The notes below the pieces were generated by a model. That model ran no database searches and was not told where the DNA came from. It worked only from the letters and a program-made list of their open reading frames with translations. A program made the translations under genes and the position numbers. Positions 1-64,000 of a DNA stretch of 64,000 bases are shown here, one piece after another. This DNA comes from a virus. Every line of letters starts with the position of its first letter. The first letter of the stretch is position 1. The stretch is taken from the UHGV virus genome UHGV-1550212; one strand, written 5' to 3'.

Positions 1-646
1 CAATTACATCGTGGCCAATACCTGACATGGGCTCTGGCTCAGGTTCCGGTTCAGGTTCCGGTTCAGGTTCCGGTTCAGGCTCCGGTTCAGGTTCCGGTTC
101 AGGTTCCGGTTCAGGTTCCGGTTCCGGTTCCGGTTCAGGTTCCGGTTCAGGTTCCGGCTTGGGCTTTGATGAATAGTTAAACATCTTGTGAATCCATTTG
201 CACCACCATTTGTGACATGCATGTGCGCCATCATGATAATACGCTTGCAGCTCCATTGGAATTGCATGATATGCTTTGTCATGTGACATACCTTTGAATA
301 TTCGCAAGTACACATAGCACAAGCAATATGCAATGTAGTACATAAGCGGTGATGCAAGCAGCCACCACCAGCTAAGCACATTGCATGCTGCAAGCACAAT
401 AAGTACAAGCAACGTCGCAAGTGTTACAAAGATGAATTGCTTTGCATGCACAGCTTCATGCTTCAAGGTCTCAGAGTATCTGCTAAGTGTGTCATCATAT
501 GACTTATCACTTCTTATGAAGCACATTGCACACAACGACATTGCATAATAATGTGAAAATGGAATGCATGGCTGGTCGATGACAAGCATTGGTCCAGCAA
601 ACCACAGTCGCCACTGAGATTTATTTGGCAGTGTTGCAGTTTTCAT
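1..646 (-). CDS. HExxH metallopeptidase-like membrane protein with C-terminal (Glu-Pro)n linker; partial, 3' end beyond window
   Basis: ATG at 646..644 (minus), frame open to position 1, so absent from ORF track. Translation [19 protein letters not shown]...[24 protein letters not shown] (HEAVH = HExxH, then hydrophobic segments), ending in ~20 EP dipeptides. Confidence 0.55.
31..158 (-). repeat. Tandem GGTTCC/GGTTCA hexamer array (~21 units) encoding alternating Glu-Pro
   Basis: Direct reading; period 6/12 nt. The track ORF 4..420 (NLNRNL...) is the wrong frame of this array. Confidence 0.9.
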
Positions 647-672
647 AAATGATGTTTATTGTTTGATGATGA

Positions 673-700
673 AGACTGAAGAGCCGAAGCTCTTCAGTCT
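673..700 (-). terminator. 12-bp perfect stem hairpin, UUCG tetraloop on sense strand, after sheath gene stop
   Basis: AGACTGAAGAGC-CGAA-GCTCTTCAGTCT on plus strand; no clear U-tract, so may be an RNA stability element rather than a terminator. Confidence 0.35.
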
Positions 701-709
701 GTCAATTTG

Positions 710-3547
710 CTACTCAGCAGATGCACCTTGCAGTGACAATGTTGTACGATGTACGCCAATTCGAATGCCTTGAGCATTGATGATTTCAGTGTCAAGTACA
801 ATGAATCCGCGAGCAATCGTTTCATCATCATTGTTGCTGCTATCGCAGACATTCGTGTACGAAACTGCGCCACCGGCTGCAACGATGCCATCCATGAAGT
901 TGTCTGCTTTTGTTTTGACCTGCAAACGAACATTTGCAGTGTTTCGTTTGTACTGAGCAGACTTCAGATATGGCTCAATGTTGTCAGCGACATAGATGAG
1001 CAACTCAAGATTTTCAATGTAGCTGAATGCGCTGGTGTAAGCTACTTGTGCAGAACGAGATGTCAGCATTGTGATGACGCCTTGGTCTGAACGAGCGAGC
1101 ATGTTCCAACCTGCAGGTTCAAGGTCATCCATATCAGACCCTTCACCTTGCGAGACAATCATGTCAATGTCGGTTACACCAACACCAGACAGTGGCCACT
1201 CATCACCAGCAACGACGTCAAAGACATGCTTGCCTGCTTCTGTATGCTTTCTCATGAAGACATTCGACAAGATACCTGTTGCAGGAATCGTCATATCATC
1301 AATGCCATCATTGTAGCGAACATTGGCTACATATGTGATGAACGGTGCGCCATCAGTTTGACCTGCGAAGCTGAACAACTTGCTGTATGGTTTATCGGTG
1401 TTACCACCTGCAGCACAGTACTTAGACTCAATTGGGTCACCTGCATTGTCCTTAAAGTACGGGTCAGTTGAGCGGAACAAGTCATACTTGGTTGGCAGAG
1501 CAGAGAATGCGATTGCACGTTTTGAATCATTGCAAATCTTTGCAAACTCGTACTTTTGATTTGCTGCAATGTATGTCTTGAATGGGTCAACTACATAACG
1601 CCATTGACATTGATTGTGGTCCATCAAGCTACGATAAACGCCGCCTGAAATGAGAGCTTGCAGTACTTCTGTCTGACGTGCAGATGTGCCATCAACAAAT
1701 TGAGTTGCACGAAGAGCTACACCATGTAGATATGCGCCCTTGAAGAACTTAACTTGGTCAACAAGCTTCGTCAATGACCAAACAGACGCCTGCGAGGCGT
1801 ACTTCATCATTGAGCCATCTGCAAGTTCAAATTCGCCTTCAGCACCTGCAGCTTTGTATGCCAATGCACCAGTGAATTGATATTCAATCAGCACTTTGTT
1901 TTCTGCAAATGCGTCGTAGACATTCTTCTTCTCAAGCGGCGACAAATCAGCTTCAGTGATTGTGATTGGCATACCGCCATACTTGAGTGGCTTGTCTAAT
2001 GGCAGGCCATTTGAATCATATTCAACAAGGTCACCGCCATATGAAATTGTCTCACCTGCAGCTCTTGCTTTACGAGCTTTCGTTGATGAAGTTTCTGCAT
2101 CTGCAGACTCTTCGCCGCCAATTATGACTGTTGAGCCTTGTGGATAGATGAAGTTGCCCTTTGCATCCTGAGGGAATGCTACCTTTGCACCTGATTCGTT
2201 AGTGTACATTGGAATGCCGCCTTCCTTGCCAATGACAGGAACTGCGCGATATTCAGCTACAACTGCGCGACTTGTACAACGTACTGGCGAGCCATCTGCA
2301 CCAATAAAGATGTCGCCAAGCGAAATTGGCAACACTGGTGCAACAAATGAAGTCTTTGAAGCTTCACCTGGCTGCACAAATGGAACCATCACATTAACAA
2401 ACTCAGATGACACGAAGTCCTTGAGCTGTTCTTTTGTGATTGCGACATCTGTTGCTGTTGGCGTGCAGTCAATCTTTTCAGGATTGATGTCAGTTGACGG
2501 ACGAGCCATGCCAAGATATTGATGCGTAGCATCATCAGCAAACAGTGGACCTGCAGCGTCATCTACAGAAATGTAGTTCGAACCAAAGATGTCCACTGCA
2601 CGTTGGAAACGAGCATCTTCGATATCATTCGAATTGTAGAACTCGTCAACCTTGTCAGGGTCAATCTTACACATGATACCCGTCGTGTCTGACACTGCAT
2701 TCACAGCAGTTTCCAATGACAACTTGTTACCATTGATATCAAGCAAGTCAGGAATCAATGAGCCAGATACACGACCCATGTAGCCAGATGCAGCAAGCTT
2801 TGACAATGCCTCAGGACCATACATGCCATCAACTTGTGCACGGATACCATCCTTTGTGAAGTACTTGCCATATACAGTCGAACCTGCAAGTGACTCATAG
2901 TTCGTCAGCTTTTCAGAGAAGAACCAAACGTCAACCATATAGTCTGACACAAGGTCATTGCAATTCACGCCAGGCACATACATTGATGGGAAGCGGTCTT
3001 GAACTGACTTGATATCATAATCATAGCCAGTCAATGTCGTCGGCGTAATGAAGATTGTTGCAGACTTGTTTGTAAGTGTTGAGAAGTTGAGCAGTTGTAC
3101 AGGGTCAGTGCCAACTGCATTGAGCAGATTCAATGGCTCAGCTTTCCAGAAGTTTGATGTATCATAGACATCCTTAAATGGAACGTCTACAGGCGAGCCA
3201 TCTTCTCCTGAGCTGTTTGCAGCAAAAGTCACTCGTGACAACACATCGCTATCATTGAATGAGCGCAAGTTCAACACAAGAATTGGGCTTGTTGCAAGCA
3301 TTTGCTCTGCAATGAGACCAGCGAAACAGCCGGCACGCTCCAAACGCTTGTCACGTTGACCGAAAATTTCATGCAGCTGGTCTGCATCTTCAACAAGCGC
3401 GGCGCGATTGACCGGACCGTTCTTCCACTGGCCAGGCAGCAATCGAAGTGTTTGAGCGGGCAGTGAGTCAAGGCGACTTGCGTCAATGAACAGACGATAT
3501 GTCCCGACTGACTTGAACCGTTCAAATAAAGAAGTGTTATTTGCCAT
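710..3547 (-). CDS. Tail sheath-like structural protein (T4 gp18-like), 945 aa
   Basis: ORF 710..3631 trimmed to ATG at 3547 (MANNTSLFERF; ATG at 3628 also possible). C-terminus ...YTNVCDSSNNDDETIARGFIVLDTEI resembles the conserved sheath C-terminus as recalled; large size, structural neighbourhood. Confidence 0.5.
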   Translation of the reverse strand: MANNTSLFERFKSVGTYRLFIDASRLDSLPAQTLRLLPGQWKNGPVNRAALVEDADQLHEIFGQRDKRLERAGCFAGLIAEQMLATSPILVLNLRSFNDSDVLSRVTFAANSSGEDGSPVDVPFKDVYDTSNFWKAEPLNLLNAVGTDPVQLLNFSTLTNKSATIFITPTTLTGYDYDIKSVQDRFPSMYVPGVNCNDLVSDYMVDVWFFSEKLTNYESLAGSTVYGKYFTKDGIRAQVDGMYGPEALSKLAASGYMGRVSGSLIPDLLDINGNKLSLETAVNAVSDTTGIMCKIDPDKVDEFYNSNDIEDARFQRAVDIFGSNYISVDDAAGPLFADDATHQYLGMARPSTDINPEKIDCTPTATDVAITKEQLKDFVSSEFVNVMVPFVQPGEASKTSFVAPVLPISLGDIFIGADGSPVRCTSRAVVAEYRAVPVIGKEGGIPMYTNESGAKVAFPQDAKGNFIYPQGSTVIIGGEESADAETSSTKARKARAAGETISYGGDLVEYDSNGLPLDKPLKYGGMPITITEADLSPLEKKNVYDAFAENKVLIEYQFTGALAYKAAGAEGEFELADGSMMKYASQASVWSLTKLVDQVKFFKGAYLHGVALRATQFVDGTSARQTEVLQALISGGVYRSLMDHNQCQWRYVVDPFKTYIAANQKYEFAKICNDSKRAIAFSALPTKYDLFRSTDPYFKDNAGDPIESKYCAAGGNTDKPYSKLFSFAGQTDGAPFITYVANVRYNDGIDDMTIPATGILSNVFMRKHTEAGKHVFDVVAGDEWPLSGVGVTDIDMIVSQGEGSDMDDLEPAGWNMLARSDQGVITMLTSRSAQVAYTSAFSYIENLELLIYVADNIEPYLKSAQYKRNTANVRLQVKTKADNFMDGIVAAGGAVSYTNVCDSSNNDDETIARGFIVLDTEIINAQGIRIGVHRTTLSLQGASAE

Positions 3548-3653
3548 GTTCGTTATCGTATTTGTTGTAAATTGTGAAATGTTGCTTTGTTTGATTATAA
3601 CTTGATATATGTATGTATATGATGACATCAAACATGTTGTTGACCAAAATCAA

Positions 3654-3681
3654 AAAGACCAGCTCAATTGAGCTGGTCTTT
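3654..3681 (-). terminator. Intrinsic terminator, 28-nt perfect palindrome
   Basis: AAAGACCAGCTCAATTGAGCTGGTCTTT; T-rich on sense strand downstream; lies between stop of 3705..7820 and start of sheath gene. Confidence 0.6.
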
Positions 3682-3704
3682 CAAATGCTGTTTAACTGTC
3701 ATCA

Positions 3705-6700
3705 TTAGCCACGAATCAAGTCAACCAAGCGTTGCTGTTCAGGAGTCAATGAAGACTTTCCGCTGCCATCAATGTTTTCGTTAACGAAACCGACTGGCTG
3801 CTTAGTCGAATATGACTTGATTGCAGCCCAGTTACGTGAACGATAGAATGCTGCGACATCTGACTCATTTACGAAAGTGCGAACTGCTGCCTGAGTAGCA
3901 ATCAATGACTTCTGTTCAGGAGTCAAGCTTTCATAAATGTACTTGTATGCTGTTGGCATATGCTTCAGATACAATGGTGTATGGTCAATTGGCTGCAGGT
4001 TCTCATCCAAGACTGCTACACCAGCAGCATCATAGCGAGTTGCAAGCTGCTTTGTTTGACGACGCAATGCAGCAATTTCATGCTTGATGCTTGTCAAGCA
4101 TTCATCAGTTGCTTGTGCGCCAAGATATGTGCGAAGCATATCAGACAGCATCTTCTGATTTGCATCGGTCAAATCACCTGCAACTTCAATGCCAGTCAGC
4201 TGGCCATCTTTGCTGATGACTACAGAAATTGTAGAACCGTCGCGTTCAACTGTGCGGAAGTCAAAGTCATCGTATGACTTATCCTTAAGGACAGCTTCAC
4301 GAATATTGTCATCTACGCCTTCATTGACCATGCTCATGCATTCCTCAACATCTACGTCAAGTCCAAGCTCTTCTGCAGTTTCAGCAATCTTTTCTGCAAG
4401 CTGAGCTTTATTCTCAACTTTGTCAAGGTCTGCTGCATCTGATACAGCATCGACAAGTTCATCTGCCTGTGCACGAGTAATCGTTGAAGCATCAACAAGG
4501 CCATCAATGATTTGCTCTACATCTGCAGGTGTCGGCTTGTTGTCTTCTGCTGCTTCATTGATAAACTTGGCAGTCTTTGGCTTGTAGCTAAGCTTGCCCT
4601 CATTGACCATCTCATCCTGCAATTGTGCAGCGATGTATGCAATTAGCAATGACTTGTTGGCTTCAAGTTCATCGACTGCTTCAGCAGACTTTTGAGCTTT
4701 GATGAGTTCATCGTAAGCTGCTGCAACTTTGTCATCCATCGTAGACTTGTCAGGGTCAATGTTTTTGATGCATGTCTTGACAATATCATCCTGATAGAAC
4801 TTGTCAATGATTGATTTGTCTGTGTCAGAGTATGTTGCATATAACTTGTCTGCGACAATTGATTCATTGACAATCTTGCCTGGCTCAGATGCAGGAACAA
4901 GAGTCCACTTACCATCAACTTCTGCAACAATGCCTGAAGTCGATTCGCCATAAGTGACTGTTAGACGAGTGCCTGCTTCATTGTTGTCAATTGTGTTGAC
5001 GACTGCTTCGAATTCATTACCATCAGCGTCATAGATTTTGATGCTGTCACCGACAGCAGCTTCATCTACTGGTGCTTCGAAGAACTCTTTGACAAAGTTC
5101 TGAACATCAACGGGCAGACTGTCATATGGCTGTGATGCATAGTACTCTGAGTCAGCATCAAGGTAATTCTTTGAAAGCAGCCAAGCTTTTCGAGTAGCAA
5201 CATCTGCAGCATTCCAAGCATCGACTGACTCATCGCAGTCATCGACAAGTGCAAGATACTCATGGTCTTTCTTGTCATCAAAACGAAGAGTAATCTTTTG
5301 TTCGGGCTTGCCAGCAGGCCAAACTTCGACTTCAATTTCTGTAGTGCCTGCAACATTTTTGACTGTGCCTACAACAATCTTGTCGCCTTTGTTGATGCCA
5401 TTAGACATGTCGTATGGTGCTTCAATAGATTCATCTGTCGACTGAGCTCGAATTGCTGCAGCAATAGCATTACGAGATTCATTGTCGAACATCTCCCATG
5501 TAGCATTCGCAGCATCTTCTACACCAATCTTGTCTTTGCCAACCTGCTCAATCAACTGATTGCGGTCAGCTACTGAAGCATTGTACCACCAGTCTGCAGC
5601 AGTGTCAGATGCTTCATTGACAAATGCATTGAGCAATGCAGTCTGAACGTTATCAGGCAACTTGTCAAAGTCAACAAGCTCTACGTCATCTGCAATATTT
5701 GCTTGCTTTGCTGTTGCTTTACGGCCATCTGCATCAGACTTATTCCAGTCATCAATGAATGCCTGTTCAGCAGCAGATTCATCAAGCGCTTTGACAGTTT
5801 CATATCGACCGTCATACAGCATGTACTTATCGCCTTCTTTGATGGCTACAGACTCCTTGCCATTGTACTTGAATGACACTTTGTCACCATTGAAGCCGGT
5901 CAATTCAGCTGTGATTTTATCGCCATTCTTGTCATACACTTCAACTGTCTGCTCTTCATCAATGTTCAAGTGCTTCTTGAGTGCATCTACAAGTTCTTTG
6001 CCAAGAGCGTCTTCATTGTCATGGGCTTGCTGGAAGCAATCTTCATCTGACTTGTCAGGCTGAACAGCTTTCAATGCTGTTGCCCGATTAAGCATTGACA
6101 TCGTGCCCCAGATTGACATGAAGCTTTTGCCCTCATTGTCTTGTGCTTCGGCTTCGTCAATTGCATCAATGTCTTTCTCAAGCATTGCATGATGAGCAAT
6201 GTCGATGCCAGACCATTTCGTCTTTGCATTATATGGCAAACCAATATGCTTCGACAAAATTGACTGACGTTGGTCATCTGTGAATGAATCCCAAGCTTCG
6301 CCAAGTGTTGCATGCTTTGCTTCATCAGCAGCAAATTCTGTTTCAATCTTAAGTTTGTGGTCCTTGTCAATCAGTTGCCACTTGGCATTTGGACGATAGA
6401 ACTCAGACAATGACAGCTTGTCAAGAATGACTTTGCGTTCGTCATCTGACAATTCGTCCCACTTGTTGTCAGCAGATTCATCGATGTTGACGAGTTCTTT
6501 CTCAATGAGATTCTTGTCAAGCATTGCATCAATGATTGGCTGCTGGGCTTCTGCTGGAATGTCTTTGAACGACTTAATTGCAATGACAGCGTCTTTGTCA
6601 TCAACTTTAGCAGCTTCAACAATTTCTGTCTTCACTTCATCAGTCAAAGCGCCCCAAGCAGCATCGAGATAATCAAAGTTGAGAGCTTCATCACATTCAA

Positions 6701-7820
6701 CAATGCCATACTGCTTTGCAATGTCATTGTGCTTGTCAAGATTGCTGTTGAGTTCAGCTTCAATTGCTGCTTTGATGTCATCAATTGACTTATCTTCAAC
6801 TTCAAGCTCAAGAGCTTTTGCAAGTTCAGTCAATGCTGCATCATCAAGCTTGCTAATGTCATAAGGCTTAGCATCTTCATTTGTGAAGTCAATGCCAAGC
6901 AAAGACATTGCTTGCTTCTTGTTTTCTTCTGAGAGTGCATCGAATGCAGTTGCAAGACCGACATCGGTGTAGTCGCACCCAACTTCGTCAAGTAATGCTT
7001 CGACTTTCTGGATGTTTTCTACGCCAACTTCGTTAGCATCAGCATTGTTGTATGCCTCAACAAAACGTGATTGGTTTGTCATGGTAGTGAAATCTTCTAT
7101 TGATTCGTTTATGAGTTGCTGTTTGAGTGCATCCAATGATGCTGAGCCAATCAATGCATCAGGGAATAGCTTCTGCAACATACCTGTACGTGCAAGCTCA
7201 ATCAATTGGAGCATCAATGAGTTTGGCGAGTCTTCGTCATCTACAGATTCACAAATGAGAGTGTCTTTTGATTCATTAACTGAACCGACAAGATTGAACT
7301 CTGCATTCGAAAAGCCTGGCTGTGCAACCAAATCAAATGTCACGATTTTGAGAAGCTGAACTCTGCCAGTAGTTGGATTGACTACGCCAAGGGCGCGACT
7401 TGAAATGAACAATGGCGAACCTGCTGTAACAATTGCCCATGCAATGCGACCTGCAGGCGTATCAAGAATTGTAATGTAGCCTTCAAAACGTCGTTTTTCA
7501 GGATTCCATTCAATACTGTCCAATCTGTGGCTTACGTTTCCATAACGTACAGTACGTCGCTTAACATGTTCAAGTTCGCCAAGAAGTCGCTTTGCTTTAA
7601 TTGCAGGTTGCAATGCCTGTACTTGAGCAAAGTAATTCTCAAAGTCATACGTGCGCCCATTTTCGTTTTTCTGGTCCATGTATGCATACACGCCAAAAAG
7701 ACGACCAAGTGCGCCGCTTGGCACATGAGAATCTTCTGCTTCAACTACAAACTGACAATCTGCGCGGCTTTCAAGCATAAGTGAGGCTTCCCTGCCTTTG
7801 TACTTATATGACTTTGCCAT
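3705..7820 (-). CDS. Prohead core protease-like N-terminal domain (T4 gp21-like, ~210 aa) fused to ~1160-aa highly acidic low-complexity region (scaffold/internal-protein-like)
   Basis: First ATG at 7820 (MAKSYKYK). N-terminus ...NGRTYDFENYF...LLGELEHV...GYITILDTPAGRIA...FISSRALG matches prohead protease motifs as recalled; remainder is Asp/Glu-rich throughout. Confidence 0.6.
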   Translation of the reverse strand: MAKSYKYKGREASLMLESRADCQFVVEAEDSHVPSGALGRLFGVYAYMDQKNENGRTYDFENYFAQVQALQPAIKAKRLLGELEHVKRRTVRYGNVSHRLDSIEWNPEKRRFEGYITILDTPAGRIAWAIVTAGSPLFISSRALGVVNPTTGRVQLLKIVTFDLVAQPGFSNAEFNLVGSVNESKDTLICESVDDEDSPNSLMLQLIELARTGMLQKLFPDALIGSASLDALKQQLINESIEDFTTMTNQSRFVEAYNNADANEVGVENIQKVEALLDEVGCDYTDVGLATAFDALSEENKKQAMSLLGIDFTNEDAKPYDISKLDDAALTELAKALELEVEDKSIDDIKAAIEAELNSNLDKHNDIAKQYGIVECDEALNFDYLDAAWGALTDEVKTEIVEAAKVDDKDAVIAIKSFKDIPAEAQQPIIDAMLDKNLIEKELVNIDESADNKWDELSDDERKVILDKLSLSEFYRPNAKWQLIDKDHKLKIETEFAADEAKHATLGEAWDSFTDDQRQSILSKHIGLPYNAKTKWSGIDIAHHAMLEKDIDAIDEAEAQDNEGKSFMSIWGTMSMLNRATALKAVQPDKSDEDCFQQAHDNEDALGKELVDALKKHLNIDEEQTVEVYDKNGDKITAELTGFNGDKVSFKYNGKESVAIKEGDKYMLYDGRYETVKALDESAAEQAFIDDWNKSDADGRKATAKQANIADDVELVDFDKLPDNVQTALLNAFVNEASDTAADWWYNASVADRNQLIEQVGKDKIGVEDAANATWEMFDNESRNAIAAAIRAQSTDESIEAPYDMSNGINKGDKIVVGTVKNVAGTTEIEVEVWPAGKPEQKITLRFDDKKDHEYLALVDDCDESVDAWNAADVATRKAWLLSKNYLDADSEYYASQPYDSLPVDVQNFVKEFFEAPVDEAAVGDSIKIYDADGNEFEAVVNTIDNNEAGTRLTVTYGESTSGIVAEVDGKWTLVPASEPGKIVNESIVADKLYATYSDTDKSIIDKFYQDDIVKTCIKNIDPDKSTMDDKVAAAYDELIKAQKSAEAVDELEANKSLLIAYIAAQLQDEMVNEGKLSYKPKTAKFINEAAEDNKPTPADVEQIIDGLVDASTITRAQADELVDAVSDAADLDKVENKAQLAEKIAETAEELGLDVDVEECMSMVNEGVDDNIREAVLKDKSYDDFDFRTVERDGSTISVVISKDGQLTGIEVAGDLTDANQKMLSDMLRTYLGAQATDECLTSIKHEIAALRRQTKQLATRYDAAGVAVLDENLQPIDHTPLYLKHMPTAYKYIYESLTPEQKSLIATQAAVRTFVNESDVAAFYRSRNWAAIKSYSTKQPVGFVNENIDGSGKSSLTPEQQRLVDLIRG

Positions 7821-7898
7821 ATTTGAATTGTGTTTGAAAGTTTGCAAATTTTTGTTGTTATTGATTATATATGCAAGGCAGACTTGTGTGTTGAAAAA

Positions 7899-7927
7899 TT
7901 GCAAAATTTCAGTTATGTGTACATAAC
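7899..7927. promoter_or_regulatory. Divergent intergenic region with TTGCAA box and inverted repeat GTTATGT-GT-ACATAAC
   Basis: Between minus gene start 7820 and plus RuvC-like start 7954; 7-bp arms around a TGTACA core at 7912-7927. Confidence 0.3.
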
Positions 7928-7953
7928 AAAACCATCCAAATCAATTCAATTAT

Positions 7954-8622
7954 ATGTCAACAAACAATCATGGCAAGCTCAGATTGCTTGAGCTCAAAGA
8001 AGCACAGCCATATGACACGCTCAAAATTGGCATTGACGTATCAGTAGATGCTACTGGCATGTGCATGATATTTGGCAAAACTGTTGCGCTGTTCAAATTT
8101 ACGCCGCACTTGCCACCAGAAGATGACAGTTCAGATGATGTGAATTTTGTGCAGTTCAACAAAATCTATCTGCAAACATCATCTTCTGCAAGAGAACGCT
8201 CAAAAATGCATACTCGACACACACTTGCAAACAAGATTGTTGACGCGATTGATATGTTCATGCAGGAAATTTGGCCGAATAGCCCAGCAAACATTCAAAT
8301 TGTTACAGAAGGGTCTGCATATGGCTATGCCGCACACAACTCTAACAGCTTGGTAGAACTTGCTGAATTTAGAAGCGTGATTTTAGAAAGAGTCTATCAT
8401 CGTTGGCCACTCGGCACGCATCTAAGTCTTGACGTTATTGCGCCAAAATCATTGAAGAAACATGCAACCGGTGACGGCAAAGCAGACAAACTAAAGATGA
8501 TTGAAGCTGCAATTGCTAAGTTGACACACATTCATTGGGCAGGCAAAATTGACGATGAATGCGATGCATTGCATCTTTGTCTGTATGAGCCATTAAGCAA
8601 TCCTGAACCACGACTTTGGTGA
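7954..8622 (+). CDS. RuvC-like Holliday junction resolvase
   Basis: LKIGIDVSVDATG (Asp motif I), IVTEGSAYGYA (catalytic Glu), DDECDALHLCLY (C-terminal Asp/His motif); 222 aa. Confidence 0.65.
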   Translation: MSTNNHGKLRLLELKEAQPYDTLKIGIDVSVDATGMCMIFGKTVALFKFTPHLPPEDDSSDDVNFVQFNKIYLQTSSSARERSKMHTRHTLANKIVDAIDMFMQEIWPNSPANIQIVTEGSAYGYAAHNSNSLVELAEFRSVILERVYHRWPLGTHLSLDVIAPKSLKKHATGDGKADKLKMIEAAIAKLTHIHWAGKIDDECDALHLCLYEPLSNPEPRLW

Positions 8623-8788
8623 CATTACATCGTACAACATAAGTTTCATTTCAAAAACTCAATTCATATGCAAATCCCTCGTAACTGGGGGTGGGGCACA
8701 ACAAGCCCTCCAAGTCAAAGACGGCGCATTTGACATCACTGTGCGCTTTACATGTGAAAGCTCTACAGCTGCACAATATAAGTACATC

Positions 8789-9049
8789 ATGGTGCACATT
8801 GATGGCTTACATGCAGCAGGTCAATATGCATATCTTGGCGTATCATTGTCACAGACAGGCGTCATATACCATGCAAAGTGGACATCTGGTTCTGGTACAG
8901 GACCTCAAGGCCCATTTAAGCCAGGCACAATTATCAGATTTGGCTTGCACAATTCAGTGTCATCAACTACAACGCCTCGTGCAATGCAAGCAATAGAAGT
9001 TGACGCAAAGCAATTTGGGCAAAATTATGCTATATTGTTTCAGCTGTAG
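8789..9049 (+). CDS. Hypothetical protein (86 aa)
   Basis: First in-frame ATG of track ORF 8741..9049 (GTG start); downstream of RuvC-like gene on same strand, followed by hairpin at 9094. Confidence 0.3.
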   Translation: MVHIDGLHAAGQYAYLGVSLSQTGVIYHAKWTSGSGTGPQGPFKPGTIIRFGLHNSVSSTTTPRAMQAIEVDAKQFGQNYAILFQL

Positions 9050-9093
9050 TATTGATTGCAATGGTATGCACTCGTTAACATAAGCATCAAAAA

Positions 9094-9120
9094 ACTCCGA
9101 CAGAATTGTTCTGTCGGAGT
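9094..9120. terminator. Bidirectional intrinsic terminator between convergent genes
   Basis: ACTCCGACAGAA-TTG-TTCTGTCGGAGT, 12-bp perfect stem, A-run upstream and T-rich downstream. Confidence 0.65.
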
Positions 9121-9167
9121 TTGCTGTTGTAAACAGCTGTCTTAATGTTTTGCAATCTATAGCAAAT

Positions 9168-10961
9168 TCAATTTTGTGTTGCAACGTCATCAGTCTTGTT
9201 ATCAACTGGCTCATCGTCGACATGTGTATCAACATCAATGCCAGAAGCTGCAGCAAGTGAAACATCATTAGCGACGCCTTGTTGTTCAAGTTGTTGTTGA
9301 GCTTGCTTTGTTTGAATTGCGACAAGTCTTGCAGCTTCCATTGCAAGCTTAAGATTCTCTTGAAGTTCGATATCAAGCTGTTCAGCATTAGCTTGCATGT
9401 CTTCTTTGCTTAAGCCAAGATACTTGTTGATAAGCCAATTGCTTGAGAAGAATGGGCGTTCAGTATCAGACATGTTAAGTGAACGAACAAGTGAACTGCG
9501 AATGTCTTCGATTGTATGAATACGCTTCTGAAGCAATGTGAGCTCCATTTGCGTCTGGAAATGATTGTATCTATTGAATTTGAGTTTTAGCGCATTCAAA
9601 ACTTCATTGTCGCCAATGTAGTTATTGTTTTTGATGCACATCAAAACATACACAGGCTTCAATATGATTGCAATGCCAAATCTACGCATCAAAGCTGAAA
9701 TAAAGATTGCAAAACGACGCTCATCACGCTGAATTGACTCTTCAGAAACATTCCACATGCCACCGCCATCATCGAATCTGCTTAGAGGCAGCTTTGACAG
9801 ACGTTGTAAGTTATTGCGGAAATATGTGACTGCTGAAGTATCAGATAAGTCAGGCATGCCTGTGCCAATTGTTTGAATGTTGGGTTTGCCTGCATTAGTG
9901 TCAGCCATCCAAAATTCGCTATTGAAAGGCACAGATGCTTCGCCATTAACTTGGAGTTCGCCGGTTTGATTGTCGAATTCAATTTTTTCGTGGTACTTAT
10001 TCATTGCTTTACGCAATGTTTCCTGTGCAGCAGCTTTCAGTTTACCGCCAGTAGGAATTGTGATAAGTGAACGAAAACGAGAAGCTGTCGTAGCATATGC
10101 AATGCGACTTCGCTCCAAAATCCTGAGCAAGTTGAATGCACGAACAAGACGCTCAAAATATGACATAGACCCAACCATGTCATCGTTCCACTGCAAATAT
10201 GCTACTTGCGAATCAAGCAAGTTGATTTTTTCTGAGTTGTTAGACACAAATGCTGGTGCTTTGACATCAAACATTGTATGTGTCTTGAACATATCTTGTT
10301 GAGACTTATCATACTGCCAGAAGAACATTTCACCCTTCTTCATAGGCGTCAATGCAAATGCATTCAACTTTTTGATGCCAACAATATCAGTCGGCTCATC
10401 TGCATTATCAAACACAATCTCATAGCCAAGTCTGCCTCGTACAAGATATTCACGCAACAATGCTCTAACATCTTGTTTGCGAGGTTCAGAGTTCAACCCA
10501 TTGAATGCATACATCAAATAGACTTGCTTGAATGCATCCATAAAGTCATCTTTGATTGTCTGCTTTGCTGTGTCGTCTATCTCAAGTTTATCGATGTCAC
10601 AAAAATCAGGCTCGCAAAAGAAATTACTATCGGAATTGAACACGATGCACTCATCAATCATGCGGTCAAGAATGTCGTCGAGTTCCGGTTCTGCACTTAA
10701 GATGTCATATTTTTTGGCTCGAAGATAACTTGTCAATCCAAAAAGATTCTTTTTAGGTGACTCTTTCTGATTGAACACGTCATCAGTAGACAACACAACA
10801 ACTTCTTGGTCATTGATGTTATGCTCACCTGTATATGCTGCTTTCTCCAAATCTGCATCAGACCCAGACTTGTGCACATTCAATTGCTGCAATGGACTGT
10901 CTTTCGGAATTGAGCGTAATGCATCAGTTCCCAGATATGTTCGTTTGGTCTTTTTAGCCAT
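9168..10961 (-). CDS. Portal-like protein (T4 gp20-like), 597 aa
   Basis: ATG at 10961; ...SEFWMADTNAGKP...YFRNNLQRLSKLPLSRFDD resembles portal core motif (VPLSRI region) as recalled. Confidence 0.55.
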   Translation of the reverse strand: MAKKTKRTYLGTDALRSIPKDSPLQQLNVHKSGSDADLEKAAYTGEHNINDQEVVVLSTDDVFNQKESPKKNLFGLTSYLRAKKYDILSAEPELDDILDRMIDECIVFNSDSNFFCEPDFCDIDKLEIDDTAKQTIKDDFMDAFKQVYLMYAFNGLNSEPRKQDVRALLREYLVRGRLGYEIVFDNADEPTDIVGIKKLNAFALTPMKKGEMFFWQYDKSQQDMFKTHTMFDVKAPAFVSNNSEKINLLDSQVAYLQWNDDMVGSMSYFERLVRAFNLLRILERSRIAYATTASRFRSLITIPTGGKLKAAAQETLRKAMNKYHEKIEFDNQTGELQVNGEASVPFNSEFWMADTNAGKPNIQTIGTGMPDLSDTSAVTYFRNNLQRLSKLPLSRFDDGGGMWNVSEESIQRDERRFAIFISALMRRFGIAIILKPVYVLMCIKNNNYIGDNEVLNALKLKFNRYNHFQTQMELTLLQKRIHTIEDIRSSLVRSLNMSDTERPFFSSNWLINKYLGLSKEDMQANAEQLDIELQENLKLAMEAARLVAIQTKQAQQQLEQQGVANDVSLAAASGIDVDTHVDDEPVDNKTDDVATQN

Positions 10962-10981
10962 TTTTGTATTGCTTTGAATAT

Positions 10982-12220
10982 CTATACACGTCTTGTCAAT
11001 TTGACATGACCGCAGTCATCTGCAAGCAGTTTAACATGACCGCAGTCATCTGCAAGCAGTTTAACATGACCGCAGTCATAAACTTTGACGAAGCCTGCAT
11101 CAATCATAGTTTGCTCATCATGATTGCAGTCAAGCACATGTGTATGAGTTTTCATATTGTACCAATGCAAGCCGATGTAAAAGTCAGTCTTGTGATATGC
11201 GTCAGTATATAATCGTGGGTCATCTATAGACAAATCAAGTTCGACGCAGTCAGCAGTCTGCAGTTGTTCTGTGTCAGTTAGCAATGATTTGACAAGCTTG
11301 ACTACAGCATCAAATGACATCCAATCAAATACAGTGATGCATCTATAGCCATGTTGCATAGCTGTGCAACATTTGTCAAAATGCGTAGTTGATGCAATTG
11401 GCTTGTTGACTGTAGAACGACCAGTAGCAAAATCAAATGCAAATGTGCTGTTATGCGTAAATGACGGATTGACATCAATTAGCAAATTGTCATATCGCAA
11501 ATCAAATGCGTAGCAATCTACGTCATGTTCATATTCAAAATCAACACCAGTATGCTCAAGTAGCATATCATGTAACAAGACGTTTGGCTTTGTAATGATT
11601 TTGCCATTTGCAAGTCTGCACTTCTGAGTTAAACAATGCCAAGGCACGCCATATCGTTCAAGTGTAGTGTTGCTAATCTTCTGCAAATTGCCAAAACCGC
11701 TGCCATAGCGTAATTGCTTTGTGACTGTTTGCTGTGCAACATTACCATTAGCATGACCAAACTTGTTGATGTTTGTTTGCTTGCGCTTAGCATTTGCAGT
11801 TGCAATATCAACAGATTCAAGTGACTCAAGAAATTTTGACATGTCGCCAAGCCCATTGCCATATAGTTGACGTTTAGTGTCAACAACTTTTGTCATGTTC
11901 CAGTGCTTGTAGCCATATCGAGCTTCTTTTGTCGCAAATGCTTTGTCATAGTTGCCAAAGCCTGCATGACCATATCGTTCAACTTTTGTTGCAGCAATTT
12001 TGTCTGAGACTTCTTTAAGCTGATGTTTGTATTCAACGCCAAACTTGCGCAAATTTGATATGCGAATGTTGAACACTCGTTTGACTTTTGTATGCGTAGA
12101 GCCTTTGTCAAGCTTTGCATATGGAATTTGTGCAAGTGCAGCGTCTCTTTCATCTTCAAGCTCTCTTATTCGAGCTTCAAGTGCATCACCAGCCAAAACT
12201 TCTATGCGTATAGTCTGCAT
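10982..12220 (-). CDS. Repeat/nuclease-like protein: coiled-coil N-terminus, 6-7 degenerate TK-x-(E/A)RYG repeats, C-terminal LLIDVNP..THNS domain; candidate free-standing homing endonuclease
   Basis: 412 aa; GDALEARIRELEDERD, repeated ...TKVERYG...TKEARYG...RQLYG...TLERYG; paralog of 16405..17604; C-terminal 30 aa is a triplicated decapeptide. Confidence 0.6.
   Translation of the reverse strand: MQTIRIEVLAGDALEARIRELEDERDAALAQIPYAKLDKGSTHTKVKRVFNIRISNLRKFGVEYKHQLKEVSDKIAATKVERYGHAGFGNYDKAFATKEARYGYKHWNMTKVVDTKRQLYGNGLGDMSKFLESLESVDIATANAKRKQTNINKFGHANGNVAQQTVTKQLRYGSGFGNLQKISNTTLERYGVPWHCLTQKCRLANGKIITKPNVLLHDMLLEHTGVDFEYEHDVDCYAFDLRYDNLLIDVNPSFTHNSTFAFDFATGRSTVNKPIASTTHFDKCCTAMQHGYRCITVFDWMSFDAVVKLVKSLLTDTEQLQTADCVELDLSIDDPRLYTDAYHKTDFYIGLHWYNMKTHTHVLDCNHDEQTMIDAGFVKVYDCGHVKLLADDCGHVKLLADDCGHVKLTRRV
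11004..11079 (-). repeat. Perfect 30-bp tandem repeat x2.5 at the 3' end of CDS 10982..12220
   Basis: Unit ACATGACCGCAGTCATCTGCAAGCAGTTTA; encodes DDCGHVKLLA x3; each unit carries inverted repeat ATGAC-CGCA-GTCAT. Confidence 0.9.
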
Positions 12221-12279
12221 TGCAATTTGTTGTCAAATCGCGAACTTCATATGTTGTCATTGACTCATTCATAGTCGCA

Positions 12280-13026
12280 TCAAATCATTCTGTTATCACT
12301 AACTGCAAAGTTGATATTGTTGTCTTTCAGATATTGCATGTATCGCTGAAAAATCTGGTCAGCTGTCAGTTTTTCATAATGATTCGATGGAATGAAGATT
12401 GCTTTAGACCAATCTTCATATTTGAACTCAATCAAGCCTGTCATTCGTGGTGGCAAATATGAACGAAATGCGAATGCTGCGCCATACTTTGTGACAAGTG
12501 AGCCAACTTGCTGCCATGTCATATGCACTGCAGTTTGTTCAGAACGATACATCTCGCCTTTGTATTTAGACGCAAATGCTTTGAAGACAGTCTCAATGAC
12601 AAGAAAACGAACTTCAAGAGGCAAGTGGTGCAAGTTTACACCCATGCTGACTACTGAGCCGTCCTTTGCAATATAATACGACAATGACAAAATTAACGGC
12701 GCGCAGTCGTACCAATCAAGTACATCTGCATGCTTTGGATTGTCATACACAAACATGTACAATTTCCCAGGTTCCATGTACTTTCTGCGAATCTGCACAT
12801 CAGGATTCGTAGCATATGATTTGAACCATGCAGCAGCTTCTCTACCACCGTTTGGCATTTTGTACCATGGATTGCTTCGAATTTCTTTGCCAAGGTCATA
12901 TTGACCGGACTTTACCAAACGATTGAATAATCGTTGTGCTGCAGTCAATATTGAACGTCCTACTGACTTCGCTTTGTCAATAAAAGACGTTTTTGCTTGT
13001 GTATCTAATGAATTAAACTTGGGCAT
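12280..13026 (-). CDS. Hypothetical protein (248 aa)
   Basis: Track ORF 12280..13041 trimmed to ATG (MPKFNSL). Confidence 0.6.
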   Translation of the reverse strand: MPKFNSLDTQAKTSFIDKAKSVGRSILTAAQRLFNRLVKSGQYDLGKEIRSNPWYKMPNGGREAAAWFKSYATNPDVQIRRKYMEPGKLYMFVYDNPKHADVLDWYDCAPLILSLSYYIAKDGSVVSMGVNLHHLPLEVRFLVIETVFKAFASKYKGEMYRSEQTAVHMTWQQVGSLVTKYGAAFAFRSYLPPRMTGLIEFKYEDWSKAIFIPSNHYEKLTADQIFQRYMQYLKDNNINFAVSDNRMI

Positions 13027-13044
13027 ATCTTTATGCAGCAATTA

Positions 13045-13191
13045 TTATCGTTTCGGCTTTGTGACTACATGCCAAGCATTGCATTCTTGACACCACACAG
13101 CTCTCTTTGCTTGTTTAGCGTTTAGCACTGCTTGCTTAGCTACTTCTGCATTTGCAGCAATCTTGTCATAGCATTTCTTTGAGCAACTCAT
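13045..13191 (-). CDS. Small Cys-rich protein (48 aa)
   Basis: Internal ATG of ORF 13045..13323 overlapping upstream stop as ATGA; MSCSKKCYDK...CQECNAWH. Confidence 0.4.
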   Translation of the reverse strand: MSCSKKCYDKIAANAEVAKQAVLNAKQAKRAVWCQECNAWHVVTKPKR

Positions 13192-13628
13192 TTGAAGAAT
13201 CGTTCTGTAATGATTTTGAACTTGATATTTTGTTGTTTGCAGTATGCAATGGTGGCATTCCACTTCGCAACATTTTTGCGATATGTTTCTTTCGCATAAT
13301 TTGATGCTGACCGACTTGGACATTGTGTTTCATGCCACGGTTTCACTTCAACGATATATGTAGAATCTGCAGTTTTGAACAAAAAGTCAGGCCAATATGT
13401 ATGAGTTACGCCATCAAGCTCATATACAATTGGCAGAGTCTCAGATGACCAAGCAAGCACTTTTGAACTCATGTCACAAAGCTTGCAAAATCTGAATTCA
13501 AGTGAACTGCGGTATATGATTGTCTTGTCTGTCGCATCTTTGCCTTTGTACTTATCTGGGTTCATACATCTGTAGTAGCCTTGCTTATACGGTCCAGATT
13601 TGTTTGGCTTAAGTTGCTTAATGTTCAT
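13188..13628 (-). CDS. PD-(D/E)xK-type nuclease-like protein
   Basis: ...YWPDFLFKTADSTYIVEVKPWHE (D...E-V-K motif); 146 aa. Confidence 0.5.
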   Translation of the reverse strand: MNIKQLKPNKSGPYKQGYYRCMNPDKYKGKDATDKTIIYRSSLEFRFCKLCDMSSKVLAWSSETLPIVYELDGVTHTYWPDFLFKTADSTYIVEVKPWHETQCPSRSASNYAKETYRKNVAKWNATIAYCKQQNIKFKIITERFFK

Positions 13629-13633
13629 TGCAG

Positions 13634-13879
13634 TCACTCATTGTCAGGTTTGACGTCTTTGCAGCCAAACTTATGAACAGCATATTCAAGACCAAGTCGT
13701 TGCAATTCTGCAAATGTCTTGTCTTGTATGTATTCCTTTGGAAATCTGCCATGCCATTTGCCTATTGTAGGCGCACATTCTGAACACATTCGAGGCTTAT
13801 TTTGTAAACGTGCAGACCAATAATAGCCAAGCGCAGTATTTTCAATTGCGCCACACTTTTCACATACAAATAAAGGCAT
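13634..13879 (-). CDS. Zinc-ribbon protein (81 aa)
   Basis: CEKC...CSEC paired Cys motifs. Confidence 0.5.
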   Translation of the reverse strand: MPLFVCEKCGAIENTALGYYWSARLQNKPRMCSECAPTIGKWHGRFPKEYIQDKTFAELQRLGLEYAVHKFGCKDVKPDNE

Positions 13880-13883
13880 GATG

Positions 13884-15263
13884 TCAACTGTTTACTTCCC
13901 ACATGTTATCAATATCAAGTACAGGCCACATTCTACGTTGAAGCTCAACTGTTTGTGACAGTTTGCCTGACTTTGTGTAGTTCCATTTCAATGCAGTGCT
14001 TATGTATTTGCCGCTCAATCGCAAGTTCTTTGCATTCTGAGATACGCTTGGCTGTCGCTTTGGCGAATCTGTTGCTTTCTCATCAGGTTTTGTTGGCTCT
14101 TCAAGCTTGTTCTTGATTGACCATATCTCAACGTTGAGTGTTTTGAATGCATATAGCTGGTTCAGTGTTCGTTGTAATGTGCACGACAAAATTACTCTAT
14201 CAAGCATGCCTTGAGACCAATCATACATTGCAGCAGCTTCATAAAAGTGCTCATGCACATTTGAGTGGTCTGGGTCTCGTTTAGCAAGTTGAATTGCAGT
14301 CTGCTCTGTGTAATCTGCAAAAGTGTCCCAAATCTTATCTGTAGATTCTTGTTTGATGACAGGCTGTGATGTTTGCGCGTATATGCTTTGTTCACCTAAA
14401 TTGTGCTGCATTGACACAACATTAACCGCTGATGGTCTGCGCATAGATGTTGAATTGTATGTCATGCCATATTTTGTGAATCTTGACATCCAATTTTCAC
14501 CATTGACATTGTTATTCAAGATGAGCTTTTGCGGCTTTGGTAATTCTTTGCCGTCAATGTTATCAATTGTTATTGTGTCATCAAGCGGAGTCTCTTCCAT
14601 TTCTGCAAACACATCAACAATCGTCAAACGATACCAAGGGTCAATGAATGCTTTGACAACTTTGTTTTTACCAAGCCACATATGTCGTAATACATGACGT
14701 TTAATGAAGCTTAGATATGTTTCATTGCATTGCAGCCATGTCATTTTGTCATCTGTGCCATCAATGTTTGTGACAAGTCCAAGACCTGTATCTTCGCAAA
14801 TCTTCTTTATGACATCAATGCTTGTCATGTCATCAAATGATTGAACCATTGTTTGCTTCAATGCATCATCGACAAACAAATGTGCAGAAATTCGAATGTT
14901 GCCATTGTCTTGTTCTGCATTATCAATCAAAAAGTCGGCTTTGATGACCTTAAATTCTGTGTCAGCAGTGTTGCCAATGTAAAGCGTTGCGATGTCATGC
15001 ACAAGCGGAAAGTCATTGAACATAAAGTTCGCATTGTCATTAAATGACAACTCAAACTGCGGCAAAAAATCTTTGCCATATGACAGCTCAAAGTACTGAA
15101 TTGACCCAAAGGGCACATTCGTGTTGCACACATACACAAGTGGCACAAGTTTACCTGCAGACTTCAGCACAGATTTTGTCGAGTCTTCATTGACAGGGTC
15201 ATAGTTGACCATTATGTCTCGCACTTCATCAATCAAAGTGCCCTTCAAAACTTCTTTGAGCAT
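13884..15263 (-). CDS. Hypothetical protein, probable virion/morphogenesis component (459 aa)
   Basis: Long ORF, ATG start, in structural gene run; no motif recognised. Confidence 0.6.
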   Translation of the reverse strand: MLKEVLKGTLIDEVRDIMVNYDPVNEDSTKSVLKSAGKLVPLVYVCNTNVPFGSIQYFELSYGKDFLPQFELSFNDNANFMFNDFPLVHDIATLYIGNTADTEFKVIKADFLIDNAEQDNGNIRISAHLFVDDALKQTMVQSFDDMTSIDVIKKICEDTGLGLVTNIDGTDDKMTWLQCNETYLSFIKRHVLRHMWLGKNKVVKAFIDPWYRLTIVDVFAEMEETPLDDTITIDNIDGKELPKPQKLILNNNVNGENWMSRFTKYGMTYNSTSMRRPSAVNVVSMQHNLGEQSIYAQTSQPVIKQESTDKIWDTFADYTEQTAIQLAKRDPDHSNVHEHFYEAAAMYDWSQGMLDRVILSCTLQRTLNQLYAFKTLNVEIWSIKNKLEEPTKPDEKATDSPKRQPSVSQNAKNLRLSGKYISTALKWNYTKSGKLSQTVELQRRMWPVLDIDNMWEVNS

Positions 15264-15264
15264 G

Positions 15265-15729
15265 TCAGAAGATGATTTTGCCTGCTTGCTGATTGATAAT
15301 TACATGTGATGTGCTTCGCCTGTTTGCGACAATTGATGCATTAGATGCTTGTGCTTCAACTTTGTCTGTTGTAGTTTTATTGACTGTCTGTGGAACTGTT
15401 TTTGCATCTGCATTCTGCTTGTATGTCAGCACTGTTATGGCATCATATACAGAAGTCTCAGGCACAAGCAAGATGTCATTAGGCTCAAAATCAAATGGGG
15501 ACTTGCGATTGTTGAATGTCATCAATTGCTCAATGCCGCGTTTATGCGCGTATACGTACTCAGATAAGCCAATAGGATTTGCTGCATACACAGGATGCAC
15601 AAGAGCAACACCGCCGACACCGACAGTGTCAAATTGTCTTGATTGCGTAGCTGTTATGGGTTCATCTGAGTGCAATGTAACATTGTCAAGCAATGGCATT
15701 GCAACATCATCATAATTATCTGTGACCAT
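15265..15729 (-). CDS. Hypothetical protein (154 aa)
   Basis: ATG start; start overlaps downstream gene stop. Confidence 0.6.
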   Translation of the reverse strand: MVTDNYDDVAMPLLDNVTLHSDEPITATQSRQFDTVGVGGVALVHPVYAANPIGLSEYVYAHKRGIEQLMTFNNRKSPFDFEPNDILLVPETSVYDAITVLTYKQNADAKTVPQTVNKTTTDKVEAQASNASIVANRRSTSHVIINQQAGKIIF

Positions 15730-15781
15730 GGTAGATGTGGTTTATGCTTATGAGATTGAGACATGAAATTGAACATCAATG

Positions 15782-16405
15782 TTATGCATTGGCAATTTCA
15801 GATGGCATTCTGAACTTGATGTCATTATACACAAATGTCAATGTGAATGTCATCACGTTCTGGTCTACACGAGTTTTGTCATATGTGAGTTCTGAAATTG
15901 CAGAAAACACGACATCAATGAAGTCGATGCCAAACAATGGTTTCTTTGCACCGCCATATGTCGCTACAAATCTGCAGGGCTGAAAGTAGATAGTTTCGCG
16001 TTTATCGTTAGCGTATCTGAACAAACTCTCTAAGCAACAAAAATAGCTTAAACCACCATTCGTCAATCTGCATGTCACCTGGATTCGCTTATCAAGTGCT
16101 TGATGAATTGTCTTGCTGCCCTTATGAAACTGTGTAATTGACTTCTTCATGCCACTGTCATCAAGAACTTTATTGACATTCTGAGTAACAATTGGCATCG
16201 ATATGCCCATCAATGACACAGACTGAATTGAATCATGCAACAAGTCATTGATGTCATAAATGATTTGTGTTGGTTGTTGCACAAACACTTTATTGTAAGT
16301 ATCAGCAATATCTTGCGGAATCAAATCAATTGGCAAGTCAAAGCGAAACTGGTCTGACCGTGTATCGAGAATGAGCATATTTTTGATAATTTGTTTATGT
16401 ACCAT
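15782..16405 (-). CDS. Hypothetical protein (207 aa)
   Basis: ATG at 16405 overlaps stop of upstream gene (TAATG). Confidence 0.6.
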   Translation of the reverse strand: MVHKQIIKNMLILDTRSDQFRFDLPIDLIPQDIADTYNKVFVQQPTQIIYDINDLLHDSIQSVSLMGISMPIVTQNVNKVLDDSGMKKSITQFHKGSKTIHQALDKRIQVTCRLTNGGLSYFCCLESLFRYANDKRETIYFQPCRFVATYGGAKKPLFGIDFIDVVFSAISELTYDKTRVDQNVMTFTLTFVYNDIKFRMPSEIANA

Positions 16406-17604
16406 TAACTGTCATACGACCAGTGACCACAGTCATACACTGGCACAAATCCAGTGTCAAGCATTTCTTGCTCAATAAAGCCATCATCAAGCAAATGTTC
16501 ACCTGACTTCGTATTGACCCAATGCTTCTTAATTGTGCATTCATCAACCACAAAGGGATTAAGTGCATTGTCAGTGCAATCAATGAACACATTATTCAAA
16601 TGCGCGTCAATGACATGCAGCACAATTTCTGGGTTGTGCCAATCAAATATCATAAGTGGCGTGTAGCCACATACAATTGCAAGTTGTTGCTTCCACCAAT
16701 GATAGTTTGGCTGTTTTGCTTCTGCGGCATTTCGTTTAAAGCCATACACGCTATTATGAGTATGCGTCGGGTTAACGTCAATTAGCAGATTGCCATAATA
16801 CAGGTCATATGATGTTATGCCAACATCATGTTCAAACTCAAAATGCACACCAAGATGTTCTTCAATGTATGATTGCCACCATCTGTTTGGCGCAGATATG
16901 ATTTGCCCATTTGCTTGCATACATTTATTTGTCATGCAAAACCATGGCACACCGTAACGTTCCATACAGGTTTTTGAAATTGCAGCAAGCCATTCATCTT
17001 TGTCTCTATGCGGCCATGCATAACCATAACGCAGACGACATGTTTGTTGAGCTTTAGCAACGATTGGCGCTAAACGTTCACCGTATATTTCACGTTTAGT
17101 TGCGATGGCTTTGCGTGGATTAGTCCATCCAGCATCACCCCATCGCTCAAGCTTCGTTTGCTGAGATTTTTCAACAATCAGTTCAAGATTCTCACCATAT
17201 TTTTGACGACGAGTTTGCATTGCTGCAACATAATCTGTAATGCATCTATGGCCATACAAACGTTCTTTTGTCGCACTATGTGCTTTATCGCCATATGAAC
17301 TGCCGTAGCGTGCAACTTTAGTGGCAATTGTTTGCTTGATGTTGCCTGCTTTAGAACCATAACGAGCTTCTTTAGTTGCTACGCATTTTTGTTTGACTTC
17401 TGCTCTGTTCCAATTATGCTCAACGCCATGTTTACGAAGATGGCCAATTTTCATGTTGTACACGTTTTTGATATGACCATGAGATGTCTTACGTGGTGCA
17501 TATCGTACAAATGGTGTTTCTGCAAGCAACTTATCTCGTTCAGCTTCAAGCTCTTTAATTCGAGCTTCAAGAGCTTCACCAGTCAAATGCTCTACATGTT
17601 TCAT
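16405..17604 (-). CDS. Repeat/nuclease-like protein, paralog of 10982..12220 (399 aa)
   Basis: GEALEARIKELEAERD; repeats ...TKEARYG...TKVARYG...KERLYG...REIYG...RLRYG...MERYG; C-terminus ...NLLIDVNPTHTHNS. Confidence 0.6.
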   Translation of the reverse strand: MKHVEHLTGEALEARIKELEAERDKLLAETPFVRYAPRKTSHGHIKNVYNMKIGHLRKHGVEHNWNRAEVKQKCVATKEARYGSKAGNIKQTIATKVARYGSSYGDKAHSATKERLYGHRCITDYVAAMQTRRQKYGENLELIVEKSQQTKLERWGDAGWTNPRKAIATKREIYGERLAPIVAKAQQTCRLRYGYAWPHRDKDEWLAAISKTCMERYGVPWFCMTNKCMQANGQIISAPNRWWQSYIEEHLGVHFEFEHDVGITSYDLYYGNLLIDVNPTHTHNSVYGFKRNAAEAKQPNYHWWKQQLAIVCGYTPLMIFDWHNPEIVLHVIDAHLNNVFIDCTDNALNPFVVDECTIKKHWVNTKSGEHLLDDGFIEQEMLDTGFVPVYDCGHWSYDS

Positions 17605-18101
17605 TCGTGTTTGCCAGTTTGAAATAACGAATCAATTGGGATGTGAATACCAGGTTTGGATTGAATGTTCCATCCGCGCGCCAAACCATTAAGTACGCAG
17701 CTCGTAAGGTAAGAAAACGCGTTTTGAGTTACTGTTGGGTCAAACATTTGCCACTTTGACGCCAAAATTAACATGGCTTCTGCTGCGACATCTGCTTGTA
17801 AGTCTTTGTCCCTGTAGTATAAACGTCTCTGCACATGTTTGATAAGCAACTCAAACATGTGTATAAGTTTATTTGACAGCTGTCCAGATACTTTGCATGC
17901 GCATATTTCTGCACAAAGTTCTTTGCTGTTGATGTAATAGTTTGATGGCTGACCTCGCTTCTTTGTGTTTGCAGCTTCTTCACGAAGTTGGTCTTCAAGT
18001 TGTGTCAACATGTCATCATCTGACACGTATTGAATATGCTTGTCTTCTGGTAGTTTAGATTCTATTGGTTGTAAGTTTTGCAGTGGCATAGCAGTGAGCA
18101 T
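17601..18101 (-). CDS. Late-transcription sigma factor-like protein (T4 gp55-like)
   Basis: ...SNYYINSKELCAEICACK...NAFSYLTSCVLNGLARGW resembles the gp55 pattern as recalled; start chosen at ATG 18101, downstream of promoter motif (alternatives 18140, 18089). Confidence 0.4.
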   Translation of the reverse strand: MLTAMPLQNLQPIESKLPEDKHIQYVSDDDMLTQLEDQLREEAANTKKRGQPSNYYINSKELCAEICACKVSGQLSNKLIHMFELLIKHVQRRLYYRDKDLQADVAAEAMLILASKWQMFDPTVTQNAFSYLTSCVLNGLARGWNIQSKPGIHIPIDSLFQTGKHE

Positions 18102-18117
18102 TAAAATTCCTATATAA

Positions 18118-18146
18118 ATTGTACAACGCTTTGTGCACATTTGCAA
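18118..18146 (-). promoter_or_regulatory. Sigma70-like promoter (sense: TTGCAA-N17-TACAAT)
   Basis: Direct reading; upstream of sigma-like gene. Confidence 0.45.
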
Positions 18147-18155
18147 TCATAAAAA

Positions 18156-18179
18156 AGCTCAGCCAATTACGGCTGAGCT
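18156..18179 (-). terminator. Intrinsic terminator after 18206..19495
   Basis: AGCTCAGCC-AATTAC-GGCTGAGCT; A5 on plus = U-tract on sense. Confidence 0.55.
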
Positions 18180-18205
18180 TTCATTGAGATGCGTCTTGTC
18201 TGCCA

Positions 18206-19495
18206 CTATTCTTTTGGCAGAAGTTCAGCAATGCGTGACTGCAATTGCTCTTTCTGCTTCAAGTAGCTATCAAGAATTTGCTGATGAGCTGCATAGCCCT
18301 CTGATGTCGGGTCCATGCTCTGCATTGTTACTTGAACTGCAGCAATGTCTGATTCAACATTATTGAGCACTGTTTGATATGCATCAACTTGTGCAGATGC
18401 ACGAATTGCAGCTTTCATTGCAGTATCATAATGTTCACGCCACATTGACTTGATGCATTCGATTTCTGGTGTGCTTACAGAAATTGACTGCAATGCTGCA
18501 ATGAGTGCAACAATGCCGCCATACACTGTAATGATGCCAGACTGAGTATCAAGCATATTGAAGTGATTGCCATCAACTGCATATACAATGATAGGCGCAG
18601 ATTGCAGCTTAACTGAATTGTCGAGAACTGCAAGCTTTGTGAACTGCTGTGCTACTGCAATGACTGCATTGCAAATTGCCTCTGCAGTCTCAAATTCGCC
18701 AGCAACTTGCATGCTAACTTGATTGAGTTGCATATAAGTCTTGACTTTCTCAGCGAATTCAAGTGCAGTCATAACTTGTGAATCAAGCTCAACTGCATCT
18801 TGGCCAACAATGCGAACATGGCCGACAATTGTGTCAGCAAAGAATGCTTCAGTCTTTGGACAATACTGAACAAGTGATATTGCATTCATCAATGCGATAG
18901 ATTCTGCTGATGGCTCAGATGTTGTAGCATACAGCAAATTGCCATCAGACACAGTGAACCACTTGCCAACTACAGGCAGACCCATGATGTCACCTGCAAT
19001 AATTGCAAGCACATGCTGGCAATCACCTGTAGCAATGATGTGTTCGGGATTTGCTGCGTAGTAGATGTCTTTTGCCTGCTTAATGAGCGACTTCACCTCA
19101 GGGTACATGTCATAATTGTCAAGCACGCCATCAACTGCAATTGCTCGAATGATTGGCTCATCAGTTGATGCAACATCTACTGCATCTTCGATTGCTGACG
19201 CAGCCCTTTGCATATTTGCAGAGCCATCACTCATCAAATCCTCCATGACAAGTGATGCTTTGAAGCCAAAGCCATCTGCACCAATTGCTGTTTTCTGTGA
19301 TTTTGCAAATGCGCGTACAGCAGCATCTTTGCTATTTGCGGCGCTTTCCAAAATCAATGCAGCTTTTCGAAGAGTCAGACCAGACTTTTTGATTTGTGCA
19401 AGTGACTCATTGACAAAGTTTGCACCGCCAAAAGTCAATGCTTTGATGCCTTTGATACCTTGAACAAATGCATCAACGTTTACAGTATGTTTCAT
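18206..19495 (-). CDS. Hypothetical structural protein (429 aa)
   Basis: ATG start; Ala/Val-rich; next to Ig-repeat protein gene. Confidence 0.6.
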   Translation of the reverse strand: MKHTVNVDAFVQGIKGIKALTFGGANFVNESLAQIKKSGLTLRKAALILESAANSKDAAVRAFAKSQKTAIGADGFGFKASLVMEDLMSDGSANMQRAASAIEDAVDVASTDEPIIRAIAVDGVLDNYDMYPEVKSLIKQAKDIYYAANPEHIIATGDCQHVLAIIAGDIMGLPVVGKWFTVSDGNLLYATTSEPSAESIALMNAISLVQYCPKTEAFFADTIVGHVRIVGQDAVELDSQVMTALEFAEKVKTYMQLNQVSMQVAGEFETAEAICNAVIAVAQQFTKLAVLDNSVKLQSAPIIVYAVDGNHFNMLDTQSGIITVYGGIVALIAALQSISVSTPEIECIKSMWREHYDTAMKAAIRASAQVDAYQTVLNNVESDIAAVQVTMQSMDPTSEGYAAHQQILDSYLKQKEQLQSRIAELLPKE

Positions 19496-19502
19496 AGTCT
19501 AC

Positions 19503-20993
19503 TTATGCCTTTTTAGATTTGCGCTTTGCGGCAACTACGACTTCTGCTACGATAGCTTCTACAGTAGCTTCAGTTACAACAGACTTGTCTGCAACTTTTA
19601 CAAGAGCTGCATGCAACTTGTAGTTGCCGACTTTGCTGAAAGTGCACTTGAATTCTGTTGTTGCGTTGTATTCTGCAGGTACTGCAAAACCACTGTCAGG
19701 ACCCCATACACCAGTGTCTTCAAATGTCCAAGACTGTCCTTGTGAATCTGTTGCAGCGAATGTCACATGACCATCTTCAGGTGCTTCTACAATTTCATAT
19801 TGCAGCTGAACGCCATCAACACCTGCTTTACCAACGACTTCAGTTGCAAGTGTTGCATTGATTGCAACTTCTGTTGTAGGCTGAATACTTGCAGGGACAT
19901 CTACAGAAATCTTGTATTCTGACACTTCAGGCTGAACTGGCTCAGCAACAACTACTGTAGACTCTGCTTCAACAACTACACTGTCATCAGCAACCTTGGC
20001 AAGAACTGCATGCAACTTGTATGCGCCTGCCTTGCTAAAGATTACAGTGAACTTTGTAGTTGCATTGTATTCTGCTGGAATGTCAAAGCCTACTGCAGGA
20101 CCCCAAGTTCCATTATCGACGAATGTGTATTCATTGCCAGTTGTGTCAGTAGCCTTGAATGTCACATGACCATCTTCAGGTGCTACGTCCACGCCATAAC
20201 GGAACTGAACTTTGTCAACGCCGACGTCGCCAACAGTCTTCGTTTTGAATGTTGCATCAAGCTCAACTTCAGTGTTTTCGATTATTGTTTCAGGTGCAGA
20301 CATTTCGAACTCGTACTCAGACACTGTTTGTGCAGCTTGTTCAAGTTTGATGTTCTTTGTCTTGTTTGAACTCATAGTCTCACGACCAGCATGGCTAATG
20401 TAGCCCTCTTTAGACACTTCCCATACAATTTCTTCGCCTGACAAAACAGTCAACGAATTGCGAACTTCGCCATTCATCTTGATAACTGCATCTGCAGGTT
20501 CTACATTAATTGTCAGTGTAGCTTTGCTAAGCTTAACAAGCTCCACTACTTGAATGACATCATGATTTGTGAGCGTGATTGTGCCCTCCTGAGATTCATA
20601 GCCCTCTTTCGACACTTCCCACTTAATTGGAATGCCTGCGGGCACATTCTCAAGCATCTTTGTAGCCTCACCATTGATTTCTACATGAGCATCTTCAGGC
20701 ACTGGCTGAATTGTGATGCTGAACTTGTCTTTACCAGGTTCAGGGTCTGGTCCGGGTCCTGGGTCATCACCAGTAATTGCAGGGATGATAGTGTTTTCGA
20801 TGACTTTCTGAGCTTCTGCAGTTGTGCCATAGAATTTGAGAGTTTTCTTGGCTTCTTCTACAGACATCTTCTCAAGATTATCTGCAAGATATGTCAGACC
20901 AGTGACTGCAGCAATTTTCTGCCGCATTTCTGGGCTAATGACTACACCAGTAGATTTGACTACTGGAGCAGCTTGTTTTTGTTTCTTTGCCAT
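19503..20993 (-). CDS. Ig-like/beta-sandwich repeat protein (Hoc-like decoration protein candidate)
   Basis: Trimmed to ATG 20993 (MAKKQKQ). Two pairs of internal repeats: ...KWEVSKEGY.. x2 and ..VSEY.....APEDGHVTF.ATD......VPAEYNATT.. x2. Confidence 0.55.
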   Translation of the reverse strand: MAKKQKQAAPVVKSTGVVISPEMRQKIAAVTGLTYLADNLEKMSVEEAKKTLKFYGTTAEAQKVIENTIIPAITGDDPGPGPDPEPGKDKFSITIQPVPEDAHVEINGEATKMLENVPAGIPIKWEVSKEGYESQEGTITLTNHDVIQVVELVKLSKATLTINVEPADAVIKMNGEVRNSLTVLSGEEIVWEVSKEGYISHAGRETMSSNKTKNIKLEQAAQTVSEYEFEMSAPETIIENTEVELDATFKTKTVGDVGVDKVQFRYGVDVAPEDGHVTFKATDTTGNEYTFVDNGTWGPAVGFDIPAEYNATTKFTVIFSKAGAYKLHAVLAKVADDSVVVEAESTVVVAEPVQPEVSEYKISVDVPASIQPTTEVAINATLATEVVGKAGVDGVQLQYEIVEAPEDGHVTFAATDSQGQSWTFEDTGVWGPDSGFAVPAEYNATTEFKCTFSKVGNYKLHAALVKVADKSVVTEATVEAIVAEVVVAAKRKSKKA

Positions 20994-21084
20994 AAGATAT
21001 TGTGAATTTGGTTGTTTATTCTTAACAAAATATGTACATACAGATGCAACAGATGATATGTCAGATACACAAAGCTGCATAAAA

Positions 21085-21122
21085 TGACCAGACTTGCAAA
21101 TAAATTTAAGCAAGTCTGGTCA
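21085..21122 (-). terminator. Intrinsic terminator after DNA polymerase C-terminal gene
   Basis: TGACCAGACTTGC / GCAAGTCTGGTCA, 13-bp stem, AT-rich loop, A4 on plus. Confidence 0.5.
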
Positions 21123-21137
21123 TCAGTTTTGATTGCA

Positions 21138-22430
21138 CTACAACAATGACGGCACTCGTTGAGTTTCAAGTGGGTCGCTGACATTGATGCCTGTGTATGC
21201 AACAAGTCGTTGTATTGGGCCAAGTACGAGTTTTTCGAACATGAGTCGTTTGTTCATTGGCGGCACATCTGGCATATACTTCGGTGTCGGCATTTCGCCT
21301 GGTGCAAAGCCAAATGCATCGCAATATTGACGAGAGCCAATTGGTATATTTGACAAATCTGACTTTGCTCTGTCAACAAAGTAGTAGAACACTCGACCGC
21401 CTTCAATCAATGGGTATCGTGTTTCCAATCCATGTGCTTTGACAAGACAGTTATGCCAACAACATGCTCTATATTGAGGCAGTACACCTTTTGCTAACTG
21501 CCATTCACCATCATAGCTTAGCACATAGTCATGATACTTGTTTGCATTGACATATGCACAAAGTTTCTCCAAGTCTTGCTCGGCTTCAAAGCGTTTCCAT
21601 AATTTCTGTATGAGCTTTGGATATGTCGCAGAAGTTAATTCGCCTCTGAACATTTTCTTGAATGCATAATCAAGCATTTGTCTAACAAGCATTGACGAGC
21701 CTGTTTGAATAAGTTCGATGCCTTTGCCTTGAATGTGCTCAGTAGGGTCTTCGAATACTCGACCATCTACATATATTTGAGCCTTTAAGTACTTTTTCTT
21801 TTGGGCAAATAATGCAGTGTCAGAAATCGTTTCGAGGTCAAATAGCAAAATTGAATTGCCGTGGCGTTTTGCGAGGTCTGCTGCATATGCACCATTGAAT
21901 AACTCTTCCATACGATATTTGAATATCGCAAGAATCAAGTCATACCAATTTTTGCCTATGTAGCCAATTGATTTGACAGTTGGCTCAAAGTGAATGTACA
22001 AAGAGTCTGTATCAATGTACAACACTTTGTCTTCATAAGGCTCTTGCTTTGGCGACACAGACAAATCAAAATTGCCCTTCAATTGTGGGTCATTACGCAG
22101 CTTTTCATGCAATTCATAATCACACCACCACTTATTGTTGAGATAGTCATTTGCTACTCGTTCACCAAAGTGAATGAAGTTGCGGCCTTCAGCAGTAATT
22201 GATTCTGCAACTGCCATATTAAAGAAGTGATAGAAACGATTGCTTGTAGCGCCATATATTGAGTTTCGACAACATTTTGCTGAGACTTGCAGTCCTGCAT
22301 GCTTTAGTGATTCTTGCATTGCAAAATCTCTCAATTCAAATAGACGTTCAGTAGACAACTGGCTTAAATCACCAGTCAAATCTACTCCATCTATTTCAAT
22401 TTTTGACATATCTATCTGAGCTTCTGCCAT
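21138..22430 (-). CDS. DNA polymerase family B, C-terminal fragment (motifs B and C)
   Basis: ...CCRNSIYGATS (KxxxNSxYG) and ...VLYIDTDSLYIHF (YxDTDS); 430 aa; own promoter upstream. Confidence 0.85.
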   Translation of the reverse strand: MAEAQIDMSKIEIDGVDLTGDLSQLSTERLFELRDFAMQESLKHAGLQVSAKCCRNSIYGATSNRFYHFFNMAVAESITAEGRNFIHFGERVANDYLNNKWWCDYELHEKLRNDPQLKGNFDLSVSPKQEPYEDKVLYIDTDSLYIHFEPTVKSIGYIGKNWYDLILAIFKYRMEELFNGAYAADLAKRHGNSILLFDLETISDTALFAQKKKYLKAQIYVDGRVFEDPTEHIQGKGIELIQTGSSMLVRQMLDYAFKKMFRGELTSATYPKLIQKLWKRFEAEQDLEKLCAYVNANKYHDYVLSYDGEWQLAKGVLPQYRACCWHNCLVKAHGLETRYPLIEGGRVFYYFVDRAKSDLSNIPIGSRQYCDAFGFAPGEMPTPKYMPDVPPMNKRLMFEKLVLGPIQRLVAYTGINVSDPLETQRVPSLL

Positions 22431-22451
22431 AAGTTGTTTATTTTTGATTAA

Positions 22452-22481
22452 ATTGTACTACACATGTTGCAATTTTTGCAA
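22452..22481 (-). promoter_or_regulatory. Sigma70-like promoter (TTGCAA-N18-TACAAT)
   Basis: Direct reading; upstream of polymerase C-terminal gene. Confidence 0.45.
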
Positions 22482-22499
22482 TACACATGTTAAACCAAA

Positions 22500-22528
22500 A
22501 TGCAGCAGCAGATGTTCTGCTGCTGCAT
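22500..22528 (-). terminator. Intrinsic terminator after 22572..23399
   Basis: ATGCAGCAGCAGA-TGT-TCTGCTGCTGCAT, 13-bp perfect stem, T-rich sense downstream. Confidence 0.6.
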
Positions 22529-22571
22529 CGGCAGGTATCTTCACAATTGTTTGAGTTGATTGCAATGCGAT

Positions 22572-23399
22572 TTAGAATGGCAGGTCGCCATCATCACCTA
22601 CAGCATCAAAATCAGCAGCAATGTCATATACCAACGTCATTGCGATTCGCAAATCACGTTTCTTAGATTTCAGACGCATGATGTCATGACCTGAATTGTT
22701 TGTGATGACTGAGCATTCAAACTCTTCATTGCCGTCGATGAATGACAGCATTGATTTGTGAATTGTGATTGGCGACAAATCTGACGGATATGACGAATCA
22801 ATCACATATTCAAAGTTGTTGTTCTTGGCAATTAGGCCTCGTTCAGTTGTGCGAATCTCAATGCCGGGCAGTTCCTTGTCACCTGTATTCAATGAGCCAT
22901 ACGATGACATGATGCCAAAGTGATTTGACGTCAAATCGAGCTTTCTCAGATTTGTTGTGCTATCAAACAGCATTGACATATCATTGTCAGACAGCTCAAA
23001 GTAGCCAAGTGATGGCATTGAACAAACCTGATTGATTTTGAGCTGATTGTTTGAGATTACAATGAGCTCTGCAATTGTATCTGTACCAATTTGTTTGACA
23101 TAGATTTCAATCATTGCATATGAGCCAAATGCAGCAAGTACTCGATTGTTGAATTGCGTGCCATTGTAAATAAGCGCCTTGACTGTGACATCTTTGAGTG
23201 TAGACTCATAATGTTCGCAAATGTCAAGCACATTAAGTGTCTGCGACTTTACAAAGCTACTATTGCCAGCATCAGTTCTGATTCGCTGGTCATTGAGTGA
23301 AAAGCTAAGCTTGCCATCGCATTTTAATGATGATGCAAACAATGCTCGCAGCATATCAATGTTTGCATTGCGTAACGTAATTTTGTTCAGATTTTCCAT
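22572..23399 (-). CDS. Hypothetical protein (275 aa); possible sliding clamp
   Basis: ATG start; acidic C-terminus; size and location between polymerase halves; clamp assignment weak. Confidence 0.5.
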   Translation of the reverse strand: MENLNKITLRNANIDMLRALFASSLKCDGKLSFSLNDQRIRTDAGNSSFVKSQTLNVLDICEHYESTLKDVTVKALIYNGTQFNNRVLAAFGSYAMIEIYVKQIGTDTIAELIVISNNQLKINQVCSMPSLGYFELSDNDMSMLFDSTTNLRKLDLTSNHFGIMSSYGSLNTGDKELPGIEIRTTERGLIAKNNNFEYVIDSSYPSDLSPITIHKSMLSFIDGNEEFECSVITNNSGHDIMRLKSKKRDLRIAMTLVYDIAADFDAVGDDGDLPF

Positions 23400-23433
23400 C
23401 TTGTATCTATGTTGTTGATTTTCAATTTAATAT

Positions 23434-23462
23434 ATTGAACAACATTTGTTGACATTTTGCAA
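23434..23462 (-). promoter_or_regulatory. Sigma70-like promoter (TTGCAA-N17-TTCAAT)
   Basis: Direct reading; upstream of 22572..23399. Confidence 0.4.
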
Positions 23463-23467
23463 CATTG

Positions 23468-23842
23468 TCATCGATTGTCGCCTGACCCATGCAATACACC
23501 TCGCAATTTTCGAGACTGCAGTTTCTGAATGTTAAGCTGACAAATGTCAGTTAAGCTGTAGCCCAAATCATGTGCAAGAGTTGCAGCATACCACATGACA
23601 TCGCTGAGCTCTTTTGCGATTTCCTTGCGAATGTCTTCATTATCAAAATCACCATTCTTGTCTCGAATGACTTTTTTGACTTTGTCTGCAACTTCGCCTG
23701 CTTCACCCGTTAAGCCAAGTGTTGGATAGATAATTGCAGCTGATTTAGGATATACTGCGCTATCAAGCGCAGCAGTCTGATATTCATCAATAGTTGAAAT
23801 CCAAGTGTGGTCGATTACGCCGTGTTCATCTCGTTTAAGCAT
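23468..23842 (-). CDS. MazG-like nucleoside triphosphate pyrophosphohydrolase
   Basis: ...LTGEAGEVADKVKK...ELSDVMWYAATLA (MazG EExxE/D-type motifs). Confidence 0.6.
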   Translation of the reverse strand: MLKRDEHGVIDHTWISTIDEYQTAALDSAVYPKSAAIIYPTLGLTGEAGEVADKVKKVIRDKNGDFDNEDIRKEIAKELSDVMWYAATLAHDLGYSLTDICQLNIQKLQSRKLRGVLHGSGDNR

Positions 23843-23843
23843 A

Positions 23844-24335
23844 TCATTTACGTTTTTGTTTGACTCTTAATCGTTTTTGCATAAATGCTCTTGTAGCTTC
23901 ACCAAAAGCCATCTCGTCTCGTTCGCCACCACAAAGCTTTGCAAGCTTATTGAATGTGTCTTGGTCAATCATTGTGTACGTTGAGTTGTTGACCACATGC
24001 AATGCAAACTGAATCAGCGGTGCGCCTGGCTGCAAGCAGAATGGCTCTTTACCTGCATTGTACACTGCAAGATGAATCTCGCCATGATAGTCTGAATCTA
24101 CAAACTCACTTGTTTTGATGATAAGATGATTTCGTGAAATGCCCGACTTATTGTAGGCAATCAATGCATGACCGGCAGGCACAAGTGCTTTGATGCCAGA
24201 TGGAATTGCAATGCCCTCACCAGGTTGCAGCATTGTTTGCACAAAATCATTGGGTATGCAAAAGTCCCATGCGCCAGATTCTGCTGTTGACTTAAAAGGA
24301 CTTTCTACATTTCTGCATTTTGCAAAGAATAACAT
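23844..24335 (-). CDS. dUTPase-family protein (dUTPase or dCTPase)
   Basis: ...FVDSDYHGEIHLAVYN (dUTPase motif III-like). Confidence 0.6.
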   Translation of the reverse strand: MLFFAKCRNVESPFKSTAESGAWDFCIPNDFVQTMLQPGEGIAIPSGIKALVPAGHALIAYNKSGISRNHLIIKTSEFVDSDYHGEIHLAVYNAGKEPFCLQPGAPLIQFALHVVNNSTYTMIDQDTFNKLAKLCGGERDEMAFGEATRAFMQKRLRVKQKRK

Positions 24336-24358
24336 ATTAAGTATGTGTTTGTATGTTG

Positions 24359-24703
24359 TTAGTACATTTCTCGTTTAACAAGAGCTTTGCGTTTTGAGCG
24401 TAGCCCTGCCCTATTACGTAATTCTACTGACCAATCACGAATCATTTGCCATGCAATCCCACCACGTTGAATACCACCGTGCTTGAACATTTCATTGCAA
24501 ATACCTTGAATAAACACCGCATCAGACTTTGTCAATGCGTCAACAATTTGACCATGGTTGTCTTCTGTCTTGACATCATTGCAAAGCTTAAGCTCATCTA
24601 CTGAAAGTTCGCCAAGCAGCTCATAGTAGTATATGAGAGCTTTGCGTGCGGCAATTGCTTTTCTTGAATTGCCAGAATAAGACAAAGTCACATGTTTGCT
24701 CAT
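24359..24703 (-). CDS. Hypothetical protein (114 aa)
   Basis: Trimmed to ATG 24703. Confidence 0.5.
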   Translation of the reverse strand: MSKHVTLSYSGNSRKAIAARKALIYYYELLGELSVDELKLCNDVKTEDNHGQIVDALTKSDAVFIQGICNEMFKHGGIQRGGIAWQMIRDWSVELRNRAGLRSKRKALVKREMY

Positions 24704-24723
24704 ATTCAATTATTGTTATGGTG

Positions 24724-26229
24724 TTACAATTTGATTGCGCCTCTACGAGCAAGCTCTTCTTCAATCAATCGAACATGATTGTTAGCATACCAAAATTGCA
24801 ATTTTTTGTGATAATTGCGAACGTTGCCAAGCTGTTCTTGAGTTTCTTTATACATTGAAGGCTCTCTGTTGTCATACAGACAATTGTTGACTGACACAAA
24901 GTAATTTGGGTCTGCTTTGTAATGCTCAATTTCATCAGGATTTGTTAAACGTCTAATAAAGTTGTCTGGTGAAATATTCGCCGAGCGCATACTTGACGGA
25001 TACAATGAGTTTGCGTCAACACAGACAACCATACGAGCCCAATGGTTAAATGGTTGCTTAACAAAGCCGCCCTCAAATGAATGTACTACATTCTCTGGGC
25101 CACCTTGAGCACATACAACTTTGCCGCCATATTTGTTGTATAAGTATGTCATCATGACGCCCTCAGATTGCTTAACTGGTCCTTGGCAGTGATTCATGTC
25201 AATATTTGTCATATTTGACAATGACATCACATTTGATATCAAGTCAGTTTTTGCAGCAATCATTGCATTGACCATAGTATCGACAGCATTGTATGCAATG
25301 AATGTGCATGGATGATACAAATACAGCTCTTTAAGTGTGCAATCATAGGGCAACTTACCTACGCCGAACATACGATGTGCAATGTAGTCAAGTCGCAATG
25401 ATTCCTTTTGCCACACTGAATAGTCGTATGTGTCCATGAGCTGCATGTAGTCATCAATGTACTTGTGATATGGCATACCATTGCCCCAGACAGTTCTGCC
25501 AACTGGAGATGCCAATGCTAAATCAATATTGTGCATTGCGCATCGATTTTTGACATAGATGTTATCGAAGTCATTGATGTTCCAGCCTGTCAATGCAGGA
25601 ATGTTTTTGAAGAGCTTAGTCACCCAAAAATGCAACAATTCATGCTCATTTGCATGTTGAAAAATTTTGACAGTTGGATGTTCTTTCAAATACGCAGCAA
25701 AGCAATGTTGACCCATATACTCTTGAATGATGCCATTGACAAACTCAAATGCATCATCCAATGTTGGGTTTTGTTTGCCGCAGCTTTTGCGCAAATCATC
25801 ATCATTCAACAAGTCAACAGTAGTCTGAATGACACAATTGCATTGTTCATCGCATGTACTTATTGCATTAATGGGCATTTCAGCTTTGTCAGGCTTTGGA
25901 AAGCCATTGCCAATTTCAGTCTCAATATCGTAAAAGTACAACTTTGGTCTACGATAAGCAAACAATTCAGCTTTGTCAGCTTCAGGCAATTCAAATAAGA
26001 ATTGCAGCAAGTCAAATTGATTGAATCGTTTTGCTGTGACTCGAGTCACTGGCAATTTACGCCAATCTTGAATATCTGCATATTGAGGCTCTACGTGGTC
26101 TGATATTTGCCACACTGGAAATTGATATGGCTGTTCACAGACTGGGTATGTTTTGATGTCAATGCCACCTTGCTCATTAACATATGAGACTTCAATGCCA
26201 TGTGACAAATATGCTACGTCAACAATCAT
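24724..26229 (-). CDS. DNA polymerase family B, N-terminal fragment (3'-5' exonuclease + motif A)
   Basis: FYDIETE (Exo I), NINDFD (Exo II), YNAVD (Exo III), VDANSLYPS (motif A); 501 aa. Confidence 0.85.
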   Translation of the reverse strand: MIVDVAYLSHGIEVSYVNEQGGIDIKTYPVCEQPYQFPVWQISDHVEPQYADIQDWRKLPVTRVTAKRFNQFDLLQFLFELPEADKAELFAYRRPKLYFYDIETEIGNGFPKPDKAEMPINAISTCDEQCNCVIQTTVDLLNDDDLRKSCGKQNPTLDDAFEFVNGIIQEYMGQHCFAAYLKEHPTVKIFQHANEHELLHFWVTKLFKNIPALTGWNINDFDNIYVKNRCAMHNIDLALASPVGRTVWGNGMPYHKYIDDYMQLMDTYDYSVWQKESLRLDYIAHRMFGVGKLPYDCTLKELYLYHPCTFIAYNAVDTMVNAMIAAKTDLISNVMSLSNMTNIDMNHCQGPVKQSEGVMMTYLYNKYGGKVVCAQGGPENVVHSFEGGFVKQPFNHWARMVVCVDANSLYPSSMRSANISPDNFIRRLTNPDEIEHYKADPNYFVSVNNCLYDNREPSMYKETQEQLGNVRNYHKKLQFWYANNHVRLIEEELARRGAIKL

Positions 26230-26244
26230 ATATCATTATCTTTT

Positions 26245-26655
26245 TTAGAATAGAGATATTGTACAACAATTTGATTCAGGTTGCCATTCTACAATATGCG
26301 CATCAAAGTGTTTGTTAAGCCAATGTGCAAGTATGTGTCTATGACAAAATGCAGATAGTCTGCACCAACATAACAATACAATGTCTCGTTCGCCTGCAAG
26401 AATCTTTATGCGATGCAGCATCAAACTTATCTGTGACAATGCAGCGTCAAGTTTTGCTGCATATTGCTCTGCATATTGTGCATTGTCAAGCAAGCCTGCT
26501 TTATGCAAACGAACAAGTGACATGTAATCAGGCATGACGTCAGTCCATGTAAAATCTGCTATGAAGCCCTTAGGCTTTGTTGCAGACACTTGAACAAGAA
26601 ATGCGTTATCAGGCAGATGCCTGCATGCATAATATGAAGTTAAGATTCTTGTCAT
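26245..26655 (-). CDS. DUF488-like protein
   Basis: ...DIVLLCWCRLSAFCHRHILAHWL resembles DUF488 signature as recalled. Confidence 0.4.
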   Translation of the reverse strand: MTRILTSYYACRHLPDNAFLVQVSATKPKGFIADFTWTDVMPDYMSLVRLHKAGLLDNAQYAEQYAAKLDAALSQISLMLHRIKILAGERDIVLLCWCRLSAFCHRHILAHWLNKHFDAHIVEWQPESNCCTISLF

Positions 26656-27575
26656 TCTACAATAATTGTTGCAAGTTTGTTAATTGGCTGTATGAACACA
26701 TCAAAACCCTTAACAGTGCCGAACGCGTTTCGTTTGACTGCATATAACATTGCAGTGTTCACATCATGCTTTGCATAACGAGTTTCAATGACTTGACTGA
26801 TGTAGCCTTTTGAGTCTCGAATGTATTCTATGCTTGTAGCAATTTTGTTTGCTTTGATAGAATTTACTGTTATCAATGCATCATTCTGACCATACGCATA
26901 TTGCATTGTTGCTGTAGATGGCTTTGCAGCATTTACACTTAACTGCTGAATGACTTGCATTTTGCGACCATGCGAATCATAGTAATATGTGAATGTGCAT
27001 GGAAACTTGCCAACCAAACTGTTCAAATGATGCAACTGCTCATAATGATAGCTGAACTGCACTACACTGCTATTAGATTCGCAAATGCTGCTTGGTCTAT
27101 AGTAGCCATTGAAGTACCCATACTGAATTGAGTATGTTTCAAAACGACCTCTACGATACAAACTCAACAAACTAAGCATATTCGTCGCTTCATCAATATG
27201 CAAGAACTTGATGTCTGCGCATGCATTGCTCTTGGCATAATCAGCTGCATTCCACTTATCAACGACTTTCCAAGAGTAGCATTTGATGCTTTGATTGCGC
27301 TCATTGACAAAGTGTATACCATTTGACTGCACCTTTACAATGTCATAGCAATTCAAATGCCCATTACTGTCAATGAATTTTTGCAGCCAATTTAAAGCCA
27401 TGATGTTTGTTGCAAATGTCTGTGCAAATGCAATTTGGCCATCTGCAAATGCTGCAGTGTATGTCTTGTTCTTATCGTAGATTGGCAATGTCGCATCTGC
27501 ATATGATGCTGCTACAAATGCATAGCCAATCACATTATTCTCAGAACTCAAATTAGAGTGTCTTAACTGTTCCAT
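26652..27575 (-). CDS. Hypothetical protein (307 aa)
   Basis: ATG start, ATGA overlap. Confidence 0.6.
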   Translation of the reverse strand: MEQLRHSNLSSENNVIGYAFVAASYADATLPIYDKNKTYTAAFADGQIAFAQTFATNIMALNWLQKFIDSNGHLNCYDIVKVQSNGIHFVNERNQSIKCYSWKVVDKWNAADYAKSNACADIKFLHIDEATNMLSLLSLYRRGRFETYSIQYGYFNGYYRPSSICESNSSVVQFSYHYEQLHHLNSLVGKFPCTFTYYYDSHGRKMQVIQQLSVNAAKPSTATMQYAYGQNDALITVNSIKANKIATSIEYIRDSKGYISQVIETRYAKHDVNTAMLYAVKRNAFGTVKGFDVFIQPINKLATIIVE

Positions 27576-27772
27576 GTGCCATTACGCTTACGACGTTCAA
27601 TTTCTGCTTCAACGTCATCAATGTCGTGATTTATTTGAGCAAGACGAATGTCATTGTCGTACTCTTTAAGCAATTGTTCAAACAAATCTTCTTTGAACTG
27701 CTTCAAACGTTCATTTGAAAATGCTCTTACATTCATATCAAAGTCTACAGTCTTTTTCAAGTTTCTTGTCAT
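27563..27772 (-). CDS. Hypothetical small charged protein (69 aa)
   Basis: ATG start. Confidence 0.4.
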   Translation of the reverse strand: MTRNLKKTVDFDMNVRAFSNERLKQFKEDLFEQLLKEYDNDIRLAQINHDIDDVEAEIERRKRNGTWNS

Positions 27773-28307
27773 TTATGACTGCATTCAACAAATAATTGAC
27801 ATGCTTACATGAATGACGATACATAAAGCCTGGGCAATCACAATATGCTTGCATTGATTCAGGATATAACACAAGTACATGTGAATTGCCTCGTGAGCCA
27901 AAGACCTTGTACTTGACTGGCGCTGTTGGCATGCCAATCAAATTGTTAATGTCTTGTGAATGCCTGATATTATGCAGTTGTTTAAGTGAAACCCAGTGTT
28001 CTGCGGCTTCAGTAGCAGACATCAAATCAATGCCAAATGCTTGTTTGTATTGTTGTTTGCAAAACAATTGCCATTTGTGTGCATATACAGAGTTCTTTTG
28101 CAGCATCTCTTTATGCAACAAATACTCTTCAATGTATCTTGGCTGCCAACGAGTTGACCATGACACAAATTCAGGCACAAACTGAATGTCTTCAAGAGTT
28201 GTGCCTGCTGGTACAGAATGCCAAGCATCACCTGTGCATGCATAAGTACCGGTCGTTGTTACAATTATTGCCGGATTACATTTGCCAATGATTTGAATCT
28301 TGTCCAT
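27738..28307 (-). CDS. SWIM zinc-finger protein
   Basis: ...YCDCPGFMYRHSCKHV (CxCxnCxH). Confidence 0.5.
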   Translation of the reverse strand: MDKIQIIGKCNPAIIVTTTGTYACTGDAWHSVPAGTTLEDIQFVPEFVSWSTRWQPRYIEEYLLHKEMLQKNSVYAHKWQLFCKQQYKQAFGIDLMSATEAAEHWVSLKQLHNIRHSQDINNLIGMPTAPVKYKVFGSRGNSHVLVLYPESMQAYCDCPGFMYRHSCKHVNYLLNAVINDKKLEKDCRL

Positions 28308-28350
28308 CTTATTTATGATTTGATGTCTTGTTATATTATTATATGTTGAT

Positions 28351-28379
28351 ATTGTACAACGCTAAGTGTCATTTTGCAC
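28351..28379 (-). promoter_or_regulatory. Sigma70-like promoter (GTGCAA-N17-TACAAT)
   Basis: Direct reading; upstream of 27738..28307. Confidence 0.45.
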
Positions 28380-28548
28380 TATCGCCGCCAATTTTTATTG
28401 ATGGCGTTGCAAACAATGCAAGCAAACACCAGCCACTTTTAGTAACTGCACAAGCAACTGCTATTGCAGCAAAGAAGCTTGCATAAATGATTGCTGCAGC
28501 AAGCCAACTTGTTTTATCGCTACATTTGTTGTTCGATGAGTTCTCCAT
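28369..28548 (-). CDS. Small hydrophobic protein (59 aa), not in ORF track
   Basis: ATG 28548; MENSSNNKCSDKTSWLAAAIIYASFFAAIAVACAV...; stop falls inside the -35 box of the promoter. Confidence 0.3.
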   Translation of the reverse strand: MENSSNNKCSDKTSWLAAAIIYASFFAAIAVACAVTKSGWCLLALFATPSIKIGGDSAK

Positions 28549-28771
28549 TGATAATGTCTTTTCTGATGTAAACGCCCTTTAATGTTGGATGCTGCTGTAC
28601 AAATGTCATGTGACCAATAACATGCACTTTGTGATTTTTGGGCAGTACAATGCCATACTCGAATATGGCATGAGTATCTGTAAATCGTAACAGTTTTACT
28701 GGAGATGTAACACAATTGACGAAGTATAGCTTGCCAACTTGCGCATCTGCTGCTTTGATTTTGTCTTTCAT
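28520..28771 (-). CDS. Hypothetical protein (83 aa)
   Basis: Internal ATG of ORF 28520..28810. Confidence 0.4.
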   Translation of the reverse strand: MKDKIKAADAQVGKLYFVNCVTSPVKLLRFTDTHAIFEYGIVLPKNHKVHVIGHMTFVQQHPTLKGVYIRKDIINGELIEQQM

Positions 28772-28773
28772 TG

Positions 28774-29052
28774 TTATGCAATTTGAGTGCTGGCGTATTT
28801 TACTAGCCAAGCGTACACGTCATAATGAAAAATCTTCACATAATGTGGCATGCTAAAGCATTCACCGCAGCTACAATGAGCGTCAATATTACCTGTAATG
28901 ACATTGTACGTCAGCCGAACAATTTCATATGACTCAGAACCCATTTGACAATGCTGCTTAATGTCAATTGTTCTGCCAAATCGCTTACGAAACCATATTA
29001 CAAGCTGAGCATACAACTCATCAACGTTTGATGTCATTGAGCAATCTTTCAT
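28774..29052 (-). CDS. Hypothetical Cys-containing protein (92 aa)
   Basis: ATG start; ...HCSCGEC... Confidence 0.45.
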   Translation of the reverse strand: MKDCSMTSNVDELYAQLVIWFRKRFGRTIDIKQHCQMGSESYEIVRLTYNVITGNIDAHCSCGECFSMPHYVKIFHYDVYAWLVKYASTQIA

Positions 29053-29524
29053 ATGCGCAAGGATATTCAGGATTTGTCAGTATATGTTTGATGAACTGTT
29101 TAAGCTGCATTTTGCTGTCGAATGCTTGAACTGCAGGCTTGCCAACAAATTTGAGATATTTAATTGCTTCTTTAGCAAATTTGCCTGCAGAATTGCTGTC
29201 AAGCATTATGTATGATGTCAGAGTATCAATCATAAAAATGCTTCGCCAACTTGGTGCGCCGCAAATGACTTCTACTGCATTTCTGTTAGGAATGCGTCGT
29301 ACACGCACATTAAGAATAGTCATCAAGTCATTCCAAGATGCATCTCTGCATGTACATGGCTGCAAGTTCCGCTGACGTGTCATATGACACCAATACAAAA
29401 TTGTGTTTGCAGGCAATTCTGCTCGTTCAGCTTTGCTAAGCTTATGGCCATCTGCTGCATAGACTGCTTGTCTGCTAATTTGAACAGAGCTAAGCTTGCC
29501 TCGTTTGTGCGTAACTGCTACCAT
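29021..29524 (-). CDS. Hypothetical protein (167 aa)
   Basis: ATG start. Confidence 0.5.
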   Translation of the reverse strand: MVAVTHKRGKLSSVQISRQAVYAADGHKLSKAERAELPANTILYWCHMTRQRNLQPCTCRDASWNDLMTILNVRVRRIPNRNAVEVICGAPSWRSIFMIDTLTSYIMLDSNSAGKFAKEAIKYLKFVGKPAVQAFDSKMQLKQFIKHILTNPEYPCAYERLLNDIKR

Positions 29525-29916
29525 GTCTTTGCGTAGTTAATGAGCTGCTTAATATCACAGAATACAGGATTGTCGTACGCAGACTTGTTGTAATCGAAGA
29601 TGACACAAATGTTGTTGCCAAGCAATCTGCAGTTGCCATAGATTTTTGCAATCTTTGTGTTACGTTTATTGTCAACGCAAATATTGATTGCTCGTACTTT
29701 CATGACATCAAGCCACTGACCAGTACATTCATTCTGAACTGCAGATGGTTCACAAGTTGGCAATGCAAGCACATATGTCTTACCACTGTCAAGTCGTTCA
29801 ATGACTTCACCATGATATTGAGGTTCAAGAATGTTGATGCCATTGACATCAGGATTTGCTGTTCGTAATGCAACTTTCAATTCTTCTGTAGTTGCGTTGT
29901 AATTTATTCTGTACAT
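29518..29916 (-). CDS. Hypothetical protein (132 aa)
   Basis: ATG start. Confidence 0.5.
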   Translation of the reverse strand: MYRINYNATTEELKVALRTANPDVNGINILEPQYHGEVIERLDSGKTYVLALPTCEPSAVQNECTGQWLDVMKVRAINICVDNKRNTKIAKIYGNCRLLGNNICVIFDYNKSAYDNPVFCDIKQLINYAKTW

Positions 29917-29931
29917 ATCTATTGATATTTG

Positions 29932-30168
29932 TTATTCGAAATCCGTGTCATCTGCATTTTCATTAGGGTCATAGATAAGCCATACAAATGCTGCACAGCC
30001 AAGTATGAATAAGCCTCCGCCAATGATTGTCGTAAAAACCGAACCAATCCAATGCTTCATAATATCACCGAGCGGATTCAATGTTTCATAGCCAATCATA
30101 AATGCGACAAATACAACTATTATTGCTGCTATTGCTTTGTTTGTGGTATTTCGTTTTATTGTTGCCAT
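29932..30168 (-). CDS. Small membrane protein (78 aa)
   Basis: Trimmed to ATG 30168 (MATIKRNTT...); two hydrophobic segments. Confidence 0.5.
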   Translation of the reverse strand: MATIKRNTTNKAIAAIIVVFVAFMIGYETLNPLGDIMKHWIGSVFTTIIGGGLFILGCAAFVWLIYDPNENADDTDFE

Positions 30169-30199
30169 TGTAGTAGAGGTTTGTTGTGTTCTGTATATT

Positions 30200-30221
30200 A
30201 TGTTCGAATATATGAGGACAT
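30200..30221 (-). promoter_or_regulatory. Leader palindrome ATGTTCGAATATATGAGGACAT (copy 1 of 3)
   Basis: Between promoter 30237..30265 and start codon 30168; near-identical copies at 47427 and 54380. Confidence 0.5.
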
Positions 30222-30236
30222 ATATTATATATAGAT

Positions 30237-30265
30237 ATATTACAACACGCAAATCATTTTTGCAC
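30237..30265 (-). promoter_or_regulatory. Sigma70-like promoter (GTGCAA-N17-TAATAT)
   Basis: Direct reading. Confidence 0.4.
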
Positions 30266-30291
30266 ACTTTTATAAACCAAATTTCACAAAA

Positions 30292-30597
30292 ATGCAAACA
30301 CAAGAAGTTTTAGATGCAATTGACATGTCGCAGTCAGCTCGCAATTATGCGCTTGGCACTGTATGCGATGCAGAAGAGCATGAAGATGCTGTTGAAGCAG
30401 TTATCGAAGATTACATGCAAGGCGCAAGAGAAATGTACGTCAAGCTGACTACATTTGTCAATGTTAATGATGCAGTGCCTGCAAACAACTACCCAGTCAT
30501 TGCAAAGCTTGCAAATGACTCATATGCAGTTGCAACGTTTGAAAATGACATGTGGTCTGTCGACAACGTAGTTGCATGGCGCAAGTTGCACATTTAA
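30292..30597 (+). CDS. Hypothetical acidic protein (101 aa)
   Basis: ATG start; one of only three plus-strand genes; convergent with 30660..33965. Confidence 0.5.
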   Translation: MQTQEVLDAIDMSQSARNYALGTVCDAEEHEDAVEAVIEDYMQGAREMYVKLTTFVNVNDAVPANNYPVIAKLANDSYAVATFENDMWSVDNVVAWRKLHI

Positions 30598-30615
30598 GCC
30601 CTACAGCACAAAAAA

Positions 30616-30636
30616 AGTCCGAGCATTGCTCGGACT
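30616..30636. terminator. Bidirectional intrinsic terminator
   Basis: A6-AGTCCGAGC-ATT-GCTCGGACT-T7. Confidence 0.75.
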
Positions 30637-30659
30637 TTTTTTGTTGTGCATTGATTGGC

Positions 30660-33600
30660 CTATCGAACAATCGATGTAATTGATGCTACTGGTATCGTAC
30701 CAATGATTGATGTAGTTGAGCGGAAGTCTGCATAGACTTTAATGTCAAATGTGAACTCCTTGCCACCAATGTAGCATATGAAATTCATTGTTTTTGTGTA
30801 TGACAGCTTATTTTGCTGAGCATTGCTATCAATATCAGATGAACCAACTGCATCAGTCATACGAGCTTGGAACAGCAATGGTATCAACAATGCATTATTT
30901 TCGCCAGGCTTAACTACATAAGCTGCAGAATCAGTGCTATTCGAAACTTGCATTTGATTGACTGCAGTTGGATTCAACAACAAGAATGCACCACGACTAT
31001 TTGCACCAACTGCATAGACATCATTGTCTGTGAATGCACATTTAGGTGCGTTTTCTGCAGTAAGTTCAAGTGGCAGAATCTGCTGATACTTTGATTTGAT
31101 GACAGAATTGAACTTAGCAAGCTCTGCAAATGCTGCAGTCAATGTTGCTTTTGTTTGTTCATTCTTATTTGCTGAGTATGCAATCCATGCTGGATGCTGA
31201 ACAGACATCAGATTGTATGCATCTGGTGATACTGTCGACTTCAATGCGATTGCTTCATAATCATCGCCATTCTTATGAACGAACTTGCGATTTGCTGCTT
31301 GTGCAGAAGTATCAATGTTTTGTGTTTCTACAGTAGACGATGATGGTGTTTCTGCAGCAACGTACAGCTTTTCTGTGCCTGCTACGTTTTTCAAGCCAGC
31401 ATACAATGTTTGACCCATGTATTGACGAGTGCCATACGGTGCTAAGATGTCATTGCTGTCATATGCATCGCTGTTAAGTACAACAGGTACGTCATAGACA
31501 TCTGCGAAATCTTGCAGCTTGTCTGTAATATGCTGTGACAAGTCGCCATGATATCGTGGGTACAATGAGATGTTTTCTGCACCAATGTTGTAGAACTTCA
31601 ACCAATATTGTCGAGTAAGCACTTTGCCATAGTTGTCTGCTGAAGTGATGTCAAACTTATCTGCATAAGTGCCTGCAAACAAAACATTGCTTGACCCATT
31701 CAGAATTTCTGTTTGATTGCCCTCATCATCTACAATTGCGACTCGAAGCATTGAGCCTTGATTCAAAATGATGTCTTTGAGCTGCGCAACTTCATTGCTA
31801 AGCGACAGTAGTTTTTCATATGTAGTCACTTTTGCAAGCTCTGATGTGAAGAAGCCTGATGCAATGTTTTGAGCATTGTGGGCGTAGTAGATGTTGTTTT
31901 CTGAGAATGCATCTGCAATATGCTTGATAAGTCCTTTGTTCTCAAGCATATTTTCAAGAGCCACATTTTGCTTATCAATTGCAAGTTCATCTTTAAGCGT
32001 GACGAACATTGCAGAAGCTGCAAGACTTTCTGGGAACTGAATGCTGACAATGTTTGACCACTCAGACTCATTGAGCACGTTTGGATAGCCTGCTTCACCA
32101 ATCGCCTTAACGCGGAACTGAACAATCTCATTAGCAGAAATTGGAATTTCAAGCTGATTGCATGAGATTGCGTCAATTGATTCTGAATTGATTGGCTCCC
32201 ATTGAATGCTACCATCGACAATGATTTTGCGACGAAGTGGCGTAAATACTTCATTCCATGTGCTAAATGCTGCTGTCGTAATTGTGCCTGCTGCATTTTC
32301 GATGTCAAATGTGTCTGCCTTTGCTACTGTGCCATTCAATGATGCATATCTGTACTGCACCTTGAATTGCACAATGTTTTGTGCTGCAGTAAACCTACTG
32401 ATTGCAGGGTCTTGTACCGGTAAGAAGCCTCGAACTCTGAACTTTGGATTGTACAATGCGTCATATGCAGCACCATTGATATTCAGCATCTCATCAATGA
32501 TATTTGTGAGTGTTTGCAGTCGTTCTGCTCTTTGCTGAGTCAATGTAACATATTGTGTAGATGCTTTTTGACGTTCAACGTCATTCTTGAAATTATTTGT
32601 ATTGAGCTTTGACATCACAGATGCGATATCAGAGTCAAGTACCGACATTTCTTGCTGAACTGCTCGTTTTTGATTGTACAATGACAAAATTCGAGATTTG
32701 TCAGTGTTGTCAATCAAATGCGTGTTAAGTTGAATGACTTTGAATGCTTCTGCTGACAATTGTAGACGATTTGGCTTAATTGCATATTGCGATGGCGCAA
32801 GCATATCAGTAGTCAATGCTGCAATATAAGCGCCAATTGATGCGTCGCCATGTGACAACATATACGAGTTTGCATTGACAAGCTCATTTGTTGCAGTACG
32901 AATTGTAAGTGTTGCAGTGTCAATCAAAACTGCTGGGCTGTACTGAGCTACTGTGTTGTATGCATCATGCACAGGCGACAAGAACAGCACGAATTTTTCA
33001 GAATGTCGAAGTGGCACTTCAACGACTTTTCTAACAACAGGCTCTACAAAGACGAGGTCAGTGACTTCTACATTCAATGCATTCAAGCCTGCAGTACGCT
33101 GCAGTATGCATGTTTGTGACAGTTTGTCAATTGAGACAATTTGCAGTAATACTGAACCAGTCGGGTCTGATAACGTGTCACCGACTTTCAATGTCAGTGA
33201 ACCGGCAGCCTTTGCGTCAATTGCATCATATACAATGCTGTCAAGTTTGACAGCGATTGTGCCATTGTTCGCATTTTGCTTCTTGAGAATTTTGAAGCTG
33301 CCACTTGATGCTGCTCGTCGTGGTCGCAAATTAACTGTGAAGTCTTCAAGAGTATAGTCATCATCAGTATGCCAGCCATGCGCATCAATTTCAGCAAGCA
33401 ATGCAGCATGGCTCATTTCAATGCCTGTTTGTGCCACAATTTGCTGCAATGCAGCAAACATGGCGTCTGAGCATATGTACTTTGTAACTTGACATTGTTT
33501 AAGATACGATGATGCTTGACCAGTCACATCAATTTGCACGTGCATACCAAGCGCTGTTGTGCGTTCAAGCATATCATTGCCAAGTGCGACAACATTGTTA

Positions 33601-33965
33601 TCTTCTGCTATCGTGCCTTGCAAAGTTTTCAAAGTCTCAGGCTGATTCAACAAGCTCATATGCACCATTGTACGCATATTGTTGTTTGCATCTACAAGTT
33701 GTGCATACAACTGCTCGCCATTATTTAAGCCTGTCAAGACTTTCATGTTTTGCTCAATGACAGCCATGCGACGTTGAATTGACGCAAAGCTTGGTACAGT
33801 AATGCTTGTTGTGCTGCCATCGTCATTTGTCAATGTTATTGTGACTGTATCTTCTGATGATGACACTGCAGCTTGCAGCACATCAAGGTATTGCAGACTA
33901 TTGTCATACAGTTGCTTAATGTCTGACAGCAATTGTTGCATTGCATTTGTTGAAACTTCTGACAT
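30660..33965 (-). CDS. Large virion protein (1101 aa), tail/baseplate candidate
   Basis: Trimmed to ATG 33965 (MSEVSTNAMQQ); size and neighbourhood only. Confidence 0.6.
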   Translation of the reverse strand: MSEVSTNAMQQLLSDIKQLYDNSLQYLDVLQAAVSSSEDTVTITLTNDDGSTTSITVPSFASIQRRMAVIEQNMKVLTGLNNGEQLYAQLVDANNNMRTMVHMSLLNQPETLKTLQGTIAEDNNVVALGNDMLERTTALGMHVQIDVTGQASSYLKQCQVTKYICSDAMFAALQQIVAQTGIEMSHAALLAEIDAHGWHTDDDYTLEDFTVNLRPRRAASSGSFKILKKQNANNGTIAVKLDSIVYDAIDAKAAGSLTLKVGDTLSDPTGSVLLQIVSIDKLSQTCILQRTAGLNALNVEVTDLVFVEPVVRKVVEVPLRHSEKFVLFLSPVHDAYNTVAQYSPAVLIDTATLTIRTATNELVNANSYMLSHGDASIGAYIAALTTDMLAPSQYAIKPNRLQLSAEAFKVIQLNTHLIDNTDKSRILSLYNQKRAVQQEMSVLDSDIASVMSKLNTNNFKNDVERQKASTQYVTLTQQRAERLQTLTNIIDEMLNINGAAYDALYNPKFRVRGFLPVQDPAISRFTAAQNIVQFKVQYRYASLNGTVAKADTFDIENAAGTITTAAFSTWNEVFTPLRRKIIVDGSIQWEPINSESIDAISCNQLEIPISANEIVQFRVKAIGEAGYPNVLNESEWSNIVSIQFPESLAASAMFVTLKDELAIDKQNVALENMLENKGLIKHIADAFSENNIYYAHNAQNIASGFFTSELAKVTTYEKLLSLSNEVAQLKDIILNQGSMLRVAIVDDEGNQTEILNGSSNVLFAGTYADKFDITSADNYGKVLTRQYWLKFYNIGAENISLYPRYHGDLSQHITDKLQDFADVYDVPVVLNSDAYDSNDILAPYGTRQYMGQTLYAGLKNVAGTEKLYVAAETPSSSTVETQNIDTSAQAANRKFVHKNGDDYEAIALKSTVSPDAYNLMSVQHPAWIAYSANKNEQTKATLTAAFAELAKFNSVIKSKYQQILPLELTAENAPKCAFTDNDVYAVGANSRGAFLLLNPTAVNQMQVSNSTDSAAYVVKPGENNALLIPLLFQARMTDAVGSSDIDSNAQQNKLSYTKTMNFICYIGGKEFTFDIKVYADFRSTTSIIGTIPVASITSIVR

Positions 33966-34001
33966 ATGCTTAAAATGTGGTGTTTGAATATGTACAAACA
34001 A

Positions 34002-34033
34002 AAAGACTGCTGCAAATTATTGCAGCAGTCTTT
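34002..34033 (-). terminator. Intrinsic terminator, 14-bp perfect stem
   Basis: AAAGACTGCTGCAA-ATTA-TTGCAGCAGTCTTT. Confidence 0.65.
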
Positions 34034-34051
34034 GATAATTGCTTGTTTATG

Positions 34052-34945
34052 CTATGTCAATGCAATAAAGACATCACCAGATTGCTCAGCCTCAAGCTCT
34101 TTTTCAACTGTCTGTTGCATTGTTTGACCTTTTGACGCAAGTCTATCAAAGTTAATGCGAACATTGCCGGGCAACTTGAAGTCATATGTGCCAATGATAT
34201 CTGCAAGTTCTTGCATGCATTGACCAGTGCAGTATCTCAAGAAACGTCTGTCTTCATACAATGACTGCAGTGGCACTCTTACCCAACACATCAACACCAA
34301 ATCAGACCCTTCATTGTCACCAAGAATGTTCAGCTTATGACTAAATCTGTTGAAGTTATACGTGATTGTTCGTTGCAAAATGCTTTCATACGTGCCAATT
34401 TCATACATTGTCACCCACAAGTCATCTGCAATTGATGCATTTTGAGAACCTGCAGGCCCAGCGTAGTTAAATGACACACCGTTTGCTTCACTGTAAAAGT
34501 TAATTGAGTTGCTAAGCAGTCGTTCAAGATAAAAGTTTGCACGACGCATTGACAGCTTATGCTGTGATTCAAGCAACTGCACATCTGATACAGCCCAGAT
34601 TTGTGGCGGCAATTTGACAATTTTGTTTGCACCATCAGTCATGTCAATATCGCGAACAACAAACCAGCGCTCTTCAAGAGCAGACTCAGAATGTTCAAAA
34701 AACCATTCTGCGCATGTTTCAATGATTTGCGGCATACGAGTCTTCGGAATTGCAAAGGGCAATGCACAGCCTCGTGTGACTTCTTGAACAAGTCGCTCAA
34801 TGAATCGCAAGTCTACACTGTAGTCGTATTTAGAATTGATATTTTCGACTTCAGGCTTATTGCACTCATTTGTTGTTGCGCCTTCGACTTTCCAAGAAGT
34901 TGCGCCGTCATTGATTGGTGGCGCTGGTTTACGTTGAACTTTCAT
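34052..34945 (-). CDS. Hypothetical protein (297 aa)
   Basis: ATG start. Confidence 0.6.
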   Translation of the reverse strand: MKVQRKPAPPINDGATSWKVEGATTNECNKPEVENINSKYDYSVDLRFIERLVQEVTRGCALPFAIPKTRMPQIIETCAEWFFEHSESALEERWFVVRDIDMTDGANKIVKLPPQIWAVSDVQLLESQHKLSMRRANFYLERLLSNSINFYSEANGVSFNYAGPAGSQNASIADDLWVTMYEIGTYESILQRTITYNFNRFSHKLNILGDNEGSDLVLMCWVRVPLQSLYEDRRFLRYCTGQCMQELADIIGTYDFKLPGNVRINFDRLASKGQTMQQTVEKELEAEQSGDVFIALT

Positions 34946-35003
34946 GCTTGATAACGTTGAACTTTCATGTGTCTTGTCTATGGTCTACGGTGTGTGAAAC
35001 ACT

Positions 35004-35561
35004 CTACGGTATGATGTTGAAATTGACTGCAAGCAACAATGATGTGACATCTTCGCCCAATGGAAATGAACCTGTAGTAAAACCAACTGTTTTTGTTTGT
35101 GTATATTGGCTGCTCAAATCGAAGTAGTATTGTGATGGCGACAATTCTGGTGTAGCATGCGGCTCAGTTTGACCATTTCGAACAACCATCAATCGTACTG
35201 GACCATTGAATGTTGCTTTATGATTCGGCAATGCAGAACCGTTGTAGTTAAGCGACATGTATTGCATCGTAATTCGAATCTGCTCAGCATATGATTTGCT
35301 AAGGTCAAGTTGCTGAGTGCCTTGAACACGTAGAATACTTGATTGTCCAGATGACTGCCAATTTGCATACACAGATTGCTCGTTGGTCGTTATGATGGCA
35401 TTGCCATCAATATCGAGTAGTTCAACAGTCATCTGACCTGTCAAGCTGATTCGATTGCCAAGATTGTTGCCTACTACTGCAATGCTAACTGAAACGGGCT
35501 TCAAAGACCCCCCCTGCGCCACATTTTGTGAACGATAGTGGTCTTGTGTAACTGTTGACAT
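35004..35561 (-). CDS. Hypothetical protein, tandem paralog A (185 aa)
   Basis: Trimmed to ATG 35561; MSTVTQDHYRSQNVAQGGSLKP; G7 tract at 35508-35514. Confidence 0.5.
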   Translation of the reverse strand: MSTVTQDHYRSQNVAQGGSLKPVSVSIAVVGNNLGNRISLTGQMTVELLDIDGNAIITTNEQSVYANWQSSGQSSILRVQGTQQLDLSKSYAEQIRITMQYMSLNYNGSALPNHKATFNGPVRLMVVRNGQTEPHATPELSPSQYYFDLSSQYTQTKTVGFTTGSFPLGEDVTSLLLAVNFNIIP

Positions 35562-35608
35562 ATCATAAAGTGTTTTGCGATGATGCAATCCACTTTATGA
35601 ATGCATCA

Positions 35609-35980
35609 TCAGTTAAATAATGTTTGAATTTTTATTGTAACGTCATTGCAGCCTTTTAGCAAGTCGACTTGAATCATATCGACAAATGCTGAACGATAAC
35701 TTAAACCATTGCTGTACTGAACGTAAAAGTACTTGATATGCTCCCAATCATTTACGCAAGCTTTCGTAAAGTTATCTGACAACTGAATGCTTGTTGCTGA
35801 TAGAGTCGTACATGCAACGTACGAATCAACAAATATATGCAAGTCATTTACATTGATGTAACCAACGACATCAAGTTGATTTGTAAACGTGCTCAGCGGC
35901 AATGTCAGTATGATGTGGCCTAACTTAACAGAGCCCCCCGCGTTTTGTGAACGATAGTGGTCTTGAGTAACGTGTGACAT
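35609..35980 (-). CDS. Hypothetical protein, tandem paralog B (123 aa)
   Basis: Trimmed to ATG 35980; MSHVTQDHYRSQNAGGSVKL; G6 tract at 35934-35939. Confidence 0.5.
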   Translation of the reverse strand: MSHVTQDHYRSQNAGGSVKLGHIILTLPLSTFTNQLDVVGYINVNDLHIFVDSYVACTTLSATSIQLSDNFTKACVNDWEHIKYFYVQYSNGLSYRSAFVDMIQVDLLKGCNDVTIKIQTLFN

Positions 35981-36011
35981 ACTGTAATGAAATTGTTTGT
36001 TTGAATATGTA

Positions 36012-36623
36012 TTATGGTGTAATAATCGGTCCACCGCCAGGCAAACTTGAACATGTTTGCATATATGTGTACAACAAGTTACCTGCATTTTGCATAATGT
36101 TTGCAAACATCAATGTGATGCCTCGCAAATCTGCTTCGCCTTCAAATGTGTTGATGAACGCTTGCTGTGCACATGCAAACATTACTGGCACAGTCGATGC
36201 ACTTGTCATTGCAATCACAGGACCGCCAGGCGACAAGGGCAACACTGGTGGCGATGCAGGCACAGTTAAGTTTGTTGGAATCCATGCTGCAACTGCTGCA
36301 GCATAAGGCTTAAAGCCATTGCCAAACTTTATTGCAATGTTCTTTGGGTCTGCTTCACCTTGAAACGTTTCTATAAGTGCTTGTCTGCCTGCTTCAAATA
36401 AAGATTGCTCAAGTGCAGCAGTTGGACCTGCAGTTATTGGACCGCCAACAGGCAATCCTGTGCAAGTTGCAATGTAGCTTGCTACGCCTGTTGCAAACAA
36501 TTGACTGAACTTGTTGGCAAACTTTGTCGCAATTTGTGGTCTATCATGCTCACCTTGAAAAGTTGCAGTATATGCTTGATATGCAATAGGCTGCACAGCA
36601 GCTTGCAATGTGGCACCTGGCAT
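36012..36623 (-). CDS. Protein with three ~65-aa tandem repeats
   Basis: Trimmed to ATG 36623; each repeat has F(Q/E)GE(H/A)D...KF(A/G)N.F...GGP. Confidence 0.5.
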   Translation of the reverse strand: MPGATLQAAVQPIAYQAYTATFQGEHDRPQIATKFANKFSQLFATGVASYIATCTGLPVGGPITAGPTAALEQSLFEAGRQALIETFQGEADPKNIAIKFGNGFKPYAAAVAAWIPTNLTVPASPPVLPLSPGGPVIAMTSASTVPVMFACAQQAFINTFEGEADLRGITLMFANIMQNAGNLLYTYMQTCSSLPGGGPIITP

Positions 36624-36624
36624 A

Positions 36625-36909
36625 TCAATCCAACAATTGAGCAGCAGCAATTGCGCCAAGTGCTGCAGATATAAATGATTGCACAATGTATGATAAACTC
36701 CAGCAACGTTCTATTGCATAGAGTTTTGACAAGCCACATGCAATGATATCAAGTGCGACTGCACACAATGTAACTGCAAGCAAATGTGTTCGCAATGGCA
36801 CTTCAATTGTGTCGTATGTCATTAGTGTTGTTGCAAATGCAATGAATGCGATTATTACGCAGTGCAGCAGTGCAAACATCAAGCGTTCAATGAAATGTTG
36901 ACTGTTCAT
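36625..36909 (-). CDS. Small multi-pass membrane protein (94 aa)
   Basis: ATG start; three hydrophobic segments. Confidence 0.5.
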   Translation of the reverse strand: MNSQHFIERLMFALLHCVIIAFIAFATTLMTYDTIEVPLRTHLLAVTLCAVALDIIACGLSKLYAIERCWSLSYIVQSFISAALGAIAAAQLLD

Positions 36910-36911
36910 AT

Positions 36912-37790
36912 TTAGTCTTGGCCTTTATCAATTGTTGCGATTTTTGATAGTGTCTCAGGCAAAAAGTCTGAGTCTTTTTTGTGTGTGTTGTTTGATGGTT
37001 GCTGCACTTTTGCAGGATATGTGCCAAATACAGGTGCAAGTGGGCTTGTGTATGGGTTGCTTTGCGCAGTTGTTTGCAATTGCTTCATGACTTTTGCAAG
37101 ATTGTCAACAACTTCTTTCACGTAATCAAGAACATTTTGATGCGCAGTTTTGTTGTCATCTCCAACTACACAAGGCTGTTCTGATTTATCTGTGCTGCCA
37201 AAGCTTAAGTGACCATCAGCAGTCATATGAATGACACCATTTTTGTCAGCGTCAGTAGTCATATGAATTGATTTATCCTTACGCAAATTGATGTCTGTGC
37301 CATTGTAGTAAATGTGCCAGCCTTGTTCAGGTGTCCACCATATGCCAAACTTACCCTCTGCACCATATCGTTCAGCGTCATCGTAGACAACAATCTTTGC
37401 TTTGGCGTTTTCATCACCAATGACATCTTTTACTATATCTGAGCGAGAATCAAGATGCATCCAAGTCATATTATAGACGCCTCGACTCAAATCAAGCATA
37501 ACCCAGTCACCCACAATTGGCGCATCATACATGTTCATCATGCTGCTATCTGCATAGCACCATGGCAGCTTGTCTGCAGCAATTTCATTGTCAGCAAATC
37601 GAGTAAAGCCGTCAATTTGACAGCGGATGCGACATTGCAACATGTCATCATCAACATCAACAACTTCACCAATAAGCTTAACTGGCATGCCCTCTGTCAA
37701 AGACCCAATTGATGATGCAGTTATTGATGCATTGTATGCTGATATCTTTTCAAACAGCTCTTCTTGAGTAACAAGCAACATATCAGACAT
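36912..37790 (-). CDS. Hypothetical virion protein (292 aa)
   Basis: ATG start; overlaps next gene stop. Confidence 0.6.
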   Translation of the reverse strand: MSDMLLVTQEELFEKISAYNASITASSIGSLTEGMPVKLIGEVVDVDDDMLQCRIRCQIDGFTRFADNEIAADKLPWCYADSSMMNMYDAPIVGDWVMLDLSRGVYNMTWMHLDSRSDIVKDVIGDENAKAKIVVYDDAERYGAEGKFGIWWTPEQGWHIYYNGTDINLRKDKSIHMTTDADKNGVIHMTADGHLSFGSTDKSEQPCVVGDDNKTAHQNVLDYVKEVVDNLAKVMKQLQTTAQSNPYTSPLAPVFGTYPAKVQQPSNNTHKKDSDFLPETLSKIATIDKGQD

Positions 37791-39220
37791 TACATTGAAT
37801 CTTCATACACATTGATACGACCAAGCTTTGGCGACTTTTCTTGGTCAGGCTCATACACAGGATTTGCAAGTGCTTTCTGTGATAAGCTGTCATCATATTT
37901 TGCTACTGCAGACCCTTTGAGCAATTGCTTTGCTCTTGAATATGCAAACTGTGGATTTGTCAATGCTGCAATTTCAACAGCATTCAAGCCATAGACATTG
38001 CCAACAGTCTTGCCAACAAGTATTCGACTTGCTTGCATATTAATTTCAGCCAACGCATTTGCTGCAGTTGACAATGCAAACTCTTTTGCATACTCAAGCG
38101 CTTCTTTAGCGGCTTTGTTGACTGCGTCTTTGAGTAGCTGTTTGACTGACTGGCCTTTCATTGTCGACACAACTTGCTGTGTAATCTTGCCATACTTGCT
38201 ATCTTTTGCAAGCTTGACAAATTGCTGGCCATATGTCTCTTTCTTTTTCTCAACTGTTTCTGATGTGTCAGTGTCACTAAGAATTTTTTGAGACTGCACT
38301 ACAAGACCCTTATGACTGTCTTTCATTGCTGCAAATGCAGACGAAATTGACAATGTGCCATATGACACTTTGATGTTGTTTGTCGCCATTGTAGGCTCAG
38401 CAGTGTTATCTATGTCTTGCACAAAGTTTGCACCAGAATCGGGCATAAATGCGCATTGACCAAAATTGAAGAGCACATACTGACCAGCGTTAATTACGAC
38501 TGCGATGTCATCTGGTCTTGCCATTTGAGTTGATGATGACACGCCTTCTATACGTGCTTGCTGAATTGCTTTGATGTCTTCACCGTAGTTTGCAACTTCT
38601 GTTCTCGTATCACCAAAACTGTGCTCTGACATACCAAGCATTTGCTCAACTTCATTGTCAAGTTTTAATGACTTGTCATCTGCAAGCTCTTCTTGGAATA
38701 TGCGAACTTCTGTTACATACACAAACATGTTGAAGCGTTGCAAGTTCAGTGGTAGCACATAGACCATGCGGTCGTAGTCATATAACACTTGCTTGAGCAG
38801 CGTGTTAATTGTCGCAAATCGCCAGTCAACGCTTTCTGTCACAGTAAGCCCAATGGTTTTGTCATTCAAAATGACTTCTTTCATTGTTCGCTTATACGCA
38901 TCAGCAAGCCCTTGAATGCCTGTAAAGCAATGAAACGCAGAGTCCTGAATTGCTTGCAGCATCTTTATGACAATTTCAAGCTGTGCATATCGCGTGTCAT
39001 CACCAATTCGCTTCAAATATGCCAATGCGCTGTTCTTAAACTTAGCATCTGCAAGTAAACCCATTTCAGAGTCAAAGTTAAAGAACACTCTAAATGTCAA
39101 ATACGTTGGGTCTTGATATGCATTGCACAACACACCATTTATGACCTCTGGGTCAAGTGACATGAATTGGTATACACCATTGAACATGTCTATGCGTGAA
39201 GTTGCGTGATTTGATGGCAT
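37790..39220 (-). CDS. Hypothetical protein (476 aa)
   Basis: ATG start. Confidence 0.6.
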   Translation of the reverse strand: MPSNHATSRIDMFNGVYQFMSLDPEVINGVLCNAYQDPTYLTFRVFFNFDSEMGLLADAKFKNSALAYLKRIGDDTRYAQLEIVIKMLQAIQDSAFHCFTGIQGLADAYKRTMKEVILNDKTIGLTVTESVDWRFATINTLLKQVLYDYDRMVYVLPLNLQRFNMFVYVTEVRIFQEELADDKSLKLDNEVEQMLGMSEHSFGDTRTEVANYGEDIKAIQQARIEGVSSSTQMARPDDIAVVINAGQYVLFNFGQCAFMPDSGANFVQDIDNTAEPTMATNNIKVSYGTLSISSAFAAMKDSHKGLVVQSQKILSDTDTSETVEKKKETYGQQFVKLAKDSKYGKITQQVVSTMKGQSVKQLLKDAVNKAAKEALEYAKEFALSTAANALAEINMQASRILVGKTVGNVYGLNAVEIAALTNPQFAYSRAKQLLKGSAVAKYDDSLSQKALANPVYEPDQEKSPKLGRINVYEDSM

Positions 39221-39282
39221 ATTGTGTGTAGTTTGCTTTCTTAATTTTTGGATATATACACATACTCAAACAGCACAAAAAA

Positions 39283-39310
39283 ACTTCGCATCAATAACTT
39301 GATGCGAAGT
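39283..39310 (-). terminator. Intrinsic terminator after 39328..40989
   Basis: ACTTCGCATCAA-TAAC-TTGATGCGAAGT, 12-bp stem; A6 on plus = U-tract on sense. Confidence 0.65.
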
Positions 39311-39327
39311 GTACTCAATACAATATG

Positions 39328-40989
39328 CTAACGACCGTAGCTGTATGCATTCGCCTTATCAGCATTTGCTTTGCGTGCATTGTTTCGTTGAGTTTGACTA
39401 CGAATTGCTTTCTTATTGCCAGACGCTTCAAGTGCAGTATTGTACTGCTTAACTGCTGCATTGAGCTCATTCACAAATTGCTGTGTATTGCATTGTTCAA
39501 GCAGCAGCATGTTAGATGTCAATTGAGCAGACTCAGTATTGTCATTGAGCTGCTCCAAATCACGACAATTGTAATATGTGGTGACGTCATCATCTGTAAT
39601 GCTGACACAAGTTGATGCAAATGCCACTGTAGGCTTAGCAATGTTGCATTCATATTCATAGTATTTGACGTCTTGATAGTCATATCCACCACTCAAGCGC
39701 TTAACTTTGACATTATTGCGAACTTTTTCTACTTTCTGAATGTTTGCTATCTGTGCAAGCTGTGCATACTTAGACGCATCAATGGTTGCAACTCCAAGCG
39801 ATTCAGATGCTTTAATGTCTTCAAGCAATTCATAAATTGCTGCAGCAATGTTTGACTTGATGCCTACATAATTTGCTGTTAGCTGCTGAGGCGTACGAGC
39901 TTGTTCAACAATCTTTACATTTTGACGAAGCTTAGCAAAGTTGTCAGTGCTTGTTAGCAATGCATTGTAGAGCAAAGTGTCATTTGCAGGCTCACCACCG
40001 TATTTGGCGCATAATGCATCATTAGGCTTGCCAAAAATGTCTTCAATGCGCTTTGCATAGATACCAGTTGGAATTCGTGCAACACTTCTGTTTGTCACAT
40101 AGATTTCATTACCAGCTTCATCACAAATTGCTAAATACTGGTTGTCTTCTGTGTACACTCTGTAAGTTTTGCCTTTGATGTTTTTGAGCTTGTATTTGCG
40201 ATTGCTATTGTCAAACCACACACTATCGCTTTTGATGACATTGCCATCGGTGTCATAGTTTGCAAACCACTGAAAAGTTTTAGAATTGAAACTCTTAGAC
40301 TGCACTGCATCGTTAGGTTCCCAAGTTGCATTTGGCAGCTGACGAGCATGCGTAGTCAATTCATATCGTCCATCGTCAGCATTCCATGTTTTTGTAATGA
40401 TATGCGCCTTTGTTTTGTCTGTCCATACAGTGCAAGTGCCATCAGATGTTCGCTCAGAATACATTTCACCAATAGGACTGATTTCCCAAAAGATGTCACC
40501 AGTTTTGCCAGCAGTCTGTACAAACTTGCGATTGTCTTCACCAGTGATTCTATCGATGCGACCAACAAGTTCATATTTGCTTACAGTGTATTCATAGCCA
40601 TTGTCGTCATATGCAATAGTGTGTTTGAGTCTGCACTGATATTTGCCATTGTCGGTATACAACTCCTGATAAACTTCACGGCCTTTGCTGTCATATGACC
40701 ACTTGCCTAACAGTTGACCAAGTGAATTGTATTCAAGCCAAGTGCCTGACTGCTTGCCATCATTGTCCCAAGTTCGAATCATAGCAAGTTGAGCGTTATC
40801 GAACCACTGTTCGTCTTTAATGACAACGCCTGCAGCATTCGTAGTAGTTCTACTACGCAAGCATTTGTCTACAAGACTTCCGTCTTTAAGTGTTTGCCAA
40901 TGCGTCGTCGTGACTTTTTGTGCGTCTGCGTTTACATGCATAAGCACACTTGCCGCTAATACAAGCAGCAACATTTTTAGTGTTTTCAT
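39328..40989 (-). CDS. Secreted protein with cleavable signal peptide and MORN/YwqK-like repeats (553 aa)
   Basis: MKTLKMLLLVLAASVLMHVNA-DAQ; ...GTWLEYNSLGQLLGKWSYDSKGREVYQELYTDNGKY. Confidence 0.65.
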   Translation of the reverse strand: MKTLKMLLLVLAASVLMHVNADAQKVTTTHWQTLKDGSLVDKCLRSRTTTNAAGVVIKDEQWFDNAQLAMIRTWDNDGKQSGTWLEYNSLGQLLGKWSYDSKGREVYQELYTDNGKYQCRLKHTIAYDDNGYEYTVSKYELVGRIDRITGEDNRKFVQTAGKTGDIFWEISPIGEMYSERTSDGTCTVWTDKTKAHIITKTWNADDGRYELTTHARQLPNATWEPNDAVQSKSFNSKTFQWFANYDTDGNVIKSDSVWFDNSNRKYKLKNIKGKTYRVYTEDNQYLAICDEAGNEIYVTNRSVARIPTGIYAKRIEDIFGKPNDALCAKYGGEPANDTLLYNALLTSTDNFAKLRQNVKIVEQARTPQQLTANYVGIKSNIAAAIYELLEDIKASESLGVATIDASKYAQLAQIANIQKVEKVRNNVKVKRLSGGYDYQDVKYYEYECNIAKPTVAFASTCVSITDDDVTTYYNCRDLEQLNDNTESAQLTSNMLLLEQCNTQQFVNELNAAVKQYNTALEASGNKKAIRSQTQRNNARKANADKANAYSYGR

Positions 40990-41296
40990 TGTTTGTTGTT
41001 ATTTGAGATGGTTTTGGACAATTAGCAAAGAATGGATTGCATTTGTAGTTGTTCAGTCGCAAATCATCATACTGTGACTTGTCAATGTATTGCACTGTGA
41101 CTTTGTTAAACGCTAGTTTAACGCCAAATCGAGCAGCACATTGACCATACAACATATAACGATAATTGACGTTCTTACGAGATATGCTGCTGTCCTTATT
41201 AAAGGCTATTTTTCGTGTGCTTATGTATGCAAATGTAACATCGCCATCAAGACATGTAAACTTGCGTGCATACACATATACTCGAACAGTTTTCAT
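40886..41296 (-). CDS. Hypothetical protein (136 aa), overlaps 5' end of 39328..40989
   Basis: Internal ATG of ORF 40886..41398; overlap of ~100 nt makes this uncertain. Confidence 0.3.
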   Translation of the reverse strand: MKTVRVYVYARKFTCLDGDVTFAYISTRKIAFNKDSSISRKNVNYRYMLYGQCAARFGVKLAFNKVTVQYIDKSQYDDLRLNNYKCNPFFANCPKPSQITTNNENTKNVAACISGKCAYACKRRRTKSHDDALANT

Positions 41297-41300
41297 AGCA

Positions 41301-42566
41301 TTACCGATATTTGATGTGCCATGGCCGCATAAATGCACATACATTGATGCGGTTTGCATACACATATCGAAGCATTGCAACTGCATTGCTGACATCACTT
41401 ACTGCAGCAGGTTCATAATTTGCATGCCCGCCAATCTTGGCATTCAAAGCATCACGAGTAACTGGCGTAAGACTGCCATTTCTGAGTTCAGGCCATAATT
41501 GTGCTGCAAGTGATGCATTGTTTACAATGGCTTGCTTATGAAAGATTGCGTTTTCTCGTGCGTTCTTTTTGCAATTTGACTGCCACATGCCATATACGAA
41601 GTATGGCTGATGCATAACCACACAATTGCCAGATAACTGCAAAATTGCATGTACAAAGTCGATTGCAGTATCTGCGTCAAGACCCTTTGTTTTGCAGTCA
41701 TTGTAGTCAATATTGTACAGCTTCAGCCACTCTGCATCGAACAACTCATACGGGTCATTGATGTAAATGTGCTTGAACCACAGCAGCTCTGCATCAGAAG
41801 ACATCACTGCAATATCTACTTGTGCAATACGCTGCCAGTCATTGTCAAATATGCTGCTTGGGATGTTGTCATGCTTTGCGCCACTGTAGCATGTCATTGC
41901 TGCTGTACAATGCAGCATTGGCCAAACTTGAAGTCGCTTGCAACATTCAGCAAAGACATCTGCACATGCATTGACATCAGCAAGAGCATCATGAGCGGAT
42001 TCAAAGTCATGACCAAACAAGCCTCGATATGCATCTACAAGTTTTGCAGACCCATTGCTCAAATGCTTTGCAAAGCCTTTGTACAGAAACTTCGTGTCAA
42101 TGACGGGGTATTGAGTCATAAAGTTTGCAGTTTTGCAACGCTGACATTCATAATCAAGAATCGTCAAGTCATACGGCGCATTGTGTGCAATGAGATGTGT
42201 TACGCCAAAACGTTCCAAGTCAAGTCTGAACTGGTCAAGCACTTTTTGCATGGGCTCTCCATGTTCATACAACTGCTCCATAGTATGACCATGCACAGCA
42301 AGAGCTTCTGCTGGCATATCATCAAAACTGCTGTTGAATCTGCCAAGTGGCATTACAAGCATGTTGTTTCGATGCAGTTCTATAATGTTGCCCGCATAGT
42401 CAAGTCTGAAGATTTTGTATGCAAGCTGAACTACAAATGACATCTCTCGCAAGTCAATGACATCTTGCTTGTGATAATAGTCAACTGCTAAGCCTGTTGA
42501 CTCAGTATCTATGCATGCGCATATCAGCTCTGTGATATGCTCTTTACTTTTATTGATATGTTCCAT
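41301..42566 (-). CDS. DnaQ-like 3'-5' exonuclease (DEDDh) with C-terminal extension
   Basis: ACIDTESTGL (Exo I), IAHNAPYDL (Exo II), HDALADV (Exo III). Confidence 0.7.
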   Translation of the reverse strand: MEHINKSKEHITELICACIDTESTGLAVDYYHKQDVIDLREMSFVVQLAYKIFRLDYAGNIIELHRNNMLVMPLGRFNSSFDDMPAEALAVHGHTMEQLYEHGEPMQKVLDQFRLDLERFGVTHLIAHNAPYDLTILDYECQRCKTANFMTQYPVIDTKFLYKGFAKHLSNGSAKLVDAYRGLFGHDFESAHDALADVNACADVFAECCKRLQVWPMLHCTAAMTCYSGAKHDNIPSSIFDNDWQRIAQVDIAVMSSDAELLWFKHIYINDPYELFDAEWLKLYNIDYNDCKTKGLDADTAIDFVHAILQLSGNCVVMHQPYFVYGMWQSNCKKNARENAIFHKQAIVNNASLAAQLWPELRNGSLTPVTRDALNAKIGGHANYEPAAVSDVSNAVAMLRYVYANRINVCAFMRPWHIKYR

Positions 42567-42568
42567 GC

Positions 42569-43198
42569 TTATGAGATTTTTTCTGCAATCAAGCCAGATG
42601 TAAAATCAGGATGGAACTGCAGAGGCCCATTATCAATGACATTGATTTCAATATGGTTGCCATCGATGTCTATGACAGATGCTTTGTCAAAGCCTACAGG
42701 GCTATTGTAGATGTATGCAGTGCCTGATTTGTCAATGACAATGTCACCATGAACAAAGTACTCACGTTCAGTTACTGCAAAGCCTCCGCAAGTTGCAGCA
42801 TTGTTTGAATCTTGTTCGACATCGTAGTCAGCTTTCAATGCTTGTGCAAGTATAATGACATTTTTGTTGTACTTTCTGCGGCCAATAGGTGTGTCAATCA
42901 TATTGATGAGCGACACAATCTTATCTTGCGGCGACATGTTCATAGCAGCATATTGCAATGCAGACACATAATACAACAATGTTTCAGTGCCATCATTGTC
43001 AATGCGAATTTGACAAATATCGCCAATTGCGATGTCATCAATATTGATGCAGACAACATGTTTAACATTGAATGTTTCATTACGATGCATTGACTTGACT
43101 ACAATTTTCGTAATTACATTGTCATAATCTCTTTCGATATGTGCTACTGTACAAATGTACATATCGTCATGCTCTGTAAAGCGATATTGTTTACTCAT
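42569..43198 (-). CDS. Hypothetical protein (209 aa)
   Basis: Trimmed to ATG 43198. Confidence 0.5.
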   Translation of the reverse strand: MSKQYRFTEHDDMYICTVAHIERDYDNVITKIVVKSMHRNETFNVKHVVCINIDDIAIGDICQIRIDNDGTETLLYYVSALQYAAMNMSPQDKIVSLINMIDTPIGRRKYNKNVIILAQALKADYDVEQDSNNAATCGGFAVTEREYFVHGDIVIDKSGTAYIYNSPVGFDKASVIDIDGNHIEINVIDNGPLQFHPDFTSGLIAEKIS

Positions 43199-43412
43199 AT
43201 GTGTAAGTGTGAAGTTGTTCAAAAACGTCTTCAATCAAGTTTGTTTCAAATGCAAACTCATTTTTTGATATGCAAGTGACCATATAAATGCCATCAATGT
43301 TTACGATGCTGCAATCATGACCATCTGGACTAAATTTTCTGTCTTTGTACAGAATTTCAGCCATGATGAGTCGTTGATTAAGCATAAGTGGATTGCTATA
43401 GAATCGTTTCAT
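43191..43412 (-). CDS. Hypothetical protein (73 aa)
   Basis: ATG start. Confidence 0.4.
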   Translation of the reverse strand: MKRFYSNPLMLNQRLIMAEILYKDRKFSPDGHDCSIVNIDGIYMVTCISKNEFAFETNLIEDVFEQLHTYTYE

Positions 43413-43416
43413 ATCA

Positions 43417-43638
43417 TTAAGCTTCTTTGAAATTCAAGCAATTATTGAACCAGAGTTCTTCTGAAATCGTAAGCTCCAATTCAAAGCAGTTATTCTTGAT
43501 GAAGTCGGTCGGGTCATAATTGAAATACACATATTCACCTGAATAGTGAAAAGGCTGTTCCATAGCAATCAATGCGAACATTAAACGGTCAATGTCCTTT
43601 TTATTGCCGTATGCTACGTAAACTTTAATCTGTTTCAT
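43417..43638 (-). CDS. Hypothetical protein (73 aa)
   Basis: ATG start; AAACCTCTACAAC leader. Confidence 0.45.
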   Translation of the reverse strand: MKQIKVYVAYGNKKDIDRLMFALIAMEQPFHYSGEYVYFNYDPTDFIKNNCFELELTISEELWFNNCLNFKEA

Positions 43639-43668
43639 TGTTGTAGAGGTTTTATATTATATATTAAT

Positions 43669-43697
43669 ATATTACAACATTTGTTGTCAATTTGCAC
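43669..43697 (-). promoter_or_regulatory. Sigma70-like promoter (GTGCAA-N17-TAATAT)
   Basis: Direct reading. Confidence 0.4.
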
Positions 43698-43738
43698 AAT
43701 TGTTGTTAACAAAATGCATTACATTGACAAAAAAATAA

Positions 43739-43763
43739 AGGCTCAGTTTGTATAACTGAGCCT
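43739..43763 (-). terminator. Intrinsic terminator after thymidylate synthase gene
   Basis: AGGCTCAGTT-TGTAT-AACTGAGCCT; A-rich on plus. Confidence 0.6.
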
Positions 43764-43783
43764 CTTGAAATGACACGAACTTA

Positions 43784-44842
43784 TTACTGCTTCAAGCCTG
43801 TGAACAGTTCATACTTGAATGCAGGCCCTGCTGTGTAAGCCTCAAAGTAGAAGTCACCAATATTGATGCTTGCAATAGCGTCATCGACAGCTTTCTTGTA
43901 GCCTACACGTTCAATTGTCTGCTTATCGCATTTACGCCAATATGTGCTGTGCATCATAAGCGTGGGTGATGCAGCATAGTCTACTGCAAGCTGTTGTTTT
44001 GCAGTGTCAATGTGATGTTCATAGATGTGCACATCATTGCCAGTCCAAATGAACTCTCTTGCCACACAGTTAGTCAATGTTGCAACAATATGTGTAAGCA
44101 ATGCATATGATGCGATATTGATGGGCACACCAAGACACATGTCACAGCTACGCTGAGTAAGCGCACAGTCAAGCCACATGCTTGGTACTTGAGCAGAATC
44201 AAGGCATTCTGCAGAACCATCATGCACAAGCATGCTATCATTAGCAATCTGAATTCGTTCTTCAAGAGTCATTGGCTGACAATTGAACTGAAACAGCATA
44301 TGACATGGCGGCAATGCCATCTGAGACATTTGCGCAGGATTCCATGCAGACACGACTTTGTAGCGGCCAGTTGGATTGATGACAATGTCTTTAATGCAAG
44401 TTGCAAGTTGGTCAAATCCACTGTCATTGAAGTTGCGCCACTGATACCCATAGATAGGTCCGCAATCACCATACTCAGGTTTGCTGAATTTTGTGTTGTG
44501 CAGTTCTGTGCACCAAGTGTCAAAGTCGACATCTTCACCTGGATGCAGCTTTTGCCAATGACGATATGCATCCTGATGCCAGAACTTTGTAATGCCAAGC
44601 GTGTCAAGCGTTTTGACATTAGTGTCACCTGACATAAACCACAGAAGTTCTCCAATGACGCCTTTGACAAACATTCTCTTGGATGTCAACAGTGGAAAGC
44701 CTTTACGCAAATCAAATCGCATTGATTCTACAAACAATGACTTTGTGCGAGGCATGTTTTCACGAGCAGGTTCCTTAAATCTGCCATGCTCAATAACATT
44801 ATTAAGTACTCTCAAGTACTCAGTGTCGTGTTTGATATTCAT
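43784..44842 (-). CDS. thyA: Thymidylate synthase (ThyA family) with an internal insertion
   Basis: FPLLTSKRMFVKGVIGELLWFMSG, GPIYGYQWRNF, ALPPCHMLFQF, QRSCDMCLGVPINIASYALL; Asn at the pyrimidine-specificity position. Confidence 0.8.
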   Translation of the reverse strand: MNIKHDTEYLRVLNNVIEHGRFKEPARENMPRTKSLFVESMRFDLRKGFPLLTSKRMFVKGVIGELLWFMSGDTNVKTLDTLGITKFWHQDAYRHWQKLHPGEDVDFDTWCTELHNTKFSKPEYGDCGPIYGYQWRNFNDSGFDQLATCIKDIVINPTGRYKVVSAWNPAQMSQMALPPCHMLFQFNCQPMTLEERIQIANDSMLVHDGSAECLDSAQVPSMWLDCALTQRSCDMCLGVPINIASYALLTHIVATLTNCVAREFIWTGNDVHIYEHHIDTAKQQLAVDYAASPTLMMHSTYWRKCDKQTIERVGYKKAVDDAIASINIGDFYFEAYTAGPAFKYELFTGLKQ

Positions 44843-45464
44843 GAATGGGATGTTTATGAGTGTCTAATGATATGTCTGAGAATTCATATGCATACTTTGA
44901 TATTGCAACACCATTTGCGTCTTCAAATGCTTCTGTAAAGTTGCTGTCAATCCATCGTTTGACAGACTTAACTCCGCCTAAATGACATGCTGCAAGCAAT
45001 GATGCTTCGGTTATTATAAATGCGCTATCATTGTATGTCGCTTTACGCCCAATTGCGTCATAGCAATTGTAGTGCTGCAGCAATTCTTGTTGACGTTCAA
45101 GTAGCATATGCTGTGCCGCAATCTGCTTTGTAGAATCTTTGGCAATTTCTTGCAGTGACCAAGTCAATCCTTTGTATCGTACCAAGTCATCATGAGCAAT
45201 CTTTGTTAGCTGCCATCGCCCTGTTGCGCCAAATCGATTTGTGATATGCCAACGATTACGAGATTCAAGATAGCCCAGCTTGTCTAAGTATTCTGCAAAG
45301 CTGCAAGTTTCTGGTTCAGTGACGTCTAACAAGACGTGTACATTTGACAAATTTGCGACTGGCGCATATGTGACATGTTTTGTTGCAGTGCAATCACATA
45401 ATGTCGGCCATGCAATGATAAAAGCAACACCAATTTTGATGAGCGATTCACATAATCTTATCAT
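44820..45464 (-). CDS. SLT-domain lytic transglycosylase-like protein
   Basis: Trimmed to ATG 45464; ...YLESRNRWHITNRFGATGRWQL (E-S...GAxGxxQ pattern); hydrophobic N-terminus. Confidence 0.4.
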   Translation of the reverse strand: MIRLCESLIKIGVAFIIAWPTLCDCTATKHVTYAPVANLSNVHVLLDVTEPETCSFAEYLDKLGYLESRNRWHITNRFGATGRWQLTKIAHDDLVRYKGLTWSLQEIAKDSTKQIAAQHMLLERQQELLQHYNCYDAIGRKATYNDSAFIITEASLLAACHLGGVKSVKRWIDSNFTEAFEDANGVAISKYAYEFSDISLDTHKHPIHEYQTRH

Positions 45465-45529
45465 TTGTTTGAAATTAGTGAAGAGCACTTGCAGGCAGCT
45501 CAATCTCCTGACAGTACACTGTCATGCAA

Positions 45530-47407
45530 TCAAAAGCCTGCAAAGAAATCAGCATCAGCAGCATCTTGCTGAGGTGTCGACTCTTGTTCAATCACAAATC
45601 GACTGTGCAACTTTTGATTATGTTTTATGTATGGCATAATGCGCCGGATTGATTCGTCAATGACAAATGTTTCACACCAGTCATTTGCATGTCGAATGCC
45701 TCGACCAACTGACTGTACGAAGCTTTGATAGCACTTGTTGCGATACCAGCTTTCGTGATTTGCAGCCTTTGTTTTTACTACGATATCACCAAGTGACTGC
45801 CAAGGTAATTTTGCAACAATTTGACATCTACAACGATTGTCTGGTAAGTCAACGCCTTCAGTAATGCTAAAGCCTACAAGTACGTAGTTAGTGCCATCAG
45901 CAAGCATTGCAAGTTTATTTTGTTTGTCTTCAGCATTGACATATGTCAGCATTCTGCGTTTGTGCTTGCTGTTGTTGATGATATAGTTTGCAATGTCTCG
46001 TGTTGATGTGTGTATGATACAGTTGCAGTCATGTGTATCAAGAATGCTGTCAATCTTCTCAACAAGTCGAGGCATATTTGCTGCTTTATTCTTGTAGCTC
46101 AATGACAACGCAGGTTTGCACAGTACAATGGGCGATTTGCTAAAATCCCAATCAGGCTCCATGTAGAATGCTACATAGTTTTTGATGCCATTGAGCGTAG
46201 CAAATGTATCAATGTCACCAATTGTCGCTGACATCCACAATTGTGCATGCGTAGCATCACTATGATGCACCAGTGTATTTGCAAGAAGCTCATCATTGAC
46301 ACATTTGAATTGCAAGCTGTTTGTTGCAGCATCAAGTACTACAAGCATGTCACCAGGTGATTGTTCAGTTGCATCAAGCATTGTAATGATTGAATATGAC
46401 AACGTATCACAGCTGGCAACAAAGCGAATGAACGCTTTCTCAAATTGACCAAGCATTTTGCCTGAATCCTGAAGTTCACGTAGCTTTTCATATGCAGTAT
46501 GCAAAAAGTCTACAAGTTCTGACAACTGCTGTGCAAGCACTCTTGCTTCTGCTCGCATTGTTGCAATGTCATATTGTGTTGTTGCAAGCTTAATGACTGC
46601 TTTGACTTGTGCAAACACATTGTTGCGAAGTTCTACATATTTGTTCTGATTTTCAAGAGTCATGATACCTGCAATCAGTGACTCGGCCTTTGTGCAATTC
46701 TGAATGAATCGAGGACCAATTGACGTGTCAAGAAAGCCTGACAAAATGTCATCAATCTTATGGCACTCATCGAATATCGTCAATTCACGAGGCCCAAACA
46801 AGTTTTTGACGCAATTAACTTGTATCAACCAGTACGCATAGTTAAGCACTGTGCAATTTGCTGCGGCAGCCTTTTGACGAGTCTGCAAATATGCGCATTT
46901 AGGTCCACATGGCAATGCAAGAGCTTTCTTTGATGACAACCCGTCTTGTTGGCATTTGCCCATACTGAATGGCAGACCATTGACATGACAAATGTAATTG
47001 TCTCGACCTTTGAGCATTACACAACTTCTGAATGCTGAAGTAGTTGTGTCTGCTTTAGCATTGTTGTCGTACAAATATTGTTGAATGAACTTGTCATACT
47101 GGTCTTGCAGCAGTTTATCAGAAGTCAGCACATACGACTTGAAGAATGTTGCGCAAAACATCGCAACCACAGATTTTCCCGTTCCAGTCGCTCCCTGCAA
47201 TATGACATGTTGCCCATTTGCAATTGCTCGAATAATGTCGATGATTAGATGACGCTGAGTTGCATCAAAACGCGCTTGGTCCCACTTGCATGTCTTTGAT
47301 TGCGCAAGATATGCTGAGAATTTATCAATATGTGCTACAATAAGCTCATCAAGTTCTTGCTGAGATTGCTCTTCTGTCTTATGTTCTGCTGGTGTTAGTC
47401 TACCCAT
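45530..47407 (-). CDS. Superfamily-2 DEAH helicase with Fe-S cluster cysteines (DinG/XPD-like)
   Basis: ILQGATGTGKS (Walker A), IFDECHKIDD (DExH), Cys cluster ...SCVMLK..YICHV..KCQ...PCGPKC. Confidence 0.7.
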   Translation of the reverse strand: MGRLTPAEHKTEEQSQQELDELIVAHIDKFSAYLAQSKTCKWDQARFDATQRHLIIDIIRAIANGQHVILQGATGTGKSVVAMFCATFFKSYVLTSDKLLQDQYDKFIQQYLYDNNAKADTTTSAFRSCVMLKGRDNYICHVNGLPFSMGKCQQDGLSSKKALALPCGPKCAYLQTRQKAAAANCTVLNYAYWLIQVNCVKNLFGPRELTIFDECHKIDDILSGFLDTSIGPRFIQNCTKAESLIAGIMTLENQNKYVELRNNVFAQVKAVIKLATTQYDIATMRAEARVLAQQLSELVDFLHTAYEKLRELQDSGKMLGQFEKAFIRFVASCDTLSYSIITMLDATEQSPGDMLVVLDAATNSLQFKCVNDELLANTLVHHSDATHAQLWMSATIGDIDTFATLNGIKNYVAFYMEPDWDFSKSPIVLCKPALSLSYKNKAANMPRLVEKIDSILDTHDCNCIIHTSTRDIANYIINNSKHKRRMLTYVNAEDKQNKLAMLADGTNYVLVGFSITEGVDLPDNRCRCQIVAKLPWQSLGDIVVKTKAANHESWYRNKCYQSFVQSVGRGIRHANDWCETFVIDESIRRIMPYIKHNQKLHSRFVIEQESTPQQDAADADFFAGF

Positions 47408-47448
47408 TCTAAATGAGATTTAGATTATGTTCGAATATATGAGAACAT
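47408..47448 (-). promoter_or_regulatory. Leader element: inverted repeat TCTAAAT-GAG-ATTTAGA plus palindrome ATGTTCGAATATATGAGAACAT (copy 2)
   Basis: Immediately upstream of helicase ATG; near-identical to 54361..54402. Confidence 0.5.
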
Positions 47449-47465
47449 ATATTATTTGTAAAAAT

Positions 47466-47494
47466 ATAATACTACAATCAGCATACATTTGCAC
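47466..47494 (-). promoter_or_regulatory. Sigma70-like promoter (GTGCAA-N17-TATTAT)
   Basis: Direct reading. Confidence 0.4.
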
Positions 47495-47499
47495 TTTGA

Positions 47500-47529
47500 C
47501 ATAACTGATTGATACTCAATCAGTTATGA
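47500..47529. promoter_or_regulatory. 13-bp perfect inverted repeat CATAACTGATTGA-TACT-TCAATCAGTTATG upstream of helicase promoter
   Basis: Direct reading; two CTGTCAGCTGTC direct repeats follow at 47586 and 47625. Confidence 0.4.
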
Positions 47530-47649
47530 GTTTATAAAAGTTTTCAAAAGTAGGGTGTTGTTGTTTGAGTAGAGTGTTGCTGATTCTGTCAGCTGTCTTG
47601 TTTGCGTTATCGATTGCTTGCAAACTGTCAGCTGTCATAGAACATCACA

Positions 47650-47685
47650 AAAGCAAGCAGACTACAATTGCAGTCTGCTTGCTTT
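47650..47685 (-). terminator. Intrinsic terminator after 47706..48062
   Basis: AGCAAGCAGACT-loop-AGTCTGCTTGCT, 14-bp stem. Confidence 0.55.
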
Positions 47686-47705
47686 GACATAGTTGTAATG
47701 TGAGT

Positions 47706-48062
47706 CTACTTGCGCATAAACAATGCAGCAAGCCAATTCACTGGCTTGTCAATAAGCTGCTTCCACATAGTCCAATTGTACATGCCATGCGCAAACATTG
47801 TAAGAGCAAACAACAGCATGCACATTGATACAAGCCAATCAGCAAATGGCATATTGCCCCATCGAATGTACTCGAAAATGCCAACTTTAACAAGCTGAGC
47901 AAACAAAATGAGCATTACAGCCATTGCAAGTCGCATCCAGACTACATATTGCTGAGTCTTATCTACAAACTTTGCAATCAATGCTGGCACAAAGTACATA
48001 ATGTACGCAAACAGCAACAAGCAAAAGCCTGCATACAGCAGATTAGAAATAAAAGCTCCCAT
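47706..48062 (-). CDS. Multi-pass membrane protein (118 aa)
   Basis: ATG start; hydrophobic throughout. Confidence 0.55.
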   Translation of the reverse strand: MGAFISNLLYAGFCLLLFAYIMYFVPALIAKFVDKTQQYVVWMRLAMAVMLILFAQLVKVGIFEYIRWGNMPFADWLVSMCMLLFALTMFAHGMYNWTMWKQLIDKPVNWLAALFMRK

Positions 48063-48065
48063 ATT

Positions 48066-48947
48066 TTATCGTTTGAATTTGATGAAGTGTTCAGCATCAA
48101 GGCCCTCAAATATGTACGGGTCAAGAGTTTCCCAGAAGTTTGAGTATGTCGTTGTCTTTGCAATACTTGTCTGCTTTGACAAGTTCATGTTTGGATAGCC
48201 AAGCATTGCATAGTGTCGCTCATATATGTGCATTGACGTTGCATTATGCATATAAGCGCCAAGCTTAAGACCAAGTTCATTTGCGACAAGTTCTTGCAAC
48301 AAAGTGAATGCAAACTGGTCGTTACAGAAGCCCCAAATGACATCATTGCTTCGCATATATGTTGTCAAGTACAGCTTATCACCACGAACATTGAAAACAA
48401 GATTCAATGTGCACGGCATATCTTTGCCAGTGTAGTTTGCATATTGCGGCTCATAAATGCTAATAACTGCTCGTCTTGTGCATTCATGATTTCGCAAACG
48501 TTCAATGACATCTGCAATCTGCTTGTGCCAAATTGCGCCATACTGTGAATTGACATTGACGCCATCATCACTGAACTGCTTCCAACGAGGCAAATAACGT
48601 TCAATGCATTCAACTGCAGGATTGGCTGTCATATACCATGCAAATTCTGCAGCAGCATTGAGCTTTTTCCATGGTCGTACATCAATCTTGATTTGTCGCT
48701 GTGAAGGGTCCTGAATAACTACAGACACATTCAGCAATTCTTTTGTTCGAGTCACTGTTTGTGCATTGTTGCCCTTTGATTCTACAAACTCACCTCTACA
48801 ATGAAGTTCATACAAAATTGAGCGAAATGCTTCTGTTGCAGTGTTTTCAACGATTGTCGTCTGTTGATAGCATAAATTTGACGACAATGCTTCAGCATCA
48901 TTGTACTTTATGCTGTCATTGTCATAAGGTGAATTTTTTGTGTGCAT
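48066..48947 (-). CDS. dCMP hydroxymethylase-like ThyA-fold enzyme (T4 gp42-like)
   Basis: ...DMPCTLNLVF, YMRSNDVIWGFCNDQFAF, SMHIYERHY; Asp at the position where thymidylate synthases have Asn. Start at 48947 chosen; ATG at 49088 also possible (would overlap HAD gene). Confidence 0.65.
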   Translation of the reverse strand: MHTKNSPYDNDSIKYNDAEALSSNLCYQQTTIVENTATEAFRSILYELHCRGEFVESKGNNAQTVTRTKELLNVSVVIQDPSQRQIKIDVRPWKKLNAAAEFAWYMTANPAVECIERYLPRWKQFSDDGVNVNSQYGAIWHKQIADVIERLRNHECTRRAVISIYEPQYANYTGKDMPCTLNLVFNVRGDKLYLTTYMRSNDVIWGFCNDQFAFTLLQELVANELGLKLGAYMHNATSMHIYERHYAMLGYPNMNLSKQTSIAKTTTYSNFWETLDPYIFEGLDAEHFIKFKR

Positions 48948-48972
48948 ATTTTGGGATGTTTGTTTTTTATTA

Positions 48973-50067
48973 TCATACAACGATAGTATCTCGTTTGCAA
49001 TCTGTTTTGTCAAATATTGAACAACAATACGATGCAGATTGTTCTTTGATTTCAAGAGCTTCATCATTATCAAGTGATGAAATGCCATCTATGTATGCTT
49101 TTGCATTGCCAGCAATGTCATCATTTGTTAACAACGCTGCACGACGTTCAGTGCCAAAGAAGCCAAAGCACAATTGATGTTGCAGTGCTTCACGAGAAGT
49201 CTTGTCATCAAACTCTGATTTCATGTGTTGCATAAATTCGACAATATCATCAATGTCGCATTGAGTAAAGTCAATGCACAATTTATGCATGTACTTGAAT
49301 CGTTTGTAGTCTGTTGCAAGAATTTCTGGGTGCACAATGAACAACGTCTTTTTGCTGTCTATTGGATTTGCAATGACTGATGCTTGAACATAATCGACAA
49401 GCATACCAGATTCACGAAGTTGCTCAATTGTTTTGCCAAACACATGCCCAAGCGTGTCATCAAACCACTTCAAGTATGCTTCACTGTCTTCATCTTTTGA
49501 CGCGCCAACAATGTAAATCTCATTGACTCCAAGTGCTTTGAGACGAGTATCAGACAACATAGTATTCAATTGATGCTGCACGTACAGCATTGGGCTGCTA
49601 TGCAAAACCGTTTTAACAATCTCACAAGCAATGTCCATATATGCATAGTCAAGCTTTGCAGATTTTGACACATACACTGCACGTTGCTGCAATGGCTCAA
49701 TTGCCGAGCATGTAGTTACAAAGTTGCCAACACATTCTGCTACTGCAATGTCATGCAAGTCATCTGCAATGTACACAATACTTGACAAGTCATCAAATGT
49801 TTGAACAAGTTGCTGAAGCTTTGTTTTGTAATTGCAGAGCATCAATGACTTGATGTTGCAATTACTTAGCATTGTCTTGATGAGTCGTTGACCTGCTTCA
49901 GTGCTGTCACCAGAAATGACATGCACATCGCAGTCAAACCAGTTCAGCATGTCAATTGCATGCCGAACACCATATTGCATTTGTTTTGCAAACTTACCAG
50001 ATTCATTGAACAGCATTTCACCTGACATAATGCCGTCAAAGTCACATACGATTTGAAGTCTGTCCAT
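48973..50067 (-). CDS. HAD-superfamily phosphatase domain protein with C-terminal domain
   Basis: VCDFDGIM (motif I DxDG), VHVISGDS, IADDLHD. Confidence 0.55.
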   Translation of the reverse strand: MDRLQIVCDFDGIMSGEMLFNESGKFAKQMQYGVRHAIDMLNWFDCDVHVISGDSTEAGQRLIKTMLSNCNIKSLMLCNYKTKLQQLVQTFDDLSSIVYIADDLHDIAVAECVGNFVTTCSAIEPLQQRAVYVSKSAKLDYAYMDIACEIVKTVLHSSPMLYVQHQLNTMLSDTRLKALGVNEIYIVGASKDEDSEAYLKWFDDTLGHVFGKTIEQLRESGMLVDYVQASVIANPIDSKKTLFIVHPEILATDYKRFKYMHKLCIDFTQCDIDDIVEFMQHMKSEFDDKTSREALQHQLCFGFFGTERRAALLTNDDIAGNAKAYIDGISSLDNDEALEIKEQSASYCCSIFDKTDCKRDTIVV

Positions 50068-50071
50068 GCTG

Positions 50072-50404
50072 CTACAATTTTGAAGTTAAGTCAATTCGAA
50101 TTTTGTCTGCATTGCTTTGGTCTACAAATCTGTCATCAAAGAAACATTCAACTACGACAAGCTTCTTTGAATTCACAAATTCAATTAGCGATTTTTGCAT
50201 TGCATCAAGCTGTTTCATGCATTTGCAAAAACTGCTGTATGACATGATTTGCTTTGGTGACATATCAAATGCATCCGCAATTCGCTGATGAGCAATCTTT
50301 TTTGATGTTGCAATAATGACATCTGCTTTGTTATCATTTGCATGATTGCCAAATATCGCAATATGATAAACTTTCATTGTATGAGTGATTTTACTGTTAT
50401 ACAT
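50072..50404 (-). CDS. Hypothetical protein (110 aa)
   Basis: ATG start. Confidence 0.5.
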   Translation of the reverse strand: MYNSKITHTMKVYHIAIFGNHANDNKADVIIATSKKIAHQRIADAFDMSPKQIMSYSSFCKCMKQLDAMQKSLIEFVNSKKLVVVECFFDDRFVDQSNADKIRIDLTSKL

Positions 50405-50431
50405 TTATGTTATATATGCACATTGTGCCAG

Positions 50432-53400
50432 TTAACAAATTGATGATGTGCCATCAGTGTTTGCTACAACTGTCAATGCGCTATCAAACTCATCTTGCTG
50501 TAACACATGGTCAACTATGAGTGTTTTGCGAATTGCAGAAAGCTTAGTAAGCAACTGCATCAACACTTGCTGATAATTGATGGTGTTGACGTCATGCTCA
50601 GCGCCAACAATCTGCCCGTTGCTAAGCTTGCCGCTAATTTCATCAATGAGCAAGATGTTGCCAACTTTGTTTAAGCGTTGAGTCAAAATGAGATGCACGA
50701 TTGCAAGACCTGCGAAAGTCCCTTCCATACCAGACATTTGACTTACACTTCGAATTGACTTCGAGCCCATCAAGTCAATCATCTTTAGCACATTGTTGTC
50801 ATTGATGTCAAAGAACACTCGGTAGTTCAATGAATCAAGCAAATCATTGAGCTGTGCATTCAGTGATGTTGCAATTGCTGCAAAGACATATGAAACTAAG
50901 CCTCGTTTGCTTGTGCACTGCTTATATGCATTGTACACCAAGTTTGCAATGTTCCACTTTTTCGAAGCTTGCAAATCTTTCTTGAGAGCTTCAATTCGCA
51001 CATTGTTTGCTGACAAGTCTGCTTGCATTGTTGCAATTTCTGCATTGATGCTTAGCAGTTTTGAGTTTGCTTCAGTTTCATGCTGCTTAGCATCATCAAT
51101 GTCGACTTGCAATGCAGCGTTTGCCACAATATGCTGCTGAGTTTGCTGTGCATGTTCAAGTGCAAATGCTGCAGCAGTCTTGTCAATCTCAAGTTGTTTA
51201 AGAGTAGACTCATATGATGCTTTCTTATCATATTCTGCTTGAGCAATTTCAAGTTCAGCATTTATTGCAGCCAGTTCTGATTCTACTGCAGATTTTGATT
51301 GCAATACATCTTGCTTTGCTTGTTCAGCTTTACGTTTGATGTCTGCAAGTTGATTTGTGATATCTGCAATTTGCGTTTTGACTGCTTCAACTTCAAGCAA
51401 TGTTGCTGCAGTAGCCATTGGCTGTGCAATGAATGCATCCAAGTCTCTTTGCGCATTGACTACAGTTCTTTGCAAGTCATTAAGCTTTTCTGCATGCATA
51501 TCATATGCAGCTTTATGTGCTGTATTCAGTGCAGCAATTATTGCATTTGAATCTGTGACATCAATGATTGCTGCTTGCAATTGCTCAATCTCATACTTCA
51601 AATTGCCAATTTTGACAACATTCTCATTGAATTGCTCTGTCTTTTGCGCGTATTCTTGACGCAACTTAGCAAGCTCAGTTGACAACCACAGCTTGTATGC
51701 TTGCCCTGTGCCAGATGTCAAATCATTTGTGCACACAGGACATTTATCATTTTCAAGTTGCTTTTGCTTGTCTATAACATTGTCGATGTTTGTTTTTGCA
51801 GCAGATACTTCTGTTCTAAGTGCATTTTGAACAGTGTTGATGTCTTCAATTTGCTTTTGCAAAGCATCTATTTTTGCCCGAGTGTCTGCATTATATGACT
51901 TGCCAAGATTTACCAGCACAGAATCAATGCGCTGCTTTGCTGCATCATATGCAAGCTTTGATTCATCAAGCTTTGTTCTGTACAATGATTCTGCATGCGC
52001 AACTTCTTTCTGCACTTTTGCAGATAGCTCATTCTGTTTTGTAAGCAGCTCAGCATATGTATTGTGCAGCTGTGAGCCAGATGCTATGACATTTGTGTAT
52101 GCTGCATTAGCTTCATTGTCAATATTAGTGAGTTGTTGCTCAATCTGCGCTTTTACTGTTTGCAATTTAGACATGTCTTGCAATGCAAGTGCAGCAATGT
52201 CAAGCTCAACTTTGCGAATCTTTGCAACGATGCTATCGACATTTGCTGTTGCATCTTCTACAGTTAAAATATCTGCAGGAATTTGATGCAGTCTTTTTGA
52301 GAGCTCTTCTACTTTTGCACGTGCTTTTGTAAGTTTTGCAGACCATTCCCTTTGATTATCTTGTCGTAACTGCAAAGAGTCATTGAGTTCATTGCAAGTT
52401 GTATTGAGAGACTCAAGTTCTGCTTTTATTGCGACATCAGTCAATGCGGGCTTACTAAGGCCATCAAACAATGCGGCCTTTGCAGCATCATTAGAATTGC
52501 CCAGTTGCACGAATGTGTTGATGCCAAGAGTATCAAGCAACCAGTCATTCAATGAATTTGAATCCATTGCAATGATTTGGTCAAGTAATGTCTGATTGAT
52601 GCAGACATATCGCGACAATTCCCAGATAGAACCAAAGATTGCGTATAGCGTGTCTTTGATTTCATGCTGTGGCACTACGTAGTCATCTGACAATCTTACA
52701 AGCTGCACAGTCTCATTGACTGCTGACACGTTATCTCGCCATGAGCCATCTGCATTTATTCGAGAGCCCCGTTTGAATCTACGTTCAAGTGTTCGAGTTA
52801 ATTTGTAGTGAACATTTTGACCAGCTACTACATGTACAAATACACAAGATGCTTCAAGCTTATCATATGACTCATTGTCAATCAATTTGTCATTGAAGTA
52901 TGTCAAAGCGTTCTGCTTTGTTGCTGCAGAAGACTGTCCAGCGTCAATAAAGCCAGTCAGCAGCCATTTAATGAGTCTGAAGATTGTTGTTTTGCCATTG
53001 CCGTTGTTGCCTCTAACTTGTGTAAGCTGTGCAAGATTGTCAAAGCTGACATCGACATCTTTCAATGCCATGAACTGATTTGCTTTGACATTTTGAATGA
53101 CGTATTTTGCAACTTCAGTGTCAAAAGACAATTTATCAATTTGCTCATCAATCAATGACTTGAACATGTCAACAAACTGCTGAGCGTCTTCAGTAGCAAC
53201 TATAGCATTGCGTTCAATGTACGCATTGACCCAGTCAAGTGCAGCATCTTTAAGCCATTCAGCAGTTTGAACTTTTTGCAGCAAATTGTCGCCATTTGCA
53301 TCTACAGCATTGATTGAATCAATGACAGCAGAATCATACAGAATGTCAATTGCGGCAACAACGTATGAACTTACAAGATTCTGTGCAATGCGCTCAACAA

Positions 53401-54358
53401 TGCCAGACAGTTCGGGCTTTGTGACCTTTGACTTGATTTTGATTTTGTTGATGCGACCAGGATTGATGAGTGCAATCTTATCTGTTTTGATGTCATTGTC
53501 AATTGTGATTGTATGATAATGCACAAGCTGCTCAAGCGAATGCCACTCTACTACAATTCGCTTGTTGTCAATATCGATGTCAAGCAAGTTGTAGCCATGT
53601 TCTGCAGTGCCCTGTTGCGTTGCAGTGTCATTCAACAAATAGTCGCCTTCACCAAAATCTCTGACAATTGGCGAGCCGCAGTATGTCAATGTCTTGGTGC
53701 CAGAAGTCCATATTGCATGTTTGTGAATATCACCCATTGCAACAAAGTTGCTGTGAAACTGTGTTGCATCTATACGACTGTCATTGTCACCACGAACAAT
53801 GCAGTCATCAAAGTTGACGCAATTCTTTACAGGGTCATGGAACAGCTCAATAACACACATTGATGACAATGCAGCAATCTGCGATTCGTCAAGTGATGCC
53901 CAAGGCGAATATGTGCCACCAGACCACTTCTCATTTTGAGCCCATACTGCAGCAGCAAAACCAGGTGCAAGCAGTTCAACTCTTGAACTGTTGATATACT
54001 TGATTCGCTTGTCATCAATTGCAGTTACAAGCTTGTCAATGCTATCTGTCCACTGCATTTGTGAACCATCACCAGCATCAAATGTGTTATCACGTTGCTT
54101 CAAATCATGATTGCCAGCAGTAATGACAATTTGAAGCTTGTCATTGACTTCAAGCATGCCTTTGAGCAGCTTAACAAACAGCGACTCTTCAAGTGAATTG
54201 CTGTTCCACTGCTCAAACACATCGCCAACAATAAACACAAACTCAACCGACTTTGCTTTGTCAATTAGTTGTTTGTTGATGTGCTCATATTCTACGAAAC
54301 GTCGTAAATGCCCTTGTCGAACATTATATTGAATGTCTGCTATGTGAAGTGCTTTCAT
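50432..54358 (-). CDS. Mre11/SbcD nuclease fused to Rad50/SbcC ATPase in one 1308-aa polypeptide
   Basis: N-terminus HIADIQYN, FIVGDVFE, ITAGNHD, GDIHKH (calcineurin-like phosphoesterase); then VRGNNGNGKTTIF (Walker A), long coiled coil with CPVC hook, ILLIDEISG (Walker B), TLIVDHV. Confidence 0.8.
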   Translation of the reverse strand: MKALHIADIQYNVRQGHLRRFVEYEHINKQLIDKAKSVEFVFIVGDVFEQWNSNSLEESLFVKLLKGMLEVNDKLQIVITAGNHDLKQRDNTFDAGDGSQMQWTDSIDKLVTAIDDKRIKYINSSRVELLAPGFAAAVWAQNEKWSGGTYSPWASLDESQIAALSSMCVIELFHDPVKNCVNFDDCIVRGDNDSRIDATQFHSNFVAMGDIHKHAIWTSGTKTLTYCGSPIVRDFGEGDYLLNDTATQQGTAEHGYNLLDIDIDNKRIVVEWHSLEQLVHYHTITIDNDIKTDKIALINPGRINKIKIKSKVTKPELSGIVERIAQNLVSSYVVAAIDILYDSAVIDSINAVDANGDNLLQKVQTAEWLKDAALDWVNAYIERNAIVATEDAQQFVDMFKSLIDEQIDKLSFDTEVAKYVIQNVKANQFMALKDVDVSFDNLAQLTQVRGNNGNGKTTIFRLIKWLLTGFIDAGQSSAATKQNALTYFNDKLIDNESYDKLEASCVFVHVVAGQNVHYKLTRTLERRFKRGSRINADGSWRDNVSAVNETVQLVRLSDDYVVPQHEIKDTLYAIFGSIWELSRYVCINQTLLDQIIAMDSNSLNDWLLDTLGINTFVQLGNSNDAAKAALFDGLSKPALTDVAIKAELESLNTTCNELNDSLQLRQDNQREWSAKLTKARAKVEELSKRLHQIPADILTVEDATANVDSIVAKIRKVELDIAALALQDMSKLQTVKAQIEQQLTNIDNEANAAYTNVIASGSQLHNTYAELLTKQNELSAKVQKEVAHAESLYRTKLDESKLAYDAAKQRIDSVLVNLGKSYNADTRAKIDALQKQIEDINTVQNALRTEVSAAKTNIDNVIDKQKQLENDKCPVCTNDLTSGTGQAYKLWLSTELAKLRQEYAQKTEQFNENVVKIGNLKYEIEQLQAAIIDVTDSNAIIAALNTAHKAAYDMHAEKLNDLQRTVVNAQRDLDAFIAQPMATAATLLEVEAVKTQIADITNQLADIKRKAEQAKQDVLQSKSAVESELAAINAELEIAQAEYDKKASYESTLKQLEIDKTAAAFALEHAQQTQQHIVANAALQVDIDDAKQHETEANSKLLSINAEIATMQADLSANNVRIEALKKDLQASKKWNIANLVYNAYKQCTSKRGLVSYVFAAIATSLNAQLNDLLDSLNYRVFFDINDNNVLKMIDLMGSKSIRSVSQMSGMEGTFAGLAIVHLILTQRLNKVGNILLIDEISGKLSNGQIVGAEHDVNTINYQQVLMQLLTKLSAIRKTLIVDHVLQQDEFDSALTVVANTDGTSSIC

Positions 54359-54360
54359 AT

Positions 54361-54402
54361 TCTAAATGAGATTTAGATTATGTTCGAAATATATGAGAAC
54401 AT
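54361..54402 (-). promoter_or_regulatory. Leader element (copy 3): TCTAAATGAGATTTAGA + ATGTTCGAAATATATGAGAACAT
   Basis: Immediately upstream of Mre11-Rad50 ATG. Confidence 0.5.
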
Positions 54403-54417
54403 ATATTATATGTTGAT

Positions 54418-54446
54418 ATTGTACAACATATGTTATCATTTTGCAA
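54418..54446 (-). promoter_or_regulatory. Sigma70-like promoter (TTGCAA-N17-TACAAT)
   Basis: Direct reading. Confidence 0.45.
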
Positions 54447-54783
54447 GCATTTTGATGATTGCATCTATCACAGTTTCACTGAGCAAGTAGTAGACAACGC
54501 TTATCAGCAATGATATCAGTACTGCAGCTGTGATAAATTGCAACGCATTCACAATTGCACGCACAAATGTTATCTGCGTGTTGTATGCAAGCACTATGCA
54601 GCATAGCACAATAATGACACACCAGACTACAATTGCATATGCAGGCATCAATGAATTTGTCCATATGCAGTACAATACAGTAATTAGCATCAAAAATGCT
54701 ATTGCTCTGATAACTGACACAATGATGTCTATGTAAGGCTTCATTGCACGCAAATGAACTCTTGGTTTATGTTGCTTCATCAT
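54436..54783 (-). CDS. Multi-pass membrane protein (115 aa)
   Basis: ATG start; hydrophobic. Confidence 0.55.
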   Translation of the reverse strand: MMKQHKPRVHLRAMKPYIDIIVSVIRAIAFLMLITVLYCIWTNSLMPAYAIVVWCVIIVLCCIVLAYNTQITFVRAIVNALQFITAAVLISLLISVVYYLLSETVIDAIIKMLAK

Positions 54784-56012
54784 GACTTTATGTACAATTC
54801 TGCAAGTTGTCTGGTGTACAGTCGTGGATTATGATATGCTTTCCAATACGCAGTAGACTTTATTGCAGCAAGAATTTCATCATAATGTTTGACTGCTTCT
54901 GCTACAACTTCATCAAGCACGCTCAAATCTTCTACACTGACAAGCAACCATTTTTCTACAATATCAATGAACTCCTGATTGCAATTGAAGCCATACTTGT
55001 AGTTGCAAGTATCAAGTACAAGTGGAATGCAATCATTTGTCAATGCTTCAAAAAATCTACGAAGACTGAAACAATTCTCATCATATGATGGAATGCTCAA
55101 TGTAAACTTGGCAGTCTTGATGAGTTGCAAATACTCTTCGTATGGAATCAGAGGACCATTGTGCTTCCATTGATTATTGTGTCGTCTTGTCGTGTACTTG
55201 AACAAAAACTTTGAATTGTCAAGTTCACAAAGATGGTCCATGCGTAAAATGTAGTTATAGCGGTCTCTTCTGTCAGGCCAACTGTCAGTCATCGCAAACA
55301 CAAAGTCTCTTTGCTTGTCACATTTTGCTGACATACCTCTATGCTGACACATGCAATACCAATATTGCTGCGATGGGCTGAACTCAAACTTTGAATGATG
55401 CTCACTTCCATCTTTGCATTGCTGAACATAAATGTTGTCAGGCACAAAGTGAAAATAAAAGTGTCGAATTTGCAAGTCATTGATGTAGTCAAGCTTATGC
55501 TGCAATGGGTCTTCACAGAAATTGTAACACTGAATATGCTTTGCTGCTGCGTACTCAGCAACTATGAACGTGCACATCCATTGCAATGCAATATCTTCAC
55601 TCTTCAAAAAGTTTACAAGCGGCTCATTTGGATGCGCTTTGCATTCATTGAACATTTTGTACCACTTGCATTGCTCCATATCGTACTTTGATACTGTATT
55701 GCCATTAAAGAACGACACAGTGTCAATTTTGAATGCATCAAGTTGTTTATGCACAATGTCAAGTGCTTGTGCGTATGTGATTGTCTCATCAGACATTATC
55801 TGCGCAAACTTGATTGGATGCGCATGCAAATTTGCGATAGTGTCTGCCGACATTTTACGCTGTGTGTGATAATCGACATACAAAAACTGACACTTGTCTG
55901 TAAGCAATTCAAGCATTGCTACAGATTTCCATCGAATTGCTTGAAAGAAATTGAAGTGTGCAGTTTGAAAGATGAGATGCGTAGGTTTATCAGAATGAGT
56001 CAAAGTTTGCAT
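54780..56012 (-). CDS. Glycosyltransferase-like protein (GT-B type), cassette 1
   Basis: C-terminal ...IPSYDENCFSLRRFFEALTNDCIPLV (E...EA..x.P motif); paralog of 59060..60616. Confidence 0.45.
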   Translation of the reverse strand: MQTLTHSDKPTHLIFQTAHFNFFQAIRWKSVAMLELLTDKCQFLYVDYHTQRKMSADTIANLHAHPIKFAQIMSDETITYAQALDIVHKQLDAFKIDTVSFFNGNTVSKYDMEQCKWYKMFNECKAHPNEPLVNFLKSEDIALQWMCTFIVAEYAAAKHIQCYNFCEDPLQHKLDYINDLQIRHFYFHFVPDNIYVQQCKDGSEHHSKFEFSPSQQYWYCMCQHRGMSAKCDKQRDFVFAMTDSWPDRRDRYNYILRMDHLCELDNSKFLFKYTTRRHNNQWKHNGPLIPYEEYLQLIKTAKFTLSIPSYDENCFSLRRFFEALTNDCIPLVLDTCNYKYGFNCNQEFIDIVEKWLLVSVEDLSVLDEVVAEAVKHYDEILAAIKSTAYWKAYHNPRLYTRQLAELYIKS

Positions 56013-57175
56013 GGACAAATGTCGCAGTTATGTTGATGTTTGTGTTTATTTATGAAGTCATATGTCACTGCAAAAAAGTGCTTTGCAATGTCATATCGAG
56101 TTTTCAAATATGCTGCTTGGCGTTCACAAAACGCTGCATAAATGTCTGGGTGTCGTTTGAATGCAGCAATGCGTTGCTGTACTTGTTCTGCAGAATGTAC
56201 ATATGACACTTTGCTCAAATATGCATCATCTGCAAATAATCGTCTGTCTTTGTCAACTGCGCAATCAACAAAAGTTGCAATTCGTGCAACAATGGCTTCA
56301 CCAACACGATTTGGCATCAACCCATATTGCTCATATTGTTGGTCACCGATAGCAATGTGCGCTGCTGCATATGACATTGCATATGGCACACTATAAAATG
56401 GCACACTAAAATCAAATGAGCAATTTGACTGTAGTAGTTGCGTTTGTGCATCAGACAATCTACTTGTCAAGTTGCCTGTATGTTTGTGCTCACCAAGAAA
56501 ACTTGAGCGACAACCTGAATCTACATAGTATCGAATGACTTTGTTTATGCGACTGTCAGATAGCATATGCCAATCTCTTGTAGCATATATCAAGTCTACT
56601 GTTTTTGCACCAATATGACGAGGCTCTATCGCAACATTGCTGTATGTTGGCAGCATGAACAATGGCAGCCATTTGACATTGTTGAACACTGAATGTTCAT
56701 TTGACAAATTCATGCACTGGCTAAGTTCAAGTACTGGCTCATCATACACGCCATGCAGTTCAACTCTGCCTGCATGCACAAAGTTGACACGCTTAAATGG
56801 AAATCGCATATCAGTGCAAACCGTCATTCTTGCTGCAGTAGACATTCGCCACATAGCATGCAGCTTAACAACTGCTTCGGCTTGAGGTCGAGGCAGCATA
56901 TTTAGCAAATCAATCCAGCCACCCCACAAAATCCAAACATCATTTGAACAGATGTTGAATTGCAAACTCAATATGTCTTCTACTGTTGCAGCAATGATGT
57001 CATGCCCATTGATGCTTGCAAGGTGCTTTCGTTGATTTGCAATAAGAATGACTTGACTGAACGGAGACTCTGGAAATGACACAAGCGCCTTTGCAAACAA
57101 CACGGGTTCTTGTGATACCAAGTTGTTTGAGTATGGGTCGATTATGCAATCAAGCTTGTGTATGAAAAGTCTCAT
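56000..57175 (-). CDS. Possible DNA glycosyltransferase, cassette 1 partner
   Basis: ...ILWGGWID...TVCTDMRFPF; paralog of 60613..61779; resemblance to T4 beta-glucosyltransferase is from memory and weak. Confidence 0.4.
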   Translation of the reverse strand: MRLFIHKLDCIIDPYSNNLVSQEPVLFAKALVSFPESPFSQVILIANQRKHLASINGHDIIAATVEDILSLQFNICSNDVWILWGGWIDLLNMLPRPQAEAVVKLHAMWRMSTAARMTVCTDMRFPFKRVNFVHAGRVELHGVYDEPVLELSQCMNLSNEHSVFNNVKWLPLFMLPTYSNVAIEPRHIGAKTVDLIYATRDWHMLSDSRINKVIRYYVDSGCRSSFLGEHKHTGNLTSRLSDAQTQLLQSNCSFDFSVPFYSVPYAMSYAAAHIAIGDQQYEQYGLMPNRVGEAIVARIATFVDCAVDKDRRLFADDAYLSKVSYVHSAEQVQQRIAAFKRHPDIYAAFCERQAAYLKTRYDIAKHFFAVTYDFINKHKHQHNCDICPCKL

Positions 57176-57906
57176 TTTGCAGACGATTCAAAAAATTTGT
57201 AGACATCACAGTTAGCAATGTGGTCATTCCAAGCATCTTCAGAGTCTGCAACAAAGCCACAATGACAGCGTTTTGGCTGCCAAACTGGTTCAACTACTGC
57301 AGGCATTGCTTCTTCAATAGTGTTTGCAGGTTCATTATCTGCTGGCAATACTTCAACGTCTTCAACTTGTGCTGCATCTTGTTGTGCACGCTGCTCAATG
57401 ACATTGCCCTCAAAGTCAAACTGAATGCCAGCTTGTTCTGCTTTTGTACGATTGTTACGAGCTACGAACAAATACGCAAAGATGAATTCGACAAGCGCTA
57501 TGGCAAGTGACTTCAGTGCATTGACAAGAAGCATGATGCCCGTTGACAAGTGGCCGTCAAAGCTCAAAAATACGAACACGCATGTAAAGCATGACATAAA
57601 CACTGCAATCAGTGGAATGTTCTTGTATTTTGGCAACAAATCAGAGTTGACTGATGTAAGCAACACAACGAATTGATAACCTATTGCAAGCCAATAGTCG
57701 CCAAACACTGCATAGATATGCGTAGTGATGCCAATAAGAAATGTGATAGTCACAATCATAATGAGCAACACACTTGTCAGAAAGTCTGCAATAGAATTGC
57801 TGAGCTTGTCATACCAGTGTTTGTTGACAATTGATGTGTTGGCTACGCGCACTTTACTAAGTGCATCTATGCCGCTTTTGATATTTGATTGTGCTTTCAT
57901 ACACAT
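57172..57906 (-). CDS. Multi-pass membrane protein with C-terminal Cys/His cluster (244 aa)
   Basis: Hydrophobic N-terminal half; C-terminus ...RCHCGF...HIANCD. Confidence 0.6.
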   Translation of the reverse strand: MCMKAQSNIKSGIDALSKVRVANTSIVNKHWYDKLSNSIADFLTSVLLIMIVTITFLIGITTHIYAVFGDYWLAIGYQFVVLLTSVNSDLLPKYKNIPLIAVFMSCFTCVFVFLSFDGHLSTGIMLLVNALKSLAIALVEFIFAYLFVARNNRTKAEQAGIQFDFEGNVIEQRAQQDAAQVEDVEVLPADNEPANTIEEAMPAVVEPVWQPKRCHCGFVADSEDAWNDHIANCDVYKFFESSAK

Positions 57907-57912
57907 ATAATG

Positions 57913-58050
57913 TTATATCATATCTACACACAAAGCAAATGCTACTGCAAGTGCAGCCATAATTGCATATACGACTATCGATGCAATATAATCTGATTCA
58001 GGATTCCACTTATCAGGTGTGTTAAGCTTGTGATACTTGTCTCGTCTCAT
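57913..58050 (-). CDS. Small tail-anchored membrane peptide (45 aa), not in ORF track
   Basis: MRRDKYHKLNTPDKWNPESDYIASIVVYAIMAALAVAFALCVDMI; 7 nt upstream of next gene; preceded by terminator hairpin. Confidence 0.3.
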   Translation of the reverse strand: MRRDKYHKLNTPDKWNPESDYIASIVVYAIMAALAVAFALCVDMI

Positions 58051-58065
58051 CTTGAGTCAAAAAAT

Positions 58066-58109
58066 GATGGCTGCTGCTACATTTTGTGAAATCATGTGCA
58101 GCAGCCATC
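58066..58109 (-). terminator. Strong hairpin with U6 tract (terminator or attenuator)
   Basis: GATGGCTGCTGCTACAT-loop-ATGTGCAGCAGCCATC with one bulge; A6 on plus at 58059-58064. Confidence 0.55.
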
Positions 58110-58164
58110 TGGCAGGTTTCTTGCTTTGTAAAGCTTGGATAGAGGATGGATTTTATATGTTGAT

Positions 58165-58193
58165 ATTGTACAACATGCAAAATGCATTTGCAT
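58165..58193 (-). promoter_or_regulatory. Sigma70-like promoter (ATGCAA-N17-TACAAT)
   Basis: Direct reading; proximal of a tandem pair. Confidence 0.4.
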
Positions 58194-58211
58194 TTTGATA
58201 CAACATGCATT

Positions 58212-58240
58212 TTGATACAACATATATTGTCATTTTGCAC
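58212..58240 (-). promoter_or_regulatory. Sigma70-like promoter (GTGCAA-N17-TATCAA)
   Basis: Direct reading; distal of tandem pair. Confidence 0.35.
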
Positions 58241-58445
58241 AGTCTGAGGCAATCAAATCTTTGTCAAAGCATTCATCTATAATGTCTTCAATAAGATACG
58301 CTTCGACATTGTTAAGCTTCAAGATATCTACGAGTTTTGCTTTGATATCGCAAGCTAATGCAGATTCAACTGTATGCAATATGACTGATGATGCGACATG
58401 CTTGTCTGTCATCATTTGTAATTGCTGTGGTGTTACTCTACTCAT
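58230..58445 (-). CDS. Hypothetical protein (71 aa)
   Basis: ATG start, ATGA overlap with kinase gene. Confidence 0.45.
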   Translation of the reverse strand: MSRVTPQQLQMMTDKHVASSVILHTVESALACDIKAKLVDILKLNNVEAYLIEDIIDECFDKDLIASDCAK

Positions 58446-59014
58446 GCGCCAAGTTCAGCTAAGCATTTTAGCACATTGTCTTGCAGACTTACATTGTTGT
58501 CGATTTCGACAATATGCAATGGTGAGTTCTTTCGCCACTCATCATATGCAGCAATCATTTTATTGCGTTTGTTGACATCAATGTTGACATCGCCACAAAA
58601 GTTATCAACAAAATCTGGTGCAACATCACGCTTGCATAAGAACACTATATGCGGCAATGTTGCAAGCTTCTTTTCATATGCTTCAAAGAATGCTTGATGC
58701 TTATCAGTGTGCAACTCTTTGTAAAGCGTTGTGTTAAAGATTTGATGTGTGATGAACGAACGGTCACACAAAAATGTTGCTTTGCCAAAGCCTTTAGAGT
58801 CATTTCCAATGAACTCTAAGAAGAAGCGCCAATCATAAAAGAACGCTTCATTGAGGTCCCAAGGTTCGGGCATTGGGTCATCACCTGACTCATGCTGTTG
58901 CCACCAAGAACGAGATGTTCGTTTGCAATTGATAAACCATGGGCGCCACTTCATCAATTCATTGATGAGTGTTGTTTTGCCTGAAGCTTCTACACCTTCA
59001 AATATCGCTATCAT
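58442..59014 (-). CDS. P-loop nucleotide kinase (thymidylate kinase-like)
   Basis: IAIFEGVEASGKTTLI (Walker A). Confidence 0.65.
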   Translation of the reverse strand: MIAIFEGVEASGKTTLINELMKWRPWFINCKRTSRSWWQQHESGDDPMPEPWDLNEAFFYDWRFFLEFIGNDSKGFGKATFLCDRSFITHQIFNTTLYKELHTDKHQAFFEAYEKKLATLPHIVFLCKRDVAPDFVDNFCGDVNIDVNKRNKMIAAYDEWRKNSPLHIVEIDNNVSLQDNVLKCLAELGA

Positions 59015-59039
59015 TGTGTATTATGTTTGATTTTTGATT

Positions 59040-59068
59040 ACAGTACAACGTAGTTATGCTCATTGCAC
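59040..59068 (-). promoter_or_regulatory. Weak sigma70-like promoter (GTGCAA-N17-TACTGT)
   Basis: Direct reading. Confidence 0.3.
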
Positions 59069-60616
59069 TTCTACGAATGGCTCTTTCAACACAAAGCTGT
59101 CACCATTGCAACATGCGGCTGAGCCATCGTCTGCATCAAGTGCACATGACATATCAGACTTGCAGAACTTGCAATATAAACATGACCATGCATGACTCAT
59201 GAAGTTGTTTGCTTCACAAATTGCGCAACGCTCATGCATAAGTGCATTGTCGCAATTATCACAAGACTTCTTGATTGGCACAGTTTTGTTGATGTATGCA
59301 AGATGCAATGCAATATCATACACAAAGTCACCCGTATATTGCTGAATGAAATCAGTATGCCACAACTCTTTTAACAATTGTGCATGTCTATATGGCTGAA
59401 CAATGTCTTCAAGATGCTGCAAGTCATCATCGCTAACCATGAGCTTCTTAATGACAAATTGTTTGAACTGTGGCCATCTGTCAAACATATAGAGTTTGCA
59501 TGAGTTGTGCACAAGTGGAACACAGCCAAGCACAATGCTTTCACAGAATCTACGCAAACTAAAACAGTTTGCATCATATGACGGCACAATCAATGTGAAT
59601 CTGCTATGCTTGATGAGTTCAAGGTATGTGTCATATGGCAGTAGCTTATCTGACAATTGCTGTTGTTGTTTGTCTCTGCTGAAAAATCTGAACACAATAC
59701 CCTTGTCAATTGCATCTTGATTGTGCAGATGCATGAGTTTGTTGATGAGTTCTGTGCGTTCAGTTTTGTCTCGCCAAGTATTCGTCAATGCAAATGCAAA
59801 ATTCAGTCGCTTGTCATCAAACGTCGCTTCAATATCATTCCAAGTTTTGTCATGCAAATACCAGTATTGCTGTGATGGGCACCATCCATAATATGCAATA
59901 GCATCTTGTTCTGCTGTAACGTCATACACATATGCAGAATTGTATTCAAGGCCAAGCCTTTTGACGTTGTTGCAGTCATGAAAGTACCAATGCTGCACTT
60001 TGAATATCTTTGATGCACTGAATGCGCTTTCATATGGCCCTGAATAGCGATAGTCAATGTAATTGAGCTTGTGCTGCAATGGGTCTTCGACAAAGTTGTT
60101 TATGACTGTGCCTTGTTGTTTGCCCTTAGTCTTGCGAGCATTCAATGCAACATTGTATTGCATGATGACTGACAGCATCTCATACACTACATACATGAGT
60201 GCTTTGTAGACTGAGCCTGCTGCGTCAATTAGTGGCAAATCACGTTTGACTGATGTAGCGCCAAATGTCTTGCAATATGCAGAAAATGTGTCAAGTTCTG
60301 CTTGCTGAAATGAATTGCATGCACCATTGAATATGTTGAATGTTGCAATGTAGCTCATATTGCAAGATGTCATTGACATATCAAGACGCTTCATAATGTC
60401 GACAATGCGACATTGAGCAAAATCTGACACATCAACATATTTGACATGATGGCCTGATGTAGTCAAGCCATCTGCGACATCTTTCATCTGTGGCACAAAG
60501 CCTACAACAATGAATAAGTCATCTTTGTTTGCTCGTTCAAACATTGCTGCACTTTTCCAAGTCAATGAATTGAAAAAGTCTATGTAGCCAGTTTGAGTGA
60601 TTATATGCGTTCTCAT
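59060..60616 (-). CDS. Glycosyltransferase-like protein (GT-B type), cassette 2
   Basis: ...VPSYDANCFSLRRFCESIVLGCVPLV; N-terminus also parallels 54780..56012. Confidence 0.45.
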   Translation of the reverse strand: MRTHIITQTGYIDFFNSLTWKSAAMFERANKDDLFIVVGFVPQMKDVADGLTTSGHHVKYVDVSDFAQCRIVDIMKRLDMSMTSCNMSYIATFNIFNGACNSFQQAELDTFSAYCKTFGATSVKRDLPLIDAAGSVYKALMYVVYEMLSVIMQYNVALNARKTKGKQQGTVINNFVEDPLQHKLNYIDYRYSGPYESAFSASKIFKVQHWYFHDCNNVKRLGLEYNSAYVYDVTAEQDAIAYYGWCPSQQYWYLHDKTWNDIEATFDDKRLNFAFALTNTWRDKTERTELINKLMHLHNQDAIDKGIVFRFFSRDKQQQQLSDKLLPYDTYLELIKHSRFTLIVPSYDANCFSLRRFCESIVLGCVPLVHNSCKLYMFDRWPQFKQFVIKKLMVSDDDLQHLEDIVQPYRHAQLLKELWHTDFIQQYTGDFVYDIALHLAYINKTVPIKKSCDNCDNALMHERCAICEANNFMSHAWSCLYCKFCKSDMSCALDADDGSAACCNGDSFVLKEPFVEVQ

Positions 60617-61779
60617 GATTTGAATGTTTGTTCAAGAATTGTATAGCACTGTGCAATCATTGTTGCAAGAGCTTTTTGCTGAAGCTGTTTGCAATTTGAA
60701 GATATTGTGTATTGCTGACGCTCAGTTGTAGTACTGCTTAATGTCGCAAATTGCAGGTACTCATCTTCTGACATGATATCAGCAAACAATGCAGACAATT
60801 CATAATCTACAATGACATTTGAGCAGTTTGCAAGTACGCCTTCAACCCATCGATTTGGCAACAAACATGCTTGCACATACAATGAATCGCCGACTACAAG
60901 ATTGCACATTGACTGCGACATTACATACGTCATCATGTCATATGGCACTTTGTACTTAAGTGTGAAGTTTTGTGCTGCTGACTTAATTGCTTGCAGAATT
61001 GTGTCATCAAGATATGATGTTATAAGGCAAGTATTGTATGCCTGCATAATGTAACGCTCAATCACGCTTCTACGATACTCGTCAAGATATGTGAAACCTG
61101 CACAACTTGCACAACATGCATATTGCTGCTTTATGTCAGCAAAGCTACACACATGCGCTTCAATTGCATTTTGCATTGTTGCTTGTCGTTTGAGCAATCT
61201 TGGCTCTTTAATGCATTGAAGCTTCAATGCATTGACTGCTGCAATGATTTGCAATGGCACAAACACGCATTGAGACTCATCAAGCCAAGCATACTTGAGA
61301 TTTTTATGTTGACACAGATGCGTAATGTTGTCTTTTTGTGATTCTAAGTACTCTTTGTAATTATGCAATCGCTTTGTCAATGTGCACTCTTTGTCAAAAT
61401 CAAATCGCAAATCAGTTGTTAGTGTAAATTTGCGAACATTTGACAAGCACCATGCTTTGAATGCATTCCACAGAACATCTTGCTGAAATTCTGAACAATG
61501 TTCAAGAGCAGCCTTTGAGCCCTGCCAGAATATTGCGCAATCATCTGATTTTGCACACTTCAGCATATCTTGCCATGCATGTATGCTATTGATGATATGC
61601 ACTTTATTATGCACAAGCTCATTAAGTGTTGCATGCTTGTTCTCAGGGTCGCCAAACACGTATACTGTATCAAACATTGTTTGAACAAACCCTGCAAATG
61701 CAATGGGTTCTGTATGTTTAAGATGCTGTATGTCTGAACGCACACATGTGTCAAATTTCAAAATGAAGAGTTTGCTCAT
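60613..61779 (-). CDS. Possible DNA glycosyltransferase, cassette 2 partner
   Basis: ...IFWQGSKAA...TLTTDLRFDF; paralog of 56000..57175. Confidence 0.4.
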   Translation of the reverse strand: MSKLFILKFDTCVRSDIQHLKHTEPIAFAGFVQTMFDTVYVFGDPENKHATLNELVHNKVHIINSIHAWQDMLKCAKSDDCAIFWQGSKAALEHCSEFQQDVLWNAFKAWCLSNVRKFTLTTDLRFDFDKECTLTKRLHNYKEYLESQKDNITHLCQHKNLKYAWLDESQCVFVPLQIIAAVNALKLQCIKEPRLLKRQATMQNAIEAHVCSFADIKQQYACCASCAGFTYLDEYRRSVIERYIMQAYNTCLITSYLDDTILQAIKSAAQNFTLKYKVPYDMMTYVMSQSMCNLVVGDSLYVQACLLPNRWVEGVLANCSNVIVDYELSALFADIMSEDEYLQFATLSSTTTERQQYTISSNCKQLQQKALATMIAQCYTILEQTFKS

Positions 61780-62416
61780 ATGCTTTGCAATTATCTATTA
61801 CATGTTGATATTGTACTTCATCTATGATGTGATTTGCAATGACACCATATGACGTGTCATACATTGGCATCTTCTCATATGACAATGCTGCGTCAAGATT
61901 GCATATCACATAATTGCAATGCACAATGTCATCTACATTGTCACTAACTGCTACGATATTGACGCAATTTGCAAGAAATGCATCATCAAAGTCTACTTGA
62001 TTGCATGCAACCTCATAATCTGCAGCACTTCTTGGGTACCAATATAACTCAATGCCGGCACTACTAAGTAGTCGCAAGCCATCTATGTGATGATACAAGT
62101 CAACAAAATGCACTTGCTTAACGCCTGCTTGCAAAATAAGCTTTGCGCAATCAATGCATGGACTATATGTTACATATAGCACTGCGTCATTTGCAGTCGC
62201 ATTGCCATATTTGCACAGCTTCATCAATGCATTTGATTCTGCATGCAAAACTTCTTTGTTGGTTTTGATGCCTGCTGATGTTGCATGTTCACAACAATTT
62301 GACATGCCAGTTGGCATGCCATTGTAGCCATCTGAAATTATGCAGCCATCTTTTACAAGCAATGCGCCGACTTTTGCTCGCTGAGCATGTGAATTTAATG
62401 ACCAGAGCTCAGCCAT
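61751..62416 (-). CDS. dCMP deaminase
   Basis: HAESNAL (H-A-E zinc motif), SPCIDCAKLI (PCxxC); start chosen at MAELW (62416), ATG at 62476 also in frame. Confidence 0.75.
   Translation of the reverse strand: MAELWSLNSHAQRAKVGALLVKDGCIISDGYNGMPTGMSNCCEHATSAGIKTNKEVLHAESNALMKLCKYGNATANDAVLYVTYSPCIDCAKLILQAGVKQVHFVDLYHHIDGLRLLSSAGIELYWYPRSAADYEVACNQVDFDDAFLANCVNIVAVSDNVDDIVHCNYVICNLDAALSYEKMPMYDTSYGVIANHIIDEVQYQHVIDNCKAYEQTLHFEI
61810..61839 (-). promoter_or_regulatory. Sigma70-like promoter (TTGCAA-N18-TACAAT) inside 3' end of deaminase gene
   Basis: Direct reading. Confidence 0.4.
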
Positions 62417-62480
62417 TTTAAGATATATGAGATTTCGTTGAAACCACTTTGTTTCAGACCAAGTTAGCCATTTCATATGC

Positions 62481-63863
62481 TTATAGTGAATTTATGATTT
62501 TGCTGAAGTCTGTTACAATGTTTGAATGCAACTCAATGAGATAGTTGTCTTGCAATGTCATAAGCTCATCAAGTTCATCTACACTTAATGACTTGAAGAC
62601 TTCTGCACAATGCTTGGCATTTTTGATGTGTGCGACTTTATGATACTTGATAAAGTCAGGACACACACAATTATTCACGTACATACAAGGCAAGCCTGCA
62701 AGCATTGATTCAGTTGCTCTGAATGTAATTGCGTTGCATTGTTTCATATTCTCTTCACACACAATGTATGCAAAATCGAACTGTGACAAGTATGTTAACA
62801 TGTCAAAATACTTGATTGTGCCATCATAGACATGTGGCATATCAATGTCAATATTGCCGACAACATGAGTTTCGATGTCTGCGCAGCCAAGCAAATCAAT
62901 GACTTCTTGTTTGCGTTCAGCACACATGTCATTCCAAGCCACCATCGGCATTGCAGTAGTCAACTTGCCTGATTGCAATTTTGCTAAACGTTTTTCATTA
63001 TGTGATGCATACAATGGAATGCCTTCAAGTCTTGCATGCTGAATTGCGTTGACATTGATTTCTGTCAACATTGACAACGCATTATGTATGTTCTGCGCTT
63101 GTGTGACAACTGTCATCTTTTTGCAGTGCAATCTAAAGTTTGCAATGTGTGGCACGAGTCGTAAATCATACCATAGCCATACAATGTCGCCCTTCCATGA
63201 TTCAATGAGCTGCTTGTGCTGTTTGTAGATGACTGACTGACTCATCGAGTCATTCATTGCTGAGCATACAATGTACAACACACCATATTTGTCAATTGAG
63301 TGCTGCACATAGTCAGCTGAGCAGCATAGCACATCTTTGTCGAAAAGTTTTGGGTCATGCACTTCTGCATCATCTACAATAAGATGCGCCTTGTATTGAT
63401 GCCGCTTTGTTACATCAATGATGCGAGCAATTGCGAAACATTCTCTGCTTTGAATGTCTGTCTTGTCTTGTCGCAGCTGGTCTTGTGTTCGTACTGGATA
63501 CGCAGGTTTCAGTATTACAGGCACAAAATGTGTTTTTGCAGAATATGGTGCATCTACTGCAGCAAACTCCGCGTTGCATCGTTGTGAATGCAGATGTCGT
63601 GCATATGATTGCAACAATTCATGAATCATTGCAATATACTCTTCCAATTCAAACAGCTCGTGTTCAGTTGCGTTTGTTATGTCAACTACGACAGTTTGTC
63701 GCACAATTGGATACACACAAATAACGTAATCATTATATGGCAGTGGAATGCCTATAAATGTTGAGCATCTGTTTCGAAGCCATGCAATGCAATCAACATC
63801 AAACACAATTTCATATTGCTGCTGCAAAGCATTTAATTGCGCTATAATCAAATCATTGTGCAT
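62481..63863 (-). CDS. Glycosyltransferase-like protein (GT-B type), 460 aa
   Basis: ...ITFRATESMLAGLPCMYV (E...G.P motif). Confidence 0.4.
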   Translation of the reverse strand: MHNDLIIAQLNALQQQYEIVFDVDCIAWLRNRCSTFIGIPLPYNDYVICVYPIVRQTVVVDITNATEHELFELEEYIAMIHELLQSYARHLHSQRCNAEFAAVDAPYSAKTHFVPVILKPAYPVRTQDQLRQDKTDIQSRECFAIARIIDVTKRHQYKAHLIVDDAEVHDPKLFDKDVLCCSADYVQHSIDKYGVLYIVCSAMNDSMSQSVIYKQHKQLIESWKGDIVWLWYDLRLVPHIANFRLHCKKMTVVTQAQNIHNALSMLTEINVNAIQHARLEGIPLYASHNEKRLAKLQSGKLTTAMPMVAWNDMCAERKQEVIDLLGCADIETHVVGNIDIDMPHVYDGTIKYFDMLTYLSQFDFAYIVCEENMKQCNAITFRATESMLAGLPCMYVNNCVCPDFIKYHKVAHIKNAKHCAEVFKSLSVDELDELMTLQDNYLIELHSNIVTDFSKIINSL

Positions 63864-63892
63864 GTTCGTATTGTTTTATCATATATGAATAT

Positions 63893-63921
63893 ATTGTACA
63901 ACATGTATTGAGCTTTTGCAC
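63893..63921 (-). promoter_or_regulatory. Sigma70-like promoter (GTGCAA-N17-TACAAT), proximal
   Basis: Direct reading. Confidence 0.45.
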
Positions 63922-63945
63922 AACACTTGTTGTTAAAATATCGTC

Positions 63946-63974
63946 ATTGTACAACATAAAGTGCATACTTGCAC
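63946..63974 (-). promoter_or_regulatory. Sigma70-like promoter (GTGCAA-N17-TACAAT), distal
   Basis: Direct reading. Confidence 0.45.
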
Positions 63975-64000
63975 TTTGTGTTGCTAAAAATATCGTTATT

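Follow-up and report, generated by a model that had tools for sequence, protein, structure and literature searches.

We conclude that a human gut phage, represented by UHGV virus genome UHGV-1550212, is very probably a T4-related phage of ~176 kb with a Bacteroidota host, whose mRNAs are fitted to ribosomes that initiate independently of Shine-Dalgarno (SD) sequences, and whose promoters are phage-specific. We analysed a 64,000-nucleotide stretch of this genome (hereafter the window), with about 112 kb of the genome lying outside this 64-kb scope. The window is a segment of the genome, about 176 kb in size, of an uncultured T4-related myovirus of the human gut, and the sequence was present in many human gut metagenome samples. 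By gene calls, the window (1..64000, minus strand) is 95.5% coding and carries about 66 minus-strand genes and three plus-strand genes. The longest contigs in independent assemblies ran to 175.5-181 kb (of unproven completeness), which is below the >200 kb of a jumbo phage.

We examined two sets of starts for SD sequences: 65 minus-strand starts from our own calls, and 56 starts from the gene calls of others on contigs of the same phage. Fifty of the 56 coincided with ours and six differed, and ATG was the start codon in all 56. The SD criteria were a core of at least four nucleotides (GGAG, GAGG, AGGA or longer) at a spacer of 3-12, and a dG no weaker than -4.4 kcal/mol for the duplex with the anti-SD. 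No start in the first-ATG set (65 minus-strand starts) had such a core at this spacer, and no duplex reached -4.4 kcal/mol in either set (0/65 and 0/56); a 4-mer core was seen at one of the 56 independent starts. The original prediction, that no SD precedes the start codons inspected, was borne out by this systematic scan, with a real SD at 0/65 of our own and 0/56 of the independent starts, and the opposite outcome named there, conventional SD motifs at most starts, did not occur. Anti-SD complementarity over all starts, the check suggested with it, gave pairing weaker than background. The mean dG was -0.03 kcal/mol at starts. At 375 internal ATGs in frame it was -1.35 (Mann-Whitney p = 8e-7) and at random positions -1.1 (p = 7e-6), and SD-like pairing is therefore below chance. 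The strongest partial match was an AGGA at spacer 7 (dG -4.2), before the gene for a sigma-like protein (ATG at 18101). As a positive control we used the annotated starts of phage T4, where 68% were at -4.4 or stronger, 58% had a core of at least four nucleotides, and G reached 66% at position -9.

The absence of SDs could be an artefact of start choice, the true starts having SDs and the wrong ATGs having been picked. The starts are ambiguous in that 19 of the 66 longest minus-strand ORFs open with TTG or GTG, and six of the 56 independent starts disagree with our own calls. However, when every ORF was given whichever candidate start among its first 50 codons looked most like an SD-bearing one, still only 17% were at -4.4 or stronger (68% in T4), and the independent gene calls gave 0% SD as well. 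GGAGG and AGGAG were also scarce, with just five and seven occurrences on the coding strand of the 64 kb, nearly all deep within genes. Furthermore, a sharp peak of A at -13 and a dip in folding energy (both described below) centre on the chosen starts, which are therefore largely correct. This explanation is effectively refuted.

The leaders had been described at the outset as A/T-rich. Their A-richness stood, and with A at 0.42, C at 0.20, G at 0.11 and T at 0.27 over positions -20 to -1 (strand background for G 0.21; binomial p = 1e-20), they are better put as A-rich (42%) and G-poor (11%). The A signal was position-specific: across the two start sets A made up 55-68% at -14, 66-70% at -13 and 54-57% at -12, where the background is 32%. 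The peak spanned -12 to -15 (p = 2e-8 and 8e-9 at -13) and was kept where those leader positions fall within an upstream ORF. A at -3 (45%) and at -6 (42%) was not above the leader average. We also observed a roughly two-fold depletion of ATG between -40 and +23 (frequency 0.015-0.018 versus 0.033 strand-wide, on small counts of 18-26 ATGs per region), and an AUG/GAU ratio of 0.86 upstream of starts as against 1.8-1.9 mid-gene. The mean folding dG of 40-nt segments centred on the start was -2.4 kcal/mol, compared with -6.2 for internal segments (p = 1e-17). In Bacteroidia, A is over-represented at -14 to -11, AUG is under-represented near the start, and start regions are unstructured; an excess of A at -11 to -14 is described as characteristic of Bacteroidetes (PMC6847099). 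The leaders of this phage carry the translation-initiation signature published for Bacteroidia. The Chryseobacterium phage MA9V-2 showed a like profile, A reaching 67% at both -14 and -13.

Matches of the window proteins in PHROG and Pfam to a T4-type portal, tail sheath, prohead protease, gp2 and gp13 established that a T4-type structural module is present. The T4-type portal protein (9168..10961, minus strand) was used as a marker for placing the phage among Bacteroidota-infecting relatives, together with a conserved 1101-aa protein (phrog_29329; 30660..33965, minus strand). The latter matched only 31 phage records, every one in the PAU/PTm1/MA9V group, to which it is confined among phage records, and its alignments with the proteins of this group covered 96-99% of its length. 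The best tblastn relatives by the two proteins were phages of Chryseobacterium, Tenacibaculum, Flavobacterium and Prevotella (Lak), along with PAU. The nearest cultured relatives were MA9V, PAU, PTm1, pT24 and MaF61, all of which have Bacteroidota as host. The uncultured phages LR756500-LR756504, which we take to be phages from Al-Shayeb et al. 2020, were also among the protein-level relatives. The 'Sphingomonas' host of PAU has been moved to Sphingobacterium (Bacteroidetes), going by the title that the reference list of PMC10537231 gives for White & Suttle 2013, and jumbo-phage group 2.2 includes PTm1 and the Lak phages (PMC7824862). SDs were likewise lacking in the relatives: 0% of starts in MA9V-2, 5-8% in PAU (equal to its own background), and 0/27 in the metagenomic relatives L010 and L011.

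The leader signature and the hosts of the relatives both support the suggestion made with the original prediction, that SD-independent initiation of this kind is typical of Bacteroidota, and make this phylum the best inference. From these sequence comparisons the host is most likely a member of the class Bacteroidia. No tRNAs were found in the 64-kb window, two scans of genome contigs yielded no direct host link, there was no sign of integration, and the ThyA homologues showed no taxonomic signal. An SD-less host outside Bacteroidota we consider improbable. Low SD usage is not unique to Bacteroidota, being known also in some Cyanobacteria and Mollicutes, and gut Melainabacteria/Cyanobacteriota or Mollicutes-like lineages are the candidates. 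The portal also had many weaker matches to cyanophages, and neither the contig scans nor the ThyA homologues tied the phage directly to a host. However, the closest relatives by both markers infect, or are predicted to infect, Bacteroidota, the Chryseobacterium phage MA9V-2 has an equal A profile, and the sequence recurs across human gut samples; moreover, A at -11 to -14 is a Bacteroidetes trait (PMC6847099).

It might also be supposed that the phage itself, through an S1-like protein, bS21 or an IF of its own, forces initiation to be SD-independent irrespective of the host's own mode. In huge phages with possible rpS1 genes, identifiable SDs are rare (PMC7162821), phage-encoded bS21 is known (PMC9723584), and there is room for such a gene in the ~112 kb beyond the window. 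Still, we hold this to be very unlikely. No match to S1, bS21 or an IF was found among 40 window proteins searched against Pfam and the 10 largest others searched against PHROG, and genes needed before such a factor accumulates (those for replication and the sigma-like protein) are also without SD. Since the leaders already show the host-type signature known from the literature, no extra phage factor is needed.

In the reading we favour, the phage mRNAs would be adapted to the ribosomes of a Bacteroidia host. In Bacteroidia, bS21, bS18 and bS6 sequester the 3' tail of the 16S rRNA with the anti-SD (PMC7797042, PMC13000453), and an SD would thus bring no benefit. The starts are marked instead by a G-poor, A-rich leader, by extra A at -12 to -15, by fewer rival AUGs nearby and by exclusive use of AUG (56 independent starts), which together leave the region around the start unstructured. 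As roughly one gene junction in two is an overlap or a gap of no more than 15 nt, re-initiation by terminating ribosomes probably contributes. A weaker reading is that SD-like sequences, being below background, are actively avoided, so as to escape SD-competent ribosomes lacking bS21; Bacteroidia contain such ribosomes (PMC9976891). Because the same regime has already been described for Bacteroidia, no new translation biology is involved: the absence of SDs is real, already explained and biologically ordinary, and it points to the host phylum. The SD-less, A-rich leader signature and the relatedness together assign a widespread uncultured gut phage of ~176 kb to Bacteroidota without cultivation, and for this phage the start models used in gene calling must do without an SD.

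The promoter motif had been called sigma70-like and taken to constrain host identity. Using a PWM scan we found 13 copies of TGCAAA-N16/17-TACAAT in the window, on the coding strand only. The element agrees with the sigma70 consensus in about nine of the 12 positions (TTGCAA-17-TACAAT), and its conserved blocks GCAAA and GTTGTACAAT reach beyond the sigma70 hexamers. All copies lie on the minus strand. Copy 1 (63930..63973; TGCAAG...GTTGTACAAT) is in tandem with copy 2 (63877..63920), which lies 13 nt 5' of the ATG at 63863, and copy 3 is at 58149..58192. Copy 4 (54402..54445), which the sigma70 scan reads as TTGCAA-17-TACAAT, is 5' of an SbcC-like gene (ATG 54358); copy 5 (48956..48999), the weakest, is at the 3' end of the gene 48973-50067; and copy 6 (47450..47493) is 5' of a helicase gene (ATG 47407). 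Copy 7 (43653..43696) comes after a terminator hairpin (43737-43765) and before the 43638 leader, copy 8 (30221..30264) is 5' of the 30168 leader, and copy 9 (28335..28378) goes with the ATG at 28307. Copy 10 (26242..26285) is 5' of the DNA polymerase gene (ATG 26229), copy 11 (23418..23461) goes with the ATG at 23399, and copy 12 (22436..22479) is 5' of a second DNA pol B ORF (ATG 22430). Copy 13 (18102..18145), after a terminator hairpin and before the sigma-like gene, is kept in a 97%-identical relative (L008).

Two of these copies precede leaders that had been singled out earlier for a shared sequence, and both leaders were located on the minus strand as described: AAACCTCTACTACA (30169..30182), directly 5' of the ATG at 30168 (78-aa protein), and AAACCTCTACAACA (43639..43652), directly 5' of the ATG at 43638 (73-aa protein). 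The 14-mer common to them occurs in two copies only, within a duplicated promoter-plus-leader cassette, and so is not a general translation signal. A second repeated leader module, TGTTCTCATATATTTCGAACATAATCTAAATCTCATTTAGAAT (54359..54401, minus strand), precedes the SbcC-like ATG, with a near-identical copy (47408..47449, minus strand; family D10) before the helicase ATG. At the ATGs at 18101 and 22430 the -10-like hexamer ends only 16-21 nt upstream, as might be expected if the mRNAs were leaderless and SDs were absent because translation begins at the transcript 5' end. We give this practically no credence, as there are ~13 promoter copies for ~69 genes, so that most genes must be operon-internal. 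Further, the distance from hexamer to ATG is 16-68 nt, giving leaders of ~9-60 nt, and the position-specific A at -12 to -15 itself implies a leader.

Other promoter types were at chance. The generic sigma70 type (TTGACA-17-TATAAT, spacing 16-18 nt) gave 57 matches versus 56.8 +/- 8.4 in shuffles. The Bacteroidota element TAnnTTTG occurred 25 times on the coding strand versus 24 +/- 5 expected (intergenic, 1 versus 1.1 expected), and no intergenic two-part sigma-ABfr match (-33 TTTG about 19-21 nt 5' of -7 TAnnTTTG) was found in the window. Nor is the 13-copy element a form of the Bacteroidota consensus TTTG/TAnnTTTG. It was found in neither MA9V-2 nor PAU. Relatives that infect Bacteroidota had their own motifs 5' of genes, none of them host-type, and diverged relatives had related GTTGTA(T/A)AAT cores at equivalent gene positions, a hint that the promoter core is conserved. 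The window also encodes a protein of 166 aa (17601..18101, minus strand) that resembles sigma-70 region 2 and is a candidate late sigma factor of the phage, with 36% identity (E = 6e-31) to an MA9V-2 protein annotated 'sigma-70 region 2'; its match to Pfam Sigma70_r2 (E = 0.006) was short of the curated cutoff.

The sigma70 likeness of the motif thus held at ~9/12 positions, but not the constraint on the host, generic sigma70 sites being at chance and the recurring element phage-specific. Since, in addition, the Bacteroidota type is not enriched and the phage encodes a sigma-like protein, the promoter says little about the host: it mirrors transcription directed by the phage, and the host call is neither contradicted by it nor made more precise. 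Transcription in the region would begin at the phage-specific two-part TGCAAA-N16/17-TACAAT, and the structural genes may use a shorter TGTA(C/T)A(C)ATAT-type element. Host RNA polymerase probably reads these promoters after being redirected by phage factors, among them the sigma-70 region 2-like protein; this would account for their being unlike either host consensus. It is conceivable, though doubtful, that the 13-copy TGCAAA-N16/17-(GT)TGTACAAT is a middle promoter class of a Bacteroidota-infecting phage with sigma70 -35/-10 geometry. If so, a phage factor (a MotA/AsiA analogue or a new sigma) would steer the divergent RNA polymerase of Bacteroidota away from TTTG/TAnnTTTG, its normal target, and to another promoter architecture. 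The phage-specific promoter set is the sole part of this work that might yield something new, namely a T4-like phage reprogramming an unusual Bacteroidota RNA polymerase.

In T4, middle promoters consist of a MotA box at about -30 and a sigma70 -10 element, while late promoters have TATAAATA, which is read by gp55. As with the T4 stage promoters, a phage-specific two-part element here serves replication and nucleotide-metabolism genes, with TGCAAA in the place of the -35/MotA box, a -10-like TACAAT, and a separate small sigma-like protein. The T4 late promoter TATAAATA was absent from both strands of the window, and no MotA or AsiA homologue was identified. Unlike in T4, the host RNA polymerase here is presumably of the Bacteroidota type, reading TTTG/TAnnTTTG. 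The huge phages of Al-Shayeb et al. 2020 (PMC7162821) are also large and without canonical SDs; there, however, SD absence is tied to phage S1-like genes, and no such gene turned up among the window proteins scanned.

The closest parallel in translation is initiation in Bacteroidia as described for Flavobacterium johnsoniae (Baez et al. 2019, PMC6847099; Jha et al. 2021, PMC7797042), where SDs are likewise absent and AUG starts dominate. Shared features are also an enrichment of A that spans about -11 to -15 and peaks at -13, few AUGs around the start and little structure (PMC6847099). The differences are that the mRNAs here are those of a phage rather than cellular, and that the preference for A-3/A-6 is weak; sequestration of the anti-SD on the ribosome would be a trait of the host.

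The cultured relatives (MA9V-1/2, PAU, PTm1/PTm5/pT24 and MaF61) differ from this phage in protein sequence (just 26-33% identity), in genome size (168-235 kb versus ~176-181 kb here) and in source (soil, sewage, marine or insect versus human gut). They nevertheless share with it the T4-type portal, the 1101-aa protein, the tail sheath, a protease-containing giant head protein, the sigma-70 region 2-like protein and a comparable arrangement of the genes near DNA pol, sigma and portal; and MA9V-2 and PAU, the two relatives tested, have SD-less leaders as well.

Genes in the window were called with a codon-position Markov model, followed by gap filling and a first-ATG rule. Each start was scored over positions -20 to -1 for its best duplex energy against the 16S tail ACCUCCUUA and, as a second score, for Shine-Dalgarno (SD) cores at a spacer of 3-12. 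We observed that none of the 65 starts of this first-ATG set had an SD core of four or more nucleotides at that spacing, and none (0/65) reached an anti-SD duplex dG of -4.4 kcal/mol or below. The mean dG at the starts was -0.03 kcal/mol, compared with -1.35 at 375 internal in-frame ATGs (p = 8e-7, Mann-Whitney) and -1.1 at random positions (p = 7e-6). SD-like pairing at the starts is below chance, because the leaders are G-depleted. The same method applied to phage T4 as a positive control found an SD at 68% of annotated starts, with G at 66% at position -9. The original observation that the starts lack SD motifs was thus borne out, and the computed anti-SD complementarity revealed no conventional SD majority.

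If the starts had been mis-called, the true starts might still have SD motifs. However, choosing the most SD-like candidate start of each ORF within its first 50 codons brought just 17% to -4.4 or stronger. Third-party gene calls on contigs of the same phage gave 56 starts, all ATG and 50 of them identical to the first-ATG set, and here 0% (0/56) reached -4.4 and one had a 4-mer. Mis-calling is therefore effectively excluded. The coding strand has 5 GGAGG and 7 AGGAG in total, nearly all deep within genes. The sole strong SD-like site with an in-frame ATG, GGAGGATTTGATG (GGAGG-N5-ATG, spacer 5; 19231-19248, minus strand), lies inside the gene at 18206-19495. It could mark an internal start in this gene, but as a strong internal SD it was rejected, being compatible with chance with 5 GGAGG on the strand.

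We further examined what marks the starts instead. The leaders had been described as A/T-rich; this held for A (0.42), but C was 0.20 versus 0.27 for T, and G was down to 0.11 from a strand background of 0.21 (p = 1e-20). The clearest positional signal was A at -15 to -12, with A at -13 in 66% of the first-ATG set (p = 2e-8) and, in the third-party set, in 70% at -13 and 68% at -14 (p = 8e-9). At the 32 starts whose -15 to -12 positions fall inside an upstream ORF the enrichment was kept (51% A), so it reflects more than intergenic AT-richness. ATG trinucleotides between -40 and +23 occurred at about half the frequency seen elsewhere, and the AUG/GAU ratio was 0.86 upstream versus 1.8-1.9 mid-gene. 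The 40-nt window centred on the start had a mean folding energy of -2.4 kcal/mol versus -6.2 at internal positions (p = 1e-17).

The literature describes these same leader features for Bacteroidetes. In Baez et al. 2019 (PMC6847099), A is enriched from -14 to -11 and has a function at -12 and -13, a signal worded there as 'characteristic of the Bacteroidetes', along with under-represented near-start AUG and unstructured start regions. According to PMC7797042 and PMC13000453, the anti-SD is sequestered by bS21, bS18 and bS6, and SDs are useless in Bacteroidetes for this reason. Leaderless mRNAs as the cause of the SD absence are excluded, since the operon structure argues against them and the leaders contain a position-specific signal. 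SD-less initiation might also be due to a translation factor encoded by the phage, as SD-less huge phages with S1-like genes have been reported (PMC7162821). However, no S1-like gene was found within the 64-kb window (~112 kb of the genome lie outside it), and the data can be accounted for without such a factor. The genes are tightly packed, with 34/65 junctions overlapping or at most 15 nt apart, which makes re-initiation coupling plausible.

The leaders of the minus-strand genes starting at 30168 and 43638 had been noted to share AAACCTCTAC(A/T)ACA, and both are present as described. This sequence has 2 copies only; in an alignment they form the last part of a promoter-plus-leader cassette that has been duplicated. 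The shared leader AAACCTCTACWACA was rejected as a general translation element, as its only 2 copies both lie within this duplicated cassette. Its CCUC has the sense of the anti-SD core itself, which rules out pairing between the two. The proteins encoded downstream (78 and 73 aa) had no obvious similarity when the translations were compared by eye. We read AAACCTCTAC(A/T)ACA as part of a duplicated regulatory cassette rather than a translation signal. A second leader cassette of ~40 nt, CTCATATAT(T)TCGAACATAATCTAAATCTCATTTAGA, is near-identical directly before the SbcC-like ATG at 54358 (54359-54401, minus strand) and the helicase ATG at 47407 (47408-47449, minus strand), in both cases downstream of a promoter element; a diverged third copy precedes 30168 (~30183-30220, minus strand). 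This module could act as an operator common to these genes, as a second promoter or as a cassette for co-regulation. T4-type phages have mobile promoter-stem-loop cassettes, which these modules recall.

A repeat search and an iterated weight-matrix scan uncovered a 44-nt element with 13 copies on the coding strand and 0 on the opposite strand. Twelve copies are intergenic, and the remaining one, the weakest, falls within a gene at its 3' end. Terminator hairpins come immediately before several of the copies. The conserved blocks are (T)GCAAA and, 12 nt on, TGTTGTACAAT(A/T)T, or as hexamers TGCAAA-N16/17-TACAAT. Sequences of the form TGCAAA-N15-18-TACAAT were counted 7 times on the coding strand and never on the opposite one, versus 0.2 in shuffles. 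Downstream are replication and nucleotide-metabolism genes and the sigma-like gene; structural genes are not among them. The element had been called sigma70-like, and this stands for its geometry and for a score of 9/12 in a generic sigma70 scan, but generic sigma70-type matches as a class are at chance level (57 vs 56.8 +/- 8.4) and the element is phage-specific. The two-part variants of the Bacteroidota consensus TTTG/TAnnTTTG were also at chance level, none intergenic, as was TAnnTTTG alone, with a single intergenic instance at 41237 (gap 40990-41300). The T4 late promoter TATAAATA was not found on either strand. When the promoter model of the window was scanned in MA9V-2, PAU and T4, it did not recur save for one weak match in MA9V-2. 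Of two diverged metagenomic relatives, L010 has GTTGTA(T/A)AAT-type cores upstream of the helicase gene and of a small ORF preceding it, and L011 has a TTGTTGTATGAT core upstream of the SbcC-like gene.

The expectation that the promoter would narrow down the host was not supported, with neither generic sigma70-type nor Bacteroidota-type matches enriched. The promoters of the window are phage-specific; they neither conflict with a Bacteroidota host nor refine the host call. The one possibly new thread is this 13-copy promoter, with its sigma70-like geometry in a phage of a host whose polymerase recognises quite another consensus; we consider this reading unlikely.

The sigma-like gene (17601..18101, minus strand) encodes a 166-aa protein with 36% identity (E = 6e-31) to an MA9V-2 protein annotated 'sigma-70 region 2' and a weak match to Pfam Sigma70_r2 (E = 0.006). 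T4 gp55 offers an analogy, which makes this protein a candidate late sigma factor. TGTA(C/T)A(C)ATAT-type sequences precede structural genes at 33965, 39220 and 7820: TGTACATATTC (33966-34010) and TGTATATATCC (39221-39260), each just after a terminator hairpin, and TGTACACATAAC (7900-7930), all on the minus strand. In the PAU segment (NC_019521, 90000-139999), TATACATAT was present in 14/75 upstream regions. Such sequences are candidates for a late-promoter motif common to the phage group, which the sigma-like protein might recognise.

The window has a G+C of ~40%; reading with the standard code gives a coding fraction of 95.5%, with ~66 minus-strand and 3 plus-strand genes; the long ORFs are almost all on the minus strand. 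PHROG and Pfam searches identified structural proteins (tail sheath, T4-type portal, a 1371-aa protein with an N-terminal prohead protease) and replication and recombination proteins (helicase, a 1308-aa SbcCD-like protein, an RNase T-like exonuclease and a two-ORF DNA polymerase B). They also identified a dense nucleotide-metabolism set: dUTPase, MazG, dCMP deaminase and 2 thymidylate-synthase-family proteins, a canonical ThyA and a divergent one. The genes of two paralogous GT47-like glycosyltransferases have a 99-nt DNA repeat in common (at 55047 and 59540). From these nucleotide-metabolism and GT47-like genes (43784-44842, 48066-49013, 61751-62476, 23844-24335, 23468-23842, 54780-56018 and 59060-60616, all minus strand), the phage DNA may be hypermodified, possibly glycosylated; hypermodified DNA has been reported for the relative PAU (PMC7824862).

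The family B DNA polymerase is split into two minus-strand ORFs, one for the exonuclease/N-terminal part (24724-26229) and one for the polymerase domain (21138-22430). The ~2.3 kb that separates them contains dUTPase, MazG and two further genes, and a similar division ('DNA polymerase II' and 'DNA polymerase family B') is seen in MA9V-2. Two DUF7487 paralogues (10982-12220 and 16405-17604, minus strand; 36% identity, E = 1e-75) lie on either side of the region for head completion and gp2, and the first gene also has a tandem repeat of 3 x 30 nt (10997-11086). Inside the minus-strand ORF 2-646, ~11-14 tandem copies of the 12-nt unit GGTTCCGGTTCA (6-185) encode a stretch of ~27 Glu-Pro dipeptides close to the C-terminal end of a product rich in Trp and Cys, probably a membrane protein. 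The tRNA scan of the window found none, and a whole-window Rfam scan gave zero matches. Two gaps of ~300 nt each (40990-41300 and 36624-36911) had no convincing ORF, Rfam match or tRNA; for the latter, a 94-aa ORF is among the third-party gene calls.

Megablast of 12 kb of the window against GenBank phages gave no nucleotide-level match. Identical proteins were found on human gut metagenome contigs of 128-181 kb (ZEEV15-series samples), and exact protein matches also on a 175.5-kb IMG/VR contig and dozens of further assemblies. Since independent assemblies converge on that size, we infer a genome of ~175.5-181 kb. The best protein-level matches of the portal and a 1101-aa signature protein were at 26-33% identity. 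They included the cultured phages MA9V-1/2 (Chryseobacterium), PAU ('Sphingomonas'), PTm1/PTm5/pT24 (Tenacibaculum) and MaF61 (Flavobacterium), besides uncultured huge phages and Prevotella Lak phages. The PAU host strain was reassigned to Sphingobacterium, a member of the Bacteroidetes (White & Suttle 2013, as cited in PMC10537231), and therefore all cultured relatives infect Bacteroidota. The GenBank host entry of PAU (NC_019521) is still Sphingomonas paucimobilis; its G+C of 31% and its SD-less starts, like those of Bacteroidota phages, agree with the published reassignment.

The link originally drawn from SD-independent starts to a Bacteroidota host is favoured by three independent but indirect lines (the signature in the leaders, the infection of Bacteroidota by all cultured relatives, and an origin in the gut), and such a host is very likely. 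A non-Bacteroidota host also without SD is possible but unsupported. The 40-41% G+C is compatible with Bacteroides, Phocaeicola or Prevotella. GTDB species genomes scanned with the portal and with ThyA yielded no binned or integrated copies or host-like homologues. The search for ThyA homologues, as a host-derived gene, gave no host signal, because the named cellular matches were distant (~38-41% identity) and from mixed phyla; the nearest matches were metagenomic, phage-like sequences.

The relatives share the absence of SD. MA9V-2 leaders had 0% SD, with A at 67% at both -14 and -13, PAU leaders had 5-8%, which is PAU's own background level, and in third-party calls for two diverged metagenomic relatives (ThyA identity 62% and 48%) an SD core was present at 0/27 starts. 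SD-free initiation has already been described for Bacteroidota and for huge phages; the present phage is one more case, and its new bearer is an uncultured but widespread gut phage lineage.

Follow-up and report, generated by a model that had tools for sequence, protein, structure and literature searches.

A predicted self-processing head-assembly polyprotein: a gp21-type prohead protease fused to a long, modular acidic extension in virus genome UHGV-1550212

Why should a prohead protease carry an acidic extension of more than a thousand residues, and are the two parts really one protein? This question was raised by a gene in UHGV virus genome UHGV-1550212, from a gut phage with a distant relationship to T4, of which a stretch of 64,000 nucleotides (the window) was analysed. 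The original prediction located the open reading frame exactly (Table 1) but did not give its strand; it lies on the minus strand, and translation of the plus strand of the same interval is riddled with stops. The product computed from the minus-strand frame has a mass of 151.9 kDa. An identical protein (P0001) is present on ENA contigs. Furthermore, the frame is unbroken in 51 full-length homologues of 1316 to 1661 aa derived from independent metagenomic assemblies, which span four sub-clades and whose identity reaches down to 33-35% at 100% coverage. The fusion of a protease to a long acidic extension within one protein, as originally predicted, is real and conserved.

Assignment of the N-terminus to the prohead proteases was likewise borne out, since profile, fold and catalytic residues all agree. 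Residues ~11-321 matched phrog_207, a head maturation protease family, in a profile search (E=5.4e-32), while the Pfam S77 match remained below threshold (22.6 bits versus a cutoff of 27). A Foldseek comparison of the AF2 model with T4 gp21 (PDB 5JBL) gave E=8.6e-9, a probability of 1.0 and a TM score of 0.72-0.73, and weak direct echoes of the HSV-1 and VZV proteases were also obtained. The putative catalytic residues His85, Ser140 and Ser141 carry the same numbers as in T4 gp21 and show no variation among 24 sequences, a distant group of 800-1100 aa included.

Table 1. Coordinates of the gene, its domains, candidate cleavage sites and the adjacent hairpin in the window.
Feature	Residues	Coordinates	Strand	Remarks
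Putative protease-scaffold/core polyprotein gene	1-1371	3705..7820	(-)	1371 aa; start ATG 7820, stop 3707-3705
gp21-type prohead serine protease domain	1-183	7272..7820	(-)	20.5 kDa, pI 9.0; profile, fold, alignment
His85, GELEH motif	85	7566..7568	(-)	aligns with T4 gp21 His85
Ser140-Ser141, FISSRALG motif	140-141	7398..7403	(-)	aligns with T4 gp21 Ser140-Ser141 (GVSSRGLG)
Candidate R-like release site, V181-N-E183↓S184	181-184	7269..7280	(-)	end of protease domain; conservation, T4 alignment
Acidic linker and start of conserved helical domain	184-315	6876..7271	(-)	conservation profile, AF2
Variable modular middle	~316-1080	4581..6875	(-)	conservation profile, AF2, cassette map, repeat HMM
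Conserved gap-free C-terminal region	1081-1371	3708..4580	(-)	conservation profile
Basic C-tail module	1241-1348	3777..4100	(-)	MP..YK.IYESLTPEQK.LI..QAAVRTFVNE..V..FYRSRNW..I
Candidate M-like maturation site, V1346-N-E1348↓N1349	1346-1349	3774..3785	(-)	23 aa from C-terminus
Terminal peptide ...SSLTPEQQRLVDLIRG	1349-1371	3708..3776	(-)	nearly invariant across sub-clades
Intrinsic-terminator-like hairpin		3653..3682	(-)	13-bp stem, loop 4, T-run; 23 nt past stop codon

The extension (residues 184-1371; 1188 aa, ~131 kDa) has a pI of 4.31 and contains 20.6% Asp plus Glu. With 19.3% for the whole protein, compared to a median of 12.1% for the window proteins, the fusion protein is the most acidic one in the window. 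Its extension is scaffold-like in composition, resembling T4 gp22 (pI 4.58, 22.3% Asp plus Glu). The description of the extension as Asp/Glu-rich throughout was correct for its overall content, but not for the last ~130 residues, which are basic (pI 9.0). Neither sequence nor structural homology of the extension to T4 gp22, PAU gp152 or solved or predicted scaffolds was detectable.

Judging from the structure models, the extension is built as a modular string of small predicted domains and does not form one uniform acidic tail. AF2 predicted discrete modules, helical or small beta, at pLDDT 70-87, with low-confidence linkers between them, and a conserved helical domain spans residues ~245-444 (pLDDT 64-87). 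The middle region contains helix-hairpin 'W' repeats at W389, 454, 510, 745, 775 and 869, the repeat HMM yielding 22 matches versus none in shuffles, as well as beta modules at ~625-668, 814-848 and 926-975. The latter resemble stand-alone phage proteins of 61-65 aa (probability 1.0, TM ~0.7, but E=0.007-0.18). In strains that are >93% identical elsewhere, cassettes of 59-167 aa are present or absent in a combinatorial manner at six or more positions (after residues 315, 377, 559, 622-735, 795 and 863), and several cassette junctions coincide with ...NE↓ or ...D↓ES-type sequences. Protein length ranges from 1316 to 1575 aa among near-identical strains. This presence or absence of cassettes at strain level is the new element of the system.

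The C-terminal region consists of a helical bundle (1094-1164), a beta module (1186-1214) and the C-tail module. In an exhaustive profile search the entire region was confined to this family, residues 1081-1240 and the middle modules being restricted to the clade of the present protein. The C-tail module is common to the C-termini of gp21-type protease fusions of ~476-703 aa, pT24 and MA9V-2, where it recurs together with a conserved ΦNE↓S site and a short amphipathic tail. It was also found in a stand-alone gene just upstream of a major capsid protein (MCP) gene. The terminal peptide is a candidate docking tail for the capsid protein or the core.

Sequences resembling cleavage sites of T4-type proteases are overrepresented in the protein. 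The a-priori T4-type motif [LIV]xE occurs 37 times versus 24.6 expected (p=0.002) and [LI]xE is modestly enriched (24 versus 16.7, p=0.03), whereas the phiKZ motif [SAG]xE is not enriched in the fusion protein. The strict motif [LIV]NE[SAGN], which was recognised post hoc, occurs 9 times versus 0.33±0.57 in shuffles (0 of 2000 reach this number), corresponding to 6.6 per 1000 aa versus 0.16 in the remaining window proteins. A looser form, [LIVFMYW]xNE[SAGN], is enriched in all sub-clades, with 12 versus 0.7 in MA9V-2 and 4 versus 0.5 in pT24; analogously, [LI]xE is enriched in T4 gp22 (16 versus 5.7). At eight sites [LIV]-x-E-[small] is retained across sub-clades while P2 drifts, and most of these sites are located at or beside pLDDT minima separating predicted modules. 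The R-like site is VNES or INES in 7 out of 7 sub-clades, with N182, E183 and S184 invariant in 24 sequences, and aligns with ITE↓S close to the C-terminus of T4 gp21. The M-like site is kept in 7 out of 7 sub-clades and across the wider fusion family. Similar sites, VLDE22↓S and YMNE47↓S, are found in the N-terminal propeptide region of the MCP.

These sequence features suggest that the gene probably encodes a self-processing head-assembly polyprotein, in which a gp21-type protease is joined to a ~131-kDa acidic scaffold/core chain; cleavage itself, scaffold function and the binding partner of the tail are what we infer here. The precursor would enter the prohead core via its extension, and the basic C-terminal module together with the last 23 residues may dock to the gp23-type capsid protein on its inner face or to other core subunits. 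After shell completion, the protease would become active and cut after Glu in [L/I/V]-x-E↓[S/A/G/N], mostly V/I-N-E↓S. It would thereby release itself at E183↓S184, similar to the herpesvirus R site, detach the docking tail at E1348↓N1349, similar to the M site, cut the chain at ~7 more conserved inter-module sites, and trim the propeptide of the capsid protein at the two sites mentioned above. Dismantling of the core would then make room for DNA.

In the herpesvirus precursor, the R site directly follows the protease domain and the M site is located close to the C-terminus. The predicted R-like and M-like sites take equivalent positions here, the latter ~23 aa from the C-terminus, before the conserved terminal peptide. 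Herpesvirus proteases are produced as scaffold fusions (bioRxiv 10.1101/2024.05.03.592320), and assemblin of HSV-1 UL26/UL26.5, which belongs to the same structural clan, is likewise a serine protease located at the N-terminus and fused to scaffold. In contrast, the herpesvirus scaffold shares no sequence homology with the extension, which is much longer and cassette-variable, and herpesvirus cleavage occurs at Ala↓Ser, whereas here it is predicted after Glu with many added internal sites. An equivalent of UL26.5, the nested herpesvirus product lacking the protease, is hypothetical in the present system. Covalent linkage of scaffold and capsid protease is also known from lambda gpC/Nu3 and P2 gpO, in the form of a protease with a C-terminal scaffold domain, and in lambda the scaffold is additionally made from a nested start. 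These belong to unrelated protease families, are much smaller and have no modular cassette array. The gp21-related proteases of giant phages (phiKZ gp175, SPN3US gp245) cut off their own C-terminal region, cleaving after Glu, and this autocleavage is interpreted as a sign of prohead targeting (PMC5694885). They differ in size (~260 aa), in their (S/A/G)-x-E motif and in having inner-body and ejection proteins encoded by separate genes.

T4 is among the closest known systems; its gp21 breaks down the core made of gp22 and also trims gp23 (PMC9958956). Protease fold, aligned catalytic residues, L/I-x-E-type cleavage after Glu and an acidic core protein with many such motifs have counterparts here, but T4 splits between genes 21 and 22 what is combined in one 1371-aa chain in our case. 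The extension is ~4.4 times as long as gp22, has predicted folded modules, and carries far sparser strict sites with a strong bias for Asn at P2. A protease to scaffold ratio of 1:1, unlike the ~55 gp21 to 580 gp22 in T4, counts against a scaffold role unless a product lacking the protease is made in addition.

The gene neighbourhood comprises genes for a T4-type portal, gp2-like and gp4-like proteins and a gp23-type MCP. Within the ~74 kb examined (window plus 10 kb downstream) of the ~176-kb genome, nothing resembling a separate scaffold gene could be detected. Unlike the T4 arrangement, the fusion gene does not border on the MCP gene but is ~6 kb away, with genes for a tail sheath, a 191-aa ORF and a DUF7487 protein in between. 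In relatives, however, the MCP gene is directly preceded by either the fusion gene or a stand-alone gene for extension plus tail (P0084, L010), which then takes the gp22 position by gene order. This supports the view that the extension takes the functional place of a scaffold/core protein.

The arrangement was originally regarded as unusual, which proved to be overstated. Fusions of ~500-700 aa consisting of protease, extension and C-tail are common and form a recognised family (phrog_207; pT24 BPT24_140; 11 representatives), and the present protein matches the phrog_207 profile at either end (profile positions 12-281, E=5e-32; 439-504, E=0.004). BPT24_140 of Tenacibaculum phage pT24 (527 aa) is 38% identical to the N-terminus and 42% to the C-tail. 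The C-tail module is shared with such fusions, as are the ΦNE↓S site and a short terminal helix, but the present protein has ~850 extra residues between its two homologous ends. Longer versions exist in the cultured Chryseobacterium (Bacteroidota) phages MA9V-1 (ORF151; 4044 bp, 1347 aa; PMC10537231) and MA9V-2 (MA9V2_209; 1207 aa), both annotated as 'prohead core protein serine protease' and named in the respective papers without discussion. In these phages (genomes of 213-218 kb) the fusion is homologous to the present protein at the N-terminus (33% identity, E=2e-31) and in the C-tail (E=2e-5), and in MA9V-2 its gene is located directly upstream of the MCP gene without an intervening scaffold gene. 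As no similarity to the present protein was detectable over the middle ~850 aa, the giant expansion probably occurred independently in the MA9V phages.

The extension may alternatively serve mainly to deliver small folded domains into the prohead. Inter-module cleavage would then free internal head proteins, like the T4 IPs and Alt or giant-phage ejection proteins, which remain associated with the DNA and enter the host by injection, the cassettes reflecting an arms race with host defences. Discrete modules separated by linkers, combinatorial cassettes with junctions at site-like sequences and the similarity of the beta modules to stand-alone proteins fit this idea, as does the T4 precedent of internal proteins that become packaged by way of the core, undergo trimming by gp21 and are injected (PMC9958956). 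Moreover, the ~9 strict sites at module boundaries would yield fragments of 15-497 aa, a size well above that of the small peptides expelled by T4; many of these fragments are predicted to be folded, which is at least as consistent with internal proteins that remain in the head as with a scaffold to be discarded. However, no cassette or module matched known effector, anti-defence or other families, and cassette variation is equally compatible with the middle being a tolerant spacer. In its overall acidity the extension matches a scaffold, T4 IPs being basic, and the conserved flanks and C-tail behave as a structural assembly element found beside MCP genes. We consider delivery as the main function unlikely, although it could coexist with a partial scaffolding role.

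It was also speculated that the extension relates to a large capsid. Scaffold/core proteins affect head size and shape in T4-like phages, and an extension ~4 times the length of gp22 might set or accommodate an unusually large or elongated head. This seems very improbable, and the suggested link was not supported: contigs of the clade are T4-sized (175-181 kb), including all those encoding the 1316-1371-aa variants, and the strain-level length variation described above adds to this. Extension length does not track genome size in relatives either: pT24 combines a 527-aa protein with a genome of 235 kb, MA9V-2 one of 1207 aa with 218 kb, and separate proteases and scaffolds are found in PAU (219 kb; 246 and 277 aa) as well as in T4 (169 kb; 212 and 269 aa).

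That a frameshift from sequencing or assembly fused the protease gene with a downstream one, or that the gene is decaying, is effectively refuted by the independent intact homologues, the cultured-phage versions and the conservation of both protein ends, the lone disrupted case being contig L007 (P0059), where a 1-bp deletion in an A4 run at the domain junction, immediately after VNES, leaves a 192-aa protease ORF and a remainder in a different frame without a start codon nearby. The concern about a missed frameshift can thus be set aside. An in-frame TTG at 7904, upstream of the ATG, is a possible start; the ATG is used in most homologues.

The fusion of a protease to a giant extension is real. 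A single minus-strand ORF runs from the ATG at 7820 to the stop codon at 3707-3705 and encodes 1371 aa (151.9 kDa). The original prediction gave the coordinates 3705-7820 correctly, but the gene lies on the minus strand, since the plus-strand reading of this interval is ruled out by stop codons throughout its translation. A large protein database contained 51 full-length homologues, 1316-1661 aa long and independently assembled, which form four sub-clades with identities down to 33-35% at 100% coverage. The N-terminus and the extreme C-terminus, (L/F)T(P/A)EQQxL(V/I)DxI(R/K)G, are identical in kind in all of them. The covalent link between protease and extension is thus kept, and the concern that a missed frameshift had joined two genes is answered by more than 50 intact homologous ORFs versus one broken contig, L007. 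In L007 (6001-6872, corresponding to about 7268-7272 of the window) a 1-bp deletion in an A4 run changes GAATCAAAAGAC to GAATC-AAAGAC directly after VNE183|S184 and splits off a 192-aa protease ORF (P0059). Given the more than 50 intact ORFs, it is most simply explained as an assembly error or a defective variant. It is curious that the deletion falls precisely on the domain boundary, though it was seen in this single contig.

A strong terminator-like hairpin with a 13-bp stem and a T-run (3682-3653, minus strand) begins 23 nt past the stop codon of the fusion gene. No Shine-Dalgarno sequence was found upstream of its ATG. This would fit a Bacteroidota host, a reading supported by the hosts of the nearest cultured relatives, namely Chryseobacterium, Tenacibaculum, Flavobacterium and Prevotella. 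The sample labels ZEEV15 and COST17 suggest that the contigs of the clade, the longest of which measure 175-181 kb, derive from human gut metagenomes. There was no near-identity DNA match among GenBank phages.

In agreement with the predicted prohead protease, fold, catalytic residues and context identify the N-terminus as a gp21-type protease. Profile positions 12-281 of phrog_207 ('head maturation protease') matched it with E=5.4e-32. The Pfam model PF03420 (S77) reached 22.6 bits (E=8.4e-5) and is sub-threshold here, the gathering cutoff being 27; many homologues carry a precomputed PF03420 (S77) or PF20034 (S80) match. Searches of PDB sequences with the single sequence and with a profile gave nothing significant and did not reach 5JBL (T4 gp21), so that a fold comparison was needed. 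For the AF2 model of residues 1-330, with a core pLDDT of 65-89, the top three Foldseek matches in the PDB were 5JBL chains (E=8.6e-9 to 3.2e-8, prob 1.0, TM(target) 0.72-0.73), and there were weak echoes of the proteases of HSV-1 and VZV. When the sequence is aligned directly with T4 gp21, GELEH85 corresponds to T4 GELNH85 and FISS140-141R to T4 GVSS140-141R; His85 and Ser140 are the catalytic residues of T4 gp21. Both motifs, H85 and S140-S141, do not vary among 24 sequences, some of which belong to a distant group of 806-1123-aa proteins. Near the N-terminus SLMLE17|S (QLIIE|S in relatives) resembles QLLIE9|T of T4 gp21, which is activated by self-cleavage of nine residues at this site (PMC9958956). 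Among close strains the protease domain shows 74-89% identity with two N-terminal allele types, and most of the extension 93-100%. The lower identity of the protease suggests recombination mosaicism within the fusion gene.

The extension had been described as acidic throughout. With 19.3% D+E the whole protein is indeed the most acidic among window ORFs of at least 150 aa (median 12.1%), and residues 184-1371 (pI 4.31, D+E 20.6%) come close to T4 gp22 (pI 4.58, D+E 22.3%), but the final 131 residues are basic (pI 9.0). Nor is the remainder uniform. The conservation profile has four zones, which are the conserved protease (1 to ~200), a conserved patch at ~270-300, a variable, indel-rich middle with conserved islands (~316-1080), and a conserved, gap-free C-terminal zone of ~290 aa. 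The AF2 model of residues 185-1371 had a pLDDT of 57 and a pTM of 0.22, with 403 residues at 70 or above and 520 below 50. It contains three helical domains (~245-444, 994-1074, 1094-1164), four small beta modules (~625-668, 814-848, 926-975, 1186-1214) and numerous helix-turn-helix hairpins, with low-confidence linkers between modules. The extension is therefore predicted to be modular, in the manner of beads on a string, and not a featureless acidic tail. No significant match to it was found in Pfam, PHROG, PDB sequences, PDB structures or BFVD; Foldseek searches of PDB and BFVD gave nothing at E<=0.001, the model being of such low confidence that global matches would be meaningless.

A BLAST self-comparison revealed no long internal repeats. 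The sole recurrence is a short motif predicted to form a hairpin, W-x-x-[L/A/F]-[S/T/D]-x-x-x-[R/K]-x-x-[I/L/V], present six times (W389, W454, W510, W745, W775, W869; 4581-6875, minus strand). An HMM built from these copies found 22 matches of at least 8 bits in other sub-clades versus 0 in 40 shuffles, several of them non-orthologous copies. The motif resembles 'ESLTPEQK.LI' of the C-tail and the terminal 'SLTPEQQRLVDLI'. It may represent multiple weak copies of a putative docking element. Residues 1101-1130 (~4430-4520, minus strand), IIDGLVDASTITRAQADELVDAV, are similar to the tandem repeat unit (…GTITQAQADAI…) of P0075, P0080, P0083 and P0086, which are signal-peptide-bearing proteins of 275-348 aa with 6-8 repeat copies.

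The C-terminal zone places the protein in a known family. In an exhaustive profile search of residues 1080-1371 against 1.84 billion representatives, the whole region was found only in this clade, and the last ~100 aa also matched the C-termini of 476-703-aa proteins, 11 of which carry an N-terminal gp21-type protease (N-terminal HMM, E<=5e-47). The C-terminal segment alone matches positions 439-504 of the 519 positions of phrog_207 (E=0.004), and both ends of the protein are common to a 527-aa protein of Tenacibaculum phage pT24 (BPT24_140) and a 1207-aa protein of Chryseobacterium phage MA9V-2. Since both ends are shared with phrog_207, pT24 and MA9V-2, comparison of the sequences identifies a phrog_207-type protease plus extension and tail that is enlarged by ~850 residues in the middle. 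It is an oversized member of this family, 1371 aa long (1316-1661 aa in the clade) compared with ~500-700 aa typically and 476-703 aa in the other representatives.

The assignment of the extension as a scaffold or core protein is based mainly on the fusion and fission pattern in relatives. The fusion genes of MA9V-2 and pT24 are located directly upstream of the major capsid protein (MCP) gene with no scaffold gene between them, and in contig L009 an ORF that bears the C-tail and is cut off at the end of the contig likewise adjoins the MCP gene. Contig L010 encodes a stand-alone extension plus tail, P0084, directly upstream of MCP, which is the gp22 position; P0084 matches residues 385-663 of the fusion P0079 (663 aa) with 65% identity, and no protease domain was present within 1.4 kb upstream. 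P0077 and P0069 were rejected as further stand-alone scaffolds as both start at contig edges, P0084 being the only contig-internal case. In Sphingomonas phage PAU the protease (246 aa) and the scaffold (277 aa) are separate proteins. These arrangements show that the gp21-type protease and the scaffold-position protein undergo fusion and fission. In the phage studied here the arrangement differs: the window contains no gp23-type MCP gene, and on contig L004, which carries the identical protein, MCP, a 571-aa protein encoded at 20239-21954 of this contig, is located ~6 kb downstream of the fusion gene behind the tail sheath gene, a 191-aa ORF and a DUF7487 gene. In the ~74 kb searched no scaffold-annotated gene was detected. 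Like T4 gp22, the extension is acidic and rich in protease-site motifs, but no homology in sequence to gp22 or any known scaffold was found, and an HMM of the tail did not match T4 gp22, gp67, gp68 or PAU gp152. The protein is not demonstrably a gp22 homologue. We infer that it combines the roles of T4 gp21 and gp22 in a single chain whose layout resembles that of the herpesvirus UL26 precursor. Long protease fusions look to have arisen in a further independent lineage, P0052-P0058 (one of them, P0058, in NCBI). These are gp21-type proteases of 806-1123 aa whose extensions carry PT repeats (PF04886) and whose basic C-terminus is of another kind, encoded on jumbo-sized contigs of up to 268 kb.

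In the herpesvirus precursor the R site releases the protease and the M site detaches the scaffold from the MCP-binding tail. The fusion protein shares with it an N-terminal protease and a (here putative) C-terminal scaffold in one ORF, which is a likeness of architecture and not of homology. A candidate release site, V/I-N-E183|S184, closes the protease domain; this R-like site was found in all 7 sub-clades, shows no variation among 24 sequences and lines up with the C-terminal ITE|S of T4 gp21 itself. The M-like site, V-N-E1348|N1349, lies 23 residues before the C-terminus, ahead of the near-invariant terminal peptide. In every related fusion the C-tail core is followed by a ΦNE|S site and an amphipathic, basic-ended tail of 15-25 aa. 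A conserved ΦNE|x at this distance from the C-terminus is a candidate counterpart of the herpesvirus M site, and the tail may bind MCP. A nested protease-less product of the UL26.5 type was considered, as in-frame Met codons occur at residues 203, 214, 247 and 305, but the fusion gene showed no convincing promoter or start within it; the Shine-Dalgarno sequence is no guide to internal starts here because the ATG of the gene itself lacks one. The herpesvirus protease is likewise made fused to its scaffold (bioRxiv 10.1101/2024.05.03.592320). The R-like and M-like sites would extend a herpesvirus-style precursor layout to T4-like phages, and the shared layout would strengthen the evolutionary link already suggested by the common protease fold.

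Sites of the form Φ-x-N-E-[S/A/G] recur in the extensions of the fusion protein and of MA9V-2 and near MCP N-termini. The strict motif [LIV]NE[SAGN] occurs nine times (P1 Glu 183, 239, 736, 986, 1074, 1089, 1167, 1319 and 1348) versus 0.33±0.57 in composition-preserving shuffles (0/2000), with a density of 6.6 per 1000 aa versus 0.16 in other window proteins. Because this motif was defined post hoc, a-priori motifs were also tested. Both the T4 motif [LI]xE (24 vs 16.7, p=0.03) and [LIV]xE (37 vs 24.6, p=0.002) were enriched. For the looser [LIVFMYW]xNE[SAGN], all sub-clades exceed expectation (6-13 sites vs 0.5-0.9), and the motif is likewise enriched in MA9V-2 (12 sites vs 0.7), P0085 (10) and pT24 (4); T4 gp22 is likewise enriched in its own motif (16 vs 5.7). 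Eight sites hold their position across sub-clades as [LIV]-x-E-[small], where P3 and P1 are retained and P2 may be N, T, D, C or S, which is the pattern expected if the specificity were T4-like (L/I/V-x-E↓). Most sites are located at or beside pLDDT minima. FDNES at 778-782 was rejected as a cleavage site, since it has Asp at P3, lies inside the conserved helix repeat and is FNDQS in two sub-clades. In the MCP, VLDE22|S and YMNE47|S occupy conserved positions, at which relatives have INE|A, LNE|S, ITE|S and ILE|S; the second site, YMNE47|S, is near the end position of the 65-residue propeptide of T4 gp23 (PMC9958956). Motif enrichment, site conservation and the MCP N-terminal sites are sequence proxies for a putative cleavage of head proteins, including the MCP propeptide, after Glu in an L/I-x-E-type motif. 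Similar sites were seen in two further ORFs. The 429-aa ORF at 18206-19495 (minus strand) has FVNE30|S near its N-terminus and LILE|S at ~50 and is a candidate for a head or internal protein whose propeptide the protease removes. The ORF at 48973-50067 has LFNES at residue 19; its reading as a head protein was dropped as the N-terminus looks enzyme-like.

Strains that are 93-100% identical elsewhere in the extension differ by discrete cassettes in the middle region. Their patterns are combinatorial and account for the length range of 1316-1575 aa. The cassettes are unrelated small domains, for which, as for extension segments, Pfam and PHROG scans yielded nothing significant, and several junctions lie at sequences of the type ...NE| or ...D|ES. 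The middle region may be a tolerant spacer, or the modules may be individually functional cargo. In an assembly protein one would not expect such variation between gut-phage strains that are nearly identical. An alternative to a scaffold is a protease-addressed cargo polyprotein, in which a chain of interchangeable small domains would enter the prohead through the conserved C-terminal docking module, be cut by the linked protease into internal proteins and be injected with the DNA, with cassette turnover driven by host defence. The ~9 strict sites would give products of 15-497 aa, far above the small peptides expelled by T4, and for this reason we keep the cargo model as a serious rival of, or complement to, the scaffold reading. 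We regard it as rather unlikely. Compared with inner-body or ejection proteins of the phiKZ type, the extension differs in the features tested, with no homology found and the phiKZ-type motif [SAG]xE not enriched (22 vs 25.9). If the cargo reading were true, the protein would be a polyprotein answer to the separate IP genes of T4, and released modules persisting in the head would point to a new way to package variable injected proteins.

The proposed relation of the extension to a large capsid found no support, as the genome measures ~176-181 kb and extension length does not follow genome size across relatives. Giant versions from cultured phages are present in GenBank, namely the 1207-aa protein of MA9V-2 and ORF151 of MA9V-1 (4044 bp), both given only in gene tables without discussion (PMC10537231). 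A comparative survey of jumbo phages names only the gp21 orthologue (PMC7824862), and our literature search found no paper on this protease-extension architecture. A protease-scaffold fusion is already established as a principle; the mechanism in this protein is what we infer. How the T4-type scaffolding core is built, and by which rules it is targeted, is still to be resolved (PMC9958956). One polypeptide with a protease, core mass, an apparent docking tail and legible conserved cut sites is a compact system in which to ask what directs core proteins to the prohead, what keeps the protease inactive and by what route the core is removed. The cultured analogues in MA9V-1, MA9V-2 and pT24 make these questions testable. 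The finding is real, coherent and open to experiment.

Genes and sequence elements of the window and cassettes of the fusion protein (nucleotide positions in the window unless stated otherwise)
Feature	Position	Remark
Tail sheath gene	710-3628	
RuvC-like resolvase gene	7954-8622(+)	opposite-strand island between portal and protease genes
86-aa ORF	8789-9049(+)	same island
T4-type portal gene	9168-10961	phrog_213, E=5e-54
gp2-like and gp4-like genes		in window
gp55-like late sigma factor gene		in window
Nucleotide-metabolism genes		in window
Split family-B DNA polymerase	21138-22430(-) and 24724-26229(-)	halves ~2.3 kb apart, four small ORFs between
DUF7487 paralogues	10982-12220(-), 16405-17604(-)	
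DUF7487 paralogues	18759-20150, 22302-23363	positions in contig L004
Thymidylate-synthase-like gene	43784-44842(-)	possibly pyrimidine hydroxymethylase
Beta-glucosyltransferase-like gene	56000-57175(-)	
dCMP deaminase gene	61751-62476(-)	
Leader/motif site	~47408-47470	upstream of 45530-47407
Leader/motif site	~54359-54435	upstream of 50432-54358
Leader/motif site	~30169-30290	upstream of 29932-30168
Cassette, 69 aa	after residue 315	
Cassette, 103 aa	after residue 377	
Cassette, 85 aa	after residue 559	
Deletions, 59-124 aa	within residues 622-735	
Cassette, 61-167 aa	after residue 795	
Cassette, 107 aa	after residue 863	

The window is a distant T4-like genome. With the portal, gp2-like and gp4-like genes of the window and the gp23-family MCP gene ~6 kb downstream of the fusion gene on contig L004, the T4-type head-gene context for a gp21-type protease is present. 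The RuvC-like island stands out, as the window is otherwise almost wholly encoded on the minus strand. At least four DUF7487-containing paralogues are scattered among the structural genes and flank the MCP gene on both sides, and one of them gave weak PHROG 'homing endonuclease' matches. They look like selfish inserts, which may have broken up the T4-like head-gene order. The thymidylate-synthase-like, beta-glucosyltransferase-like and dCMP deaminase genes hint at modified DNA bases, as in T4. The T4 late promoter TATAAATA was not found anywhere in the window, and a scan for sigma-70-like promoters showed no enrichment (9 vs 7.7). Nearly identical copies of atatatgttctcatatattcgaacataatctaaatctcatttaga, a leader of ~45 nt, and the recurrent motif 'tgttgtacaatat...catataat' stand ahead of several genes and are probably phage promoter or leader elements.

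Follow-up and report, generated by a model that had tools for sequence, protein, structure and literature searches.

The plus-strand island between the portal and prohead protease genes is best explained, and we think likely, as a combination of three elements: a resident resolvase gene that was flipped in place, an accessory gene downstream of it that is gated by a poly-G tract, and a candidate terminator shared with the opposing transcript. The island lies in a 64,000-nt stretch of viral DNA (the window). The source is an uncultured jumbo myophage of the human gut, probably with a host among the Bacteroidota; its genome is ~175 kb long, of which the window covers part. Positions 3000-13000 gave no megablast match to GenBank phages, and the portal protein alone reaches distant ones (Chryseobacterium, Sphingomonas PAU, Tenacibaculum and Lak phages), at 27-33% identity. 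No tRNA or Rfam family was found in the window.

The island is flanked by two minus-strand head genes. One encodes a fusion of a prohead protease with a long acidic region that resembles a scaffold (3705-7820; 1,371 aa), which matches PHROG 207, head maturation protease (5e-32), and, under the cut-off, Pfam Peptidase_S77 (8e-5); its ortholog in the related contig L010 is 55-66% identical. The other is a T4-like portal gene (9168-10961; Pfam Portal_T4, 3.8e-59; PHROG 213, 5e-54). A 133-nt divergent intergenic region bounds the island on one side and a 14-bp hairpin (9092-9122) on the other. The sequence-only reading that drew attention to this region had described the two island genes as the only ones on the plus strand apart from 30292-30597, and our ORF scan bears this out for substantial genes: the only plus-strand ORFs of at least 90 aa in the window that do not overlap longer minus-strand ORFs are 7954-8622, 8741-9049 and 30292-30597, and small minus-strand ORFs occupy the other gaps that we inspected. 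AT skew is positive solely in 8001-9000, and the GC content of the island shows no deviation. The island would sit at a transcription-unit boundary, with the portal operon ending on one side of it and the presumed protease promoter region on the other.

The first island gene (7954-8622, plus strand) encodes a divergent RuvC-family Holliday-junction resolvase of 222 aa, as had been proposed from the sequence. The protein matches PHROG 159 (2e-13), and Pfam RuvC (PF02075) reaches its gathering score of 22.2 bits exactly, over model positions 67-145 only, in the C-terminal half. Its AlphaFold2 model (pLDDT 75.5, pTM 0.79) has an RNase H-like alpha/beta fold with RuvC topology, and the top eight Foldseek matches in the PDB are all RuvC or Ydc2 (probability 1.00, E = 4e-6 to 2e-4, target TM-score 0.38-0.64). 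An acidic tetrad, D28 (in GIDVS), E119 (TEGSAYG) and D201/D204 (DDECDAL), is invariant in six homologs down to 56% identity. The catalytic acids of E. coli RuvC are D7, E66, D138 and D141; hhalign places DDECDAL on the DAADAL of that protein, weakly (E = 0.14). The bacterial enzymes (E. coli 1HJR, P. aeruginosa 6LW3, T. thermophilus 6S16) are the best structural match, sharing the RNase H-like fold and the acidic tetrad, and the C-terminal D-x-x-D-A-L motif is common to the window protein, bacterial RuvC and the phage RuvC-like resolvases of PHROG 159. However, identity to solved RuvCs is only 11-18%, and the window protein is larger than known RuvCs (222 aa against ~155-170 aa) and has an insertion, modelled at low confidence, around residues 51-76. 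We detected no PDB match at the sequence level, and no homolog in GenBank phages by tblastn at 1e-5. Compared with seven relatives, the gene has a dN/dS of 0.00-0.03 (~0.01), with 25-45 synonymous and 0-3 non-synonymous differences. We conclude that it is under strong purifying selection.

Judging from its family, the resolvase would act as a metal-dependent dimer, through D28, E119, D201 and D204, to cut four-way or branched DNA, and would clear replication or recombination intermediates before or during head filling. T4 endonuclease VII (gp49) and T7 endonuclease I debranch concatemeric DNA so that packaging can proceed. By analogy, a similar role may be expected of the window protein, whose gene lies among gp2-like, portal and protease genes, although the folds of the T4 and T7 enzymes are unrelated to that of the resolvase and the match in role comes from family and position only.

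Comparison with relatives indicates that the window clade carries an in-place flip of a resident RuvC gene. Two relatives, L010 and L011, are syntenic with the window gene for gene (gp2-like 84-87%, portal 77%, RuvC 80%, protease 55-66%, sheath 75%), and in both of them a RuvC ortholog, without the small ORF, occupies the same slot between portal and protease, with one strand used throughout and RuvC starting 23 nt after the portal gene. Since an 80% ortholog is co-directional in the same slot of a syntenic relative, we infer that the gene was flipped in place in the window clade. All 15 of 15 clade contigs have the inverted orientation, which for the short contigs L025, L027 and L029 was read from the hairpin plus the end of the portal gene, in place of a called neighbour. 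RuvC is present in each related contig that spans the position. A single simple inversion does not account for where the hairpin lies in L010 and in the window. The neighbourhood is plastic among relatives, with a 401-aa insert, an ORF of 62-70 aa and swaps of homing-endonuclease-like genes.

The intergenic region between the divergent genes (7821-7953) is composed of two parts. Positions 7821-7911, upstream of the protease gene on the minus strand, have their ortholog in the block that precedes the protease gene of the co-directional relative: an alignment of the window with L010/L011 shows a common block, AAATTTGCA..AACACAC..TGCATATATAA.CAATAAC, which in L010/L011 sits after the RuvC terminator. 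We regard 7821-7911 as the presumed protease promoter region, and its orthology also speaks for the flip. The motif TGCATATATAA was considered as a repeated promoter element and rejected, with 61 matches in the window against 48 expected. The remainder, 7912-7953, is the leader of the RuvC gene, delimited by alignment, and consists of an imperfect palindrome, GTTATGTGTACATAAC, at 7912-7927, followed by a 28-nt stretch (7926-7953) that is near-invariant among eight aligned clade contigs. Within the leader, ACAAAACCATCCAAATCAATTC(A)ATT(A/G)T, with TGTACATA ahead of it, is kept irrespective of the sequence further upstream. The inverted repeat noted earlier at 7912-7927 is real as a sequence feature, but it folds no better than chance (-4.6 kcal/mol, z = -1.6), and solely its TGTACATA core is kept in relatives. 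The proposal of divergent promoters gained no support from a promoter scan: sigma-70-like matches number 7 against 6.6 expected, which is chance level. A Shine-Dalgarno core was found for 0 of 41 genes. Together, these two results suggest that a consensus of the E. coli type probably does not apply here.

At the other end of the island, stems at 9092-9105 and 9109-9122 pair over 14 bp around a 3-nt loop. This hairpin had been placed at 9094-9120 and called a bidirectional terminator; the stem-loop proved strong, with slightly wider coordinates. Its free energy is -25.2 kcal/mol on the plus strand and -23.2 kcal/mol on the minus strand (z = -6.8 and -6.3), and 0 of 200 shuffled sequences folded as well. 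The tail is U6 on the minus strand (A6 upstream) and weaker on the plus strand (UUUGCUGUUGU), so that a stable GC-containing stem is combined with a U tract on each strand, as expected of a bidirectional intrinsic terminator. A terminator consensus scan did not return the hairpin. It is kept in 11 related contigs, with TTG or CAA as the loop. The element looks like a terminator common to the portal transcript (minus strand) and the RuvC/small-gene transcript (plus strand), and such a conserved palindrome would halt both converging transcripts.

The second island gene had been described as a small ORF. A plus-strand gene is present, but it is not a plain ORF, since its ATG at 8668 and its body at 8696-9049 are in different frames. 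The start codon and leader (8668-8686; ATG CAA ATC CCT CGT AAC T, encoding MQIPRNW) precede every tract seen, varying by a single A-to-G change (AAC to AGC) in L024/L025; the L023 contig starts at the ATG. The leader is followed by an interrupted poly-G tract of 10 nt, GGGGGTGGGG (8687-8696), which shifts the body into frame +1 as counted from the ATG, the OFF state. The body is an open frame of 117 codons plus a stop, encoding an all-beta ORFan of the window-type allele. Neither the tract nor the frame break appeared in the sequence-only reading. GGGGGTGGGG is the sole 10-mer with at least nine Gs in the window, and no other G run reaches 6 nt. In consensus assemblies from different samples, the tract is 7, 9, 10, 11 or 12 nt long across 12 related contigs, in frame in 5 of the 12 and out of frame in the other 7, as it is in the window. 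The individual states are G5TG4 in the window, G5AG4 in L001, G7 in L024/L025, G9 in L021, G10 in L027, G11 in L022/L023, and G12 in L015/L018, L026 and L029. The body was intact in all 11 contigs translated, and L029 reads through in the same frame, bringing the total to 12.

Three alleles with at least ~93% nucleotide identity (estimated by eye) carry G7, G10 and G12, and between the RuvC stop and the small-gene stop the only other indel among them is 1 nt in an A run. Full-length proteins in a single frame exist (P0009 and P0013), P0009 being 76% identical to the window body, and in P0013 the start ATG is the only ATG. In both the window and L001 the frames of ATG and body differ, and the T/A difference between their tracts leaves the protein unchanged in the body frame and alters it in the ATG frame. 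Both read G5-N-G4 with the N in one place but of different identity, which would be strange if the mutations had arisen independently. The window protein record is JGI-derived and L001 is an IMG/VR contig; the pattern may be a pipeline artefact. Poly-G is error-prone on Illumina. Tract length partly follows lineage, being equal in L015 and L018, in L022 and L023, and in L024 and L025. Two contigs break by the tract, L017 stopping 11 nt before it and L023 beginning 16 nt before it, which is compatible with switching and not diagnostic of it.

The small gene behaves as an accessory cassette that is present or absent, has at least three alleles and is poly-G gated. It is absent from L014 and L016, and its alleles are divergent, with the leader and a few motifs as their common parts. 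Loss of the cassette by simple deletion between the 9-nt repeats ATGCAAATC and ATGCACATC was considered and rejected, since it fails to recreate the junction seen in the contigs that lack the cassette, from which TTCAT has gone as well. Its dN/dS is 0.4-0.7, with one pair above 1, and across the same genome pairs its ratio of non-synonymous to synonymous differences is far higher than that of RuvC (p = 1e-12 and 3e-7). No Pfam family was found for any allele, and PHROGs gave a single weak match (phrog_16653, E = 0.022) and nothing informative for any allele; the structure prediction was unusable (pLDDT 39.5). A profile search of 1.84 billion representatives with the small protein returned the family itself and P0014 only. 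We rejected P0014, a eukaryotic C1q/Ig repeat protein aligned through five repeats of a short strand-like stretch, as spurious. IMG/VR yielded one relative only, scanning JGI metagenome contigs for exact patterns gave no match, and a profile scan added three further loci. Five database entries for the small protein start at internal codons.

Polymorphism of the tract, an intact body and fast evolution together form what appears to be the signature of a slipped-strand contingency (phase-variable) gene. The tract lies at codons 7-10, where contingency loci have a homopolymer of at least ~7 nt near the coding start, and its five length classes shift the frame while flanks and body stay intact. 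On the model that we favour, the small gene, 46 nt downstream of RuvC, would probably be on the same transcript, polymerase slippage would alter the length of the hypermutable tract, and the tract would gate translation. Tracts of 3n (9 or 12 nt) would join the ATG to the body and yield an all-beta protein of 124-127 aa; other lengths would end translation after ~21 codons. In the window, the T-interrupted 10-nt tract would leave the gene OFF, possibly locked. Reversible switching within a population would follow from the same model. A protein whose alleles are swapped, whose gene may be present or absent and whose sequence evolves fast would suit a role in host interaction or defence, as a bet-hedge, although this is a guess. 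We propose more tentatively, as a reading that may well prove right or wrong, that this is a genuine phage contingency gene: a poly-G switch, together with the exchange of alleles as cassettes behind an unchanging leader of 15 residues, would let the phage population keep some members ON and others OFF for a host-interaction or anti-defence protein that diversifies rapidly.

We considered other accounts of the island as a whole. The sequence-only reading had suggested an independently regulated or acquired cassette, and had named an identical arrangement in all relatives as the finding that would speak against it; the arrangement varies. In its stronger form, RuvC and the small ORF would be a single self-contained cassette (a moron), acquired horizontally between portal and protease. 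The opposite orientation, own intergenic regions and terminator would fit, as would the plasticity of the neighbourhood and the distant RuvC homologs (57-62%) that lie in another module, by gp32 and a helicase. We nevertheless consider it unlikely, since RuvC has its 80% ortholog in the same slot of a syntenic relative that lacks the small ORF, the GC content is ordinary, and the two genes differ in history, RuvC being universal at the position with a dN/dS of ~0.01 and the small ORF optional and allelic. Hence, the unit as a whole was not acquired, and the small ORF alone behaves as accessory. Independent regulation is plausible, because the flipped orientation forces a separate transcript. 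An active invertible switch, of the Mu G segment or Bacteroides inverton type, or a target of a diversity-generating retroelement might be suspected from an orientation that varies between clades, a hairpin loop seen both ways (TTG and CAA) and a hypervariable small gene. Both models are largely refuted, and we give them almost no credence: the only inverted repeats that bracket the island are 15-nt, 80-87% pairs at chance level, one orientation is seen throughout the clade, no template repeat of the variable region occurs in the 64 kb, and allele differences span the whole body. Moreover, a search of the 64 kb (of the ~175-kb genome) for a second copy of 8623-9167 found none beyond 17-nt chance matches, and the neighbouring products scanned against Pfam and PHROGs matched no recombinase family. 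The invertible host-range segments of Mu (G) and P1 (C) resemble the island in having a gene block that is opposite in related genomes and a variable accessory protein, but the island has neither an invertase nor flanking inverted repeats, and its orientation is fixed in the clade.

Two further accounts concern the small gene alone. It could be dead or dying, or the tract could lie in an untranslated leader, its length differences being neutral slippage or sequencing noise. An out-of-frame tract in 7 of 12 contigs and the window, the lack of an informative homolog or confident fold, the fairly high dN/dS with one pair above 1, and the contig breaks at the tract would all be expected. We find this account improbable given the state of the body: across 12 contigs and three alleles, 107-117 codons hold no other stop or frameshift, and the sole body indel is 6 nt and in frame. 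The 15-24 codons from the tract to the first internal start also form an open frame whose protein sequence is conserved, P0013 lacks any second ATG from which to start, and the 7-12 nt spread is too wide for consensus error. Alternatively, the frame break could be bridged in expression, by -1/+1 slippage of the ribosome or by RNA polymerase slippage, so that tract length tunes the amount of protein. A tRNA-Gly can pair with a long G run in several different registers, every OFF contig has an intact body, and in the two JGI-derived sequences an intact body follows an interrupted tract of 10 nt. Yet there is no downstream stimulatory structure and no conserved slippery heptamer beyond the run itself, and three frame relations occur, so no single shift serves all; we regard bridging as very unlikely.

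The resolvase is in itself ordinary, and it offers a clear example of a resident gene that was turned around within its slot, where two transcription units meet. Experiments have so far documented repeat-slippage phase variation encoded by phages solely for those of Campylobacter and, very recently, for the T-even group. If the contingency reading of the small gene is true, this would be the first such locus outside those two groups, in a family without known relatives, and a gut jumbo phage example would extend bet-hedging by hypermutable genes to the gut virome. A locus with a tract series across samples, alleles and presence/absence can be mined in public reads, and its ORFan family is marked out as likely to help determine how phage and host interact. 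Annotation can also mistake a small ORF whose frame is broken at a homopolymer for a truncated gene.

Phage poly-G tracts were described by Sorensen et al. (2021, Cell Rep 35:109214; cited in PMC10877375 and PMC12823448). The poly-G genes of Campylobacter Fletchervirus have the G tract in the 5' part of the ORF, tract length sets the frame, and the phages are myophages with a T4-like portal, as here. By contrast, the window has one tract in 64 kb, its gene encodes a 13-14 kDa ORFan rather than a recognisable receptor-binding protein, its host is probably a human-gut member of the Bacteroidota and not Campylobacter, and the locus is known here from sequences alone. Contingency loci in T2 and T4 (agt and rIIA; Gomez, Barrick and Waters, bioRxiv 10.1101/2025.10.21.683753) are similar in that simple-sequence repeats within coding regions lead to reversible frameshifts, proposed as bet-hedging against host defences. 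However, most of those loci consist of 6-9 A in genes that are conserved, whereas the tract here is a G run of 7-12 nt across the relatives, placed right at the beginning of an optional, multi-allelic gene. In this respect, the small gene is nearer to classical bacterial contingency genes than the T2/T4 loci are.

Nearly all ORFs of at least 90 aa in the window lie on the minus strand. Outside longer minus-strand ORFs, our scan found plus-strand ORFs at 7954-8622, 8741-9049 and 30292-30597 only; small minus-strand ORFs occupy the other inter-ORF gaps that we opened, and the AT skew is above 0 only at 8001-9000. ORF layout and AT skew thus agree with the sequence-only reading, in which a resolvase and a small ORF at 7821-9120 are the only plus-strand genes apart from 30292-30597. 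This island lies between a T4-like portal gene (9168-10961, minus strand; Pfam Portal_T4, 3.8e-59) and a gene for a fusion of prohead protease and long acidic region (3705-7820, minus strand; PHROG 207, 5e-32), with a 973-aa tail sheath gene (710-3631) next after the protease gene. Because it carries portal, protease and sheath genes, the window is part of a large myophage; the closest GenBank portals (27-33% identity) are from jumbo phages of Chryseobacterium, Sphingomonas, Tenacibaculum and Prevotella, and the source of the related contigs is human-gut metagenomes. We found a Shine-Dalgarno core (AGGA, GGAG or GAGG at -18 to -4) at 0 of 41 minus-strand ATG starts in the window, where leaders are A-rich. 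This suggests that translation starts independently of Shine-Dalgarno sequences, as in Bacteroidota, and a Bacteroidota host fits such leaders. The leaders are also G-poor, and CAATTCA occurs just 5' of the ATG of the RuvC, small and protease genes. Across the window, L001, L010, L014 and L015 (L-numbers denote related contigs), the length of the protease/scaffold fusion ranges between 1316 and 1589 aa, and the variation is in its long acidic middle part. No tRNA genes or Rfam families were found within the window, and its GC minimum (0.35; 43235-43783) contains nothing larger than two 73-aa ORFs on the minus strand.

The 222-aa product of the first island gene (7954-8622) matches Pfam RuvC over its C-terminal half only, with a score exactly equal to the gathering score, and PHROG 159 (RuvC-like resolvase) at 2e-13. 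There was no sequence-level match in the PDB, even with a family profile. We used six homologs to build an AlphaFold2 model (pLDDT 75.5, pTM 0.79); each of its eight best Foldseek matches in the PDB was RuvC or Ydc2, a mitochondrial resolvase (E 4e-6 to 2e-4). Acidic residues D28, E119, D201 and D204 are invariant across the protein's own family, and DDECDAL aligns, as a weak match, with DAADAL of E. coli RuvC. Differences from seven relatives are 25-45 synonymous and 0-3 non-synonymous (dN/dS ~0.01). We class the protein as a predicted resolvase, a divergent but otherwise ordinary member of the RuvC family. T4 endonuclease VII removes branches for packaging; since the gene lies among gp2-like, portal and protease genes, its product may serve the same role.

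RuvC homologs form six clusters in the protein database. In contigs with an identical or near-identical protein (L001, L014-L019, L021, L022, L024, L025, L027 and L029), RuvC is antiparallel to its minus-strand neighbours wherever the contig includes them. Contigs L010/L011 represent a phage collinear with the window gene for gene (gp2-like 84-87%, portal 77%, protease 55-66% and sheath 75% identical), with a RuvC homolog that is 80% identical; all its genes, RuvC included, are on one strand, in the order portal, 23 nt, RuvC, its own hairpin with a T6 tail, and a protease-upstream block orthologous to window 7821-7911. Because these syntenic relatives have both a co-directional ortholog and the orthologous block, the RuvC gene of the window's clade is a resident gene flipped in place, rather than imported. 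The observation made in the sequence-only reading was confirmed, and its interpretation as an independently regulated or acquired cassette was partly supported; acquisition fails for RuvC, whose ortholog is co-directional in the same slot of L010/L011. Hairpin positions in the window and L010/L011 are incompatible with one simple inversion. We considered an active invertible switch and rejected it, since we found no inverted repeats bracketing the unit and the alternative orientation in 0 contigs of the clade; the flip is a lineage-specific rearrangement. More distant RuvC homologs (57-62%) are co-directional with neighbouring gp32-like, helicase and thioredoxin genes.

The stretch from the portal terminator to the protease-upstream region is a hotspot. 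In many relatives, a minus-strand gene for 401 aa (L015 6715-7920; split in L014) separates protease and RuvC; its window paralogs (34-36%) are genes 10982-12220 and 16405-17604. The 10982-12220 copy matches DUF7487 below the Pfam cut-off (24.8 versus 27 bits) and PHROG "homing endonuclease" families. The two window genes, themselves 34-36% paralogs, encode ~400 aa with repeated ERYG-like modules; in L001, an unrelated 372-aa TnsA/endonuclease-I-like gene (11347-12465) replaces the copy upstream of the portal gene. The ~400-aa paralogs resemble free-standing mobile endonuclease genes that hop from one intergenic slot to another. A tandem repeat at 11000-11079 (period 30, 2.7 copies, 98% identical) lies just upstream of the portal gene, at the 3' end of a gene for 412 aa, and gives the product of that gene C-terminal DCGHVKLLAD repeats; at this place, beside the replacement gene, L001 has a single copy of the unit's matching 5' portion. 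In the clade with 62%-identical RuvC, the position just after RuvC is also an insertion hotspot, since in some contigs it is taken by a gene of 319-360 aa whose nuclease domain is TnsA-like or resolvase-like (L007 8720-9802, L008 1302-2384, L009 5889-6848; absent in L006). Most relatives have ~240 extra nt and a 62-70 aa minus-strand ORF between hairpin and portal stop (L001 9120-9404; L014 8802-8990, where the copy includes a hydrophobic stretch); just 45 nt (9123-9167) lie there in the window, which lacks this ORF.

The hairpin placed at 9094-9120 from sequence alone proved to be a terminator-like 14-bp stem with a 3-nt loop (9092-9105/9109-9122; z -6.8 and -6.3), with a U6 tail on the minus strand, and is kept in 11 relatives. 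Its loop (9106-9108) reads TTG in most relatives, as in the window, and the reverse complement, CAA, in L014, L015 and L018. The palindrome centre is flipped in this way, an expected outcome of template switching or recombination inside the stem. The inverted repeat noted at 7912-7927 is present as a palindrome but weak as a structure. Matches to sigma-70-like promoters were no commoner than chance. The 28 nt 5' of the RuvC ATG and the preceding TGTACATA element are conserved regardless of upstream sequence, and are the best candidate for the RuvC promoter and leader. A perfect bidirectional terminator (30610-30642; A7, 9-bp stem GTCCGAGCA/TGCTCGGAC, T7) closes the plus-strand gene 30292-30597, whose 101-aa product has no informative family match, just phrog_30554 (unknown function; E 0.08). 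L010 has a 244-aa gene of the same kind, opposite in strand and with a two-way terminator, between protease and sheath; it is absent from the window. Such lone opposite-strand genes seem to be a recurring design of this genome.

The ORF scan called the small ORF at 8741-9049 from a GTG start. Its frame is open far further upstream, reading ...GGGAQQALQVKDGAFDITV..., and the sole ATG (8668) is one base out of register with this body, reaching a stop at 8731-8733. Between the two frames lies GGGGGTGGGG (8687-8696), the only 10-mer in the 64-kb window with at least nine Gs. The IMG/VR relative L001 has the same layout, with tract GGGGGAGGGG and flanks 91-96% identical; the T/A difference between the two tracts changes the amino acid in the ATG frame but is synonymous in that of the body. 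Other assemblies have pure G runs of varied lengths. The ATG is in frame with the body for G12 (L015, L018, L026 and L029) and G9 (L021), and out of frame for G7 (L024 and L025), G10 (L027), G11 (L022 and L023) and the 10-nt tracts of the window (G5TG4) and L001 (G5AG4). Tracts of 9 or 12 Gs give full-length gene calls (database entries P0009, 124 aa, and P0013, 118 aa; the L015/L018 product, 117 aa), and the others give entries that begin at internal codons (P0007, P0008, P0010, P0011 and P0012). The body is intact in all 11 translated contigs (107-117 codons), with a single indel, of 6 nt, and L029 also reads through in the same frame. By eye, L024, L027 and L029 align at ~93% identity or more, and have tracts of G7, G10 and G12; from RuvC stop to small-gene stop they show one other indel, 1 nt in an A run. 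Because tracts vary among closely related contigs and bodies are intact, the tract mutates far faster than its surroundings, and OFF copies show no decay. The small gene thus bears the signature of a putative slipped-strand contingency locus. Poly-G is difficult for Illumina sequencing, and two contigs break beside the tract; the interrupted tracts, both from JGI data, could be artefacts. If real, they would lock the OFF state.

The small gene has at least three alleles, which share a leader, MQIPRNWGG(G)AQQAL, and a few motifs (KYI, QY, FGLHN..TT.P) and are otherwise just ~20-30% identical; L014 and L016 lack it, with the RuvC 3' region running straight into the hairpin. Comparisons within allele types gave dN/dS of 0.26-0.83. 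In one pair there are 21 non-synonymous and 2 synonymous changes (ratio 3.1, p = 0.08), and, for the same genome pairs, the excess of non-synonymous change relative to RuvC is highly significant. The gene product (13-14 kDa) is neutral to basic and predicted to be all-beta, with no hydrophobic segment obvious by eye (overall GRAVY -0.30 to 0.10). We found no Pfam family for it, one weak PHROG match (phrog_16653, E 0.022), and no match suggesting function among 1.84 billion representatives; a single outside match, to a repetitive eukaryotic C1q/Ig protein, was judged spurious. We found no template repeat for a retroelement within the window. Our best guess, made from the evolutionary pattern and precedents, is that the protein may act in host interaction or be related to defence, with the phage using it as a bet-hedge.

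Poly-G tracts in Campylobacter phages were described by Sorensen et al. (2021), as cited in PMC10877375 and PMC12823448, and contingency loci have been described in T2 and T4 (bioRxiv 10.1101/2025.10.21.683753). The putatively poly-G-gated ORFan would join this known kind as a new member; its setting is a human-gut jumbo phage, and the gene is optional and multi-allelic.
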